From Octopus sinensis (taxonomy: Eukaryota), in contig NC_043014.1 of NCBI RefSeq assembly GCF_006345805.1, positions 8,184,001-8,248,000 on the forward strand: a stretch of DNA of 64,000 nt. Reading direction: 5' to 3'. This document shows positions 1 to 64,000 of this stretch, piece after piece. Each line of letters begins with the position of its first letter. Positions within the stretch are counted from its first letter, which is position 1. The notes under the pieces are model-generated. The model made no database searches. It saw only the letters and a list, made by a program, of their open reading frames with translations, and had not been told where the DNA came from. The translations under genes and the position numbers were made by a program.

Positions 1-18
1 ATAATAATAATAATAATA

Positions 19-431
19 AATGCCCTGATGCAGTACCAGACAGTGGCTTTAATGGCTCCTGATCTTAACTGATTGGAAGTGTTATCAAGTACATTGTTTT
101 GTCTTGGTATAAAAGTTGGGCTACAGCAAATATTCTGCTCAATACCACAGATTTGCTTGTCAGTTGTTTGACCTTAACCAGTTGAGCATGTCCCTTGGTG
201 GCTGACAATACGTGCATCTCTGATCACGAGCAGAAGTAGTGGGGGAGCATCATAGCCGTGTGTTGAAAGGAATTCTTAGAGGTTTGGATAATTCACCTTT
301 GGTGGTTCGTTCAACATCCTTAAACAATCCTTATTCAGGGACCTTTTGAGCGGGATGGGCTACTCGATCAAAGAAAATTCTAACTGGGCCCCACCTGCAA
401 GGTCATGCGCTGTTTATCTTGATATGAGATC
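19..431 (+). mobile_element. Non-coding interspersed repeat embedded in (AAT)n; probable R4/Dong-associated UTR or non-autonomous derivative
   Basis: Reverse-complement copy at 18341-18830 and a diverged SINE-interrupted copy at ~41200-41750; the first two copies are flanked by (AAT)n. Confidence 0.6.
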
Positions 432-591
432 AATAATAATAATAATAATAATAGTAAGCCTTTCTACTATAGGCACAAGGCCTGCATTTTATAGGGACGG
501 AGGATAGTCGATTACATCGACCCCTAGTGTGTAACTGGTACTTAATTTACCGACCCAGAAAGGATGAAAGGTAAAGTCGACCTCGGCAATA

Positions 592-1050
592 GCTTTTTAG
601 TTAGCCACAGGGCTAGTGATAAGAAGAACATCACAAAGACGGACAACAATTTGTGTGGGTATTTACATAAAGGATGGGGAGAAAGAAAATGGGAAAAAAC
701 TGTGAAATGCAATATAATTATACATAGTTCACAAAAGTATGTGAAGACATAAAAGAGGCAGAAATTCGAACTACGGTCAGTCAAGGAACCCCGCAGATCC
801 AGTATTATGCTGGCCACCAAATGTAAGAGCCCTTCGCCTCCTCTCCAATCTACAGGCGCATATTTAGATTAGGGTCGTTAATTTTCGCCATTTTTTTTTG
901 GCCACTCACCCATCTTTATTCAAATTCCCTAAGCGATAGCATTTCCCTATCCACCCTCGCTTTCCTTTCCTAGTGGAACTTTAAAAAGTCGATGAGAGCT
1001 TTTGCTTCCTTTGATGATGCTGTTGCAGTTGTCGGGGTTACAGGCTCTGC
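592..1050 (-). mobile_element. 3' fragment of a Tx1/L1-like LINE
   Basis: Minus-strand IDFLKFH*ERKARVDRE..RWVS resembles FHLKREVRLERK..RWVN near 25270-24950; shared ctacaggcgca and a similar gccac-agggc terminal motif. Confidence 0.55.
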
Positions 1051-1055
1051 TTCCA

Positions 1056-1618
1056 TATGTATGTATGTATATATGCATGTATGTATGCATGTATGTATGT
1101 ATGTATGTATGTATGTATGTATGTATGTATGTATGCATGTATGTATGTATGTATGCATGCATGTATGTATGCATGTATATATGTATGTATGTATGTATGC
1201 ATGTATGTATGTATGTATGTATGTATGCATGTATATATGTATGTATATATATATATGCATGTATGTATGTATGTATGTATGTATGCATGTATGTATGTAT
1301 GTATGTATATATCCATGTATGTATGTATACATGTACGTATGTATGTATTATGTATATATGTATGTATATATGCATGTACGTATGTATGTATATGTATGTA
1401 TGTATGTATGTATGTATATATATATGTATGTACGTATGTATGTATGTATGTATGTATGTATGTATGTATGTATGTATGTATGTATGTATGTATGTATGTA
1501 TGTATATATCCATGTATGTATGCATGTACGTATGTATGTATGTATGTATGTATATATGTATGTATATATGCATGTACGTATGTATGTATATATGCATGTA
1601 TGTATGTATGTATGTATG

Positions 1619-1652
<34 letters not shown>

Positions 1653-1680
1653 TGTATGTATGTATGTATGTATGTATGTA
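1056..1680. repeat. (ATGT)n microsatellite
   Basis: Direct reading; source of the spurious MYVC/HTYI ORFs. Confidence 0.97.
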
Positions 1681-1831
1681 TCCTACGAGCTTCTTTTACT
1701 TTCTGTCAACCAAACCCGAAGCAATAATAGAAGATATTTGTCAAAAGTGTCACGTAGTAGGACTGAACCCGAAGCCATGTGGTTGGGAAGAAATTTTCTT
1801 ACCACACAGACGCGCCTACGCCTATAATGAT

Positions 1832-1864
<33 letters not shown>

Positions 1865-2181
1865 AAGAAGAAGAAGAAGAAGAAGAAGAAGAAGAAGAAG
1901 AAGAAAGAAGAAAGAAGAAGAAGAATTCCTCTTAATTTCAGCACAAGGCCAGTAATTTCAAGGGGAATGGGACAAGTCGATTACATCGAGCCCAGTACCT
2001 CACTGTTACTTTATTTTATGAGAGCCTAAAAGATGAAAGGCAAAAGCAGAATTTGAATTGAGAATGTAGAATCTTGGTTAATTACTGCAACGCATTACTG
2101 TGGAGAGACGTGAACTTAGAACTCACAGAGATGTAACTGAACACCGGAAACTATTTTATCCGGTATTTTATAGTTTACACC

Positions 2182-2596
2182 TATTTCTTTATTACCCACA
2201 AGGGGCTAAACACAGAGAGGACAAACAAGGACAGACAAACGGATTAAGTGGATTATATCGACCCCAGTGCGTAACTGGTACTAAATTTATCGACTCCGAA
2301 AGGATGAAAGGCAAAGTCGACCTCAGCGGAATTTGAACTCAGAACGTAGCGGCAGACGAAATACCTATTTCTTTACTACCTACAAGGGGCTAACCACAGA
2401 AGGGACAAACAAGGGCAGACATTGGTATTAAGTCGATTACATCGACCCAGTGCGTAACTGGTACTTATTTAATCGACCCCGAAAGGATGAAAGGCAAAGT
2501 CGACCTCGGCGGAATTTGAACTCAGAACGTAACGGCAGACAAAATACCGCAAAGCATTTCGCCCGGTGTGCTAACGATTCTGCCAGCTCGCCGTCT
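2182..2596 (-). mobile_element. SINE family A (tRNA head, MetaSINE-like body), head plus 2 units, with TSD
   Basis: ggcgagctggcagaa...gagttcaaattcc (A/B boxes), gcctttcatcctttcggggtcgat body; TSD ttttatagttta(c/t)acc at 2166-2181 and 2597-2612. Confidence 0.9.
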
Positions 2597-3293
2597 TTTT
2601 ATAGTTTATACCATTAGCATTTGTAACAGGAGTTTCTGAACTGAAGTCCACAAATGAAATACTGGGGGTGTGTGATTTCTATTTTAGTTTTAAAGGCTGT
2701 AATTTTATACAACTATTCAGTTAAAATTAGCTTTCATTTAAAGTGCAGACTAGAGGAAACGTGTTTGTCGTTAGTTAGTAAAATTAGTTTATTGAGAAAA
2801 GAGATTTTTTTAGAATCCTAGACACGTGGGAATATTCGTTTACATATAAAGGACTGCTGTTAGCAAAAATGAAAAACTCTGTTTTGTAACAATAAAGATT
2901 TTACGAATAAAGAGGTTATTATTTTCCGTAAATAAAGTTGTTGGTTATATAAACACGGTGAATGGCATGTATTTCATTGCCTTTGGAACAATGAAAAACA
3001 AACATGACTGTGGGTAGATGATTTATGATTTTGTTTTAAAGGCTGTGGTTTTATACAGCTATTCAGTTAAAATTAGCTTTCATTTAAAGTGCAGAATAGA
3101 GAAAACGAGTTTGCTGTTAGTTAATAAAATTAATGGCTGGACGATTTCAATACAGAAAGGAGTCTCACAACTTGAAAATGTAAAAATGTAAAAAAGACTT
3201 AGAAAGGTTGTGGGGGAAGGGTCTTCAAGCACTTCTTCCATAGGATCTAATCACAAGTGTGTGTGTGTGCGTGCGTGTGTGTGTGTGTGTACA

Positions 3294-3677
3294 TGCGGCT
3301 GTGTGGTAAGTAGCTTGTTTACCAACCACATGGTTTCGGGTTCAGTCACACTGCGTAGTACCTTAGGCAAGTGTCTTCTACTATGGCCTCGACCCGACCA
3401 AAGCCTTGTGAGTGGATTTGGTGGACGGAAACCTAAAGAAACCCGTCGTACATATGTGTGTGTTTGTGCATCTGCGTTTGTCCCCCCCCCCATCATCGCT
3501 TGACAACCGATGTTGGTGTGTTTACGTCCCCGTAACTTAGTGGTTCGACAAAAGAGCCCGATAGAATAAGTACTAGGCTTACAAAGAATAAGTCCTGGGG
3601 TCGATTTGTTCGAATAAAGGCGGTGCTCCTGCGTGGCCGCGGTCAAATGATTAACACAAATGAAAGAATAAAAGAAT
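3294..3677 (+). mobile_element. SINE family B (tRNA head, CORE-like accttRggcaagt, internal TG/TA tract)
   Basis: Multi-copy: also ~9920-10605, 15903-16300, 16320-16710, 28083-28482, 31730-32215, 35470-35835, 39610-40014, 62530-62830. Confidence 0.88.
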
Positions 3678-3909
3678 ATATATACTGAGTGTTCGGATAA
3701 ACTTGATAATCATTGTCTCCTTTTTTTCAGAAACAGCTAGATGCATTGGCGAACAGTCAATGTTGTAGTTAAGAAAAAGGCCGGCTTTACCCTTCATCCT
3801 TAAGGGATCAATAAAAATAAGTACCAGTTAAGAACTGGAGTCGATGTAATAGACTGTCCCCTCACATAAAATTTCAGGCCTTGTACCTATAGTAGAAAGG
3901 ATTGGCGGA

Positions 3910-4140
3910 AGGCGGCGAGCTGGCAGAAACGTTAGCATGCCGGGTGAAATGCTTAGCAGTATTTCGTCTGCCGTTACGTTCTGAGTTCAAATTCCGCCGA
4001 GGTCGACTTTGCCTTTCATCCTTTCGGGGTCGGTTAAATAAGTACCAGTTACGCACTGGGGTCGATATAATCGACTTAATCCGTTTGTCTGTCCTTGTTT
4101 GACCCCTCTCTGTGTAGCCCCTTGTGGGCAATAAAGAAAT
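3910..4140 (+). mobile_element. SINE family A single copy
   Basis: Head-to-tail match to other copies; TSD agaaRggattggcgg. Confidence 0.88.
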
Positions 4141-4822
4141 AAGAAGGGATTGGCGGCAAGATGGCAGAATCGTTAGCGCGCTGGACGAAATTCTTAGCGG
4201 TATTTCGCCTATCGCTACGTTCTGAGTTCAAATTCCGCCGAGGTCGACTTTGCCTTTCATCCTTTCGGGGTCGATAGTACCTCCAAAATTGCTGCCCTTG
4301 TGGAAAAATTTGAAACCATTATTATAATTATTAAGGCGGCTAGCTGGTAGAATTGTGAGCACGCTTGGCAAAATGCTTATCAGCATTTCATCAGTCTTTA
4401 CGTTCTTCAAAGACAGACATTTGAAGAGGTGTACGAAAATGTTGAAAATTTTATGCTGACCAACAGAAAATTGTTGGCTCTGCATTTATAAAGCAATGAG
4501 TGCTGTTTTCGTTCTGCTTTACTCAATCAGAAATCGAGATATATTACGGATATGCATATAGACACACAAGTATACAAATATAAACATATGCGGGCGCACA
4601 TGCATGTCAGTGCGTGTGTGTGTGTGTGTAATTGCGCGTGTGTATTCGTCATTGAGGAGAGCAAACCTGATCAAAAGACCATGTCCAAAGATTCAGCAAT
4701 ACTCTAGGCGAAGCCCTGAGTTCCTTAATCTTCATGTGTCTATGAAGTTTCGAAGAGACAAAACATTAGAGCTAGAAACGTTGCACACACCAAAATAGAC
4801 AGATAGATAGATAGTTAGATAG

Positions 4823-4877
<55 letters not shown>

Positions 4878-4921
4878 TATATATATATATATATATATAT
4901 GCGTGTGTGTATATATATATA

Positions 4922-6547
4922 CAGTTGCGGCCAAAATGTTCAGAACGGTATTGTTTTCGTCAGAAAAGTAGGTATAAGTTTTTATCAAAGTTGTTTTATA
5001 TTCTATAATTTTCACAGACAATAAATACGATATTATTTGTTATTGTCTGATATCTTGGTGTAATTTGAGAGGAAAATACAAAAATTATGGATGATTTAGT
5101 GATTTACTGCAAAACCCATGGCGGCCAAAAGGATCAGAACGGTTGCTTTTACTCCGTGTTTTAGTATATTTAACTGGCGAACTCTAATGTTTTGAATTTT
5201 TTTACGTGACGGTTCGTTTACTAAACATTAGTAAGAATATCTGCAGTGTACTTTGTTAATATAATGCCACTTACTCCGTTACCAATTCGTCAGCATATTA
5301 TTAAGCTTCGAAAGAAGGATAATTTAAGTATTGGGTCTATTGCAAAGATTGTTAACAAGTCAAAAAGTGTTGTTCACGGTATTCTTAAGGTCTAAAATGA
5401 TTGTGGTTCGTGTGAAGCAAGAAAGTCTACAGGTAGGCCAAGAAAAACGACCAAGAGAGATCGTGCTATGGTAAAGTTGGTTAAAAAGGACAGATTTAAA
5501 ACTGCTGCTGCTGTTTCTCAGGAAATGAGCATTGTATTGAAGAAAACTTTATCCCGAAAAACTGTGTCTCGTCGTTTAGTTGAACATGACCTACAAGCAA
5601 GAGCACCTGCAGTGAAGCCACTGATCAGCTCCAAAAATAAAAAGTGTCGTCTTACCTTTGCAACCGAACATGTGTTGTGGTCTCAAGAAAAATGGCAAAC
5701 GGTGCTTTTCAGTGATGAATCTAAGTTTATGTTATTTGGCTCAGATGAGAAAAGGTACGTTCGTAGAAAAGTAGGTGAAAAATTGTCACCTAAATGCCTT
5801 AAAACTAGTGTTAAATTCGGTGGAGGAAGTGTCATGGTTTGGGGGATGATATCTGGAGATGGTATGGGCCCTTTGTTGCGATTACATAGAAAGGTAAATG
5901 CAGGAGTTTATAAACAACTTGTAAAAGATCATGTCTTGCCTGTGCTGAGAAATTCAACTAAGCGACCACCCATATTCACGCAGGACAATGCCCCATGTCA
6001 CAAGGCTAAGGCAGTCATGAACTTCCTAAAGGCTGAAAAGGTTATTGTTATGGATTGGCCTGCTCAAAGCCCAGATCTCAATCCTATTGAAAATGTGTGG
6101 AATATTCTAGGAGAACGTTCGAAAGCCAGAAATCCTAAAACAACCGAGCAATTATGGAAAGCCCTTCAGGAAGAATGGAATAAGATCACCCAGCAAGAAA
6201 TTGAAAATTTAATTTCCTCATGCAGTCGAAGATGTCAAAGTGTGATTGAAGCTAAAGGACTTCACACTAAATATTAAATAATTCCAGTATTCTCTGTCAT
6301 TTTTGATTATTTTGTTATTTTTTCAACCGTTCTGATCATTTTGGCCGCCATGGGTTTTGTAGTAAATCACTAAATCATCCATAACTTTTATATTATCCTC
6401 TCAAATTACACTAAAATCTCAGACAATAACAAATAATATTGTATTTATTGTCTGTGAAAATTATAGAATATAAAACAACTTTGATAAAAACTTATACCTA
6501 CTTTTCTGACGAAAACAATACCGTTCTGAACATTTTGGCCGCAATTG
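4922..6547 (+). mobile_element. Full-length Tc1-family (DD34E) transposon, IR/DR type
   Basis: TA at 4920-21 and 6548-49; ~220-bp TIRs starting CAGTTGCGGCCAAAATGTTCAGAACGGT, with an inner direct repeat gcggccaaaaggatcagaacggt. Confidence 0.97.
5264..6277 (+). pseudogene. Tc1 transposase, 337 codons with one premature TAA (5393-5395)
   Basis: MPLTPL..GRPRK..FSDESK..QDNAPCH-(34 aa)-SPDLNPIE; ATG at 5264 is in frame with ORF 5468-6277. Confidence 0.93.
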
Positions 6548-7419
6548 TATATTCACCTACGAAATCATGATTTGAAGTAAAGCAAAGTAGTCGTTTGTAT
6601 ATAAGTACAAAATGTTACGTAAGTACTTACCTCATTTTGTTTTTCGAGAGTGGAAGGAAAACAATCTATCTCAGAAAAAATAAATCTGATATTTAACTCA
6701 ATTTATGTAACGTGCTTATATATATATAACTGTGTGTGTATGCATATATACGGGAAAGAAAATATATAGATATGAAAAAATGTTTGTATATTCAAATACA
6801 AACACATAAATACATTCACATATAAATGTGTATATACATATATATATATCAATTTGGGCGTTACCCAGGAGTATATTATCTATGTGTGCATATATATAAA
6901 TCAATCAATTCGCACACATTCATATATACACATATAATTATTCACACACTCGCTCACGCCAATTTGGTGGGAAATTTTCACTTACTACCGGTCACGTTTT
7001 TCAGTCGGTGTAGATTCTTTAAATATCATGAGAAGTAAACATTATTTATTTGTAACCATATCGACAGACACGTGCACGTATGTAGGTCCATATGTATACA
7101 GACTATCTTCAGAGCCATACCTGGATACATATGGGTATATCACTTTGATATATACGCACATACAAGCATACACATGTATTTGATCATACATGCATACAAA
7201 ATGTTGTGCATACACGTACGCATCATACACATAGCTGAACAGGTGACTGATACCGTTGTCTTAGATATGTCTCTGTGTCACTCAATCAAAAATCTATCAA
7301 CGCAAAATCCTAAAATTGTTTACTCCCATACCACTACACAATTAAAGAACTCAGGAAAAAGTCGTCAACTTCAGACAAACACAACAGTGACCACGAGCCT
7401 TATGAAATAGTATAAAGTA

Positions 7420-8330
7420 CAGGGTGTCCATAAAGTCTCTTTACAATTTAAAAAAATTATTACAAAGGCAGTTGATGAGATATTTTAACCAGATTTGTTT
7501 TATTTTAATAATTGTTTATTAAAGTTTTTATTGATATTAAATTTTTGTGTTTCAGATACTCTGTTGATGGAAGGGATCCCTATAAAATGAGGATGAAGCA
7601 TTCCTCAAGCGAGTTTGTTTTAGTGACGAGGCGACTTTTCATGTTTCAGGAAAATTAATCAGACACAATGTGAGAATCTGGGGATCAGAACACCCCCACA
7701 TGACTAGGGAGCTTCAACAGGATAGTCCAAAAGTGAATGTGTGGTGTGGAATCATGTGCAATCGAATAATTGGTCCATTTTTCTTCAACGAGGCAACAAT
7801 TACTGCAGATGTTTACCTCGACCTTCTGACCGAATATGTGGCACCACAACTGATTGATTTACAACCAGCCATCATTTTCCAGCAAGATGATGCACCATCA
7901 CATTGGGGACGGCATGTTCGTCAGTTCCTCAATCAAACATTTCCTGACCGATGGATTTGAAAGGTCGGGCCATTTCCATGGCCATCGCGTTTGCCAGATA
8001 TCACTCCCTTGGACTTCTTTTTATGGTGTTATGTAAAAGATATCGGGTATCAAACAAAGATACAGGACATTGCTGACTTGGAGCAAAGGATTCGTAATGC
8101 CATTGCCACCGTTGATGAGGCTATCCTACAGCGAACATGGCAAGACATCGAGGACCGTCTTGATGTGCGTCATGCAACTAATGGTGCCCATATTGAGGTC
8201 TATTAAATAACAGTTTTTAAAAAAACTTTAATAAACAATTATTACAATAAAACAAATCTGGTTAAGATATCTTGTCAACTGCCTTTGTAATAAAATTTTT
8301 AAATTGTAAAGAGACTTTATGGACACCCTG
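7420..8330 (+). mobile_element. Internally deleted DD41D (rosa/Visitor-type) Tc1/mariner element
   Basis: ~110-bp TIRs CAGGGTGTCCATAAAGTCTC, TA on the left; FSDEA..QQD-(41 aa)-PDITPLD with an in-frame TGA at 7958; N-terminus missing. Confidence 0.9.
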
Positions 8331-9211
8331 TGGTTTAATTGGTAGAGCAGTGCACAACCTGGTTTACCTTGTGTTGAGGTTCGGTATTCATTCATTGCCA
8401 GTTCGGTCATTTATTTTTCCTGAGTTTGATAAAATAAACTATCATTTTTCTACTGCCTCTCTATCTCTCAGACATACACACATACACACACACACTTTCA
8501 AGCCGTCTTACTCTTTCTTTCCTTAATAGCGGGACCCGTGAATGTTTCACGGAATTAATGATAAACTTATTGGGTTATTTCTGTAACTTGATCCAAAAAA
8601 CCTGAAATCGCAGACTGTGTTGTGTTTGTATCAAAATATAATCACTCATCTACTATTTATTGAAGAGTGAAAGAAACTGGAATACGATGATTACTTATTT
8701 ATACACAATTTTATAGATTTAACACGCAGCACTCATAACATAAATATTCACTCTTATTTTTCTATTTATCCTATAAACAAAATAAACAACCCGTACATAT
8801 GATACAACCTTTGATTTGCCACGTAAATAAGTGTGTATATTTCACGGAATTGCACTTATGCACATGCATTAAGTGATAGGTGATATTAAAAAACTTGTTC
8901 CAATTTAAAAGAAATAAACTTTTCACTATTCAAAAACTACCTCCACCACCACCAGCACATTCATTTCTCTCTCCCTCTTCTCTTTCTCTATCTATCTATC
9001 TATCTATATCTATCTATCTATCTATCTATCGCTCTGTCTGCTTTTCTTTAACTTCACCATCAGAACATCACCCCTCTGCTAAAATTATATTTTTAAATCA
9101 CTTCCTCTCTAACGCTACTTTCAACTAACTTTTTTACCACGTAATAAATATTACGTCTCTCTACCATACGTCATAGATGCTTCTCTTTTCCTCTTTTTCT
9201 TTCTTCTGCTT

Positions 9212-9242
<31 letters not shown>

Positions 9243-10658
9243 CTCCTTTCTGTCTTATACTTCGTCTTATCCTCTTTTTCTCTCTCCTTTTCCTTTCTCA
9301 TCATTTTCCCTTCGACTATTCACGTGAAATCTTTACAATTACATTCCCTCTACCTCATGACATGGATGCTTCTCTCCCTCTTTTTCTCTCTCCCTCTTTT
9401 TCTCTCTCCCTCTTTTCTTCTCTCCTTTCCTTTTTCCCTCCTTTTCTCTAAATACGTGACGGCCTTACCGACGGGCTAAGTAACGTAATGACGAGCAGAA
9501 TTATTATTGCAGCCTTACTCCTTGTGCTCTCTCTTTCTCTCTGCCTTTTTCTCCCCCTCTCTCTCTCTCGCTCCTCTCATTATCTCTCTTTCTCTCTCTC
9601 CCTCCCTTTCGTTCGCTCTCTTTCTTTCTCTCCCTCCCTTCCTCTTCTTCTTCTTCTCCTCATTTTTTCCTTCATCTTTTTCTTCTTTCACACAAAAAAT
9701 ATGGCAAATATATCATTGCTTCCCCAATCGATTAAGAGAGCAAATTGGTTGAGTTTTTTTATCGTCAACTAAAAGCGTTTTGCGATACTTCACACGATTT
9801 TCTGCACTAAGAGTGCAAATCTCACTGAAATCAACTTTGCCTTTCATCCATTCGAGATCGATAAATATAAAAGAAATGCAATAGTGCGACAACAATGTCA
9901 TCATTCTGGGTTTGTTCTCTCTTACTCTTTTACTCTTTTACTTGTTTCAGTCATTTGACTGTGGCCATGCTGGAGCACCGCCTTTAGTCGAGCAAATCGA
10001 CCCCAGGACTTATTGTATCGGTCGCTTTTGCCGAACCGCTAAGTTACGGGAATCCTGGAATCGAAATGCTTAGCAGTATTTCGTCCGCCGTTACGTTCTG
10101 AGTTCAAATTCCGCCGAGGTCGACTTTGCCTTTCATCCTTTCGGAGTCGACAAATTAAGTACCAGTGTCGATATAATCGATTTAATCCGTTTGTCTGTCC
10201 TTGTTTGTCCCCTCTGTGTTTAGCCTTTTGTGGGCAATAAAGAAATAAGGAGCTTGCTTCCCAGTCACATGGTTCCGGGTTCAGTCCCACGCGGCACCTT
10301 GGGCAAATGTCTTCTACTTTAGCCTCGGACCGACCAAAGCCTTGTGAGACGGAAACTGAAAGAAGCCCGTCGAATATATGTGTGTGGGAGTGTGCGTGTG
10401 TGTGCTTGTGTTTTTCCCCTCACCATCGCTTGACAACCGATACTGTTATGTTTACGTCCCCGTAAATTAGCGGTTCGGCAAAAGCGACCGATAGAATAAG
10501 TACTAGGCTTACAAAGAATAAGTCCTAGGGTTAATTTGTTCGATTAAAGGTGTTGTTCCAGCATGGCCGCAGTCAAATGACTGAAACAAGGAAAAGAATA
10601 AAAGAATACATACATACATACATACATACATACATACATACATACATACATACATACA

Positions 10659-11613
10659 TGATGGCTGCCCCCTCGTTATCGAGTATGGTCATTGCACGAA
10701 GCTTAACTGTTATTGGTGCTGTGATCGAACGTGACTTTTTAGCACAGCTAAAGATCTACAATATCTTGTACAGAATTGGCAACTAAAACCTTTACTGGTA
10801 ATAGCCGGCTGTAGTTGTAACTGGGCTTCATGTACCTTTGCATGTCGTTTAAGTCCTCCTGCCGAATTACACTCTCTTCCACATGCCCGACAGATATGAT
10901 TAGTATGGTGTGTAACACCACCACCAGTGGCCAGGTTGTCACTCATCTGTCTCGTTTTATGACTACGAAGATGACTCATGAGTCCAGCTTTACTGAGGCA
11001 GGGTCTTGCACAGACATTGCATGTCAGAATCAAAGGAAGACCCTTCCCTTCTGGAAGTGTAACAGCGATGCCCTTCCTGATATCCCTCCTTACTTTCTCA
11101 TGTGCAACTCGAGATTTCTCAAACGTGGCTGTCCCCTCATGCACAATCCTTCTCCACCTGTTACGATCAATAGCTATGCCTTCCTATGTGTCAGGAGAGA
11201 TGCAAGCATCTTTTAAGGAAGCCTTCAGCAAGTCCTTATACCTCTTTTTTGGTTTATGTGGAGGTCGTTCTCCTTTAGCTAACTATCCACAAAAGAGTTG
11301 TTTTGGCATCCTTGAATCCTTCATTCTGACCAGCTGACCACTTCATCTGAGCCTTTGCTTTAACACAAGAGCTTCTATACTTTCACACCGAGAGCCTTCG
11401 AGTATTTCAAGATCACTGATGCGGTCCTTCCACTTAATGCCATAGATCCGTCTGAGGCACATCTGATGGAAACGTTCCAGTTGTTTAAGGTGGTATCGAT
11501 ATGTGACCCACGTCTCGCAGGCATAGAGAAGAGAAGGGAGTACACATGCCTTGTACACCTTTATCTTTGTCTCCAGAGACGCTTTTCTAGCCTTCCGAAA
11601 GCAACACTTGCAA
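10659..11613 (-). mobile_element. 5'-truncated RTE-clade LINE with three C-terminal C2H2 zinc fingers
   Basis: KIKVYKACVLPSLLYACETW..LERFHQMCLRRI (RTE signature); CxxC..HxxxH-type motif three times in ORF 10710-11144; flanked by (TACA)n. Confidence 0.9.
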
Positions 11614-11780
11614 CACATACATACATACATACATACATACATACATACATACATACATACATACATACATACATACATACACACATACACACACACATAC
11701 ATACATGCATACATACATACATACATACATAATACATACATACATACATACATACATACATACATACATACATACATACA

Positions 11781-12340
11781 TGGTGGCTGCTCCCTCGTTA
11801 TCGAGTATGGCCATTGCACGAAGCTTAATCAATGTTGTTATCGTGCAATGCCTGTGCAAGAAGATTTTTTTTTAAGTGGGGAAAGGCTGTGCACTGAGTC
11901 AATCCCGCTCACTAAGCAACGGCAGCCATAATCCGAAAAGAAGAACAAGTCAACATCATTGGTAACCACTGAGCCGCAGGTTTTATATCGGAGTTATCCC
12001 AGTTACCTGAGTTACCTTCTCCTAGAAGGATGCCCTAACAAAGGCTAGGAGTCCTTCACTCCCAATGGTTTAACTGTGCGATCGGGTATTCAGTCCGATT
12101 ATTTCTATGTCCCCGCGCATGATACAGCCTTAAGACATTTATTGGATGGCCGTTGACTCTCAAGAGTTCCTCCGCCCTTTCACGGGTTTTGTTTTTCATC
12201 CCGCAGGGTGTCCAATAAACACCCTCCTCACCAAGCAAGCTTGGTGGGGTTGCCGGTTTAGTCGCCGACGACCCGACCATGCAACAGGTTGTACTGGGTT
12301 ACATATTACCAGTAGCACTCAAAAGTGATCTGACACTAAC
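11781..12340 (-). mobile_element. Non-autonomous bipartite RTE derivative (5' UTR-like part plus 3' tail)
   Basis: 3' ~48 nt nearly identical to the end of the adjacent RTE; gggcatccttctaggagaaggtaactc RTE 5'-UTR-type motif; no RT ORF. Confidence 0.72.
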
Positions 12341-12361
12341 ATACATACATACATACATACA

Positions 12362-12392
<31 letters not shown>

Positions 12393-12769
12393 GCATGTTT
12401 ATATATCATTGTGTAAAAACCAGTATAACTGGAAAACAACCATGAGAATGCCGATGAACGACTAGTTTTGGATTAACTTTAATTTTTTTTTATTTGTTAA
12501 AACACAACAAAATGAAAAAGATATCGATGAATTTTCAAGTGCTCACGTCATCAAACATTGAATGACATAGTTAAGAGAAAGTTTAAAGAAGAGCATTGCA
12601 GAATCAAGAAGTCAAATGGACAAAGAGAAGAGTTAAGAGAGATGTTATTAAACAGTGATTTGCAACTTAAGGGAGACTGCATATTCTAAGGTTATGTCGT
12701 CATATTACGTATGAACAGTGTTGAAAGAAATTAGATATGAACGAAGATTTACAATAAAGAAGTCCTTAA

Positions 12770-12989
12770 CCCTTTAGTGTTTAAACCGGCCATATCTGGC
12801 CCAGATATTCTACATGTTTTATATTCAAACTGGCGATATCTAGCCTCTCACACCTAACCTGCATTGACATTCTAAAAATAAACAATCACATCATTGAATT
12901 GTCAAAGCTATAAGATAATGCATGATTAATTCAAAACAATTTGAGTGAAAAAGTATTACATTTAACAGAGTAATCTGAACACTAAAGGG
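12770..12989. mobile_element. piggyBac-type MITE
   Basis: TTAA on both sides; TIR CCCTTTAGTGTT / AACACTAAAGGG. Confidence 0.88.
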
Positions 12990-13497
12990 TTAATAGTCCT
13001 TAATTTTAAAAGCTAAACGATAAAAAGGGTCAAAGGTTCAATTGAACAAAAGATTTCTGTCACTAGTAAAAATGCGTTTTGGTTGATAGGAAGAGCTGGG
13101 CTAGTCTGACGAAAGCACATTCTGTCAATTTTTCAAAATCAAGGTTTATATGTATATGACTTAGCAAAACTTAAACTTTGGAACCGAATTACTTGTAAAA
13201 ACAGTTAAAGGTGAAGCGATCGGAGTTATGTTAGGAATATGCAATTTGAGCTACAGGAAGATCTTAGTTTTGTGGGGCCAAAACGCAGTCAGATACTAAA
13301 AAGTGTCTATTATTCATTTATTTTTTATGTAAGAACTGATAAGAACAATCTTTTTCAAGAAGATAAAACCCCGTGTCATACAAGCAAGATACGATAAACT
13401 CGGAAGAGAACTCATCGAATCATATCTCCGAGATGATTGGTTAAAGCTCCAATCTTAACCCAATGCAACTTTTGTTGTATCGCACGTCCGACGTACG

Positions 13498-13562
<65 letters not shown>

Positions 13563-13567
<5 letters not shown>

Positions 13568-13732
13568 TATTCAGACAAATACATAACAAAAACACCAGGA
13601 CTTACAAACACATATAACATACAGAAAATTGCACTACTAGGCACTGCACACATCCTACGCAGAACACTTTCCATACAATAACCATCAGAGCATCACAACA
13701 AATCACAGCACATACCTAAGGCACACAGAGCT
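13563..13732 (+). mobile_element. 3' end of a second R4/Dong-like family
   Basis: KYSDKYITKTPGLTNTYNIQKIALLGTAHILRRTLSIQ* within (AAT)n. Confidence 0.8.
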
Positions 13733-13745
13733 AAAAATAAAACTA

Positions 13746-13795
<50 letters not shown>

Positions 13796-13810
13796 CAACA
13801 ACACAACAAC

Positions 13811-13929
<119 letters not shown>

Positions 13930-15011
13930 TTTCGGAATTAGAGATAGATATACAAGAAACAAGCACAGAAAAAGCTAGGCGCATGAAAACCCGTGCCAAA
14001 ACTGCGGCCTTAGATATTCTGAATAATAAATGGCAAGAAAAACCTCTCTATGGCAAATACCCAAAGAGAGCGAATAATGCAGATATCGACAAAGCCCTGA
14101 CCCATCAATGGCTAATGGCCTCTGGCTTAAAATCTGAAACAGAGGGGTTTATCATAGCAGCTCAAGATCAATGCCTACCAACAAGAAACTACCAGGCCAA
14201 CATATTAAAGATCAGAAGCAGTCCAACGTGTCGTGTATGCAAGCAACAAAATCAAACCATTGACCATGTGGTCTCCAAGTGCAGTCTTCTAGCGCCTACA
14301 GAGTATCTCAACAGGCACGATAGAGCTGCACAATATATTCACTGGGTAATCTGTAAAAACCTGGATTTGCCCCATGAAAAAAACTGGTGGGAACACAAAC
14401 CACCCCCAGTGCTTGAAAATGACCACATCTCACTCCTCTGGAACTTCACCATTCAAACTGACAGGAAGATAGATGCAAATAGGCCAGACATCATATTGAA
14501 AAACTTCAAACAAAGAACATGCCTCCTCATTGATATGACTGTCCCAATCGATATAAACGTATCTGTCAAGACCTACCAAAAACTGAGCAAATATAAAGAT
14601 CTTGAAATAGAAATCAGCAAAATGTGGAAGCTGAAGACTAAAACAATACCTGTTGTCATAGGTGCCCTGGGAATGATAGCAAAAGGGGCTTCTAGCTACC
14701 TAACTCAGATACCAGGAAACCCAAAAATGGCAGAAGTTCAAAAGATAGTGCTCATGGGAACTGCTCATATCCTACGCAAAATACTCTCTATGTAATCTCA
14801 AGGTTTAAAACAAACATAATTTTCGGTTTAAAAAAAAAAAAAAAAAAAAACCTTTTTTTTTTAGACATTCATTAGTACAACATCCCCACCCCCCAAATAT
14901 ATGGCACACTAGGCGTAACAACAACATGAACTTCCAACCCTGTTGTCTCTTGAGGTCTCTGGGTGAGACTTGGAGCCAACTTGTACAAATATAAAGCAAA
15001 AGTCAAACATA

Positions 15012-15012
<1 letters not shown>
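13930..15012 (+). mobile_element. 5'-truncated R4/Dong-like RLE retrotransposon
   Basis: ORF 13983-14795 with CCHC (CRVC..H..C), RHD and PD..D..K nuclease motifs; 3' UTR ends in (AAT)n. Confidence 0.93.
13983..14795 (+). CDS. C-terminal zinc knuckle plus restriction-like endonuclease of an R4/Dong element (truncated)
   Basis: ETEGFIIAAQDQ, RHD, RPDII..IDMTVP, K..KY, PVVIGALG motifs. Confidence 0.85.
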   Translation: MKTRAKTAALDILNNKWQEKPLYGKYPKRANNADIDKALTHQWLMASGLKSETEGFIIAAQDQCLPTRNYQANILKIRSSPTCRVCKQQNQTIDHVVSKCSLLAPTEYLNRHDRAAQYIHWVICKNLDLPHEKNWWEHKPPPVLENDHISLLWNFTIQTDRKIDANRPDIILKNFKQRTCLLIDMTVPIDINVSVKTYQKLSKYKDLEIEISKMWKLKTKTIPVVIGALGMIAKGASSYLTQIPGNPKMAEVQKIVLMGTAHILRKILSM

Positions 15013-15059
<47 letters not shown>

Positions 15060-15079
15060 TGATGATGATGATGATAATA

Positions 15080-15123
<44 letters not shown>

Positions 15124-15171
15124 AATAATGATGATGATGATGATGATGATGATAATGATGATGATGATATA

Positions 15172-15210
<39 letters not shown>

Positions 15211-15231
15211 GTGATGATAATAATAATAATG

Positions 15232-15263
<32 letters not shown>

Positions 15264-15307
15264 GATGATGATGATGATGACGATGATAATAATAATGATG
15301 ATGATGG

Positions 15308-15356
<49 letters not shown>

Positions 15357-15360
15357 AATA

Positions 15361-15395
<35 letters not shown>

Positions 15396-15410
15396 AATAA
15401 TAATAATAAT
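15013..15410. repeat. (AAT)n/(GAT)n microsatellite
   Basis: Direct reading. Confidence 0.95.
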
Positions 15411-16741
15411 GTCCTTTCAAATCGTTCTACTCAAGATACTGGTTATAACCGTCGACAAGACGCAACTCTCGGCTTTACACTCCTCTCAAAGCTCTCTGCT
15501 TATGTCCATTTATATCATGGTACAGTCCATTAGGATCGAGCCAATAGGGGTGTTCTTCTTCCACACAACAACTTTCATGAAATATTTTGATAGACGGTTG
15601 TGATCAAGATCGAAGCAAATTATATCAACTAAGAAGCATTGACAGAAATCGGGATAAATATGTATCGATCTGTCTGAGACAAGCATTTATTCATTTTGGA
15701 TAAGTCTCCATGAGGTTGTAAGTTAAATTATTTTGCCCTTCATTGCTCTGACCATAAACGTTTAGAAGGCCACTGTATATATATATACATACATTCATAC
15801 ATACATACATACATACATGCATATATACATACGTACGTACATACGGACGTACATACATACATACATACATACATACATACATACATACATACATACATAC
15901 ATTTACTCTTTTACTTGTTTCAGTCATTTGACTGTGGCCATGCTGAAGCACCGCCTTTAGTCGAGCAAATCGACCCCAGGACTTATTCTTTGTAAGCCTG
16001 GTACTTAATCTATCGGTCTCTTTGGCCGAACCGCTAAGTTACGGGGACATAAACACACCAGCATCGGTTGTCAAGCGATGTTGGGGTGGGGGGAGACAAA
16101 CACAGACACAAGCATATACACACATATACATATATATATACATATACGATGGGCTTCTTTCAGTTTCCGTCTACCAAATCCACTCACAAGGCTTTGGTCG
16201 GTACGAGGCTATAGCAGGAGACACTTGCTCAAGAGTGGGACCGAACCCAGAACCGCGTGGTTGGTAAGCAAGCTACTTACCACACAGCCACTCCTGTGCC
16301 TAGGCATGCATTCATGTGTGTGTGATCAAGAAGCTCGCCTTGCAACCATGTAGTTTCAAGTTCATTCCTACAGCATTGTACCTTAACCAAGCGCCTTCTA
16401 ATTTTCCTCGGGCTGACCAATGCGTTGTAAATGAATATGGTGGACGGAAACTGTGTTGAAGCCCATCGTATATCTGTGAATGTGTAGTGTGCATGTGTCC
16501 GCATTTGTCACCCCATCACAGTTTGACGACCAATGTTGGTTTGTATGCATCCAAGAAATTTAGCTGCTCGGCGAAAAACGTTAGAATAACTACCAGACTT
16601 TAAAAAAGCATAATTCCTAGGGCTGATTTGTGCAATTAATTCCATTTAATGCTGTACACCAGCATGGCTGCATTCGAGTTACCAAAACAAGTAAAATGAG
16701 AAAAGAAAGACATATAGATAGATAAGTAGATAGATAGATAT

Positions 16742-16900
16742 GTTTCTTTATTAGCCACACAGGGCTGCACACAGACAGGACAAATTACAAGGTAGAGCTT
16801 TTCTTTTGGGAGTGGAAAAAAGGGGGTTTGGTTTTCGATCAAAAGGGATCGTAAAAGGAAAGAAAGAGGACAAAAAAGGGGGGGGTAAAAATTTTTTTAA
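16742..16900 (-). mobile_element. Short 3' tail of Tx1/L1-like LINE type
   Basis: Minus strand ends ..gtgtgcagccctgtgtggctaataaagaaac, like the terminus at 24660. Confidence 0.5.
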
Positions 16901-16947
16901 AAAAAGATACATAGACAGACAGACAAACAGACAGACAGACACAGACG

Positions 16948-17031
<84 letters not shown>

Positions 17032-17058
17032 TACAGACAGACAGACAGACAGATAGAC

Positions 17059-17124
<66 letters not shown>

Positions 17125-17383
17125 ACGATGCATTTGCACATACAAATATATGTACATATGAGTTTGCATACACATATATACGTATGTGTGCGTGTGTACG
17201 CAACCTTATCCTTGTATACACATAGGTGCATACATGCATACGCGTAACATAATACATATATATTTAGACATTTATACGTATAAATATACTGACATACATT
17301 TGCACTCCCGTATACAAGCATATACATACATACATATATACATATATATGTATGTATATATATATATATATTATATATATATA

Positions 17384-17419
<36 letters not shown>

Positions 17420-17425
<6 letters not shown>

Positions 17426-17700
17426 ATCGACCAGGCTATCAGATGTTGCTACACATCGCTGGTCACAATGCGCTTCGCATTGTTTTAGCCTTCAAATGAC
17501 GCCACCCCGCTGGCTAAGCGAACAGGCCAACAGAAGAAAGAGTGAGAGAAAGTTGTGGCGGAAGAGTACAGTAGGGATCGCTACCACCTCTTGCTGGAGA
17601 CTCGTGGAGCTTTAGGTGTTTTCGCTCAATAAACACTCACAACGCCCGATCTGGGAATCGAAACCGCGATCCTACGACCGCGAGTCCGCTGCCCTAACCA
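17420..17700 (-). mobile_element. SINE family C (tRNA head tggttagggcagcgg..ggtttcgattccc), tail variant 1
   Basis: Head shared with 41280-41667, 45281-45564, 49290-49660, 50790-51120. Confidence 0.85.
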
Positions 17701-18198
17701 TATATATATACATGCACCAGACATAATTTTACACTCATATGCATACATATACACATACACATATATACTTACTCACACACAAAAATACATATACACACAT
17801 ACTTACACACACAATTAAAAGGAAAAGGAAAAACTAATATATATATATATAATATATATATATATTATATATATATATATATATGAAAAATTAAAATTAA
17901 TGCAAGTTAAAACATATGGAGATGCTAATGCAGTAACATAGACGAAATGTGGATTCCTGCTGTGACCTTGGGGGTGGCCAAAACCGTAACAGATTACTTC
18001 CCTTTCATTCAACGGCTTTTCATAGCGTCTGTTGTCATTAGTAGCCAACGAGAATGTATCGTAGCTCTTCGCTCCGACATTTGAAACTCCGAGTACTATA
18101 ATGACAACTGTTTACAATTTGTTCTAAATTATAACATATGTAAATAATCCGGTTTCTCTAATACCAAAGTCTAATTCTTTTGTTGTTACTTATTATTA

Positions 18199-18253
<55 letters not shown>

Positions 18254-18286
18254 TATTATTATTATTATCATCATCATCATCATCAT

Positions 18287-18325
<39 letters not shown>

Positions 18326-18340
18326 TATTATTATTATTAT

Positions 18341-18830
18341 TGAGTGAGAGAGCAGTTCATGCCATCAAAGTGACACTGGGGTAAAATATACGAAGCCCAA
18401 TATACCCATCATGACTACCCGTCTGATAAAGGTACACCAGGCACATGCATCACAACCATATGTGCGCGACATGGTGATCTCATATCAAGATAAACAGCAC
18501 ATGACCTTGCAGGTGGGGCCCAGTTAGAATTTTCTTCAGGTTAAGTAGCCCATCCCGCTCAAAAGGTCCCTGAATAAGGGTTGCTTTAGGATGTTGAACG
18601 AAACACCTATGTTTCCAGAGGTGAATTATTCAAACTCCAAAGAATCCCTCTCAACACATGGCCATGATGCTCCCCCACTACTTCTGCTCGTGATCAGAGA
18701 TGCACGTATTGTCAGCCACTAAGGGACATGCTCAACTGGTTACGGTCAAACAACTGACAAGCAAATCTGTGGTATTGAGCAGAATATTTGCTGTAGCCCA
18801 TCTTTTATACCAAGACAGAACAATGTACTT
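18341..18830 (-). mobile_element. Copy of the 19-431 repeat, extended at its 3' end
   Basis: Reverse-complement match to 88-431; (ATT)n flanks. Confidence 0.75.
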
Positions 18831-18848
18831 ATTATTATTATTATTATA

Positions 18849-18885
<37 letters not shown>

Positions 18886-18888
<3 letters not shown>

Positions 18889-19256
18889 GTTTGATTTTTG
18901 CTTTATATTTGTACAAGTTGGCTCCAAGTCTCACCCAGACACCTCAAGAGATAACAGATTGGAAGTTCATGTTGTTGTTATGCCTAGTGTGCCATATATT
19001 TGGGGTTTCTTTTGTTGTTGTACTAGTGAATGTCCAAAAAAAAAAAGAAAGAAAACGAGAATTATGTTTGTTTTGAACCCTGAGATTACATAGAAAGTAT
19101 TTTGCGTAGGATTTGAGCAGTTCCCATGAGCACTATCTTTTGAATTTCTGCCATTTTGGGGTTTCCTGGTATCTGAGTTAGGTAGCAATCAGCCCCTTTC
19201 GCTATCATTCCCAGGGCACCTATGACAACAGGTATTGTTTTAGCTTTCAGGTTCCA

Positions 19257-19259
<3 letters not shown>
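18886..19259 (-). mobile_element. R4/Dong 3' fragment
   Basis: MWNLKAKTIPVVIGALG..ILRKILSM plus the same 3' UTR as 14796-15012. Confidence 0.9.
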
Positions 19260-19354
<95 letters not shown>

Positions 19355-19375
19355 ATTTCGGGATATTTTTTTTTC

Positions 19376-19525
19376 TTTTTGCCAAATAAACACAAGCACT
19401 ATATATTTTTTCTTCACTCGTTTATTACGAAAGATTTCCGGACAATGGACATGAGTTACAACAATATACGAACAGTAATAAACGAGTGAAGAAAAACATA
19501 TAGCGCGTGTGTTTATTTGACAAAA
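19376..19525. repeat. ~50-bp imperfect inverted repeat (fold-back/MITE-like)
   Basis: caaataaacacaagcactatat..cttcactcgtttattac versus gtaataaacgagtgaag..atatagcgcgtgtgtttatttg. Confidence 0.7.
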
Positions 19526-19542
19526 CGAATTGATATATATAT

Positions 19543-19665
19543 ATCATCATCATTGTTCGACCGTGGTCGAGACAATGAAACTTACTATGTTACGCCAGAC
19601 TTCACGGTCCATCATAGCATTACGGAGATCCTGTCGCTTGATGCCTGTATCCCTGGAGATCGCAA
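19543..19665 (-). mobile_element. 3' end of an RTE-like LINE
   Basis: ISRDTGIKRQDLRNAMMDREVWRNIV then a (GAT)n tail. Confidence 0.65.
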
Positions 19666-19729
19666 GTTTTTAGTTCAGTTTTTATTTAACTATGCTTTGT
19701 CCGACCTATTATTATCGTGTATATATATA

Positions 19730-19768
<39 letters not shown>

Positions 19769-19992
19769 TCACATATATTTATTATTTGCTGTAAATGCAT
19801 GTATGTATGTATGTATGTATGTATGTATGTATGTATGTATGAATGTATGTATATATGTATGTATTTATGTATGTATCTATCTATCTTTTTATCTGTCATC
19901 CTATATATATATATATATACGTAACATATCGTATAATTATAAAGAGGGCAAATTTTAGCCATTTTCCGCAGACTGGAAAAGGTAATGAACAA

Positions 19993-20033
19993 CCTTAATC
20001 GATTTTCGAACCTTATTGGGTTCTTATCAGAGG
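19993..20033 (-). ncRNA. Minimal type-I hammerhead ribozyme motif, degenerate (G8A)
   Basis: cct-CTGATAA-gaacc caataa ggttc-GAAA-A TCGA T-TA-agg. Confidence 0.6.
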
Positions 20034-20816
20034 CATCCGCATCATTTTGACAATCTCCAGAGAAACGATCAGCCAAACTGTTTTTACATTAAACAAATGC
20101 AGCAGTTGCTCTATAAAGGAGTCCCTAATTTACATACTGAAAGTGTTTAACACTCTATAAATACCAGCGGCCTGTCAACGGGGCTATATATGTATATTCA
20201 TATATTACGGAAAAGAGTTATTCACCATATGTATCCATAAAAACAAATCTTTCCTATACAATCAGAAAATACTTCCATCAGCAACGGCTAGCTACCCAAC
20301 AAATCGACGTTCGAAATGAACAAACAGTGCTTTTTTTCTCTCTCTCAATTAGAAAACTCACCATTTACACTCCGCTGTACACTCGGAGCCAATACAGCGT
20401 ACATACCAGCATCTTTATGCAATAGCACTTCTTAATATTTTATCAAATCTACTTAGACAACCCAGCTACCCACAACAATACTTACACCAAAAAATGTTAA
20501 ACATTTAAGTTATTCTTGCATAACAAAAATCCACATATCTAAAAAGTTTCGTAGTTAAAACTTGTTTCTCTCACAATTGCTAAAAATTCAGGGGCTCAAC
20601 TTACGGTTAAATATCACCGATTAACCACCCGTTACAAACAAAACATACATTCACTCACGTGTGACATTTTTTTTTTACCTCACAAATTTCCTGCTTACTA
20701 TTGACCATCTTGAGGTGTATCTAAAGGCAACCTGATGAGTGGAGGAGACGATAATAATGGGTAAGTCAAAGCATAGTTAAATATCTTTCTCTGAACTAAA
20801 AACTTGCGATCTCTTA

Positions 20817-21370
20817 TCCTTATATATAAAAATGAAGTTGTGTGTGTGTCTGTCTACTCCGATTTAGATTCCTAACTACTCCCACATTTTGCGGTGCAGT
20901 TTAACCAAAACCGGGTATCTTATAGTCGTGATTCATATAGAGCCCTTCTGGGTACTAGCGCGCGTCTACGATGAGTCTACGATTTTAAAAAAATTACCAT
21001 CATTTTTCCGCATTTTTAATTATTTTTGCTCGGTTTATATAAGGGAAGTAACTCTCAAAAAATGCTTATATATGTTTTCGAACGTTATATTGTATATAGT
21101 GCATAAACATGCGCCGCTTATTGTTGGAAGCCGTAATAATGATAGGTTTTCGGAAACTTCAAGCGGCTATCTGAAATCTTTGTCACTACACGAGAGTTTC
21201 TTTTGGTTTCTTATATATTTTGTGCGTGTCTATGTTTAGGGTTAATGTAACGTCTAGAAAGTTAACTGTATTCATGCTTTTGGTTGTTGTTATTTTAAAG
21301 ATGAAATTGTAGAAAGTGCTGGTCCAACCGTTTTCAAATTAGTCTGTGGCTATCGCCACGATGGGATTAG
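20817..21370 (+). mobile_element. Non-autonomous Helitron with an alternative 3' end
   Basis: A|TC start; first ~255 bp match 40736-41044; hairpin tgtggc-tatc-gccacg followed by TTAG|T. Confidence 0.65.
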
Positions 21371-21440
21371 TTCGTCATATTTTGATTGGGTAAGTGACAT
21401 ACAGACATATCTAAGACAGCGGTATCAGTCACCTGTTCAA

Positions 21441-21858
21441 AAGGCGGCGAGCTGGCAGAATCGTTAGCGCGCCGGGCGAAATGCTTAGCGGTATTTCGTC
21501 TGCCGCTACGTTCTGAGTTCAAATTCCGCCGAGGTCGACTTTGCCTTTCATCCTTTCGGGGTCGATTAAATAAGTACCAGTTACGCACTGGGGTCGATAT
21601 AATCGACTTAATCCGCTTGTCTGTCCTTGTTTATTCCCTCTGTGTTTAGCCCCTTGTGGGCAATAAAGGAACAGGTATTTCGTCTGTCGTTACGTTCTGA
21701 GCTCAAATTCCGTTGAGGTCGACTTTGCCTTTCATGCTTTCGGGGTCGATTAAATAAGTACCAGTTACGCACTATGGGTCGATATAATCGACTTAATCCG
21801 TTTATCTGTCCCTGTTTGTCCCCTCTGTGTTTAGCCCCTTCTGGGTAGTAAAGAAATA
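21441..21858 (+). mobile_element. SINE family A, head plus 2 units
   Basis: 19-bp TSD ggtatcagtcacctgttca at 21421 and 21859; empty-site homolog at ~7231-7290. Confidence 0.93.
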
Positions 21859-22100
21859 GGTATCAGTCACCTGTTCAGCTATCTAGACCTTATATCTAAA
21901 CCCGTTAATTAATTTTAAAGAAAAGTGAATATATAAATGGTTTCAAACACAGGTTGTGTCTATTTTTTTTATTTACGCAGCGTATGTGGTGTCAAAATAA
22001 AAAGTGTTTTCTTTGCATGCATAATGATTCATTAATGATATATATATATATGCACCCTCCCACACATACTCATACATACATTTATGAGTATATATATAAT

Positions 22101-22149
<49 letters not shown>

Positions 22150-22994
22150 AATTCAAATTATTACATTATATAAAAGGGCTTAGTAAAATAAATTACTTTG
22201 CCGCATACTGAACTCATTAGAAATAGCAGCTAAAAAAACTTTTTTAAAACTATTTCCAATACTTAAAGAAAACCTCTCTCATATAGTGTTTGCTCAATTC
22301 AACTCACGCAAATATGGGGGTAGAGACATTAAAAAATCAAGTGCAAAGGTTATTTGAGAACGTACGTTTCAAGATTAGTCAAAATTCGACATTTCTATCA
22401 TCAGCTCAGAACTCCCTGGTTTGGATTTGAAACACACTGAAAGTAGGAGCATACCCTTTCGGCTTCCTCTCGCTTCTGAAGATCTGCTCGTAACTAACAG
22501 TGCCAACAAACTCAAAAATGCAAGCGAAGAATTTCTGCTCTCCCCTTTCCACCAGCGTGGGTTAAAATCAGTAACACACTATGCTTTTTTCGGTAAAACC
22601 GCGGCATTATATAGAGAGAGATGAATTAAATATTTTCAACAATTGAGGGTAAAATAATTAATTAATCAATTTCACCAAGTATTCAGTATGCAAAGGGACC
22701 ATTTAAGGCGAATTCAAATTATTACATTATATAAAAGGGCTTAGTAAAATAAATTATTTGCGTGAGTTGAATTGAGCAAACACTATATGAGAGAGGTTTT
22801 CTTTAAGTATTGGAAATAGTTTTAAAAAAGTTTTTTTAGCTGCTATTTCTAATGAGTTCAGTATGCGGCAAAGTAATTTATTTTACTAAGCCCTTTTATA
22901 TAATGTAATAATTTGAATTCGCCTTAAATGGTCCCTTTGCATACTGAATACTTGGTGAAATTGATTAATTAATTAATTTTACCCTCAATTGTTG

Positions 22995-22998
<4 letters not shown>
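22150..22998. mobile_element. Penelope pseudo-LTR/retrozyme-like element: 561-bp unit plus tandem overlap plus inversion
   Basis: 22150-22196 repeated at 22711-22756; 22755-22998 is an inverted copy spanning the unit junction; (TA)n flanks. Confidence 0.8.
22355..22408 (-). ncRNA. Type-I hammerhead ribozyme motif
   Basis: tgag-CTGATGA-stem II-GAAAC gtac GTT-ctca. Confidence 0.75.
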
Positions 22999-23050
<52 letters not shown>

Positions 23051-23084
23051 CCTCCCACACACACTCATACATACATTTATGAGA

Positions 23085-23140
<56 letters not shown>

Positions 23141-24127
23141 CCTCCCACAGACACTCATACATACATTTATGAGTACTCTGGGACTTTGTTTAGATATATA
23201 TCATTAATGAATCATTATGTATGCAAAGAAAACACTTCTTTTTTTGACATCACATACGCTGCGTTAATAAAAAAATAGACACAACCTGTGTTTGAAACCA
23301 TTTATATATTCACTTTTCTTTAAAATGAATTAACGAGTATGTATGTATGTATGTATGTATGTATGTATGTATGTGTACATAGCATATATGGTACATAGCA
23401 TATAAGTTATGCGAAACGTAATGGGTCTTCCATACCTTTTAATGAAACAACGCGTGATCGAATTAAAACGTGTTTGTCTCCAAAATAAAATCACGTAAAC
23501 AAAAGGGAGATACGAAGTTGTTTTCACATTAAGGCAAAAGAAAATAGGATATGATACGATGAGAAGCAGAAGAATAACACGTGTTGAAATGCGTGTTGCA
23601 TATAAATGAGCTGTAATTGTCATTATAATTTTGTCTTAAGACTATTTTAATTATAATTGAAATCTATGATGGTTCTTTACGTTCTGAGTTCAAACTCCAC
23701 CGATGATACCTTTGCCTTTCATCATTTCGGGTTTGATAAAATAAATTACCAATCAAATATTGGGTTCGATGTAATCTGCTAACCCTCTAGACCTTAAATC
23801 GCGGTTTAGTGCCATCGACCCCAGTGTTCATCGACCCCGAAAGGATGAACGGTAAAGTCGACCTCGGCGGAATTTGAAATCAGAACGTTAGCGACCTATT
23901 TCTTTACTACCCACAAGGGGACAAACACGGAGAGGACAAACAAGGACAGACATACGGATTAAGTCGATTACATCGACCCCAGTGCGTAACTGGTACTTAA
24001 TTTATCGACCCCGAAAGGATGAAAGGTAAAGTCGACCTCGGCGGAATTTGAACTCACAACGTAACGGCAGATGAAATACCGCTAAGTATTTCGCCCGGCG
24101 TGCTAACGTTTCTGCCAGCTCACCACT

Positions 24128-24188
<61 letters not shown>

Positions 24189-24190
<2 letters not shown>

Positions 24191-24643
24191 TGACTGTCCC
24201 AATCGATATAAACGTATCTGTCAAGAGCTACCAAAAACAGAGCAAATATAAATATCTTGAAATAGAAATCAGCAAAATGTGGAACCTGAAGACTAAAACA
24301 ATACCTGCTGTCATAGGTGCCCTGGGAATGATAGCAAAAGGGGATGATTGCTACCTAACTCAGATACCAGGAAACCCCAAAATGGCAGAAATTCAAAAGA
24401 TAGTGCTCATGGGAACTGCTCATATCCTACGCAAAATACTCTCTATGTAATCCCAAGGTTTAAAACAAACTTTTTTTTTTTAATTTATGTATTAGATATT
24501 CACTAGTACAACACCAAAAAAAAAACCAAATATATGGCACACTAGGCATAACAACAACATGAACTTCCAACCTGTTGTCTCTTGAGGTCTCTGGGTAAGA
24601 CTTGGAGTCAACTTGTACAGACATAAAGCAAAAGTCAAACATA
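24189..24643 (+). mobile_element. R4/Dong 3' fragment
   Basis: MTVPIDINVSVK..ILRKILSM plus 3' UTR, between (AAT)n tracts. Confidence 0.92.
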
Positions 24644-25001
24644 GAATAATAATAATAATTTCTTTATTGGCCACCAGGGCCGAACACAATAAATGGAGGA
24701 CGATACACAGATGAGGGACAATGAGGCTAAGCGTATAAACAGCCAAGAAACACAACAATTAACAAAGAGATTAAATTAACAATATGGTTCCCCAATAGGA
24801 TGGAGTTCCGCCGTAAGGTGACCAAAGAGATCTCACGCACTTTGGACTCCTTAACACCAACGGCTCCTCAGGAAGACACCTTTTCTTCTCCTTTCTATCT
24901 GGCCTACAGGCGCACAATTAGAGCAGGCCCATTTACGCTGTTCATTCTTGCCACATTCACCCACCTTTCAACGATTTTACTGGGTGACGGTACCTTCTTC
25001 T

Positions 25002-25234
25002 AAGGTGGCGAGCTGGCAGAATCGTTAGCACGCCGGGCGAAATGCTTAGCGGTATTTCGTCTGGCGCTACGTTCAGAGTTCAAATTCCGCTGAGGTCCAC
25101 TTTGCCTTTCATCCTCTCGTGGTCGATTAAATAAGTACCAGTTACGCACTGGGGTCGATATAATCGACTTAATCGGTTTGTCTGTCCTTGTTTGTCCCCT
25201 CTGTGTTTGGCCCCTTGTGGGTAGTAAAGAAATA
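25002..25234 (+). mobile_element. SINE family A
   Basis: TSD ggtaccttcYtct at 24989 and 25235. Confidence 0.92.
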
Positions 25235-25569
25235 GGTACCTTCCTCTCCAGCCTCACTTCCCTTTTCAGATGGAAATGGACCGTCTGACAAGCGGTACCT
25301 ATCCCTTCCACGGGAAGCAGAGGAGCAAACGCACCAGCCCGCTCAGCTACGAAGCGGAACAAGGGACGGCATTCAGGTGGTAGTATATGATGAATGCAAT
25401 ATACGCATTCGCCACCTTCATCCATTTCTGGTTGGGACTGGCCACCCTGTCTGTCACCTCGCCCCAGATCGTGTCCACTAGCAGATCCAGACCGAACTAG
25501 ACCCCGAGCAACTTAACAGGTTCTTCTTTCGTCCAGCGCCCCACCACGCTGTCGTTTGGTATGGGCCTG

Positions 25570-25788
25570 GCAGAAACGTTAGCACGCCGGGCGAAATGTG
25601 TAGCCGTATTTCGTCTGCCGTTACGTTCTGAGTTCAAATTCCGCCGAGGTCGACTTTGCCTTTCATCCTTTCGGGGTCGATAAATTAAGTACCAGTTACG
25701 CACTGGAGTCGATGTAATCGACTTAATACCTATGTCTGTCCTTGTTTGTCTCCTCTGTGTTTAGCCCCTTGTGGGTAGTAAAGAAATA
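25570..25788 (+). mobile_element. SINE family A (5'-clipped)
   Basis: TSD ggtatgggcctg at 25558 and 25789. Confidence 0.92.
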
Positions 25789-28284
25789 GGTATGGGCCTG
25801 CCTCTCCAAGTGCCGAACTGCAGGCCCACTGACTTTTCCTGATTGATCATTGGTCCTGTCACCGCTTCGTATTCCCTTAAGGTAGTGCCGACCATCTCGA
25901 TTTCCGAAATGCTTGATACTATCACGGTGACGTCATCCGCATACGCCGATACGAACCTTCCGCATCCCAATTCACGCGGGATGTCCCTCGAAACCTCCAA
26001 CATCCGCAGTAATGGCTCGAGTACCAGTACGTAGAGAAGCAGGGAGAGTGGGCATGCTTGACTTATCGAACGTGCAATACTAAACGATTCCGAGAGGTAA
26101 CCATTTTACTTTGACTTCCAAACAGATGTCGCTGTACATTGCAGTTATCCAGCCTCTGAAAACGGGACCGAAACCAGTCGCCTTCTTTACCAACCCTCTC
26201 TATGATATATCGCGTGAGGTGTAAGTTGCTGTGTGTAATTCTACGCATCATTCACCAACGACAAGCGCCAACCTCTTTCTAACACCTTAGCCAAAATTTT
26301 GTAATCTGTATTTAGCAAAGTTGCCGGCCTTAAGTTATCAACAATGATCCCTTTGTTCGGATGATTTCTCAGTAGCGCCACCACACCTCGGCTCACAGAT
26401 CCAGGTATTCTCCCATTCTGCTACCAGTTGCGGTAGACTTCTACCAAAAGCTCACCAGACAAGTCTGGCATATGTATATGAAACTAGAAGGGCGGACCAT
26501 CCAATCTCTCTCGTGCAACTAACCAACGCGTTACGTATATCTTCAGCTGTTATCGGCATTTCGCTGAACTCCAGGTTCCTGGCCGAACGCCGTTGCATGC
26601 CATCAAGGTAGGAAATGAAGTTTACCTCCTCCTACGGGCCACCACGCACCCCGTACAGTTCAGCAAAGTGCCGCTCAAATTCTGAACACATCTGCTTCGA
26701 CTCGTGTAGCATGTACCCGCTCTGACCCCTCAAAGACCGAATTGTAATTTTATTACCACATTGCGCCTCGGCCACCCGGGCCCATTGAACGGCTTTCGTT
26801 CCCTTCTGCTTCAGAACATGCACCCTAGCGCTGGTAATGCAACCTTCTTGCTTGGTGTTAAAGAATTGGTTCAGAACCAATCTCTCTGTCAGCGCGTCGG
26901 TTGCTGTTTCTGAGTGCCTCTTCTAATTTTCTAACTAGGTCTCCCTCTACTTTCTTGTCTCCTCCGTCGCTAGTTCTCCGCTAAATTCTACAGCTTCTAC
27001 TCTAATCGCCCGTTTTAGACCCCTCCCCACCATCACTCCCACCGATTGTTGACAACTGCACCCGTCAACTTTCGATAGACTAACTTGTTAAGCCGGTCTC
27101 TGAAACTTTGACGCACTGAGGACGCTTTCAGCTTCCAGTATCCGGGTCCCTGCCTATGGAGCCTGTCTAGGTCAACCGTAGAGATCATAGATTTGTGGTC
27201 TGTGTAGCTGACGAATTAAAATTGTGGATACCCTATACTATTCCTATCTGCTGACCTACAAAATACCCTGTCTAGATAAGATCTGGATGACCCGACACTT
27301 TACCCATGTCCACACTGGAATGTTCGGCAAATCCAGTCTGAACCTCTCCGCCAGCTGGAAACGTGTGAACAGGTTTGCGAGGCTTGCACACTGCATTTTC
27401 TATCCGCTAGCCCCACCCAATCCACACGTGCATCCAAAATGGTGTTCCAATCGCCAACTAATACTAAAGTGCGAGATGTCCCTAGAAAGGCCTCCAAACG
27501 TCTGAAGAACTTCGGCTGCCCCACTCCAGTCGGTGCGTACACTGCGACCAGTCTAAAAGAACTGCCTTCGTTATCGTTAACGTCCAGAACCAATGACTTA
27601 CCTTCCGGATCCAGGAAGACCGACCATATCTCGAGATCCAGGCCTTTTCTGGACAACACTGCCACCCCACACTCCATTACCGGTCAACAAAGAGATGCGA
27701 AAATCTCAAAGTCATAAAAAATGGGAGCCAAAGAGCGTGTGTCCACGAGGATGGTTTCATTGACGGCTGTTATATCCAGACTTAGCGACCTGTGGTTGTT
27801 GCGCAAGCGTCCTTGCTTCCACGACGACCCCAGGCCATGTACATTTATACAACCTGCTTTAAGAACCGCCATGCTGGCCAGGAAGTAAAGAAAGGAAAAG
27901 GGGAGCGTAACTTACCCTCCTAGGGCTGTTTGTGGTCGAGTGGTTCTCACATCCTGTCCGTTTTGTTGGGTTCATTTGGGAACCTCCTTAAAATCCATCT
28001 GCTGGCAGTTACACTGGGTGATCCACTGTCATACGAGTAGTTCCGCTTAATGCTCGTACAAGTTTATGTCATTCACACCATCTCTTTACTCTTTACTCTT
28101 TTCTTGTTTCAGTCATTTGACTGCGGCCATGCTGGAGCACCGCCTTTAGTCGAGCAACTTGACCCCGGGACTTATTCTTTGTAAGCCCAAAGTCTCTTTT
28201 GCCGAACCGCTAAGTGACGGGCCCATAAACACACCAGCATCGGTTGTCAAGCAATGCTAGGGGGACAAACACAGACACAAACAT

Positions 28285-28345
<61 letters not shown>

Positions 28346-28909
28346 CATATATACGACGGGCTTCTTTCAGTTTCCGTGTACTAAATCCACTCACAAGGCT
28401 TTGGTCGGCCCGAGGCTATAGTAGAAGACACTTGCCCAAGGTGCCATGCAGTGGGACTGAACCCGGAACCATGTGGTTGGTAACCCACAAGGGGCTAAAC
28501 ACAGAGTGGACAAACAAGGACAGACAAAGGGATTAAGTCGATTACATCGACCCCAGTGCGTAACTGGTACTTAATTTATCGACCCCGAAAGGATGAAAGG
28601 CAAAGTTGACCTCGGAGGCATTTGAACTCAGAACGTAACGGCAAACGAAATACGGCTACGCTTTTCGCCCGGCGTGCTAACGTTTCTGCCAGCTCGCCGC
28701 CTTGTCATTCACACCATCATTAGACTCTCCAGTACTCTAAAAGTGTTATAACTGCAGATCACCCTCTCTGTTTCAATGTTCTCGTTTTGTGCTATGAGGG
28801 CCATCAGCTTTTTCATTGGCCTTCCTCGGTAGCACGAAGTTCCGCTGTTGTGTGGATGGTTGTTGTTGTTGTAGTTACATTTTTCTTTTTAAAGTTTGTT
28901 GTGTTTTTT

Positions 28910-29382
28910 ATTCTTTTATCTTCTTTATCTTTATCTAGTTTCAACTCACGAGCTGTGGCCATGCTGGGGCACCGCCATTTTGGTATTGCTAAATTATTAT
29001 ACTTCACGAATGCTTTTTAGCAATTGCCATTTGGTGCATGAGAGAGTTCGATGCAGCTGCCCTCATCTGCACCTCCTGTCGTGAAGTTGGTTCATCTGGG
29101 ACATCTGACAAGAAGAGATCCAGTTTTATTTTAAAGACATCTGCATCCACCCCATGCAGGTCTCTCAGGTTCTTCGGGAGGATATTGAAGAGCTGTGGGC
29201 CTCTGAAGCCCAGGCTAACACAGTATCTTGTCCTACATCTTGATGGCAAATTTGGAGTCCTTGGCACTATGCAGTGGTGCCCAGTTCTGGCATTTGTGTA
29301 ACTCTCGATGCCAAAGTTCGGGACAAGTCCTTCTAGGATCTTCCAGATGTATATTATGGCATATCTTTCTCGCCTACGCTCT
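28910..29382 (-). mobile_element. 3' fragment of a CR1-group LINE
   Basis: ERRRERYAIIYIWKIL..GPQLFNILP..FKIKLDLFL; short tandem-repeat tail. Confidence 0.8.
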
Positions 29383-29588
29383 GTTGTGGATGTTTGTGAT
29401 GGTGCTGGTAATTGTGGTGTTTGTAGTGTTGATGTTGTCATCAGCGTGGCTGTGTTTGCCGTTTCTTGGATTTCTCCCTTTTCTCTGTGTCTCTTTCTTG
29501 AGTTTTTGGCCTTTTTTTTGGCTTCCCGTCATCATCACTTGGATGCGTGGAGGAAATCGTATCATGTATCGTTTCTTCTGGTGTTGCC

Positions 29589-29637
29589 CTTCTTCTTCTT
29601 CTTCTTCTTCTTCTTCTTCTTCTTCTTCTTCTTCTTT

Positions 29638-29675
<38 letters not shown>

Positions 29676-29734
29676 TTTCTTCTTCTTCTTCTTTTTCTTC
29701 CTCTTCTTTTTCTTCTTCTTCTTATTTTTCTTCC

Positions 29735-29769
<35 letters not shown>

Positions 29770-30603
29770 TTCTTCTTCTTCTTTTTCCTCTTCTTCTTCC
29801 TCTTCTTTTTCTTCCTCTTCTTCTTCTACCTCTTCTTCTTCTTCTTCTTCTTCTTTTTCTTCCTCTTCTTCTGCTTCCTCTTCTTCTTCTTTTTCTTTTT
29901 CTTCTTCTTCTTCTTTTTCTTCTTCTTCTTCTTCTTCTCTCTTCTTTCTTCTTCTTCCTCTTCTTTTCTTTTCTTCGTCTTTTTCTTCCTCTTCTTCTTT
30001 TCTTCTTTTTCTCTTCCTCTTCTTTTCTTTTTCTTCCTCTTCTCTTCCTCTTCTTCTTTTCCTCTTTTCTTCCTCTTCTTCTTCCTTCTTATTCCTCTTC
30101 TTCTTCTTCCTCTTCTTCTTCCTTTCCTCTTCTAATCTCTTCTTCTTCATCCTTTCTTTTCTTCCTCTTTTCTTTCTCTTCTAATTTTTCTCTTCTTCAT
30201 CTCTTCTCTTCTTCCTCTCTTCTTCCTCTTCTTCTTCCTCTTCTTCTTCCTCTTTCTTCCTCTTCTTCTTCATCCTCTTCTTTTTCTTCCTCTTCTAATT
30301 CTTCCTCTTCTCTTTTTTCCTTCTTATCCTCTTCTTCTTCCTCTTCTTCTTCCTTTCTCTTACTCTTCTTCTCTCTTCCTTCTTCATCTCTTCTTCATCC
30401 TCTTCTTTTTCTTCCTCTTCTTCATCCTCTTCTTCATCCTGTTCTTTTTCTTCCTCTTCTTCTTCTTTTTCTTCTTCTTCTTCTTCTTTTTCTTCTTCTT
30501 CTTTTTCTTCTTCTTCTACTACTACTACTTCTTCTTCTACTACTACTTCTTCTACTACTACTTCTCCTTCTTCTACTACTACTTTTTCTTCCTCTTCTTC
30601 TTT

Positions 30604-30634
<31 letters not shown>

Positions 30635-30710
30635 ACTACTACTTCTTCTTCTTCTACTACTTCTTCTTCTTTTTCTACTATTACTACTACTACTCCTTCT
30701 TCTTCTTCTC
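29589..30710. repeat. (CTT)n/(CTA)n polypyrimidine microsatellite
   Basis: Direct reading. Confidence 0.96.
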
Positions 30711-30711
30711 A

Positions 30712-30935
30712 TTATAATGTCAGGTTCCGTCTTATTCCGGCTAGGATTTATGTGGGTAGCAGGTTACTACTGCTACTACTGCAACCTCGGGTATCTACAT
30801 GTTTCCAACTGTCTTTCAAATGCTTAGAACCTTCCTAATAATCTTTGCTGTTCCTAAGAGACAGAATTTCTCTACGAGCTCTACAAGGCATTCTATTCCA
30901 ATCTCCTTCGGCCATTTGTCTATACTGTTCCCAAC
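30712..30935 (-). mobile_element. 3' end of a third R4/Dong-like family
   Basis: KFCLLGTAKIIRKVLSI*, homologous to KIVLMGTAHILRKILSM*. Confidence 0.7.
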
Positions 30936-30999
30936 ACACCAATAATTATAGGCACAACCTTTACTGTTCACATGCTCCACCTCTGCTGCTGGTGCTACT

Positions 31000-31700
31000 C
31001 CCATTACTACCCTTACTGTAACACCTGCCTGTTTTGTCTCCTTGGGTTCAATTTCTGTTGCTGTTTTTGTCGACTCATGGGTTGTGGTACTTTCGTTTGG
31101 ACATTTCTTTCTGCCCTTCTGTTCTGATTCTGTGGGCAGTGAAACCGTAAGTGGTCCGTTGAACCACAATCATGGCACCTTGGGCTTCTGCCCTCCACTT
31201 TCACCCTTAGTTCTACTCCATTCAAGCGGGAAATCAGATCTGGGACTTACTCTAATTGCTCTGGCTTCAGGTGGAGAAGAACCTCCAAGGTTGTCCCAAC
31301 CCAATTCTCCTTCCTCGATCTTTTAGCATCCAGGAGATTCTCCCCGTCGTCCGTACAAATAAAGGCGAGAATCCGCCATAAATCCAAGCCTCGCTCGCAC
31401 AACATCTTTCAAGGCTTTTTCCACCTGGTCGCGTTTAGCATTTGCGAATTTCCTTGTCTTCGTGTTCACGCATCTGTAGACAACTATCCGTTTGGCTGTT
31501 GCTTTGTGTACGTCGCTTGGGGGCGTCAATTCTGCCCTCCTTCCGTTCATTTTCATATATTTTGCTGTCTTGTTTAGTGTTTCTATTTTGTTCTCCGATG
31601 AGATGCTAACAAATTATTTAGCTACCGTCAAACGGAGGAGCTGGTCACGGGGCATGCTAGAAACAGCCAAATCTCCCTTTAAATCCCACACCTTTTCGTC
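31000..31700 (-). mobile_element. LINE ORF1 (gag-like CCHC knuckle) plus 5' UTR, probably the 5' end of the 24659-27900 Tx1/L1-like element
   Basis: RVKVEGRSPRCHDCGSTDHLRFHCP (CX2CX4HX4C); same strand and upstream of ORF2, with nested insertions in between. Confidence 0.65.
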
Positions 31701-31897
31701 TGAAAATATTTTTTACCGAAAGGGCCTCAGGCGCAGGAGTGGCTGTGTGGTAAGTAGCTTGCTAACCAACCACATGGTTCCGGGTTCAGTCCCACTGTGT
31801 GGCTCCTTGGGCAAGTGTCTTCTGCTATAGCCCCGGGCCGACCAATGCCTTGTGAGTGGATTTGGTAGACGGAAACTGAAAGAAAGAAGCCTGTGTA

Positions 31898-31986
<89 letters not shown>

Positions 31987-32633
31987 TATGTGTGTGTGTG
32001 TGTCCGTGTTTGTCACCCTAGCATTGCTTGACAACCGATGCTGGTGTGTTTACGCCCCCGTCACTTAGCGGTTCGGCAAAAGAGACCGATAGAATAAGTA
32101 CTGCGCTTACAAAGAATAAGTCCCGGGGTCGATTTGCTCGATTAAAAGGCGGTGCTCCAGCATGGCCGCAGTCAAATGACTGAAACAAGTAAAAGAGTAA
32201 AAGAGTAAAGAGAGTAACACCCATTTTTGTTAGATTTTTACGCTGCAGTTGCTTTCGATATTGCTTTGCCTGCTTCTTCGATGTCCATGAAGTGAGAAAT
32301 ACTTTACTTCTTCAGAGCAGCGAGCTGGCAGAAACGTCAGCACGCTGGGCGAAATGCTTAGCAGTATTTCATCTGGTTTTACGTTCTGAGTTCAAATTCC
32401 GCCCTGGTTGACTTTGCCTTTCATCCTTTCGGGGTCGATAAATTAAGTACCAGTTACGCACTGGGGTCGATCTAATCGACTGGAATCCTCCCCAAAAATC
32501 TCGGGCCTTGTGCCTAGAGTAGAAAAGAATACTTTACTTCTTCCTTCCTCTCGCTTCTTTCTGCTTTTCATCTTCTTTCTCCTTTTTTTTACTCTTCTTC
32601 TTCTTCTTCTTCTCTCTCCTCTCCTCCTCTTTA

Positions 32634-32913
32634 TAATCTCAAGTTTTAAAACAAACATAATTTTCTTATGGTTTCTTAAACATTTACTAGTACAACACGA
32701 AGTACAAAACCAAATATATGGCACCCTAGGCATTAACACCAACATGAACTTCCAACTTGTTGTCTCTTGAGGTCTCTGGATGAGACTTGGAGCCAGCTTG
32801 TGCAAATGTAAAGCAAAAGTCAACACATAGAATAATAATAATAAGAAGAATAGATAATAAATAATAATAAAAGAATAATAAGAATAATGATAATCATATC
32901 ATAATAATAATAA

Positions 32914-32944
<31 letters not shown>

Positions 32945-33785
32945 AAGAAGAGAAGAAGAAGAAGAGAAGAGAAGAAGAAGAAGAAAGAAGAAGAAGAAGA
33001 GAAGAAAGAAGAAGAAGAAGAGAATAGTAATAATGTCATGTATGTAAACAGCAAAATGAAACCATAATCGTGTTGTCTCCATGTGCTGTCTTCTTGCGCC
33101 TACAGAGTTTCTCAACAAGCATGATAGAGCGGCACAGAATATTAACTGGGTAATTTGCAAAAACCTGGACCTGCCCCATGATAAAAAAACTGGTGGGAAC
33201 ATAAACCACTTCCAGTTCTTGAAAATGATCACATCTCACTCCGGAACTTCACCGTTCAAACTAACAGAAAGGCAGATGCGAATAGACCAGACATATTGAA
33301 AGACTTCAGGCAAAAATCATGCCTCCTCGTTGATATGACTGTCCCAATCGACATAAATATATCTGTCAAGACCTACCAAAAACTGAGCAAGTATAAAGAT
33401 CTTGAAATAGAAATTGGTAAAATGTGGAACTTCAAGACTAAAGCAATACCTGTTGTCATAGGTGCCCTAGGAATGATAGCAAAAGGGGCTGATTCCTACC
33501 TAGCTGAGATACCAGGAAACCCCAAAATGGCAGAAATTCAAAGGCTAGTACTCATGGGAACTGCCCATATCTTACGTAAAATACTGTCTATGTAATCTCA
33601 AATTTTAAAACAAACATAATTTTCTTGTTTTCTTAAACATCCTCTAGAACAATACTATGTACAAAACCTAAAATATTTGACACCATAGGCATAACATCAA
33701 ATGGACTTCTAAATTGTTGTCTCTTGAAGTCTCTAGGTGAGACTTGCAGTCAACTTGTACAAATAAAAAGCAAAAGTCAACCATA
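32634..33785 (+). mobile_element. Two R4/Dong 3' fragments (32634-32832, UTR only; 33037-33785, frameshifted)
   Basis: Match to ~14240-15012; flanked by AAT/AAG repeats. Confidence 0.88.
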
Positions 33786-34564
33786 TAATAATGATAATAG
33801 CAATGATGATGATGATGGTTGCTCCTGTTGATTTCGACGCATGAGTGTTTGAATGAGAGGATTTAAAAGAGAGAGGGGCAGAGAAGGAGAGAGGGGGAGC
33901 GAAGAAAAACAGCTTTAAAAAAAGAACAAAAAAAGGAATCTGCATCTACTGGCGATGGATGCGTGAATGTAATTTGAGTTCAAGTATGGATTTTGCTATG
34001 TGAACGCAATGGGGGACACGGATGATTTTGATTTTTGCTTGGGTTTGAGTAAATGTGTCTGTTGATTACAGGATATTCTTTTATTGTTGTTTTTTTTTGT
34101 TTTTTTGTTTTTTCTCAACTCAAACTGTTTTTATGCATCATGACACATCTTTACGCCATGCAGATCGTTCCAGGCAATGACTTTCCCAAGATATCAGGTT
34201 AAGCTGTAGAGATTTTAGTGATCGCTTCAACTTATCCTTATACCTAAAGACAGGTCCTCCTTTACTGGATATCCCTCCACTTGTTGGCCATACAAAAGAA
34301 TTTTTGGAATGTGATCGTCTTTCTTGTCCAATTACACTTAATTCTCAGCAATATACTTCGGATGCTGGAGATATCAAATTTTTCTAAAATTTTGACGTTT
34401 CTGATATTCTATTTGAAAAGAAAAGTAAGGGTTGAGAAGGATCTGGTGCCCTGACCCCAGTAAATTTATTAACAAATAAGTGACTGTAATGAGGATGATC
34501 CGGTGAGCGAGCCAACACCAAGCAGGTGTCTGGAGGCTGAGTAAGAAGGAGGTAGGAGTACTTA

Positions 34565-35355
34565 CCTATTTCTTTACTACCCACAAGGGGCTAAACACAG
34601 AGAGGATAAACAAGGACAGACAAACGGATTAAGTCGATTATATCGACCCCAGTGCGTAACTGGTACTTATTTAATCGACCCCGAAAGGATGAATGGCAAA
34701 GTCGACCTCGGCGGAATTTGAACTCAGAACGTAACGGCAGACGAAATACCTATTTATTTATTACCCACAAGGGGCTAAACATAGGGAGGATAAACAATGA
34801 CAGACAAACGGATTAAACCGATTATATCGACCCCAGTGCGTAACTAGTACTTATTTAATAGACCCCGAAAGAATGAAAGGCAAAGTCGACCTCGGCGGAA
34901 TTTGAGCTCAGAATGTATTGGCAGACGAAATACCCATTTCTTTACTACCCACAAGGGGCTAAACATAGGGAGGATAAACAATGACAGACAAACGGATTAA
35001 ACCGATTATATCGACCCCAGTGCGTAACTAGTACTTATTTAATAGATCCCGAAAGGATGAAAGGCAAAGTCGACCTCGGCGGAATTTGAACTCAGAACGT
35101 AAGCAGGCAGACGAAATACCTATTTCTTTACTACCCACAAGGGGCTAAACACAGAGAGGAGATAAACAAGGACAGACAAACGGATTAAGTCGATTATATC
35201 GACCCCAGTGCGTAACTGGTACTTATTTAATCGACCCCGAATGGATGAAAGGCAAAGTCGACCTCGGCGGAATTTGAACTCAGAACGTAACGGCAGACGG
35301 AATACTGCTAAGCATTTCGCCCGGCGTGCTAACGTTTCTGCCAGCTCGACGCCTT
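34565..35355 (-). repeat. SINE A tandem array (head plus 4 units)
   Basis: ~184-bp units joined aaagaaata|ggtatttcgtc. Confidence 0.9.
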
Positions 35356-36290
35356 GGAAGTCTGGGTATATATATATGTCCAACAAGTGGTTACCTGGTG
35401 CTCACCTGCAATTAGAAGAAAAAGAAAAACACTGAACAGTTTGGCTCCTGGTGTGCAAACATACGTAATAGGCGCAGGAGTGGCTGTTGGTAAGTAGCTT
35501 GCTAACTAACCACATGGTTCCGGGTTGAGTCCCACTGCGTGGCACCTTGGGCAAGTGTCTTCTGCTATAGCCCCGGGCCGACCAATGCCTTGTGAGTGGA
35601 TTTCGTAGACGGAAACTGAAAGAAGCCTGTCGTATATATGTATATATATGTATGTGTGTGTGTGTGTGTGTGTTTGTGTTTGTCCCCCTAGCATTGCTTG
35701 ACAACCGATGCTGGTGTGCTTATGTCCCCGTTACTTGGCGGTTCGGCAAAAGAGACCGATAGAATAAGTACTAAAGGCGGTGCCCCAGCATGGCCGCAGT
35801 CAAATGACTGAAACAAGTAAAAGAGTAAAAGAGAAAAGAGAAAGAGAGAATAGTCACGGCTAGAATGCTTTCGAAGACCGTAGCTCTGTTCCATCAGAGC
35901 TGACCTGGGATTAAATAACTTTTCAGGCATTATCAGTTTCCGCGTATTTTGTGCTATCAACCTTTTATACATGAACCGGAAAAAACATGATCCGGAAAAA
36001 ACAAAAATCCACACTTTCACACAAGGCGCCGCAAATTCCGTCCACGAAACAAACAAAATACCTGGGATAGGTAAAACATGTGTTCAGAGCATGTGAAATT
36101 AAGTAACAAAGTGTCATTCAGTGTTAGCTTTCCCCTTCATTGTTCGTCTTCCTTTCAGCCTTAATACGTTATAATCTATGTATATTTAATTTTTACGATA
36201 CTTCTCACATCCGAGTCAAAATGGTTTTATACCCAACTTATGAAACAGGTAACCACACAAGCTAGGCACGTACACTCATTTATGAATACA

Positions 36291-36715
36291 AGTGTGTGTG
36301 TGTGTTATGTGTGTTTGTGTGTGTGTGTGTGTTGTGTGTGTTGTGTGTGTGTGTGTGCGGTGTTGTGTGTGTGTGCATGTGTTATGTGTGTGTGTTTGTG
36401 TTATGTGTGTGTTATGTGTGTGTGTTTGTGTGTATGTGTTGTGTGTGTTATGTGTGTGTTATGTGTGTGTGTTATGTGTGTGTGTGTGTAATGTGTGTGT
36501 GTGTGTGCATGTGTTATGTGTGTGTGTTTGTGTGTGTGTGTGTTGTGTGTGTTATGTGTGTGTGTGTTATGTGTGTGTGTGTGTTATGTGTGTGTGTGTG
36601 TGTTATGTTGTGTGTGTTATGTGTGTGTGTGTGTTATGTGTGTGTGTGCATGTGTTATGTGTGTGTGTTTGTGTTATGTGTGTGTGTGTTTGTGCGTGTG
36701 TGTGTGTGTGTGTGC

Positions 36716-36746
<31 letters not shown>

Positions 36747-36752
36747 TGTGCG
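36291..36752. repeat. (TG)n-rich microsatellite
   Basis: Direct reading. Confidence 0.95.
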
Positions 36753-37110
36753 TAAACAGGCTCAGTAAACAAGCAAAAAGTATTAATAGAATAAAACTGG
36801 GGAATTATTAATATGAGAACAATCCGCACAAAAACCGGTCTTGAATACAGTACAAACATGGATGCTAATCACATCAATAAATATACAAAGAAAGCCTGTA
36901 TAAACTGAATGGGAAAATAAAGACCTAGTTAAGAGTGTTGGTAGACGATGGGAAAGGCATAAGCTATAGTTGTGTAAAAGTACAACTTTGTTCGCTTACA
37001 ATATAAATAAAAGTACATTTACTACATAAAAAAAAAGTGGCAACAATGGCAGAGAAACACCTTACCTCCATCCATTCGTCGTCAAATGGTAAAGAGAAAG
37101 AGAAGGATAC

Positions 37111-38260
37111 CTATTTCTTTACTACCCACAAGGGGCTAAACACAGAGAGGACAAACAAGGACAGACAAACGGATTAAGTCGATTATATCGACCCCAGTGC
37201 GTAACTGGTACTTATTTAATCGACCCCGAAAGGATGAAAGGCAAAATCGACCTCGGCGGAATTTGAACTCAGAACGTAGCGGCAGACGAAATACCTATTT
37301 CTTTACTACCCACAAGGGGCTAAACACAGAGAGGACAAACAAGGACAGACAAACGGATTAAGTCGATTATATCGACCCCAGTGCGTAACTGGTACTTATT
37401 TAATCGACCCCGAAAGGATGAAAGGCAAAGTCGACCTCGGCGGAATTTGAACTCAGAACGTAGCGGCAGACGAAATACCTATTTCTTACTACCCACAAGG
37501 GGGCTAACACAGAGAGGACAAACAAGGACAAACAAAATTAATTAAGTCGATTATATCGCACCAGTGCGTAACTGGTACTTATTTAATCGACCCGAAAGGA
37601 TGAAAGGCAAAGTCGACCTCGGCGGAATTTGAACTCAGAACGTAGCGGCAGACGAAATACCTATTTCTTTACTACCACAAGGGGCTAAACACAGAGAGGA
37701 CAAACAAGGACAGACAAACGGATTAAGTCGATTATATCGGCACCAGTGCGTAACTGGTACTTATTTAATAGACCCCGAAAGGATGAAAGACAAAGTCGAC
37801 CTCGGCGGAATTTGAACTCAGAACGTAGCGGCAGACAAAATACCTATTTCTTTACTACTCACAAGGGGCTAAACACAGAGAGGACAAACAAGGACAGACA
37901 AACGGATTAAGTCGATTATATTGACACCAGTGCGTAACTGGTACTTATTTAATCGACCCCGAAAGGATGAAAGGCAAAGTCGACCTCGGCGGAATTTGAA
38001 CTCAGAACGTAGCGGCAGACGAAATACCTATTTCTTTACTACCCACAAGGGGCTAAACATAGAGGGGACAAACAAAGACAGACAAACGGATTAAGTCGAT
38101 TATATCGACACCAGTGCGTAACAGGTACTTATTTAATCGACCCCGAAAGGATGAAAGGCAAAGTCGACCTCGGCGGAATTTGAACTCAGAACGTAGCGGC
38201 AGACGAAATACGGCTACGCATTTCTCCCGGCGTGCTAACGATTCTGCCAGCTCGCCGCCT
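37111..38260 (-). repeat. SINE A tandem array (head plus 6 units, 184-bp period)
   Basis: ctatttc at 37111, 37295 and onward; single tRNA head at the 38260 end. Confidence 0.93.
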
Positions 38261-38558
38261 TCCAAGGAGTTTCAAATTGTCACTCGAGTAGCCTAAAAAT
38301 AAATAGCAAAAGTTACAGAACCACTACAAGAAACAAACAAGAATTAAGAGAACGAAATAAGAAAAACCTCACTAGATAGTCACGCATCTGCGCAAGCACG
38401 GAGAGAACACGAAGGACATCAAAAGCAACAAAGCAGAGCAAGCAGGTACAGCAACAACTAGAGTAACTTCTTGCATTTTCTCCGACAAACAGTTTCATTT
38501 TGGGTAAGATGTGCAAATATACATAATCTAGGGTAAGTTTGGAAACAAGGTTAGAAGA

Positions 38559-39140
38559 CAGGGGGCTAAACATAGAGGGGACAAACAAGGACAGACATAA
38601 GTATTAAGTCGATTACATCGACTCCAATGCGTAATTGGTACTTATTTAATCGACCCCGAAAGAATGAAAGGCAAAGTCGACCTCGGCGGAATTTGAACTC
38701 AGAACGTAACGGCAGACGAAATACCTATTTATTTACTACCCACAAGGGGTTAAACACAGAGAGGACAAACAAGGACAGACAACTGATTAGTCGATTACAT
38801 AGACTCCAATGCGTAATTGGTACTTATTTAATCGACCCCGAAAGAATGAAAGGCAAAGTCGACCTCGGCGGAATTTGAACTCAGAACGTAGCGGCAGACG
38901 AAATACCTATTTATTTACTACCCACAAGGGGTTAAACACAGAGAGGACAAACAAGGACAGACAAACTGATTAAGTCGATTATATCGATACCAGTGCGTAA
39001 CAGGTACTTATTTAATTGACCCCGAAAGGATGAAAGGCAAAGTCGACCTCGGTGGAATTTGAACTCAGAACGTAACGGCAGACGAAATACAGCTACGCAT
39101 TTCGCCCGGCGTGCTAACGTTTCTGCCAACTCGCCGCCTT
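38559..39140 (-). repeat. SINE A tandem array (3 units)
   Basis: Same units; shares its head-side flank with the 42025-42820 array. Confidence 0.88.
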
Positions 39141-39306
39141 AAACAATAGAAACATTTCTTTTAAAGTGCTAAAACATTTCTTTTTTAGTTCTAGCAACGT
39201 GTGAAAACCATTTCTGCATTCTGTAGCCATTACAGAAATCAGAATTTCTGGTAAACACACACTTAACCCAATTTGTAAAGGCTACAAGACATACTTCTCT
39301 TGTGAC

Positions 39307-39489
39307 TTGATGGGATTGGCAGTGATGTTCCGGAAAGAACTACATCTAGAGGTACAGACGATCGTCCAGGAAGTAAGCAGTGCGGAGGTGGTACTCGATA
39401 TGAACAACAGTAAAGACAGTGCCTTCAGACAAGTGGCCGTCTATGCGTCTACAGGAGCAGAACGGACAGATATTTCTTTACATGTTTAG
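39307..39489 (+). mobile_element. Decayed APE endonuclease fragment of a Tx1/L1-like LINE
   Basis: GLAVMFRKELHLE..VLDMNN..FRQVAVYASTG aligns by eye to ORF 27300-27677. Confidence 0.7.
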
Positions 39490-40099
39490 AAAATTTCTTG
39501 GAAAAGTTCGGCTCATTAGTACAAATGAGGGAGTGGAATTGAATTTTAAACGTACGATGGAGTTGTGTAAGTTTAACGGGCCTCAAAAGCCTGCTGTCTG
39601 TCTGATAGGTACTCTCTTTACTCTTTTACTTGTTTCAGTCATTTGACTGCGGCCATGCTGGAGCACCGCCTTTAATCGAGCAACTCGACCCCGGGACTTA
39701 TTCTTTTTGTAAGCCCAGTACTTATTCTATCGGTCTCTTTCGCCGAACCGCTAAGTAACGGGGACATAAACACACCAGCATCGGTTGTCAAGCAATGCTA
39801 GGGGGACAAACACAGACACACAAACACACACACGCGTATATATATACATATATATACATATATACGACGGGCTTCTTTTCAGTTTCCGTCTACCAAATCC
39901 ACTCACAAGGCTTTGGTCGGTCCGAGGCTATAGTAGAAGACACTTGCCCAAGGTGCCAAGTAGTGGGACTGAACCCGGAACCATGCTACTTACCACACAG
40001 CCACTCCTGCGCCTATGATATATACGAACTGGATTTTCCGAATGTTCTAGGTGGACATGGAGTAAACACATGGAGTAAACACATGTGCTCGTGTGTTTA

Positions 40100-40680
40100 G
40101 CGTGTCACACACTTTCTCTATGCAATGCGGCCTGTATGCTCTTAGATACAGCATCTTAGTAAAATCTATCCGCACTAAGTTCTCAGTTTCGGACTCTCCA
40201 CACCTGCTTAGGCGGCGGTTGAGTTCGTTAAAGGCAATGTTGTACTTCAACACCTATGGATATGCCGAATCCAAGTTGAAGAAGATGTTTTTCTTAGTGT
40301 CAGCCTCGAAGAATCGGAGTGTTGCATGTCCCGGAGCAAAGAAACCCCATACTTTTCGGTGTGTTCAGATCTCACCTGGGGCAGAATTTCTAAGTTTATC
40401 CCGAGCCAGTTTGTCAAGCACAATGCAGGCCAAAATCCACCAGATGTACACGCCTGGTGGAATACCCGATAACCTCAGCCTAACAGTTCTCTTTGAGAAG
40501 TAAGTCGGATATAAAACACGCCTCTCACTCCTACAGGGCAACACATACTTTCTTAGTGTCGGATCCCCAGATTTGAATAGGTTCTCGATGCTAGCAAACT
40601 GCCTTGTTCTTTGCATGTGGATCACATAAGCCATAATGACTTTTAGAGCCTTCTCTGCTTGAATTACAAAGTGTAGCAAT
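40100..40680 (-). mobile_element. Possible decayed LINE ORF1-like fragment
   Basis: Protein-like RVLYPTYFSKRTVRLRLSGIPP; no diagnostic motif. Confidence 0.3.
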
Positions 40681-40735
40681 TTTTTTTTGTCTTTAGTAAG
40701 TAAGTTTTATTTCCTACTATAAGTTTTATTTCCTA

Positions 40736-41044
40736 CTAGCAGAATCGCCCGGCGTTGCTCGGGTTTGTATGAGAAATAACTATATAAGCATTTTTAGAGA
40801 GTTACTTCCTTTATATAAACCGAGCAAAAACTGCATTATAAAAGCGGAAAAATGATGGTAAATTTTTTTTTAAATCGTAGACTCATCGTAGACGCGCGCT
40901 AATACCCAGAAGGGCTCGATATGAATCACGACTATAAGATACCCGCTTTTGGTTAAACTGAACCGCAAAATGTGGGAGTAGTTAGGAATCTAAATCGGAG
41001 TAGACAGGCACTCACACACACAACTTCAGTTTTATATATAAAGA
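40736..41044 (-). mobile_element. Complete non-autonomous Helitron (~309 bp)
   Basis: A|TC 5' end; 3' hairpin cccgagcaacgccggg then CTAG|T; AT insertion site. Confidence 0.9.
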
Positions 41045-41281
41045 TTTGCTTCTGAATAGAAATCAAAAGAAATGACTACTGTTCCCTTCAAACTTTGCTT
41101 TTGTGACCTTTATATCAATGATTTGAAACTTGCCTGTTTTCCATTACAATTCAGATAGAGTCAGCGCTTAGTTACTGAAGCAGAAATATCATTAAACCAA
41201 ATATTCTGCTGAATACCACAGGTTTGCTTGCCAGTTTCCTGACTTTAGGCAGTTGAGCTCTGTCCCTTACTAACTGACAAT

Positions 41282-41667
41282 GGAAGCACTCCGTCGGTTA
41301 CGACGACGAGGGTTCCGGTTGATCCGATCAGCGGAACAGCCTGCTCGTGAAATTAACGTGCAAGTGGCTGAGCACTCCACAGACACGTGTACCCTTAACG
41401 TAGTTCTCAGGGATATTCAGTGTGACACAGAGAGTGACAAGGCCGGCCCTTTGAAATACAGTTACAACAGAAACAGGAAGTAAGAGTGAGAGAAAGTTGT
41501 GGCGAAAGAGTACAGCAGGAATCACCAGCATCCCCTGCCGGAGCCTCGTGGAGCTTTTTTAGGTGTTTTCGCTCAATAAACACTCACAACGCCCGGTCTG
41601 GGAATCGAAACCGCGATCCTACGACCGCGAGTCCGCTGCCCTAACCACTGGGCCATTGCGCCTCCAC
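41282..41667 (-). mobile_element. SINE family C, tail variant 2
   Basis: TSD taactgacaat at 41271 and 41669; second copy at 50790-51120. Confidence 0.9.
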
Positions 41668-42024
41668 ATAACTGACAATATGTTCGTCTCAAATCATGAG
41701 CAGAATTAGTGGGGAGTATCATAGCCTTGTTAAGAGGGATTCTTTGGGAAATGAATAAATGTAACAAAGGCAAAGTTTGAAAGAAATGTTAACCATTCAC
41801 CATATATTTTAGGGATAAGCAAATAGGAAATGACAGCTGTTATCCAAGGACAAAAATCGTGTTACAGAATGTCATTGTGACAGGTTCGATCCGCTGGCTC
41901 CGAAGGGATACACATCTGTGATAGATTTTTTATTACCGCTGCCTAATTTTCCTCAGATTTTACAAACCTTTTGCCTTCTATCATTTCACAGTTTTGTTTT
42001 CTATGAACAATAGAAACATTTCTT

Positions 42025-42820
42025 ATTTCTTTATTGCCTACAAAGGGCTAAAGACAGAGGAGCCAAACAAGACAGGCAAAGAGATTAATTCGATTACATC
42101 GACCCCAGTGAGTAACTGGTACTTAATTTATCGATCCCGAAAGGATGAAAGGTAAAGTCGACCTCGGTGGAATTTGAACTCAGACGAAATACCTATTTCT
42201 ATTTCTTTACTACCCACAAGGGGCAAAATACAGAGAGAACAAACAAGGACAGACAAACGGATTAAGTCGATTATATCGACCCCAGTGCATGACTGGTACT
42301 TATTTAATCGACCCCGAAAGGGTGAAAGGCAAAGTCGACCTCGGCGGAATTTGAACTCAGAACGTAGCGGCAGACGAAATACCTATTTCTTTATTACCCA
42401 CAAGGGGCTAAACATAGAGGGGACAAACAAGGACAGACATAGGTATTAAGTCGATTACATCGACCCCAGTGCGTAACTAGTACTTATCTAATCCACCCCG
42501 AAAGGATGAAAGGCAAAGTCGATCTCGGCGGAATTTGAACTCAGAACATATACATACATATACATATACATATACAGACGAAATACCTATTTCTTTATTA
42601 CCCACAAGGGGCTACACATAGAGGGGACAAACAAGGACAGACATAAGTATTAAGTCGATTACATCGACCCCAGTGCGTAACTGGTACTTATTTAATCGAC
42701 CCCGAAAGGATGAAAGGCAAAGTCGACCTCGGTGGAATTTGAACTCAGAACATAACGGCAGACGAAATACGGCTACGCATTTCGCCCGGTGTGCTAACGT
42801 TTCTGCCAACTCGCCGCCTT
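42025..42820 (-). repeat. SINE A tandem array (4 units)
   Basis: TSD aacaatagaaacatttctt on both sides. Confidence 0.88.
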
Positions 42821-43923
42821 AAACAATAGAAACATTTCTTTTAAAAGTGCTAAGACATTTCTTTTTTAGTTCTAGCAACGTGTGAAAACCGTTTCTGCAT
42901 TCTTACTTTTGTCACTGGCGTCATTGTTGTTTTTCATGTAATCATTGACGTTGTTTTTATTGCTCCCGGTTTTACTATTATTCGTGTGAATACTTTTTAT
43001 CGTTGCTGTTGTTATTGTGATGGTGGTGGTGGTGGTGGCGGTGGTTTTGGAGTTAACAATTAAACAAAAGATATTCAACAATAACCATTTTTTTTGGGGG
43101 GGGGGTTCTAAAAGCAAGTGTATCGTAAATACATGAGAAAAAAATCAATAACAATGCTTATAATAATGGCTTCAAATTTTGGCCCAAGGCTAGCAACCTC
43201 GTTGGAAAAAGTACAACGACTGCATTAACCCCAGTACTCGACTGGTACTTGTTTTATCGACTTCGAAAGGATAATAGACGTGATCGAGATCAAATGGTCC
43301 GTCCTAGCTAAATCCCAAGCTTGTAAAAGTAATGGGAATCTGTGTAAGCCCTTCCTCCGCAAATATCAGGAAATCGTTTTGCAGACAGGAAAAAGATCCT
43401 TAACAAACGCAATGAATTCCTCGTAATTTTAAAAGATAAAATAAAGTTAATTCTTTAAGAATGATACGAAAGGAAACGGTTAACCTTTTGTTATTTCATC
43501 AAATGGTTTACTTGTCATTTATTTTCGTTGCTTTCATTCAATAATTACCATCGTTTAAATATCATTTAATACAAAGCTTGAACACTGCTTACGGCCGTTT
43601 CTGCTGCCAATGTCAGTCGGGGCCGTCAAAGAAAATTATGAGAAAAATGTTCGTCATCTTTATAGCACGTCCAGATCTAGTACTGGGAGCTTCATCAGAG
43701 TGAATACAAATACATAAAATAAAAGAAGAGGGAAGAAGAAAGAACAGGGCCTCGAGATGAGGAAAGAAGGGTTAATAATCAGACCATTTTGCAGTGTAAA
43801 TCTTGAAGTCGATGAGCAAATGAAAAAAACAGCAAATAAACTAGAAAATACACACATACATACATACATACATACATACATACATACATACATACACATA
43901 TATATGTATGTGTGTGTATATAA

Positions 43924-43979
<56 letters not shown>

Positions 43980-44170
43980 TAGAAAAAAAAACACTTTTTA
44001 TCAATTCAAAATAAACAATTAAATTACACCATCTAGAAAATTACATATAATAGAAATATTAAAATTAAAATAACAATAAAATGTCAATGATTAAGTAAAT
44101 TGCAAAAAAATAATAATAATGTATATAATTCTAAGTTTTGGATTTTTTTCCCTCAAATACTAATATATAT

Positions 44171-44245
<75 letters not shown>

Positions 44246-44252
44246 TATATAT

Positions 44253-44675
44253 AAGTAAGTGAATGAATTATTCTATGTTTATCGTCAGCATGGAAAATTC
44301 GTTTAACCGAAACCTGGGTAGCAAATTCACGTCAGAAAACACGGTTGAAGCGACCTGACAAGGGTAGAAACTCTGGGTTCATGTGTAGAAATTTGTGTGT
44401 TGTATATGAATAAATGAAAGAATGGAGTCGAACGAAGATGTTAACAAAATTCCTTTACTCTCGACACATTATCGCTTTGTTTACCATGTAGGCAATCATC
44501 GAAACTTTTGTTTGTCTTGTTGTCGAGAGAGGCTCCCTTTCTTTCCTGATGAGGAGATTGCATAATGCACCCTTTATTCCTTTGGAATGAGAACATGCTG
44601 TCTTCGAAACATGTGTCGAGAGTAAAGGAATTTTGTTAACATCTTCGTTCGACTCCATTCTTTCATTTATTCATA
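44253..44675. mobile_element. Fold-back hammerhead element, family H1 copy 1
   Basis: 44405-44470 is inverted at 44610-44675; homologous to 46000-46544 and 46631-46892; (TA)n flanks. Confidence 0.82.
44541..44622 (+). ncRNA. Type-I hammerhead ribozyme motif (GUC)
   Basis: ctttc-CTGATGA-ggaga..tcttc-GAAAC atgt GTC-gagag. Confidence 0.85.
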
Positions 44676-44724
44676 TATATATATATATATAATATATATA
44701 TATATATTATTCATATATATATAT

Positions 44725-44760
<36 letters not shown>

Positions 44761-44767
44761 CATATTA

Positions 44768-44810
<43 letters not shown>

Positions 44811-45123
44811 TCGATTAGAAGTTGTGTTAACCTCATGAAGGGATGGTTTCACCCAAGAAAATTCTGATTCAATACCTAGTATTTGGGGGGAATAGATTTC
44901 CTTAAAATAAAAGGTATATATAAAGCATATAGTTATTATCCATTTAAAAGAAGAAAAGAAAAAGGATATTAGGAAGTGAATGATTGTTTATTATTAACAA
45001 TAAATTGATCATTTTCACTTCTTACAGCTGTTTCAATTAATTTTCAATAATTTAATTAATTTACTAACAAATTTGTACATTAAATTTACATTTATGCGAC
45101 ACGAGTATAATTTCGTCTTGTAA

Positions 45124-45228
45124 TTTTCTGATGAAATTATGCTCATGTCACATAAATGTAAGTTTAATGTAGAAATTTGTAATTGAATTAATTAAACCAT
45201 TGAGTATTAATTGAAACGGCTGTAAGAA
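45124..45228 (+). ncRNA. Type-I hammerhead ribozyme motif (GUA) with a long stem II
   Basis: tttt-CTGATGA-aatta..taatt-GAAAC ggct GTA-agaa; the opposite arm has GAAAC agct GTA. Confidence 0.7.
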
Positions 45229-45280
45229 GTGAGGATCACCAATTTATTGTTAATAATAAACAATTATTAACTTCCTAATC

Positions 45281-45564
45281 GTGGAGGCACATGGCCTAGT
45301 GGTTAGAGCAGGAATCGTGGTTTCGAATCTCAAACCGGGTGATGTGTGTGTTTATGAGCGAAACACCTAAGCTCCACGCGGCTCTGGCAGAAGGTAATTG
45401 CTGACTCTTTCTGCTGACTCTTTCGCCCCAACTTTCTCTCACTCTTTCCTCCTGCATCTAGCAGCTCACCTGTGACGGACCGGCGTCCCGTCCAGGTGGG
45501 GAACCTATACACCAATGAAACCGGACCTCATGAGCCAGGCATGGCTCAAGAAGGTACAAGCAAC
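45281..45564 (+). mobile_element. SINE family C-like head with a V-domain-like tail
   Basis: TSD aacttcctaatc at 45269 and 45565; gtgacggaccggcgtcccgtccagg segment. Confidence 0.8.
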
Positions 45565-45613
45565 AACTTCCTAATCACCAATTTCGTTTCTTCTTTTAAA
45601 TGGATAATAACTG

Positions 45614-45647
<34 letters not shown>

Positions 45648-45837
45648 AATATATATACATATATATATATACATATATATATACATATACATATATATAT
45701 ATATACATATATATACATATACATATATATATATATATATACATATATATATACATATATATATACATACATACATATATATATACATATATATAATATA
45801 ATATATATATAACATATATATATACATATATATATAC

Positions 45838-45869
<32 letters not shown>

Positions 45870-45917
45870 TACATATATATACATATACATATATATATAA
45901 TATACATATATATATAC

Positions 45918-46002
<85 letters not shown>

Positions 46003-46199
46003 TAAGTAGTTGAATGAATTATTCTAGTATGGATAATTCGGTTAACCGATACCCGGGTAGCAAATTTACGTCAGAAGGCACGGTTGAAGCTACATACCAA
46101 GGGCAGAAATCACGTGCTTTCGTATGGAAATTTGTGTGTTTTTTTACTATAGATAAATGAAAGAATGGAGTCGAACGACGATTTAACAAAATTCCTTTA

Positions 46200-46282
46200 T
46201 TCTCGACATATGTTTCGAAGACTGCATATTCTTAATTCCGAAGGAATAAAGGGTGCATTATGCCGTCTTCTCATCAGGAAAG
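46200..46282 (-). ncRNA. Type-I hammerhead ribozyme motif (GUC)
   Basis: Reverse complement of 46423-46505. Confidence 0.87.
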
Positions 46283-46422
46283 ACAAGGAACTTATGTCAG
46301 CATCATGACGAACAAAAACTTTAAGATGACTGCCCACACGGGGTCCATTGTGATAATGATGCTGACATAAGTTCATAGTGTCATAAGTTCATAGTGTCAT
46401 GATGCTGACATAAGTTCCTTGT

Positions 46423-46505
46423 CTTTCCTGATGAGAAGACGGCATAATGCACCCTTTATTCCTTCGGAATTAAGAATATGCAGTCTTCGAAACATATGTC
46501 GAGAA
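46423..46505 (+). ncRNA. Type-I hammerhead ribozyme motif (GUC)
   Basis: tttc-CTGATGA-gaagacggcata..tatgcagtcttc-GAAAC atat GTC-gaga; palindromic ACATATGT stem III. Confidence 0.88.
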
Positions 46506-46546
46506 TAAAGGAATTTTGTTAAATCGTCGTTCGACTCCATTCTTAT

Positions 46547-46630
<84 letters not shown>

Positions 46631-46633
<3 letters not shown>

Positions 46634-46888
46634 GGATGAATGAATTATCCATTGTTTACCGTTAACATGGAAAATTCAATAAACAGTTATCAGGTTAGCA
46701 AAATTCACGCAAGTAACAAGGATGTAGCGACCTATTCAAAGGTAGAAACTCTGGGTTAATGTGCAGTAATTTGTGTAGTGTAAGTAAATAAATGCAGTTG
46801 AACGCAGAATAAGACCAATGTTGTCTTCGAAACATATGTCGAAAGTAAAAGAATTTGAATAGCATCTGCGTTCAACTCCATTTATTTA

Positions 46889-46892
<4 letters not shown>
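46631..46892. mobile_element. Family H1 copy 3, with only the 3' half of the hammerhead
   Basis: gtcttcGAAACatatGTCgaaag at 46823-46845; short inverted arms. Confidence 0.75.
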
Positions 46893-46974
<82 letters not shown>

Positions 46975-47176
46975 ATGAACATTATGCTAATAACACTCAC
47001 ATAAAATAAATTTCAGAGTTAATCGATTGAATTTACATCACTGAGATTGTATATTATTCCCTAGAGCGCATGCATTATCTTCTAAGTTTGATTTAATCAC
47101 ATCAATAGAAATCTATTTCCCTAACACTCAAATCAAAGTAGTAGCGAATGTGGTGCAATTATCTTATATTTGTTCT

Positions 47177-48089
47177 TGTGATTTCAGAGAGATTTAGCTG
47201 CTGTTTCTAGCAGACAGAGGCTACCTCGTTGGCACGGTCTATTACTGTTGAAGTCTTGTAAGCGATTTATCCTTCTTTACTTAAAACGGTATTCTGTGAT
47301 TTCAAAGAGATTTAGCTGCTGTTTCTAGCAGACATGCTACCTCGTAGGCACGGTCTATTACTGTTGAAGTCTTGTTAACGATTTATCCTTCTTTAGTTAA
47401 AACGGTATTCTGTGATTTCAGAGAGATTTAGCAGCTGTTTCTAGCAGACATGCTACCTCGTAGGCACGGTCTATTACTGTTGAAGTCTTGTTAACGATTT
47501 ATCCTTCTTTAGTTAAAACGGTATTCTGTGATTTCAGAGAGATTTAGCTGCTGTTTCTAGCAGACAGAGGCTACCTCGTTGGCACGTTCTATTACTGTTG
47601 AGGTCTTGTTTGCGATTTATCCTTCTTTACTTAAAACGGTATTCTGTGATTTCAAAGAGATTTAGCTGCTGTTTCTAGCAGACATGCTACCTCGTAGGCA
47701 CGGTCTATTACTGTTGAAGTCTTGTTAACGATTTATCCTTCTTTAGTTAAAACGGTATTCTGTGATTTCAGAGAGATTTAGCTGCTGTTTCTAGCAGACA
47801 GAGGCTACCTCGTTGGCACGTTCTATTACTGTTGAGGTCTTGTTTGCGATTTATCCTTCTTTACTTAAAACGGTATTCTGTGATTTCAGAGAGATTTAGC
47901 AGCTGTTTCTAGCAGACATGCTACCTCATAGGCACATTCTATTACTGTTGAAGTCTTGTTAGCGATTTATCCTTCTTTACTTAAAACGGTATTCTGTGAT
48001 TTCAAAGAGATGTAGCTGCTGTTTCTAGCAGACAGAGGCTACCTCGTTGGCACTTTCTTTTACTGTTGAGGTCTTGTTTGCGATTTATC
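47177..48089 (+). repeat. 116/118-bp tandem satellite, ~8 units
   Basis: Unit starts at 47177, 47295, 47411, 47527, 47645, 47761, 47879, 47995. Confidence 0.95.
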
Positions 48090-48259
48090 TAGTAATACCT
48101 GTTTAATATGCACGCACGAAATATGAATAAACAGAATGCAAATTTTTCAATTGCCGCGATCCCAGCAAAATTAATATATAACTAGAATGTTTCCCTGTCT
48201 TTTTTTTTATTATGGGAGAGGTCTTTCTTTTCACAAACTATAAAGAATATTTCACACGT

Positions 48260-49200
48260 AAGGTGGCGAGCTGGCAGAAACGTTAGCACGCCGGGGCGAA
48301 ATGCTTAGCGGTATTTCGTCAGCCGTTTCGTTCTGAGTTCAAATTCCGCCGAGGTCGACTTTGCCTTCATCCTTTCGGGGTCGATAAATAAGTACCATTA
48401 CGCATTGGGGTCGATGTATCGACTTAATACCTATGTCTGTCCTTGTTTGTCCCCTCTGTGTTTAGCCCCTTGTGGTAGAAAGAAATAGGTATTTTGTCTG
48501 TCGTTACTTCTGAGTTCAAATTCCGCCAGGGTCGACTTTGCCTTTCATCCTTCCGGGGTCGATAAATTAAGTACCAGTTAAGCACTGGGGTCGATATAAT
48601 CGACTTAATCCGTTTGTCTGTCCTTGTTTGTCCCCTCTATGTGTAGCCCCTTGTGGGTAATAAAGAAATAGGTATTTCGTCTGCGTTACGTTGTGAGTTC
48701 AAATTCCACCGAGGTCGACTTTACCTTTCATCCTTTCGGGGTCGATAAATTAAGTACCAGTTACGCACTGGGGTCGATGTAATCGACTTAATACCTATGT
48801 CTGTCCTTGTTTGTCCCCTCTGTGCTTAGCCCCTTGTGGGTAATAAAGAAATAGGTATTTCGTCTGCGTTACGTTGTGAATCAATTCCGCCGAGGTCGAC
48901 TTTGCCTTTCATCCTTTCGGGGTCGATAAATTAAGTACCAGTTACGCACTGGGGTCGATTAATCGACTTAATAATACCTATGTCTGTCCTTGTTTGTCCC
49001 CTCTGTGCTTAGCCCCTTGTGGGTAATAAAGAAATAGGTATTTCGTCTGCGTTACGTTGTGAGTTCAAATTCCGCCGAGGTCGACTTTGCCTTTCATCCT
49101 TTCGGGGTCGATAAATTAAGTACCAGTTTCGCACTGGGGTCGATGTAAATGACTTAATCCCTTTGCCTGTCCTTGTTTGTCCCCTCTATGTTTAGCCCCT
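48260..49200 (+). repeat. SINE A tandem array (head plus 5 units)
   Basis: Units joined gaaata|ggtattt. Confidence 0.92.
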
Positions 49201-49289
49201 ATCACTCCAACACCACTATCCTCACCGGAACCCATCACTGCCCCAAACAATTCACCAACTCTCTTACCTGCACCTCCTTCTGTTGCTGT

Positions 49290-49660
49290 TGAGCGAACGG
49301 TCTTCGTCCCAGATCTCGCAAGATGGGAGAAGTCCGAAACGTGGTCCTTTGCTATTCGTAAGACCCGTAGAAGAGAAAGCAGGTCAACCCCCGACACCGA
49401 GAGCATCGACGGATGGATGAATGCGCATCCAGGCTCAGCGGTTGCGTAGGAAGTCGGGGACAAGAAACAGGAAGAAAGAGTGAGAGAAAGTAGGAGCGAA
49501 AGAGTACAACAGGGGTCGCCACCACCCCCTGCCGGAGCCTCGTGGAGCTTTTAGGTGTTTTCGCTCAATAAACACACACAACGCCCGGTCTGGGAATCGA
49601 TACCGCGATCCTCCGACCGCGAGTCCGCCACCCTAATCATTGGGCCATTGCGCCTCCACT
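49290..49660 (-). mobile_element. SINE family C, tail variant 3
   Basis: Same head; unrelated 3' half. Confidence 0.8.
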
Positions 49661-50022
49661 GCAGCTCCTGCTCTCACTGTCCTTCCCTGTACATTGGTTC
49701 AAACGGGACGCTGCTTGGCCGACCGGTTCACTGAGCACCTCCGAGCCATCATATTCGGCAATGATACCCTGATCTCACACCACTTCTTCTACTCATCCGG
49801 TCATTCTCTACGACATCTGTCTATGTTTGAAGTGTCTTTGCTCAGTGGCCACCCGCGTTTCACCTCCTCTGTAAACAAGAATTAACTTTCCCCCTTTCTT
49901 TATTTGCTCCTTCTGGCCTTAATTTGCCACCTCTCTTCATCTAAAAGCAACCCACACACCTCTCATCGTTAACTTCCCCTCTCCTCAGCCTCCACACCTC
50001 CACACCGCCTAACTCAATACTT

Positions 50023-50788
50023 TCACCACACACACACCACTATACGAACACCCCTGCACACTTTTCAACTGAGTACTCACTACACACACCCACATACACC
50101 TTTCCACTCCACACACACTAGCACCCACACTCACAAGTATCCTCACCACACACCACTATTCGAACACCCCTGCACACTGTTCAACTCAGTACTCACTACA
50201 CACACCCACATACACCTTTCCACTCCACACACACCAGCACCCACACTCACAAGTATCCTCACCACACACCACTATTCGAACACCCCTGCACACTTTTCAA
50301 CTCAGTACTCACTACACACACCCACATACACCTTTCCACTCCACACACACTAGCACCCACACTCACAAGTATCCTCACCACACACCACTATTCAAACACC
50401 CCTGCACACTTTTCAACTCAGTACTCACTACACACACCCACATACACCTTTCCACTCCACACACACTAGCACCCACACTCACAAGTATCCTCACCACACA
50501 CCACTATTCGAACACCCCTGCACACTTTTCAACTCAGTACTCACTACACACACCCACATACACCTTTCCACTCCACACACACTAGCACCCACACTCACAA
50601 GTATCCTCACCACACACCACTATTCGAACACCCCTGCACACTGTTCAACTCAGTACTCACTACACACACCCACATACACCTTTCCACTCCACACACACTA
50701 GCACCCACACTCACAAGTATCCTCACCACACACCATTATACGAACACCCCTGCACACTTTTCAACTCAGTACTCACTACACACACCAT
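50023..50788 (+). repeat. 116-bp CA-rich tandem repeat, ~6.5 units
   Basis: c(g/a)aacacccctgcacac at 50045, 50161, 50277, 50393, 50509, 50625, 50741. Confidence 0.95.
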
Positions 50789-51435
50789 TGTGGAAGCACT
50801 CCGTCGGTTACGACGTCGAGGGTTCCGGTTGATCCGAATCAACGGAACAGCCTGCTCGTGAAATTAACGTGTAAGTGGCTGAGCACTCCACAGACACGTG
50901 TACCCTTAACGTAGTTCTCGGAGAGATTCAGCGTGACGCAGAGAGTGACAAGGCCGGCCCCTTGAAATACAGTAAGAAATAAGTAAGAGTGAGAGAAAGT
51001 ACAGCAGGGATCACCACCATCCCCTGCCGGAGCCTCGTGGAGCTTTAGGTGTTTTCGCCCAATAAACACTCACAACGCCCGGTCTGGGAATCGAAACCAC
51101 GATCCTATGACCCCGAGTCCTCACACCATTAGGCATCCTCACACACACTCACATGCACATTCATTCTCACACACCTTCCCACTCCACACACACTACCACC
51201 CAATACCTCCCAACCCCTAACTCACGTAACCCCTGTCCTACCCCCTTACAACACACAGTATTCATTCCTGAAACACACACACAATGTACACACGCACACA
51301 CTACGAATAAACGCATGCAATTTCGCACATAAACATACACAATACACACGCACACTATAGGGTCATACACACACATACATACTATATGCACTATCACACA
51401 CACGATAGCCTCACACACATATACACACGTCCATA

Positions 51436-51667
51436 AGGCGGCGAGCTGGCAGAAACGTTAGCACGCCGGGCGAAATGCTTAGCGGTATTTCGTCTGCCGT
51501 TACGTTATGAGTTCAAATTCCGCCGAGGTCGACTTTGCCTTTCATCCTTTCGGGGTCGATAAATTAAGTACCAGTTACGCACTGGGGTCGATGTAATCGA
51601 CTTAATACCTATGTCTGTCCTTGTTTGTCCCCTCTGTGTTTAGCCCCTTGTGGGTAGTAAAGAAATA
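51436..51667 (+). mobile_element. SINE family A single copy
   Basis: TSD tatacacacgtccata. Confidence 0.92.
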
Positions 51668-52160
51668 TATACACACGTCCATATGCGCGCATACACACAC
51701 ACACACACGGATACGTGAAACGCACATCACTCCACACAGTGCACACACTAAGTTACTTATACACATACACACACACACACTCCCATATGCATACACAATC
51801 CCAGATAATTTTAAGCTCGCCCATACATTTACATGCGCTCACTCCCTTTCACACAAATACACTCATCCTTCTTAGATACACACGCGTTTGTGCACCCTAG
51901 TTCAGCTGGGTCACCGTTATTTTCTCCCTTTCACTCTACATTTTTCTTCCGATCATTTCATCATGTTGAACTTATTAATCCCTACACCTTTTTTTCTCTC
52001 CCTTTTTTTTTTCTTTTTGTTCTCACTCCATTTTTTTCCTCTTAACATTTACTGTCGAAGAGTGTAGGCTCGAAACTTTTCCGTTCTTCCGGAGAGTCAA
52101 ACTAATACACCTTCTCGTAGTTCTCTCACATGCCTTCGTCTTTTGTTTTCAGTAAAATTG

Positions 52161-52219
<59 letters not shown>

Positions 52220-52320
52220 TATATATATATATAATGTAGGTCCTGGGTTGAGTCGGGGTTAACCACAGTAAATAAGGTACTCAATACATAGCAGAGTAAA
52301 GTAATTTATTTTATAGAAGG

Positions 52321-52371
52321 AGCTTCTACAGGACTAGAACTGTTTCATTCAGATGAAATCTTCAGGAAGCT
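52321..52371 (-). ncRNA. Type-I hammerhead ribozyme motif with a complete stem III (GUA)
   Basis: agcttc-CTGAAGA-tttcatctgaat-GAAACAG ttctagtc CTGTA-gaagct. Confidence 0.82.
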
Positions 52372-52752
52372 GGCTGTCAAAATAAGTTCTGGTATTTATG
52401 CATTTAGGCAGATTTAATGGAGTGGTGGTGGGGGGGGACGTTTTTTGGGTAGGTTGGTATTTAGGAGATAAACAGGGCACAAGCTATTGTTCTTAGGGGA
52501 GTGGTCTAAAGGCCAGAGTGTTTTTTGAAATGAGAAGAATCAGTGAGAAAATAAAAGAATAAATAGAACAAATGAATAGAAACCCCAAGATTAGTATTTC
52601 AACAGATATATGGGATGGGATTTTAGGTAAATTAGAAGACAATTGCTTTTTGGTGGTCAAGAAGAGGTAGGCAGTTTGTTATTGTTAGGTGGAGGGAATG
52701 AATAGATAAATATACATGAAAAAACATAAAAAATATTTTTAAAAAAATATAC

Positions 52753-52881
52753 TTACAAACACACATACATACACGTGCGAATATACACATACACGTGCGA
52801 ATATACATATGTATACATACGCACATATATATATACATACATACACATACATATATATATATATTTACATATACATACACA

Positions 52882-52915
<34 letters not shown>

Positions 52916-52974
52916 CGTATATATATATATACATATATACACCTACATACACACACACACGCACATATATATAT

Positions 52975-53016
<42 letters not shown>

Positions 53017-53513
53017 CAAATATACATAAGTATACATGCATAAATTTACCCATGTACATATAAACATATACATAATTATGCATATATAAACACATACATA
53101 AATATACACATGTACACACAAACACACACATAAATATATACACGGATATATATACACATATGCACATATAAAAACATATGTGTATATAAATATATATACG
53201 CATATATAAGCATACATACGCATATAAATGTGTATATGCATATATAAATACACACATGCATATACATACACACACACATATATATACATACACATACATA
53301 CACGTACATACATATACATATCTACACATATACACATATATATATACCCATACATAAATCTACATGTCCATATATATATATATATATATATACGTACATC
53401 CATACACAAATATACATGCATACACACATACATTTATATACAAATACACATGTATATATAAATACACATACGCATACATAAATATATACATGGATATACA
53501 CATACATATACAT

Positions 53514-53558
<45 letters not shown>

Positions 53559-53794
53559 ATACACATATACAAACATGCATATATATATATACACATATAC
53601 ACATATACATACATACATACACACATATAAATACACATATATGCATATACATATATACATACATAAACATATACATATGTATATACATACATATAAATAT
53701 ATATATACACATGTACACACATACATACATAAATACATACACACACATACAAACACATGTACACATACACACACACACACACACATGTATACAT

Positions 53795-53841
<47 letters not shown>

Positions 53842-53992
53842 CGCGTATACATACATATGCACATATATACACATACATACACATACACGCATACACATAC
53901 ATATGTACATATACATATGCACATATACATATATATGCACATATATACACAAATGTGCATACATACATATGTATATACATATATATGCATAT
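52753..53992. repeat. Degenerate (TA)n/(CA)n microsatellite
   Basis: Direct reading. Confidence 0.95.
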
Positions 53993-54179
53993 AGTCTTAA
54001 GAGAGAAGGTAATTGGGGGTGATGAATGAACGGTGGTGTGGTGGGGGGTGGGGGTGTTTTGTGGGTGGGGTGTTGTCAGTCGGGTGGCCGGGTGGGTCCG
54101 TAATTTTTGTAGTTTGCATAGATTTTGTGCATACAGTTTGGGGAGTGTTCCGAGATCTTGTATGCATGTACATATATAT

Positions 54180-56610
54180 GCGTAAATACCTCGACCGTGT
54201 CCTTGCCCCCCTAGTGGCATCTCTTCCCTCCCACATCCACGATACCAACCATGCTCTCCGGCTTTTCAACTCTTTCTCTTTTCCTCCCGGCTCCTCCAAA
54301 TCCTCCTTTTTACTATGGACATCCAAGCCTCTATACTGTTATCCCCACCACGAAGGACTGCAGGCCCTTCGACACTTTCTTGACCTCCGTCTAAACCCTG
54401 TCCTGACACCTCCACACTCATTCGTCTGCCGAACTTGTCCTTTCTGAACTGCTTCTCGTTCGCGGGCGAGTTCTACCATCAGGTCTCGGGAGTGGCCATG
54501 GGAACGCGAATGGGCCCCAACTATGCGAACCTGTTCGTTGGCTATGTTGAGCCCAAATATTCTCTAATTTCACTGTCCCACTCCTGAACGATATGGTCGT
54601 TACATTGACGACATTATCGGTGCCACCTCACTCGCCGTGAACATCTAGATTCCTTCTCCTCTTTCGTCCAATCTTCCATCCAGCCTCCACTTCACTCCAC
54701 TATCTCCAACACCTCTGTCTCCTTCCTCGACATTTCGGTTAGCATTTTCACTCCACTCTTACCACCTCCATCACTACAAACACACAGACTCACACTCATA
54801 CCTCAACTTCTCTTCCTCCCACCCAGAACACACCAAGCTTTCCATCCCCTATTCCCAATTCCTCCGTCTACGTAGGCTCTGTAGTGACGACCATGACTTT
54901 GAGACTCAGTCTCAACGTATGGCTCACCACTTCACCCTACGTGGATAACCCTCCACTATCCACACCGCCCTTGCCAGAGCACGGTCCGTGGACCGTGTAT
55001 CTGCTCTCTCTCCCCGAACCCGCCCTGTATTCTCCCGCCTCCCTTTTCCCCTCACTTACCACCCCACGACCCTACGTCTCCAACGCACCATTCTTCGAGC
55101 TTCCGTCATCTCCGTCCGACCCGTCCACTTCACACCTCTTCCCTAACCGACCCCTCCCCTCTTTAAAACGAGCCCACACCTTCGAGACCTTTTGGTCCAT
55201 AGCTCCTTCCTGACCCTACTCCAACACCGGCTCGTTCCCCTGCTCCCGCCCACATTGCTGCACTTGCCCTTACCTCTCCAACACCACCCGCCTCACTAGC
55301 ACCCACCATCGACCCTATCCCATCATCCACTCCTTCACCTGCACCTCCAGCAATATTATCTATTGCGTCTCTTGCTCTCTCTGCAATTCCTTGTACATCG
55401 GACAAACGGGACGCCGCTTGGCTGACCGGTTCGCGGAACACCTTCGTGACATCCACCTTGCGAACGAACACCGGTCTCACGCCATTTCCGCTCCACCGGT
55501 CACTCCTTGCAACACCTATCTGTGTTCGGTTTGTCCTTACACAGAGGCCATCCGGATTCCGTTTGCCGCGCGCCGTGAACAGGAATTAATCTTCTCTCTT
55601 CGCTCTTTTATACGCCATTTGGTCTCACTCTCTCCCCCCCCTCCTCATCAACCCCCCTCTCCCCTCCTCACCTATCCTTCCCCCCGACCCCTACTTCTTC
55701 AGTCCTTCATCCTTTCACCCCTACTCCCCTTCCCTCTTCCCCTCCTCCTTCCTCTGCTCCCTCACTCCCTTCTCTCTCCCCTCCCCCTCTTTCCTCTTTC
55801 CTCCTTCCTCCCCCTCCTCCTCCCCTTCCTTCTCCCCTCCTCTCCTCTTCCCCCCTCCCTCTCCTCTCCCCCTCCCCCCCTCTTCTTCCCCTCCCCTTCT
55901 CCCCTCTTCTCCCCTCCCCCTCTTCTCCTCACTACACCACACGACTTTACACATCACATCATATATGATGTGCCATACTAATACATACACCAACTAATAC
56001 ATACTAATACGTACTAATACATACTAATAACTACTAATACATACACCAACCCTATACAACACACGTCCAGACCCCATACGCACTTATACTCTCTCATACC
56101 ACACACACACACTTATACATACTAATACGTACTAATACATACTAATACATACTAATACATACACCAACCCCATACATACGCCTGTCCAGACCTATCCTAC
56201 GCACTAATACTCTCTCATACACACACACACACACACCCTTATACATACTAATACATACACCAACCCTATACATACACACGTCCAGGCCCCTCCTACGCAC
56301 TAATAGGTGGTCATTCAACCCTGTTATCAACCCTATTATCTCCCCTTATTTCGCTCTTGCGTCTCATGTTTGATCTTTGACTTCTGGCCGAAATCAGATC
56401 GCCATGTTGATTCGTTAGTTACTGCACGCATTTTTTTTCTCTCCTTCTTTCTGTGTTTTTTTTCTCTCTGTGTATCTTTCTGTTGAAGAGCGTAGGCTCG
56501 AAACGTTAAAGCATTGTTTTATTTATATTTCCTGAGCGCCATACTAATACAATTGTTTGTTTGTTTTCCACCTGCCTTCGTCTTTTGTCTATTTTCATAA
56601 AGCTTCCCGT

Positions 56611-56611
<1 letters not shown>
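54180..56611 (+). mobile_element. 5'-truncated Penelope-like retroelement (RT plus GIY-YIG, Neptune-like Cys linker), frameshifted
   Basis: GVAMGTRMGPNYANLF, RYIDDI, FLDI, IPYSQFLRLRRLCS, CxxxxCCxC, IIYCVSC..LYIGQTGR..RFAEH; ends at (TA)n. Confidence 0.92.
56476..56511 (+). ncRNA. Variant minimal hammerhead in a Penelope pLTR (CUGUUGA core)
   Basis: cttt-CTGTTGA-a-gagc gtag gctc-GAAACGTT-aaag; sister motif CTGTCGA at 52052-52076. Confidence 0.55.
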
Positions 56612-56664
<53 letters not shown>

Positions 56665-56673
<9 letters not shown>

Positions 56674-57083
56674 GTCAAATGCGATACAATAAAAATTATT
56701 ATTATCGCCGGTGTTCTAGTACACGCCATATATTATTCATATATAAGTACATAAAAGGCGAAGTGTGTACTAGATACACAAAAGCTGGATAAATTTAATG
56801 AGATGAAAATTAAAAACTTTTACAAACTTAGTTCTTCTTATACTGCAGTTTCGCCTATTTCAGCAATAAAAATAATATTTATTTACTCAGGTAGGCTCTT
56901 CAGTAAGATTCCTGTTATTATGGGAAGCGCACATCAATAGAGGCACGTGCGTCTATTAAATTGCTCTTTCTAAACTATTCAAATCACTGCGCAGACTCAG
57001 AACGTACCCGACAAAATAGGGTTTTATGGTATATCGTCTAACGCTCAAAAATTTATCGAGAAAATACGTAAACAAAGTCAAAT
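56665..57083 (-). mobile_element. ORF-less 403-bp terminally redundant hammerhead element (retrozyme-like)
   Basis: gtaaacaaagtcaaat at 56665 and 57068; (TA)n on both sides; internal hammerhead. Confidence 0.8.
56836..56908 (-). ncRNA. Type-I hammerhead ribozyme motif (GUA)
   Basis: tctta-CTGAAGA-gccta..taggc-GAAAC tgca GTA-taaga; stem I and the base of stem II pair perfectly, palindromic stem III. Confidence 0.9.
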
Positions 57084-57119
57084 ATATATATATATATACA
57101 AACATACATACATATATAT

Positions 57120-57458
57120 GGAGACCCCCTTTGGTCATGTATGACCATGGGATTGTACCAAGAAAGTTACGCTCCGAGGCACAAGTCCGGACAGGGTTGT
57201 TTGTGGAAGTCCAGCTGTCGCCCTTGCATACCAGCCTCCCCTCTCCCCACAACTGATGTTATCCAAGGGAAAGCCAAAGGGGTCGATACAGCTTGGCACC
57301 AGTGACGTCGCAACTCATTTCTACAGCTGAGTTAACTGGAGCAACGTGAAATAAAGTGTCTGGCTCAAGAACACAACACGTAGCCCGGTCCGGGATTCGA
57401 ACTCAAAACCTCATAATCGTAAGCTCGACGCTCTAACCACTGAGATATGCGCCTTCAC
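57120..57458 (-). mobile_element. SINE family D (tRNA head)
   Basis: ctcagtggttagagcg..gagttcgaatccc A/B boxes followed by a SINE-like body. Confidence 0.75.
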
Positions 57459-57659
57459 ATACACATATATATATACATATATATATACATATACGTAAAA
57501 TATGGGGTAGCGAGTTTATTTTAGAAATTTCACTACCAGTGGCCTAGCAGATATAAAAAGTCAATAGACAACATATTCTCAATATAAAATAGTGTACATT
57601 TAAACACAAGCGAAACTGCCTTCAACAGGCAGTTTTACACGCTAGAAGAAGTAGTCAAA

Positions 57660-58060
57660 ACGACCAAACGTTCTTCGCAGTGGTTGGACCAAAATGAAGC
57701 TCCGAAAACCTTCCCTAAATCCAAGCTCTTCAAAAAGAAAGTTATGATGACTGTTTGGTGGTGTACTGCTGGATTCATCCACTATAACGTCTTAAAACCC
57801 GGAAAAACCATTACAGCAGGAAAATATTGCCATGAAATTGCCAAAATGAAAGAAAAACTACTACTCCTCCGTCCCAGACTGGTCAATAGAAGAGGGCCAA
57901 TCTTTCTTCATTACAATGCTCGACCACACGTTTCGCTAATGACGCTCCAGAAGATGAAGGAACTTGGCTACGAAGTTCTTTCCCACCTAGCTTATTCCCT
58001 AGACTACCACTTTTTCAAGCACCTTGATGGTTTCGTGCGAGAGAAGGAGTTCAAAAGTCT
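57660..58060 (+). pseudogene. Mariner transposase fragment
   Basis: KKVMMTVWW..G.TIT..KY..LHYNARPH..DYHFF; no TIRs seen. Confidence 0.85.
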
Positions 58061-58089
58061 TCCATAGTCTTCTTTAATCATTTCACCAA

Positions 58090-58510
58090 TTCTGATTGAC
58101 CATTGCTCCAAATTTCTCCCCAGGTCATCACAGAATAGCCACCATGTTTCATTGTTGGATGCGATCTTTTCACGTCAAGTTCTTGATTACAGAGTCTCCA
58201 GATTCACACTCGACCACTGTCAGAAAATACAGCAAATCTGGACTCATTGGAGAATATAGCAGAGTCCCAAAATGCTATCTTACCGGCCTAGTCTTTACTC
58301 CGCATGATATTAGCTGGTCAAAGAAGTGGCTTCCTTCTTGCTGCTCTGCCATAGTAACCAAGTTGATGGAGATACCTGACAGCTGCTCTGGGACAGACAT
58401 CAACGTATTCTGCTCTGTCAGAGGCCCTGCAACGAGGATTATCTTCCACACTTCTCTTAACAAAGAGAAGGGTCCTGTTAGAGAGCCCTGGTTAACCTGG
58501 GCGAGGTGAT
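58090..58510 (-). pseudogene. Tc1-like transposase fragment
   Basis: Minus-strand WDSAIFSNESRFAVFSDSGRV (FSDESRF motif). Confidence 0.6.
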
Positions 58511-58999
58511 GTGGATTCGTTCCCCTCACTGGGGAATTACACAATCACTCTATTAACTGTAGAAAGCGGGATCCCAAGTTTTTCTGTGATTTTACTCTGG
58601 CCCACAATATTTCTTAATAAAGAAACCTTGATATTGGCTTCAAATTTTGGCACAAGGCCAGCAATTTTGGGGATGGGGATGAGGCGATAACATCGGCTCC
58701 CGTGCTCAACTGATACTTATTTTATCAACCCCGAAAGGTTGTAAAGTGAAGCTGACGCCCGTGACATTTGAAGTCAGAACATAAAGGCGGAAGAAATGCC
58801 ACAAAGTATTTTTTCCGGCACGGTAACGATTCTGCCAGTTTGCCGCCTTAAGAAAACTTACTAAGTTTGATAAAAGCGTCATGACACCTGACTTTCACAT
58901 TATAAAAAGGCAATGAATATGGCATGACGGTATACTAATAAATGTATTCTTTTTGACCAATTTTGTTTTTATTTTCATCTAGAGCTAGCATATTTATTT

Positions 59000-60000
59000 C
59001 TTTATTTCTTTATTGCCCACAGGGGGCTAAACATAGAGGGGACAAACAAGGACAGACAAACGGATTAAGTCGATTACATCGACCCCAGTGCAAAACTGGT
59101 ATTAAATTTATCAACCCCGAAAGGATGAAAGGCAAAGTCGACCTCGGCGGAATTTCAACTCAGAACGTAGCGGCAGGCGAAATACCTATTTCTTTACTAA
59201 CCACAAGGGGCTAAACACAGGGAGGACAAAACAAGGACAGACAAACGGATTAAGTCGATTATATTGACTCCAGTACGTAACTGGTACTTATTTAATCGAC
59301 CCCGAAAGGATGAAAGGCAAAGTCGACTTCGGCGAAATTTGAACTCAGAACGTAACGGCAGATGAAATACGTCTACGCATTTCGCCCGGCGTGCTAACGT
59401 TTCTGCCAGCTCACCGCCTTGATAAATTAAGTACCAGTTACGCACTGGGTCGATGTAATCGACTTAATCCGTTTGTCTGTCCCCTCTGTGTTTAGCCCCT
59501 TGTGGGTAGTAAAGAAATAGGTACTTATTTAATCGACCCCGAAAGGACGAAATGCAAAGTCGACCTCAGCGGAATTTGAACTCAGAACATAAAGACAGAC
59601 GAAATACCTATTTCTTTACTACCCACAAGGAGCTAAACACATAGGGGACAAAACAAGGACAGACAAACGGATTAAGTCGATTATATTGACCCCAGTGCGT
59701 AACTGGTACTTAATTTATCGACCCTGAAAGGATAAAAGGCAAAGTCGACCTCGGCGGAATTTGAACTCAGAACGTAGCGGCTGACGAAATACCCCAAAGC
59801 ATTTCGCCCGGCGTGCTAACGTGTAACTTTCCACTTCATTTTGCGGTTGCAATACATGCTTGCATTCATTCCGCCGAGATCAACTTTGGCTTTCAGCTTT
59901 CGGGGTCGATAAATTAAGTACCAGTTGCGTACTGGTGTCGATCTAATCGACTGGACCCCTCCAAAAAAATTTCAGGCCTTGTGCCAAGATTAGAAAAGAA
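59000..60000. mobile_element. Cluster of nested SINE A copies in both orientations
   Basis: Repeated family A segments; a plus-strand piece ends gaaata|ggtact. Confidence 0.85.
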
Positions 60001-60275
60001 TACATGCTTGCATTCGAGAAAGTGGACAAAGAGAAGTGGGTTTCTATAAAAATGCAAATTATTAACGAAACGAAATACAATTGCCTATTCGTCTTATCAA
60101 GTGATTTTTTAAGCAGAAAGATAAAAATCAAAAACAAAATTAATTAAATTCAAAAGTATTTTTTTACTGCTTTATTTATTCAATATTAAATACATTTTAT
60201 TTTGTTTAGAACAGTTTTTCCGCAGCTTTTTTATCGTTTCAAATTCACCGTGCCACTCTTAATTTTAACAGCGCC

Positions 60276-60320
60276 CAGGAAGTGACATCATTCTTCACAA
60301 CCCGAAGTGAATAATGGCGT
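60276..60320 (+). promoter_or_regulatory. Housekeeping-type core promoter: ETS/CRE-like composite and a YY1-like site over the ATG
   Basis: CAGGAAGTGACATCA at 60276-60290, cccGAAGTG, and ATAATGGCG at the start codon. Confidence 0.55.
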
Positions 60321-60447
60321 CCACTGCGAAAAGCAACAAATCGAAGACGAATGAACAAATTATCGCTGGTTTCCAGGAATTACGGCAACAACAACGTGCC
60401 CTCGCTTCGAAAATATCAGAAGTAGAAATGGATTTAAAAGAGCACAA
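60314..60447 (+). CDS. PFDN2: Prefoldin subunit 2, first coding exon
   Basis: EQIIAGFQELRQQQRALASKISEVEMDLKEH matches the PFDN2 N-terminal helix; donor AA|GTATGT at 60448; later exons not seen. Confidence 0.9.
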
Positions 60448-61134
60448 GTATGTACTTACGATTTGCCTTTCATTCTTCTTTTATATCCTGTTTTAACCAT
60501 CTCCTCTCGTTTTAATTATTTCATGTGAATCTCTTAAGTTTTATCAACATTTTCTTCATTACGGAGTTATTTTTCAGTGCTCGTTTAATTATTTATATAA
60601 TTAATATTGATTTAATGATAGTTAGACCGTATAAATTCATAAAGGAAGGGAATAAATGAAAATGTACGTTTAAATCAGCGGTGGTGCCCCAGCATGGCCG
60701 CGGCCTTCTGTCTAAAACATTTTTAAGGATTTAAGGAAATGTGATGTTTATTATGATCAGGACGATCTTATACAGAATGGGACAACACAGGACAAACAAA
60801 AAACAAAAATGTTATATGAGTTCGTATGATATCATTTAAAAATTTACTAAAATATATTTTATACAGAATTAATTTAACCTTAGACTAGAACCTTTTTTTT
60901 ATTCACATAAGAAAACAGCAAGAAAACGAATAAAAAGATTAAAAGATCGAACCCAGCACCCTATAAAGCCAATATACGTCTAAATGCAGCGAATTTTTAT
61001 AATTATCAAAGCCTCTGGAATTATAAATGCATAAATTTCTGCTTCGTCCTCTTGGAATATTCTGCTTTCTTGACTCTACAACAGTTGAATATTTATTTCA
61101 TAAAGAAAATGTAATGTTCAGTTAGTTCTTATAT

Positions 61135-61354
61135 CAGTGGTTTTCAACCAGGGTTCTGCGGAACCTTAGGGTTTCCGCCAGTACAGTCCAGGGGTTTCGC
61201 AAGAAGTTACAAAACTGCTAAAATCGGCAGTAATTTTTAATTCTCCTGTGCAGATATGTGTGCATAAGACTATTAAATTATTGCACAGGGGTTCCTCGAG
61301 CCAGTGGAATGTTTCCTTGGGGTTCCGCTCCAGCAAAAAGTTTGAAAAGCACTG
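61135..61354. mobile_element. hAT (Charlie-like) MITE
   Basis: TIR CAGTGGTTTTCAA / TTGAAAAGCACTG; perfect 8-bp TSD tcttatat. Confidence 0.92.
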
Positions 61355-61958
61355 TCTTATATACTTTTCTATTTTATTTCGGGTCCAGTCTCCACGACTA
61401 GTATCTTTATTTCGAATACAACCAAACTTGCTATATGATGACTTCTGTTTAACGTTGCTAAATCACCACCCATGTGTCGAATTAATTATCAACCTTCAGT
61501 TTTTCTGCTGCTCCCCACGTGTGTTATACACATCCAGGCTCTACCACTGAATGTGTAGCTACCAATAAAGGGAGGCCAGAATAAAATGTTGCACATTATT
61601 GGCCTGTAAGGAAGTTGGTAAGGAAAAAAATAGCCGGAGTGGAAGGGTTACAATTATCCGAAACTTCTGCAGTTTTTTTCCTCACTCTTGATTTTTTATC
61701 TACACCCTCGAAAACATACCTCTGCAAAATAACTGTTCACCTGTGGAAAATATAATTATTATCCTTCTGTTAGTCAGTATAGGAAAGAACTGTTAAATTT
61801 TTATTTTTTAAATATCCATTTATTAGTTTATAATAAAAGGGACGTAACTCTATTATAAGGCTGAACCTGATGTCATTTTCATGTGAAAGTCCACCTTTTC
61901 TCGTTGTGACATAGCGGTTCGCCAAAAGATAATTAATAATTGTTTTCGAGTAAACCTC

Positions 61959-62116
61959 GGCGATCCTTCGGTATAGGTACCGGAAGTGGCTTTGTTTACA
62001 TTTCTGAAGATAGCAAAAAACCTTTTCTCCTACCCCTAACCCTAACCATATATAGAAAGAAAAACACTTTGTTGAAATGTATCTGGTACTTCCGGTACCT
62101 ATACCGAAGTTACGCC
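61959..62116. mobile_element. Small TIR element containing cctaaccctaacc
   Basis: ggcgatccttcggtataggtaccggaagt / acttccggtacctataccgaagttacgcc; imperfect 8-bp flanking duplication. Confidence 0.7.
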
Positions 62117-63122
62117 AAAGCCTCCCTTGTGACTGCAAACTTCAAATTGAGTTTGGCTTTCTTCCTAAATCTAAGAAAACAGTAACGAATTTGGCAACTT
62201 ATTGATTTGAAGTCTGACTTAACTGGAAATAAAATCCCAGACACATTTGAAAGACTGACACGAAACGAAACTTAGGATCTGAAAGTTGTATGCGTCGAGT
62301 CCTTACTCTTCAGTTGCGTATTAAACTCTTTTTTAACTTGGGGGGGGGGCGGACATTGGTGGAGATGTAAACGAAAGAAGTGGTAGTGGGGGGTTGAAAT
62401 TTTGAAGTTGCTATTTTTGAAAAATTCTTTTCAGAATCTGAATCTCCATAGCCTAAAACGTTTGATTCTGTAAAAAAAAAAAATTCATTAAAAGAATTAA
62501 GGTGGGGAGGGTTTCTTGCAGAAAAGAACATGGGCAAGTGTCTTCTATAGCCTGGGGCCGACCAGAGCCTTGTGAGTGGATTTGGTAGACGGAAACTGGA
62601 AGAAGCCCATCGTATATATATATATATGTGTGTATTTGTTCCCCCACCATCGCTTGACAACCAATGTTGGTGTATTTACGTCTCTGTAACATAGCGGTTC
62701 GACAAAAGAGACCGATAGAATAAGTATTAAGCTTACAAAGAATAAGTCCTGGGGTACCTTGTTCGACTAAAGGCGGTGCTCCAGTATGGCAACAGTCAAA
62801 TAACTGAAACAAGTAAAAGAATAAAAGAAAGTAAGAAAATAGAGAAAAAAGAAGAATGCACACTCCAGTTACATGTCCTGCCAGGAGAAATAGTGTTTCC
62901 CTCCGAATTGTTGAAACACCAAGATATTAACATTGCTGGAGATAATAGCAAGGTTGAGGTACTTGAACAGTTAAGCTATCTCCTGTACATTAGCTGTTAC
63001 ATCAGTGAGTTGGGATACTCCTGGAGTCAATTATATTCCCTGTCAGTAGACCAGCACCACCATCCCCAATTTCTCAAAAGTCATTGGCTTAAAAGGTATA
63101 ATTTACCAACAGATTACAGTAT

Positions 63123-63460
63123 TCATCATCATCATCGTTTAACGTCCGCTTTCCATGTGTTGGACGATTTTGACTGAGGGCTGGCGAACCAGATGGCTGC
63201 ACCAGGCTTCAATCTTGATCTGGCAGAGTTTCTACAGCTGGATGCCCTTCCTAATGCCAACCACTCCGAGAGTTTAGTGGGTGCTTTTTACGTGCCACCG
63301 GTATGGGCGTCAGTCAGGCGGTACTGGCAACGACCGCGCTCGAATCTTTTTTACACATGCCACCAGCACAGGTGCCAGTGAAGCGACGTTGGTAACGATC
63401 ATGCTCGAATGGTGCCCTTTTACGTGCCACGGGTACGGGAGCCAGTTGGCTGCTCTGGCA
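63123..63460 (-). mobile_element. SINE with an RTE-type body and (GAT)n tail
   Basis: ggttggcattaggaagggcatccagctgtagaaac..gacgttaaacgatgatg; internal ttttacgtgccac repeats. Confidence 0.7.
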
Positions 63461-64000
63461 AACCTGCCATCTCCTTTATAGCTTTAAGAAATTTCAATAT
63501 AGGAAATAAGTCACTAATGGTGGCATCTCAAGTAAAGCATCTATTTCTATCCCAAGGGTAAAGAGAAACTCCATCAAGACTCTTCCCATCATCTCTAGAT
63601 GATAACAGTGGTTCCAGAGCTGGGGTGGTGTTTACCTTGGCTAGTACTCATTTGGCAACCAATGTAACCTGCATTTAGTCAAGATGATAACATTAAGGCC
63701 TCCAGAATCAAAGCACCATAATGACGCTTCATTCCCCCACATACATCAGCCTTAACTCTGAAGGCAATGGAAATGCAGAGATCATCCAGGCTTAGTAAGC
63801 CAGTGGTGTTTGCTTCAGGCAAAGTGTCAACTGTCTTTAGCTCTCACAAAAAGTAGGCAGTACTTTGAGTATTGATCGAATTCAACAAAAAGGGAAATAA
63901 AATGGTGCTTTGTAAATTGTCCAGGCAATAATTCTTTTTTCTGGAACTAAGAGTTGAAGCCTTCTCAGCGGTTGTTGAGCTGCAACCACCTCGTTGTTGG

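Follow-up and report, generated by a model that had tools for sequence, protein, structure and literature searches.

Hammerhead motifs at (TA)n microsatellites of Octopus sinensis: probable 3' ends of several Penelope-like element families and of ORF-less retrozymes

The hammerhead motifs found in and around (TA)n microsatellites of a 64,000-nt stretch of the Octopus sinensis genome (hereafter the window) are very probably best explained as the 3' ends of several families of Penelope-like elements (PLEs), together with ORF-less tandem retrozymes that would borrow PLE enzymes. TA targeting is real, many families take part in it, and type-I hammerhead folds occur in Penelope-related elements. 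The pLTR holds the hammerheads; the elements have fixed 3' ends and ragged 5' ends, and their ends lie in microsatellites.

Hammerhead sites and their families

An initial annotation of the window had listed 11 hammerhead sites in at least six sequence-unrelated families. All 11 were found where it had placed them, and all-against-all blastn sorted their carriers into seven families (A to G), of which B, D, E, F and G gave no cross-match at E<1e-3. Family A accounts for the sites at 44541, 46200, 46423 and 46829 and family C for those at 56476 and 52052, and every family is multicopy in the genome. The features are given below with coordinates, strand and content.

19920..20190 (-): family D copy, ORF-less unit of ~300 bp; its 3' end adjoins the (TA)n of 19902-19919; 5' limit approximate
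19993..20033 (-): family D hammerhead, palindrome AATCGATT, G8A
22148..22996 (.): family E insertion, ORF-less unit of 559 bp (-, 22148-22759) with a tailed arm in inverted orientation (22755-22996); flanked by (TA)n on either side
22355..22408 (-): family E hammerhead, Hydra-type CUGAUGAU...UGAA core, palindrome ACGTACGT, predicted GUU site
44254..44672 (.): copy of a family A subfamily with a tailed arm in inverted orientation; flanked by (TA)n on either side
44541..44622 (+): family A hammerhead, long stem II, ACATGTGT, predicted GUC
44808..45279 (.): family F insertion, main arm and inverted tailed arm; a different repeat breaks it at 45280
45124..45228 (+): family F hammerhead, 78-nt stem II region, ACGGCTGT in the window copy, predicted GUA
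46000..46545 (.): family A two-armed insertion, tailed arm -, short arm +; (TA)n on both sides; Hydra-type PLE 3' stub
46201..46281 (-): family A hammerhead, ACATATGT, predicted GUC
46424..46504 (+): family A hammerhead, ACATATGT, predicted GUC
46631..46890 (.): family A relative, cut off within stem II; 3' half of the hammerhead only (46829-46846)
49670..49945 (+): degraded Neptune GIY-YIG C-terminus
52049..52163 (+): family C relative, U6-core hammerhead whose stem I lacks its 3' strand; ends on (TA)n at 52164
52234..54170 (-): family G, Hydra-type PLE truncated at its 5' end
52321..52371 (-): family G hammerhead, Hydra-type CUGAAGAU...UGAA core, 14-nt stem III insert, predicted GUA
54163..55623 (+): Neptune PLE ORF, 5'-truncated and frameshifted, with RT core, CX4CxxC linker and GIY-YIG
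56476..56511 (+): family C minimal hammerhead, CUGUUGA+A core with U6, palindrome ACGT, predicted GUU
56665..57076 (-): family B, 404-bp ORF-less retrozyme unit, slightly over one unit
56836..56908 (-): family B hammerhead, fully canonical, ACTGCAGT, predicted GUA

The CUGANGA...GAAA core ascribed to most sites is full in seven (22404-, 44546+, 45128+, 46277-, 46428+, 52365- and 56903-) and variant or partial in four. The family D copy at 19993- reads CTGATAA, a G8A change that breaks the C3-G8 pair and probably makes this hammerhead dead, and most other copies of the family carry CTGATGA. The family C motif at 56480+ reads CTGTTGA+A; the one at 52052+ reads CTGTCGA+A, lacks the 3' strand of stem I and is predicted to be dead; and 46829+ retains GAAA-CATATG-TC only. 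The type-I core (C3 U4 G5 A6 N7 G8 A9 ... G12 A13 A14, A15.1-U16.1, H17) with stems I and II is present in the window copies of A, B, E and G, and the core is also present in the F copy of the window and in most D copies. The annotation had also described a tiny palindromic stem III: its four named palindromes are correct, but those at 44541+ (ACATGTGT) and 45124+ (ACGGCTGT) are imperfect, and the 14-nt insert at 52321- (family G) forms a real stem III of 3-4 bp.

A canonical type-I descriptor, loosened to permit U.U at 10.1-11.1 after the candidates were known, gave six matches in the window, three of them in family A; 100 block-wise dinucleotide shuffles of the window averaged 0.01 matches and never exceeded 1. 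The motif frequency is therefore far above that of shuffled sequence, which rules out a chance motif. RNAfold z-scores of monomers were mostly unremarkable (1/9 below -2), the folds being no stabler than shuffles. Rfam returned no hammerhead among the 150 of 208 window matches listed, nor at gathering score in six loci, and its miRNA matches were rejected as microsatellite artefacts. Candidate compensatory changes in the stems, noted by eye, are one C-G/G-C swap in stem I between two Neptune lineages and, in a neighbouring family, a pair of changes.

Hydra-type and Neptune elements and ORF-less retrozymes

Judged by motifs and not by a tree, families A and G are 5'-truncated stubs of putative Hydra-type PLEs with ORFs of their own. 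Other copies of both extend upstream into Hydra-type RT/GIY-YIG ORFs, and the ORFs of one A locus (L248) and one G locus (L250) are related (40% identity over 78 aa of the endonuclease), each with a CxxC near the C-terminus. The Hydra features considered were a C-terminal GIY-YIG with CxxC and CxH near conserved E and N and a CxCX5C linker; the A and G copies used are truncated before the N-terminal RWK and DKT motifs. L250 carries a CNCNCPDKTTC linker, YIGMT and CDLC...E...LN...CMH (the CxH motif). L248 has YIGAT and CGLC...E...VN, with an Asn-rich stretch in the place where linker cysteines were not seen; it gave no Pfam match, Atlas GIY-YIG being an 11% lead only. Insertion at (TA)n with a 3' hammerhead, another Hydra feature, was found in 27/30 A and 28/30 G loci. 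In the G copy of the window, the last endonuclease residues (~54115-54160) are followed by a microsatellite-rich 3' UTR of ~1.8 kb and the pLTR.

Hammerhead-bearing, (TA)n-preferring Hydra PLEs are already published (Craig et al. 2021, PMC8557442). They have the same C-terminal GIY-YIG with CxxC/CxH, a canonical 3' hammerhead (often CUGANGAU...UGAA), (TA)n insertion and an inverted 5' copy tailed on one side, and the U.U at 10.1-11.1 of families E and G is likewise known from them. In contrast, their tails are described as 30-40 bp versus ~70-150 nt in the window families, and the 1.8-kb 3' UTR sets family G apart. The initial annotation knew of no cephalopod description, yet Hydra-1_Obim of Octopus bimaculoides combines (TA)n preference with a canonical hammerhead (PMC8557442 Files S1, S2), and 235 Hammerhead_1 loci are reported in giant squid (PMC6962438). 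Compared by eye, none of seven window hammerheads matches the Hydra-1_Obim motif of File S2.

Family C shows the Neptune arrangement, with RT, CX2-5CxxC linker and C-terminal GIY-YIG in one ORF, and pLTRs. Both of its window sites (56476 and 52052) lie after Neptune ORF remnants; order and strand indicate that 49670..49945 is probably the ORF end of the element with the pLTR at 52052. The element with the hammerhead at 56476 has its 3' end at 56610, tail-to-tail with the family B copy, and the two share the (TA)n at 56611-56664. Among the best 30 genome matches to the window's GIY-YIG, 29 have the U6 motif ~600-940 nt downstream, and the thirtieth has it with two changes. At one locus (L253) a frame of 829 codons encodes RVT_1 (E 1e-7), a GIY-YIG match short of the cut-off (E 0.006) and a CSRPRCRTC linker, and another locus (L252) has the order pLTR-ORF-pLTR, with hammerheads 4401 nt apart and a short TA stretch opening the sequence after the upstream pLTR end. 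Neptune-clade PLEs (Cervera and de la Pena 2014, PMC4209133) have the same RT, CX2-5CxxC linker, GIY-YIG and pLTR-ORF-pLTR order, and their minimal hammerheads have the same extra nucleotide between 9 and 10.1 and ACGU palindrome.

Among the seven families, B, D and E alone are classed as putative ORF-less tandem retrozymes. Head-to-tail ORF-less units with a type-I hammerhead each form several arrays in B (404 bp, up to 3-4 units) and E (559 bp, up to 7), the longest Met-ORF being 58 aa and 38 aa, respectively; the ORF scan covered B and E, and D is classed on its one tandem locus (L259), where the second motif is damaged. The predicted cleavage triplet of B is GUA in the window copy and GUC in most copies. 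That most carriers lack an ORF, as initially annotated, is correct for window copies but not for families A, G and C, whose relatives or remnants carry ORFs. Contigs of four runs guessed to be RNA cover B and C; strand, ends and level are unreadable in them, no joints or pile-ups are listed, and they weigh neither for nor against expression.

In the parts of Cervera and de la Pena (2020, PMC7229834) drawn on here, non-LTR retrozymes are likewise ORF-less head-to-tail units of 300-560 bp with a type-I hammerhead each; no mention of a microsatellite or target site was found in those parts. Retrozymes are known in mussel and have been proposed as PLE derivatives (PMC7229834; Li, Clavereau and Pollet 2026, bioRxiv 10.64898/2026.07.22.740005, which in the portion used samples vertebrates, three insects and one anthozoan). 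The window retrozymes differ in that their 3' ends are fixed, both of their ends adjoin (TA)n and family E shows tailed inversions, features that tie them to PLE insertion. Furthermore, circular RNA of retrozymes is described in the same parts of PMC7229834, whereas B, D and E are known here from genomic sequence alone.

Insertion into (TA)n and its probable mechanism

Genome copies place the 3' end within 20 nt of (TA)4+ in 27/30 (A), 25/30 (B), 20/30 (C), 18/30 (D), 11/30 (E), 11/27 (F) and 28/30 (G) loci, which are best-scoring copies including some duplicates of one array. The background is 2.2-4.3% of positions; the flanks of all seven families are well above it, and the annotation's view that the carriers adjoin (TA)n holds genome-wide (11-28 of 27-30 loci per family vs 2-4%). 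A SINE-like control repeat lay near (TA)4+ in 0/71 copies at one end and 4/71 at the other. Target-site duplications are unreadable inside (TA)n. It is improbable that the elements themselves made the (TA)n beside their 3' ends, as a tail or by slippage: the templates do have a short UA stretch just beyond the 3' end, but ragged 5' ends also lie in microsatellites (within 20 nt in 27/30 B loci), both arms of inverted insertions end in TA, and published clades prefer (TA)n (PMC8557442). Starts of copies at the hammerhead cleavage site found no support in B, whose 5' ends are scattered, with no pile-up by eye at unit position 236, in a sample that could not include copies cut at the first site.

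Tailed inverted insertions are left by A, E, F and G, and not by C, B or D. One short and one long end were observed in 16/16 (A), 11/13 (F) and 5/7 (G) inverted pairs; no pair was found in 30 B or 30 D loci, and 2/60 C rows were inverted without this asymmetry. In all 16 inverted family A insertions the arms end at different fixed sites ~148 nt apart, for which we found no published description. Two RNA molecules per inverted insertion are unsupported, as A arms share a haplotype (3/54 mismatches at polymorphic sites vs 195/850 between loci) and in five A pairs the arms overlap hardly or not at all, which is what two primers on a single RNA would give. Applied to F, the same haplotype test showed no signal (82/313 vs 810/3022), and in G the signal was slight (7/21 vs 16/36). 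In vitro, a lizard PLE starts RT internally at two sites and cuts both strands, and cleavage by its hammerhead is unnecessary for insertion (PMC11167929).

We propose that the PLE GIY-YIG would nick (TA)n and that RT would prime internally, on RNA of more than unit length, at short tracts rich in UA that lie 43-211 nt downstream of the predicted cleavage site; the internal start tested in vitro was at a site without homology to the target (PMC11167929), in contrast to the UA-microhomology envisaged here. RT would then copy back through the uncut or re-ligated hammerhead, usually stopping early and leaving ORF-less stubs. With Hydra-type enzymes, priming would often involve both strands of the DNA and two fixed positions in the RNA, and would produce inverted arms with a single tail. 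Since each insertion would leave TA on each side, families would pile up in the same arrays, and the palindromic stem III would restrict cleavage to dimers.

The initial annotation had envisaged a TA-targeted ribozyme system mobilised by a Penelope RT/GIY-YIG, one copy of which it placed at 54180-56611 (ORF 54163-55623). Read as one non-autonomous system mobilised by the window's Neptune element, this is unlikely, even though B, D and E are ORF-less, B and D resemble C in their single 3' end without inversions, and near-intact Neptune copies exist. The window copy is truncated and frameshifted, and as a general account the proposal is refuted by the Hydra-type ORFs of A and G and the tailed inversions of E, which also has a Hydra-type core.

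A circular RNA template, made by dimeric hammerhead cleavage and ligation and reverse transcribed by rolling circle, is reportedly the model of Cervera and de la Pena; for at least B and E it deserves serious consideration, though we do not favor it. It agrees with the canonical core of B, with B rows longer than the 404-bp unit (23/30, or 20/27 minus three duplicates) and of non-integer multiples up to 1466 bp, and with units that diverge less inside an array than from one locus to another (E, 0.33% vs 1.18%; B, 1.2% vs 2.5%); mussel and coral retrozymes also accumulate as circles, according to the parts of PMC7229834 used. Conversely, a read-through linear multimer gives the same lengths, and an E array (L242) contains two haplotypes, each in several units, so that it did not come from a single monomer circle, barring conversion or assembly error. 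The U6 core of family C, if inactive, would also be hard to square with a circular template.

The U6 core of family C

Hammerhead cleavage ordinarily depends on position 6. Exact copies of the Neptune core number 13,318 with U at position 6 and 140 with A, and U6 also occurs in near-intact Neptune elements. Of 73 copies chosen by a downstream motif, many from loci first obtained with queries containing the hammerhead motif, 71 have T at position 6 and none has A, a departure from type-I A6, while C3, U4, G5, G8, A9 and G12-U16 are kept in 69-73 and position 7 shows all four bases. Family C is hammerhead-like in fold and a putative ribozyme. A sister Neptune lineage has U4C in 8,108 matches and the canonical core in 4,944, and stem I is C-G in one lineage and G-C in the other.

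In the portion of Fig. S3 of PMC4209133 drawn on here (consensus CUGANGAH), position 6 is A, unlike in family C, and U at 17, which C shares, is common; the text of that paper gives U3-A8 as its only core variant. Neither U at 17 nor U.U at 10.1-11.1 is a novelty, as both occur in published PLE hammerheads. Natural variants A6C (phage Bcep176) and U4C (viroid) are known, A6C being slow in Mg2+ and rescued by Mn2+ (PMC3088659, PMC7151607). Family C differs in carrying A6U, not A6C, in >13,000 animal retroelement copies versus single examples, and is known here from its sequence alone. No published A6U core was found, although Lunse et al. 2017 or the Terminon paper could list position-6 variants. 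A long pyrimidine tract lies upstream of the U6 core, and a splice-acceptor reason for A6U may be considered.

What PLE hammerheads do has been described as unclear (PMC8557442). The core of the largest Neptune lineage is predicted to be detuned, which would make the fold more likely a slow or protein-dependent switch or a scaffold than an efficient cutter. We tentatively suggest that A6U, a change that would inactivate or strongly slow the ribozyme, became fixed in this genome's most successful Penelope lineage while fold and palindrome were kept, the hammerheads being selected as RNA scaffolds or slow gated cutters. A comparably plausible reading is that A6U is a neutral relic of ribozyme function lost once in a founder element and then hitch-hiked. 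A single origin could explain the count, cleavage is dispensable for insertion in vitro (PMC11167929), and the U4C or canonical cores of the sister lineage suggest relaxed constraint. However, neutrality sits poorly with the near-fixed T at position 6, the other core positions kept beside a position 7 that shows all four bases, and the C-G for G-C swap in stem I.

If selection did retain the fold, a scaffold would be a dimerisation or RT-binding signal, cutters would be protein- or metal-gated, and the lineage would be a natural experiment on the purpose of PLE hammerheads. The system itself is known, and the window adds members of described families. Variant copies escape descriptors built on CUGANGA, and published counts of ribozymes may therefore be underestimates. 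The strict rule of one short and one long arm provides genomic support for two-strand, two-site priming, known in vitro for one lizard element. Furthermore, >13,000 A6U copies beside ~4,900 canonical and 8,100 U4C sister copies offer a direct comparison on the role of PLE hammerheads.

Hammerhead families and their carriers

The 11 hammerhead sites of the initial annotation are all present in the sequence at accurate coordinates: seven have the full CUGANGA core, G8A alters another, position 6 is U in two, and of the remaining site only the 3' half is left. The canonical descriptor, loosened after inspection to admit U.U at 10.1-11.1, matched the window six times, whereas 100 dinucleotide shuffles averaged 0.01 matches; three of the six come from a single family. 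At least six unrelated families had been claimed, and blastn split the window sites into seven, A to G. All seven are multicopy; for every family except C, first-look candidates in the genome searched number 1,073-2,149, which are candidates and not copy numbers.

The 8-nt palindromes allow no hairpin and have computed self-pairing energies of -6 to -11 kcal/mol, while the 4-nt palindrome of family C self-pairs at only -1.7 kcal/mol. These modelled energetics are as expected for dimer-only cleavage, judging from the sections of PMC4209133 consulted. U17 and the U.U pair were rejected as novelties, both being already published features.

The feature is real and the system is of a known kind. 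The initial annotation knew of no cephalopod description; there is one in Hydra-1_Obim of Octopus bimaculoides, for which a hammerhead is given in the sections consulted of Craig et al. 2021 (PMC8557442). The same sections report canonical hammerheads and a (TA)n preference for Hydra-type Penelope-like elements (PLEs), and include Naiads with a TA preference from four cephalopod species. In the portions consulted of further sources, 235 Hammerhead_1 loci are reported from giant squid (PMC6962438), retrozymes are already described in mussel (PMC7229834), and a 2026 preprint (bioRxiv 10.64898/2026.07.22.740005) makes the case that retrozymes derive from PLEs and are non-autonomous; only one of the nine dimers tested there cleaved.

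The carriers had also been described as mostly devoid of ORFs. This stands for B, D and E, which are true retrozymes: B and E form head-to-tail arrays without an ORF, with units of 404 bp and 559 bp respectively, and D occurs in tandem at a single locus. Most carriers are instead 5'-truncated stubs of autonomous PLEs, since families A and G extend upstream into Hydra-type ORFs (loci L248 and L250, respectively) and family C is, on sequence grounds, the 3' end of a Neptune PLE. The window retains the last residues of the family G endonuclease near 54115-54160. For family C, the exact variant motif lies downstream in 29 of the 30 best matches of the window's GIY-YIG, usually with (TA)n ~125 nt later. 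At one Neptune locus, L253, a single frame of 829 codons spans RT, CX4CxxC linker and GIY-YIG; another, L252, has a pLTR-ORF-pLTR architecture, the pLTR being the repeat that holds the hammerhead; and long Neptune copies are 94-98% alike (gaps counted). The dead motif at 52052 probably belongs to a second Neptune remnant, located at 49670-49945.

Both Neptune remnants have CA-rich tandem units of 116-118 bp in their 3' UTRs (window 50031-50786 and 55974-56258). A long (TA/CA)n-rich stretch at 52760-54000, seemingly internal 3' UTR of family G, recurs in other copies (L250), so the elements carry microsatellites besides targeting them. In the Hydra-type ORF of family A (L248:1977-3377, minus strand), a long Asn/Ser-rich insert occupies the place expected for the cysteine linker, although the element targets (TA)n; this is relevant to the proposed role of the linker in directing targeting.

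(TA)n ends and inverted arms

The annotated adjacency to (TA)n was borne out by a flank test, in which 3' ends were enriched near (TA)4+ relative to a background of 2-4%. Among the best-scoring copies, which include some duplicates, the 3' end lay ≤20 nt from (TA)4+ in 27/30 loci for A, 25/30 for B, 20/30 for C, 18/30 for D, 11/30 for E, 28/30 for G and 11/27 for F. The low E figure is due to units internal to arrays and to a second end bearing a tail. A 183-185 bp repeat without TA association served as control (0/71 and 4/71 near (TA)4+).

Other repeats in the window
2179-2548, 34563-35305, 37107-39090, 42018-42754, 48310-49200, 59003-59370: tandem arrays of the 183-185 bp repeat, presumably SINE-like
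47177-48089: 116-bp tandem array, ~7.8 copies; no hammerhead by the descriptors used
5396-6277, 7586-7960, 57588-58067 (+): Tc1/mariner-like transposase fragments, by eye from translations
13929-14795 (+), 24190-24450 (+), 33185-33595 (+), 29004-29330 (-), 10710-11830 (-): non-LTR retrotransposon C-terminal fragments, by eye; we take the window's non-LTR fragments to be R4/Dong-like, CR1-like and RTE-like

The window copies have fixed 3' ends, located 43-211 nt beyond the predicted cleavage site on its downstream side. Their 5' ends vary in position, and microsatellites occur at both ends (27/30 for B 5' ends). In L252, the RNA sequence beyond the 3' end continues as a short UA stretch, suggesting that reverse transcription would be primed by brief pairing of the element RNA with nicked (TA)n.

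Inverted arms are frequent in A, E, F and G, and were absent from B and D (30 loci each). All 16 inverted insertions of family A (29 independent loci) have one short end and another ~148 nt further; one-short/one-long ends were found in 11/13 cases for F and 5/7 for G. The family A arms share a haplotype (mismatches at 3/54 polymorphic sites vs 195/850 between loci), and in five pairs they overlap barely or not at all. This pattern fits two primers on a single RNA, which would produce the inverted arms; the haplotype support concerns family A, the test being uninformative in F and G. The arms agree with what the anole Poseidon element does in vitro, for which the sections of PMC11167929 consulted describe cutting and extension of both strands, a tail set by two internal RT starts, and dispensable cleavage. 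Tail length and the apparent microhomology differ from Poseidon.

For every copy running past the hammerhead, reverse transcription would have passed through an unbroken site, which implies an uncut or a circular template. For B and E it may be a circular RNA, which fits B lengths above one unit (23/30 rows) and homogeneity within arrays; however, one E array has two haplotypes, and the template may instead be a linear multimer.

The A6U core of family C

A 27-nt pattern matched the genome 13,318 times with T at position 6 and 140 times with A, position 7 taking all four bases in both sets; the reversed control patterns gave zero matches. Among 73 copies chosen by downstream motif, a sample not fully independent of the hammerhead, position 6 was T in 71, C in 2 and A in 0, and the other core positions were kept in 69-73. 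A sister lineage gave 8,108 matches with U4C and 4,944 with the canonical core, to which CpG decay may add. The U4C core (CCGAAGA) was also seen at L011 and L077/L209, which represent a relative of Hydra-type family A plus one further, unrelated family, indicating that this change arose more than once.

Further unrelated hammerhead families lie near (TA)n in the flanks of loci L044, L180, L203, L018 and L244, several with a U3-A8 core (TTGACAA, TTGAAGA and TTGACGA variants) and palindromes of 4-6 nt; families in the genome far exceed seven.

No report of A6U was found in the searchable literature. In the sections of PMC3088659 and PMC7151607 consulted, the rate given for a natural A6C variant is <0.1 per minute, and another hammerhead with A6C is >10,000-fold slower in Mg2+ relative to Mn2+. 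We infer that A6U would be slow. Neutral hitch-hiking of A6U from one founder is a serious alternative. Two details seem not to have been reported before, the A6U core in very many copies and the strict arm asymmetry, and with them the role of PLE hammerheads becomes testable.

Follow-up and report, generated by a model that had tools for sequence, protein, structure and literature searches.

What kind of element leaves a short non-coding unit copied past its own start and then turned back on itself, and from which template, is the question raised by an 848-bp insertion (22150-22997) in the 64-kb stretch of Octopus sinensis DNA analysed here (the window, to which all coordinates refer), where (TA)n tracts border it on either side. 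A sequence-only reading had described the locus as a 561-bp hammerhead unit whose start recurs and is followed by an inverted copy, both strands being taken as the record of a tandem or circular template. The parts of the insertion are listed below, where U denotes a position in the unit.

22150-22997, minus strand as sense (from ribozyme polarity): whole insertion, 848 bp
22150-22710, minus: unit U, 561 bp, 35% GC, non-coding
22150, minus: U1, putative first reverse-transcription start and element 3' end, by analogy with PMC11167929
22355-22408, minus: type I hammerhead (motif core and helices)
22634-22710, minus: tail in tandem position (U485-561), 77 bp between the two putative priming sites
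22711-22756, minus: exact 46-bp repeat of the unit start, a truncated 5' pseudo-LTR
22755-22756, no strand: 2-nt microhomology (forward/inverted overlap) at the head-to-head inversion junction
22755-22919, plus: inverted pseudo-LTR, unit positions 165 to 1, without the ribozyme
22920-22997, plus: tail of the inverted arm, with one extra base and, at its end, AT-rich microhomology with (TA)n; second putative priming site
22089-22149, no strand: left target tract, interrupted (TA)n
22998-23045, no strand: right target tract, (TA)n
22258-22634, minus: predicted imperfect long-range rod, 22258-22345 paired with 22519-22634, enclosing the ribozyme domain
22201-22213 paired with 22681-22693 (tail), minus: strongest predicted long-range helix, in the same register as 22272-22280 paired with 22614-22622

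The ribozyme lies on the minus strand and the element therefore reads from right to left, in the order inverted arm, 46-bp partial copy, unit, and 3' end at 22150. The direct repeat is exact, 22711-22756 being identical to 22150-22195 (46/46 nt) at a spacing of 561; the recurrence of the unit start thus stands in spacing and exactness, and its length is corrected from 47 to 46 nt. The first part of the inverted arm (22755-22919) is complementary to 22150-22314 at 165/165 positions, and the second (22920-22997) matches the reverse complement of 22634-22710 apart from an insertion of 1 nt, giving 242/243 identical alignment columns for the 243-bp arm. The arm runs from U165 to U1 and then directly from U561 to U485 without a break across the unit end and start, as had been claimed for an inverted copy of about 245 bp. 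The forward strand amounts to 607 nt, that is, one unit plus 46 nt (1.08 units with one ribozyme at the locus), and BLAST of the region against the 64-kb window returned the insertion as a single copy.

This layout bears out the proposed Penelope-type product with a partial tandem and an inverted pseudo-LTR (pLTR). In print, Penelope-like elements (PLEs) are described with two direct pLTRs and one inverted pLTR carrying a tail (PMC3846280; PMC8557442). At this locus, the partial tandem that forms the direct pLTR is present as the 46-bp exact repeat plus tail at a spacing of 561 bp, and an inverted 5'-truncated copy lies beside the 5' pLTR at 22755-22997. One other hammerhead-bearing PLE-end family, unrelated to the unit, is found in (TA)n in the window at 44253-44673, 46001-46546, and 46630-46893. 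These sibling insertions each consist of a forward 3' end and a head-to-head inverted arm that overruns it by 154, 160, and 151 bp, respectively; all three tails end at one shared motif, and no tandem copy is present in any of the three. In the second of them, 46001-46546, there are two ribozymes, one on each strand, and the junction (~46350-46410) contains a short internal tandem.

It is very improbable that the structure is an assembly or library artefact, such as a fold-back chimera or a mis-join between the (TA)n tracts. Tandem and inverted PLE structures are known to be troublesome for assemblers (PMC8557442), and both the long (TA)n on the two flanks and the near-identical arms would suit such an error, but the inversion is asymmetric and has a 2-nt microhomology, the same design, with its tail end fixed, recurs in three insertions of the other family that are mutually 78-85% identical, and the host flanks belong together, as seen from a 38-bp unit present three times and from outer inverted arms that are 94% alike. 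These outer arms (21880-22037 and 23202-23338; 138 bp, unique in the window) enclose the (TA)n tracts, the 38-bp units, and the insertion and may represent an older foldback or MITE-like host element. The three 38-bp copies that flank the insertion differ by 1-2 bases and an indel. A long target-site duplication (22038-22143 versus 23033-23136) was considered and rejected, as it consists of this thrice-present host unit with the same small differences; any target-site duplication would be masked by the flanking (TA)n. SINE-like repeats occur in many copies, some as inverted pairs (9923-10014 and 10517-10608; 21441-21862, 23827-24130, and 25001-25792), and the abundant SINE that flanks the insertion is presumably of the octopus type.

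The near-identical arms had been read as evidence for a recent event. Arms identical at 242/243 columns and a direct repeat identical at 46/46 positions, compared with 94-97% for the flanking host repeats, make a recent insertion likely, and the 38-bp host units look older because they differ more than the arms do. Near-identical arms are, however, also found in the siblings (67/67, 149/149, and 27/28), which are mutually only ~78-85% alike, a pattern that could reflect either recent arrivals from masters that had diverged or arms homogenised afterwards.

The hammerhead that had been placed at 22355-22408 is found there on the minus strand. It has the core CUGAUGA...GAAA, a 4-bp helix I, a GUU triplet, a helix III of 2 bp inside a 10-nt palindrome, and a weak helix II with U.U at its base followed by A-U, G-C, and A-U. 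The motif is located 209 nt from the element 3' end in the pLTR region, and cleavage is predicted between 22359 and 22358. All of the CUGANGA / GAAA / NUH core, palindromic helix III, and short helix I of the minimal PLE hammerhead (Cervera 2014) are present, and the G10.1-C11.1 pair that closes helix II in that consensus is absent; a U.U at the base of helix II has been reported in axolotl HHR_Amex2 (PMC7229834). When dinucleotide shuffles of the unit were searched, a strict descriptor (written after the motif was seen) had 0/5000 matches and a loose one 37/5000. Across the 64-kb window the loose descriptor returned six sites, with about one expected by chance. Rfam at the gathering threshold gave no hammerhead in the window, and none of its 11 weak matches at E<=10 within 22100-23050 was a hammerhead.

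Taken in isolation, the 64-nt motif folds no better than shuffles (z +0.58), and the predicted energy of the active fold is -1.8 versus -10.4 for the local MFE. In the predicted fold of the full unit, helix I has a probability of ~0.48 and helix III of ~0.04, and a second ribozyme copy should therefore be needed. A duplex formed through the helix III palindrome is predicted at -11.6 kcal/mol, and hammerheads with such a short palindromic helix III have been described as needing a second copy (PMC4209133). Given this predicted weakness of a lone ribozyme and its predicted need for such a copy, the present insertion, with one ribozyme, would probably be incapable of releasing a monomer by itself.

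Besides the studied insertion, at least five hammerhead-bearing PLE-type pieces are present in the window, pieces of this sort being common in the genome. A ~404-bp hammerhead unit (minus, 56903-56841) lies at 56666-57085 between (TA)n tracts, with a fold z of about -2.8 and a 16-bp terminal direct repeat at ~404-bp spacing; it may be a second mini-element whose copying ran slightly beyond its start, or the repeat may be a target duplication. A degenerate PLE at ~54200-56612 contains RT, CX4CxxC linker (Neptune-like), and GIY-YIG frames and a pyrimidine-rich 3' region that runs up to (TA)n; near 56478-56512, inspection by eye showed a hammerhead-like motif whose core is unusual, and a 3' end related to that of this remnant occurs at ~51989-52160. 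A loose hammerhead match on the minus strand beside (TA)n (52365-52327), which has neither a helix II nor a palindromic helix III, may be due to chance. Other features of the window include a near-perfect 312-bp AT-rich palindrome at 44968-45279 (arms 85-87% complementary, 12-nt spacer, unique in the window), an open 293-codon frame for a Tc1/mariner-type transposase at 5396-6277 (Pfam HTH_Tnp_Tc3_2 and DDE_3), and a 288-codon frame for the C-terminal part of a non-LTR retrotransposon at 13929-14795 (weak zf-RVT), whose translated part 13929-14792 is 77% identical to an Octopus bimaculoides protein, the highest value among the 120 matches listed (others 47-60%), in keeping with an octopus host.

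That the insert lacks an ORF, as first noted, was confirmed. The longest stop-free frame of the unit (81 codons) was equalled in 322/2000 shuffles and a 145-codon frame with two stops in 106/2000, so stop-free frames are no longer than chance. Pfam assigned no family to any of the five unit frames scanned, a homologue search with three candidate frames including the 81-aa frame gave no hit, neither of two unit frames was present in an exact-sequence collection, and tblastn of 13 PLE-like proteins against the unit gave no match at E<=1. A coding origin of the unit was rejected on the shuffles and on these Pfam, homologue, exact-sequence, and tblastn searches. The single ORF with RT and GIY-YIG endonuclease, which is the hallmark of autonomous EN+ PLEs, is missing from the unit. 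A bacterial or archaeal origin or contaminant was likewise rejected, as two exact motifs had 0 matches in genome contigs.

The reading that we consider probable is that the locus arose by one insertion, probably a recent one, of a 561-nt hammerhead mini-element that encodes no protein, a retrozyme-like non-autonomous PLE that was moved in trans by the RT/GIY-YIG protein of an autonomous PLE. The anatomy, the ribozyme motif with its polarity, the non-coding unit, the (TA)n on both sides, and the predicted self-paired fold are features of the locus itself, onto which every enzymatic step is projected from PMC11167929. A minus-strand RNA longer than the unit, either a tandem transcript or a ribozyme-cut monomer that is circular or jumped end to end, would be bound by the PLE protein, whose endonuclease would nick both strands of the (TA)n tract. 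The left 3' end would prime at 22150 (U1) and copy one lap plus 46 nt (607 nt), and the right 3' end would prime at the end of the tail, 77 nt beyond U1 in the 3' direction of the RNA and at a place of AT microhomology with the (TA)n tract, and copy 242 nt. The two cDNAs would then be joined head to head through the 2-nt microhomology. A purified PLE protein has been found to nick and extend both target strands and to start within the RNA at two sites that delimit the tail (PMC11167929), (TA)n targeting by PLEs has been reported (PMC8557442), and typical PLE layouts include non-PLE DNA that was moved in trans between pLTRs (PMC3846280).

Inversion could instead have arisen, the centre being lost, by self-priming or fold-back of one cDNA or by a subsequent rearrangement of the DNA at a (TA)n site prone to palindromes, which we regard as improbable. 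Self-priming has been proposed for Penelope inverted repeats (PMC3846280), and near-identical arms are compatible with one having been copied from the other, but the junction has no palindrome and the sibling arms stop at one fixed motif. Furthermore, the arm contains U165 to U1 plus the tail as one block, which is contiguous nowhere on the forward strand, and fold-back would therefore need an extra switch or deletion.

Priming of the two target strands at separate sites leads to the question of the template. A tandem or circular one had been proposed from both strands; this was supported for the forward strand and not supported for the inverted arm. The forward strand, at 607 nt, is one unit plus 46 nt, and a more-than-unit template is therefore needed. 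The inverted arm shows only the 77-nt tail. In PLEs, a tail is an extension at one end only, given in print as 30-40 bp (PMC8557442; PMC3846280), and has been shown in vitro to span the interval from one internal reverse-transcription start site to the other (PMC11167929). The tail of the studied element is one-sided and 77 bp long, compared with 151-160 bp in the three siblings; since the sibling arms overrun the forward end without any tandem, the overrun is an ordinary PLE tail, and the inverted arm is therefore no independent sign of a tandem or circular template. It does show that the RNA continued 77 nt past the first priming site. By analogy, the 561/1 junction is best taken as a reverse-transcription priming site and not as a ligation scar, as ligation of a circle made by the ribozyme would fall at 22359/22358. 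The inverted arm stops at U165, short of both the ribozyme and 22359/22358, and the forward strand crosses 22359/22358 once. Such a single crossing would match the behaviour on uncleaved RNA, which is the dominant substrate of the PLE protein (PMC11167929). The forward lap requires a tandem transcript, a circle, or an end-to-end jump, and one copy fits each of these. Circular templates were proposed for more-than-unit reverse transcription in 2014 (PMC4209133) and for retrozymes in 2020 (PMC7229834).

As to the mobilising partner, the PLE remnant of the window (~54200-56612) was rejected, as it shares no DNA similarity with the unit. Naiad was also rejected as driver: it targets (TA)n in Octopus but is without canonical hammerheads and long inactive in cephalopods. 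Two short motifs of the unit had no match in the Naiad/Hydra supplement. A Neptune- or Hydra-type driver would fit both the (TA)n targeting and the hammerhead.

Whether 561 nt is a natural monomer at all depends on the unit as a whole, and the competing possibility is that there is none. The 3' end of a long autonomous PLE, cut at 484 nt, would then be accompanied by a second truncated piece (tail plus 46 nt) and an inverted truncated piece. PLE insertions are strongly 5'-truncated and form partial tandems (PMC8557442; PMC3846280), a common tail end of tandem piece and inverted arm is expected from a fixed start site, and the siblings of the window resemble short truncated ends. We nevertheless judge a truncated long PLE unlikely, one point against it being 561 bp without an ORF remnant and the others coming from the predicted fold and from alignments of the unit halves.

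Folded as a circle, the sense unit reaches -140 versus -116 +/- 5.5 kcal/mol for shuffles, with 0/60 shuffles as low and 1/40 block shuffles; the linear unit has a z of -4.17 (0/100 shuffles). Among 14 control windows drawn from 64 repeat-free ones, 12 folded worse than the unit and two about as well or better (z -4.2 and -11.9), the most strongly folding one because of SINE-like repeats in inverted pairs. The antisense strand also beats shuffles (z -2.3 and -3.6). The rod duplex 22258-22345 : 22519-22634 has an energy of -55.7 versus -30.9 (0/1000, with bounds chosen post hoc), and the top four of 66 unbiased block pairs fall along it. In the predicted rod, the ribozyme domain is located at one pole and an AU-rich loop with U1 at the other. 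The rod is equally good in linear order (-146.6) and therefore gives no sign of circularity; its confinement to 22258-22634 and its formation in linear order agree with a truncated long PLE. The rod, however, ends at 22633/22634, the point where truncation would have occurred, and of 394 long-range helices the two most stable (U52-64:U532-544 in the tail and U123-131:U465-473 in the body) lie on one antidiagonal in exact register across that point, which was equalled within 2 nt by 5/401 offsets in a test chosen after the fold was seen. Moreover, two of four alignments of the unit halves run in register through the tail/body border. Pairing of the tail with U1-108 is by itself not significant (155/1000).

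It is the register kept by the two strongest helices across the border that suggests 561 nt as a natural monomer, and with it a retrozyme-like non-autonomous PLE. The internal rod as a decayed older inverted arm has mixed support, DNA-level palindrome tests under four scoring schemes giving 42, 52, 4, and 8 of 1000. A TATA-like run at 22579-22612 on the minus strand, ~200 nt upstream of the ribozyme and with a small GC-rich hairpin set into the rod after it, is a possible internal promoter. A further step, which we put forward tentatively and hold less likely than its opposite, is that the 561 nt would form a rod-like circle of RNA made by the ribozyme, its two poles being the hammerhead and the priming site, and that the insertion would be the footprint left by PLE two-strand priming at two fixed sites on this circle and by rolling past its start.

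Compared with known systems, the insertion resembles EN+ PLEs (Penelope/Poseidon, Neptune, Nematis, and Hydra; Pen2a_Av and Pen3a inserts of Adineta vaga; PMC3846280; PMC8557442) in the partial tandem pLTR, the adjacent inverted 5'-truncated copy, the extension on one arm, the type I hammerhead near the 3' end, and the (TA)n target hiding any target-site duplication. Unlike these, it has no RT/GIY-YIG ORF, is 561 bp and not 3-4 kb long, and has a tail of 77 bp instead of 30-40 bp. With metazoan non-LTR retrozymes (PMC7229834; 10.64898/2026.07.22.740005) the unit shares a non-coding nature, a GC content below 50%, a type I hammerhead with short palindromic helix III, a highly self-paired monomer (in silico for the unit), and a size within 51-972 bp, and for retrozymes both an origin from PLE pLTRs and mobilisation by PLEs have been proposed. 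The 2026 preprint (10.64898/2026.07.22.740005) argues for this pLTR origin of animal retrozymes of 51-972 bp, many of them solo monomers. In contrast, the unit is larger than the 170-400 nt circles shown experimentally, and an inverted arm with tail is not described for retrozymes in the available text of these two sources. Li et al. define an 'active' retrozyme by two or more consecutive hammerhead-bearing units; with only 1.08 units and one ribozyme the insertion is not such an array.

Non-autonomous Chlamys PLEs such as MRC1 of Chlamydomonas (PMC8557442) are likewise non-coding, with pLTRs and head-to-tail insertions, but they occur in a green alga, mostly lack canonical hammerheads, and have a demonstrated similarity to their parents. 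Poseidon PAc of Anolis (PMC11167929) corresponds in the two internal RT starts bounding the tail, the AT-rich target nicked on both strands, the start site in a stem-loop, and the use of uncleaved RNA as template; it differs in being autonomous and in that its mechanism was shown in vitro, whereas that of the unit is modelled on it. Since the insertion qualifies neither as an autonomous PLE nor as an 'active' retrozyme array, we file it as PLE-type and retrozyme-like and claim no proven membership of any named family.

In Octopus vulgaris, recently active Penelope-like families (31 families, 336 insertions) have been described (PMC13282606); the word 'ribozyme' is absent from the main text of that paper, and its repeat library may already contain the unit. 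A literature search on octopus and hammerhead ribozymes and on non-autonomous or twin-priming PLE inversions, with most subscription papers and repeat libraries outside its scope, retrieved neither the unit nor octopus retrozymes. The supplements of two papers had no match to unit motifs, one PMC4209133 file being outside that scope, whose figures and alignments may hold related motifs. The insertion is real but for the most part a further example of an already known PLE layout.

A non-coding unit with the full PLE insertion signature supports the mobilisation of animal retrozymes by PLE proteins, a proposal hitherto based on co-occurrence and pLTR phylogeny. With copies collected across the genome, circular templates could be told from tandem ones and two-strand priming from fold-back, both of them open points of the PLE cycle for which the unit offers a compact test case. 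If the tentative reading of a ribozyme-made circle were true, retrozyme circles would be tied to PLE enzymes by an insertion signature, the unit would represent the first described octopus retrozyme-type family, and the long-proposed circular-template origin of PLE pseudo-LTRs would become testable on a short non-coding element.

Follow-up and report, generated by a model that had tools for sequence, protein, structure and literature searches.

A dispersed 403-nt hammerhead repeat is a non-LTR retrozyme likely inserted at TA microsatellites by a Penelope-like enzyme copying a predicted circular RNA

The 403-nt repeat described here, one copy of which lies at positions 56665..57083 of the window (the whole 64-kb stretch of DNA analysed), is a dispersed non-LTR retrozyme whose insertions were likely made at a TA microsatellite by a Penelope-like enzyme copying a predicted circular RNA. 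The anatomy of the copies leaves little doubt that the family is a real and young non-LTR retrozyme family; its mobilisation at (TA)n was very likely carried out by a Penelope-type enzyme, the putative partner, and a circular template, itself predicted, is the best reading of the insertions, in which we place moderate confidence. The preliminary description had proposed a candidate retrozyme, and this is borne out by a dispersed hammerhead family with tandem units and a fixed 3' end at (TA)n. This kind of element is already known; what is new is this family, its mechanistic detail and the test system that it offers.

The window copy belongs to subfamily A, lies on the minus strand and is 419 nt long (1.04 units), with its 5' end at 57083 and its fixed 3' end at 56665. 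It comprises one full unit (56665..57067, 403 nt, GC ~33%), which no ORF of at least 120 aa overlaps, in agreement with the ORF-less monomer first reported, and a 16-nt overshoot (57068..57083) corresponding to the last 16 nt of the preceding unit. The terminus at 56665..56683 is the fixed 3' terminus of the 403-nt family, 176 nt past the predicted ribozyme cut, and the putative internal start site of reverse transcription. TA tracts adjoin the copy at its 3' end (56610..56664, common to a neighbouring Penelope-like element and presumably the target) and at its 5' end (57084..57099). The window has exactly two occurrences of GTAAACAAAGTCAAAT, one at 56665 and one at 57068, with a period of 403 and no further extension of the repeat, so that the 16-bp direct repeat said to bound 403 bp between TA tracts is indeed present. 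At 419 nt the copy reaches into a second unit, whose tail is the 16-bp repeat. A terminally redundant monomer as a defined form did not survive the comparison of copies, 403+16 nt being just one of the lengths, between 20 and 1463 nt, at which copies with the fixed 3' end occur, and the suggestion that the 16-mer might be a host target-site duplication was ruled out, since it is element sequence, the overshoot of a 1.04-unit copy. Target-site duplications are illegible in the 403-nt family, the flanks on both sides being mostly (TA)n.

When both strands of the 64 kb were scanned with a hammerhead descriptor, four matches resulted, one of them inside the 403-nt copy on the minus strand, where the preliminary description had placed a mid-unit hammerhead with its GUA near 56841. 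The motif is of type I (56836..56908): stem I has 5 bp (56908-56904/56840-56836) and is followed by CUGAAGA (56903-56897), stem II has 5 bp with a long loop (56896-56892/56857-56853) and is followed by GAAA (56852-56849), and stem III, of 2 bp, closes a palindromic UGCA tetraloop, the predicted cut falling after GUA, between 56841 and 56840. Its 12 base pairs are all kept in 6/6 distinct rows of the alignment, from three subfamilies. In Rfam the hammerhead of the 403-nt unit went undetected, both at the gathering threshold and at E<=10, and an exact hammerhead pattern matched the genome 60 times, compared with 0 times for its reversed control. Differences between subfamilies A and C within the 73-nt ribozyme were 0/35 (P 0.0007, for a window chosen knowing the ribozyme's place) and those between A and B were 6/34, with no depletion. 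The six ribozyme changes of subfamily B spare the core and keep stem II, through one compensatory change from U-A to A-U and one wobble; this covariation is a single event, reached by 34/500 shuffles. Variable columns in the ribozyme numbered 6/60 (P 0.035) and in the core alone 0/12 (P 0.13). By these comparisons the putative ribozyme is conserved between subfamilies, and its activity is predicted. When folded, monomer circles (n=6) were 58-63% paired, with z of -0.8 to -3.3 against shuffles, a modest gain, and strand-specific stability was absent in these six monomers, the antisense strand folding equally well.

Copies of the unit are dispersed across many contigs, at more than 100 loci in the 2.72 Gb of genome searched, and all locus counts given here are lower bounds. 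A BLAST-type search of the same genome yielded at least 76 matches at 85-100% identity, with 40 of 831 candidates scored; the tandem or differently permuted copies that the preliminary description had suggested looking for exist as tandem, differently truncated ones. A 19-mer from the 3' end, allowing at most one mismatch, had 142 genome matches against 1 for the control (100 listed, with 42 one-mismatch ends unlisted), and two variant 3' ends had 40 and 35 matches, the latter overlapping the set of 142. The main set consists of 86 non-redundant aligned loci, that is, 89 rows less three (L068, which duplicates the locus of L006; an AT-rich chance match of 33 nt in L052; and a second row of L004, which was kept only in the count of unit-length rows, where n is therefore 87), to which 30 further loci were added (116 in all). 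L218 and L287 had no alignable piece, and three late loci outside the counts (L284-L286) all have the fixed end and TA. The units, of 400-405 nt and 32-35% GC, fall into three subfamilies (A, B and C), about 9-14% apart, and stand head-to-tail with 0.05-3.6 units per locus. Parts of the unit turn up in contigs assembled from runs whose records do not give RNA as the source, and this has no bearing on expression either way.

The insertions have a polarised anatomy. The 3' end, on the hammerhead strand, is fixed at unit position 390-403 in 83/86 loci and in 29/30 further loci, the three exceptions among the former ending at an assembly gap or inside a unit and the single exception among the latter at a gap. 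A (TA)4 follows within 30 nt of the 3' end, again in 83/86 and 29/30 loci, and 68/86 have a (TA)3 no more than 20 nt from the 5' end. The 5' ends are spread round the whole unit, and 44 of 83 copies, whose lengths cover the range given above, are longer than one unit; in the set collected by the exact 3'-end pattern, which is neutral with respect to length, 29 of 58 are. Inverted 5' pieces were absent from the 403-nt family among the 116 loci. The copies match Penelope-mobilised elements in four traits: the 3' end is fixed at an internal site, the 5' end is truncated, the tandems are partial and the target is a microsatellite. This anatomy makes it very improbable that the repeat is a satellite or minisatellite whose unit multiplied in place by unequal crossover and was dispersed as DNA: tandem units within one locus are indeed alike, local amplification has been proposed for vertebrate arrays (10.64898/2026.07.22.740005) and L004 is a local duplication together with its flanks, but the copies are dispersed on many contigs, short, polarised (3' fixed, 5' variable) and targeted to TA, and 45/87 rows are shorter than one unit.

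The position of the fixed end relative to the ribozyme bears on the template. The end lies 176 nt past the predicted cut, and of the 62 copies with the length to extend that far, only one ends within 6 nt of the cleavage site. Where copies cross the cleavage junction, 77/84 crossings read as one of three subfamily-type strings and one carries an insertion. The scarcity of ends near the cut and the seamless crossings argue that the template was continuous at the cleavage site. A cut linear monomer was rejected as template, since it would stop copies at 176 nt. At internal junctions, the sequence continues past the end position as C(G/A)TAT in 50/51 cases; the resemblance of this string to TATATA would fit priming by a nicked TA tract. 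Many copies of 20-30 nt, and short overshoots, start at unit positions 374-384, a T/A-rich spot by the 3' end, and this shared start suggests early termination or microhomology with the TA target.

A continuous template could also be linear. In this alternative, the main rival, to which we give a lesser but real chance, the repeat is a non-autonomous Penelope derivative whose copies were made from uncut multimeric transcripts (or through template jumps), with reverse transcription by the Penelope RT starting internally and running back through head-to-tail units, the ribozyme being slow, protein-dependent or otherwise used and no circle being needed. Copying of this kind would likewise give a seamless junction and a 3' end that is fixed while the 5' end varies; the scheme derives from experiments in vitro on anole Poseidon (PMC11167929), and it agrees with the absence of a pile-up of 5' ends at one full turn (11/41, p 0.31). 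The source arrays, however, must then exceed their daughters, and the longest array found has 3.6 units; moreover, no shared 5' flank was seen at a shared truncation point, and the hammerhead is full-sized rather than minimal and conserved between subfamilies.

The composition of the arrays bears on the same question, as the units in one locus are mostly of one haplotype. Within subfamily A, units differ at 1.4 positions per 100 nt within a locus against 2.8 between loci, and markers agree in 47/72 comparisons within loci against 1644/11322 between loci, a value as high being reached in 0/2000 permutations. Markers are uniform in 29/34 cases in subfamily A and 8/11 in C, and in only 4/9 in B. 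Four private variants fill all covering units of their own locus (two in L009, one each in L020 and L031), and, out of a total of seven private shared variants, three occupy no more than 2 of 3 units. New variants are array-wide at most loci, which calls for a single-unit bottleneck and so counts against uncut multimers; the array of L039, a mosaic of two haplotypes, speaks in favour of such multimers. The likeness of neighbouring units could also come from gene conversion, local duplication or assembly polishing.

The preferred reading, copying of a ribozyme-made circle by a Penelope-type enzyme, can be set out in steps. A locus with at least two hammerheads would be transcribed, self-cleavage would give unit-length RNA, and a host ligase would close it into a circle. 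The GIY-YIG and RT activities of a Penelope would then nick (TA)n and prime on it at the internal site that lies 176 nt beyond the cut; the end itself is observed there, and the unit reads UAC(G/A)UAU, close to UAUAUA. Synthesis would cross the cleavage junction and its own start and halt anywhere, giving the observed pattern of 0.05-3.6 units. Only copies of at least about 1.6 units would hold two ribozymes and could seed new circles. Two or more intact hammerheads are present in 11 of the 86 loci, one in 44 and none in 31. The window copy, which would have halted 16 nt past one turn, has one hammerhead and so could not itself free a unit-length RNA or circle; it would be a dead end. In its widest form, on which we are evenly divided, the proposal is that the insertions record the work of a Penelope enzyme performing target-primed, rolling-circle reverse transcription on an RNA circle produced by the ribozyme, in which one UA-like site pairs with nicked (TA)n and an array is one circle copied 0.05-3.6 times, and that several unrelated hammerhead families (403, ~505 and others) and coding Penelopes obey the same rule. 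The ribozyme would then persist because a copy can multiply only if it has two, and the common rule would offer a convenient means of deciding whether RNA circles are the route by which Penelope-type elements move.

A Penelope-like element lies beside the window copy (54183..56609, plus strand); it is 5'-truncated and broken, has a CX4CxxC before the GIY-YIG (Neptune/Nematis-type) and carries a minimal hammerhead at 56483-56507. The distance of about 55 bp from its 3' end given in the preliminary description is right (55 nt), although the retrozyme does not follow it in the same direction: the Penelope is on the opposite strand, and the two are separate insertions arranged tail-to-tail. The 403-nt unit as part of this Penelope was discarded on the grounds of the opposite strand and of an alignment score of 24 against a shuffled mean of 25. 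A likeness between the unit junction and the Penelope tail is insignificant, 16-192 of 300 shuffles being as high, and a profile search of the unit against the tail was negative for A and B and gave 2.6 bits for C. Their closeness is best explained by the common TA target. A further Penelope-type 3' end, followed by (TA)n, is found in the window at 52087-52165 and is 73% like 56529-56588.

The neighbour's family is young, with open frames of up to 746 aa that contain RT and GIY-YIG domains, and at one locus a whole 4401-nt unit stands between two minimal hammerheads; its junction reads CCCG-TTATATA-TTATG, and the family's copies end at that TA run, an internal site. A second young coding Penelope-like family (L283, L288-L317), with top matches at 96-99% protein identity and frames to ~790 aa, has two alternative 3' ends ~45 nt apart, both in (TA)n, which resemble the 'tail' of anole Poseidon, and inverted copies. 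Both families have CX4CxxC ahead of the GIY-YIG, a mark of Neptune and Nematis (10.1101/2021.04.23.441226). Since these coding families also end in (TA)n at internal sites, the retrozyme obeys the same end rule, and the neighbour's family is one candidate supplier of the enzyme.

Such resemblances raise the question of whether the unit is the pseudo-LTR (pLTR), that is, the 3' end, of a long coding Penelope-like element whose copies are 5'-truncated, as the preliminary description had foreseen when it asked whether all copies are the ends of one. No copy analysed is. Beyond one unit the copies repeat their own sequence, never an ORF, and none is joined to coding sequence; the flanks shared at the boundary are other common repeats, at different truncation points. 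In a tblastn search of the 5' flanks against Penelope proteins, 115/117 had no match, and the two same-strand matches are separate elements with their own TA tracts, ending 600-800 nt upstream of the match end. The unit likewise had no significant similarity to the tails of the two coding Penelope families compared. In favour of a pLTR are the ends of the coding families here, in which a hammerhead also lies upstream of a fixed 3' end abutting TA, and one 37-nt end piece after a same-strand coding element (L136/L283); in addition, only 40/831 BLAST candidates were scored and 42 one-mismatch ends were unlisted. L136 was rejected as the coding parent, as the 37-nt piece is on only 1/27 ends of that coding family. 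We consider the coding-pLTR reading largely refuted and, as an account of the present copies, very improbable; descent from the pLTR of an extinct or unsampled Penelope is possible.

The family compares closely with the animal non-LTR retrozymes, for which circular RNAs and cleavage were reported in coral, mussel and axolotl and Penelope-like RTs were proposed as movers (PMC7229834). As in those, the unit is non-coding, of low GC (<50%), head-to-tail and a few hundred bases long, each unit carries a single type I hammerhead whose stem III has 2 bp and a palindromic tetraloop, and autonomous Penelope-like elements are found in the host genome. The similarity in size to animal monomers noted at first holds, 400-405 nt being within the range of 150-450 bp; reported units are 220-245 nt in coral, 330/350 nt in axolotl and 350-390 nt in mussel (Cervera and de la Pena 2020, PMC7229834). 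The 403-nt family differs in its low copy number (~100-200 loci found), arrays of at most 3.6 units, single fixed 3' end and strict (TA)n targeting, and it is known from sequence, whereas circles and cleavage were demonstrated in coral, mussel and axolotl. A plant LTR retrozyme, with type III hammerheads in two LTRs, a unique core and a 4-bp TSD, was ruled out by the type I motif and the simple tandem units.

Vertebrate non-LTR retrozymes are described as derived from Penelope pLTRs, with arrays formed by local amplification and cleavage in one of nine dimers assayed (Li, Clavereau, Pollet, bioRxiv 10.64898/2026.07.22.740005). They share with the present family the occurrence as monomers, dimers and multimers alongside Penelope-like elements; however, 24/57 Xenopus families there match known repeats, nearly all Penelope-like ends, whereas no parent was found for the 403-nt family, and its copies look made at insertion rather than by local amplification.

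With endonuclease-positive Penelope-like elements of the Neptune/Nematis type the family shares partial tandems, an internal fixed RT start downstream of the hammerhead and AT-rich or microsatellite targets (PMC11167929; 10.1101/2021.04.23.441226), and it differs from them in having no ORF, a full-sized rather than minimal hammerhead, one end site, no 30-45-nt tail and, over the 116 loci, no inverted 5' pieces. Non-autonomous Chlamys elements such as MRC1 are described as generally sharing 3' sequence with an autonomous family and mostly being without a hammerhead (10.1101/2021.04.23.441226). Circular templates have been proposed for Penelope tandems (PMC4209133), and hammerhead-free Naiad/Chlamys elements also form partial tandems with one fixed end (10.1101/2021.04.23.441226). 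In vitro, the anole Poseidon PAc starts reverse transcription internally on RNA after cutting AT-rich DNA; hammerhead mutants of the element insert normally and unprocessed RNA is the main substrate (PMC11167929). Two routes have been proposed for the spread of animal retrozymes, reverse transcription of circles by Penelope-like enzymes and local amplification of pLTR remnants, and the finding that the ribozyme was dispensable for one Penelope in vitro bears on this question. Because the 403-nt family has readable ends at more than 100 loci, a defined start and target, source-type loci with at least two ribozymes and young coding Penelopes in the same genome, these alternatives are directly testable. 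In a partial library of the literature, no report of this family or of fixed-end, TA-targeted retrozyme insertions was found.

Other hammerhead repeats were also observed. A relaxed hammerhead pattern found other families and no homolog of the 403-nt unit. One of these, a second family of retrozyme-like character (L160, L161, L168, L172, L211-L214; e.g. G000:C1:149303868-149306420), has a unit of ~505 nt with a type I hammerhead; its arrays, of up to ~3.7 direct units, terminate in (TA)n at an internal TATATA, and in many the 5' portion is inverted. Apart from the ribozyme, it shows no homology to the 403-nt unit. A third hammerhead family, which is abundant (L149-L174, e.g. L156:1250-1760), has a short stem II, TA flanks, often inverted pieces and a repeat period of ~350 nt in L156; this family and the 505-nt one account for the majority of those listed among 602 matches to the pattern. 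L138, L146, L147 and L148 represent another hammerhead family ending in (TA)n, with a tail homologous to that of the 505-nt family (z 8-11). Within the window, 44250-44680 and 45990-46880 contain three type I hammerheads (44546 and 46428 on the plus strand, 46277 on the minus strand) of a TA-flanked family with inverted or rearranged pieces, and degenerate pieces lie further on. A tandem repeat with a period of ~117 bp and 93-95% identity occupies 47177-48000, and a Mariner-type transposase fragment (PF01359), a Tc1-type transposase (PF01498, PF13358) and a weak zf-RVT match were detected at 57588-58067, 5396-6277 and 13929-14795, respectively.
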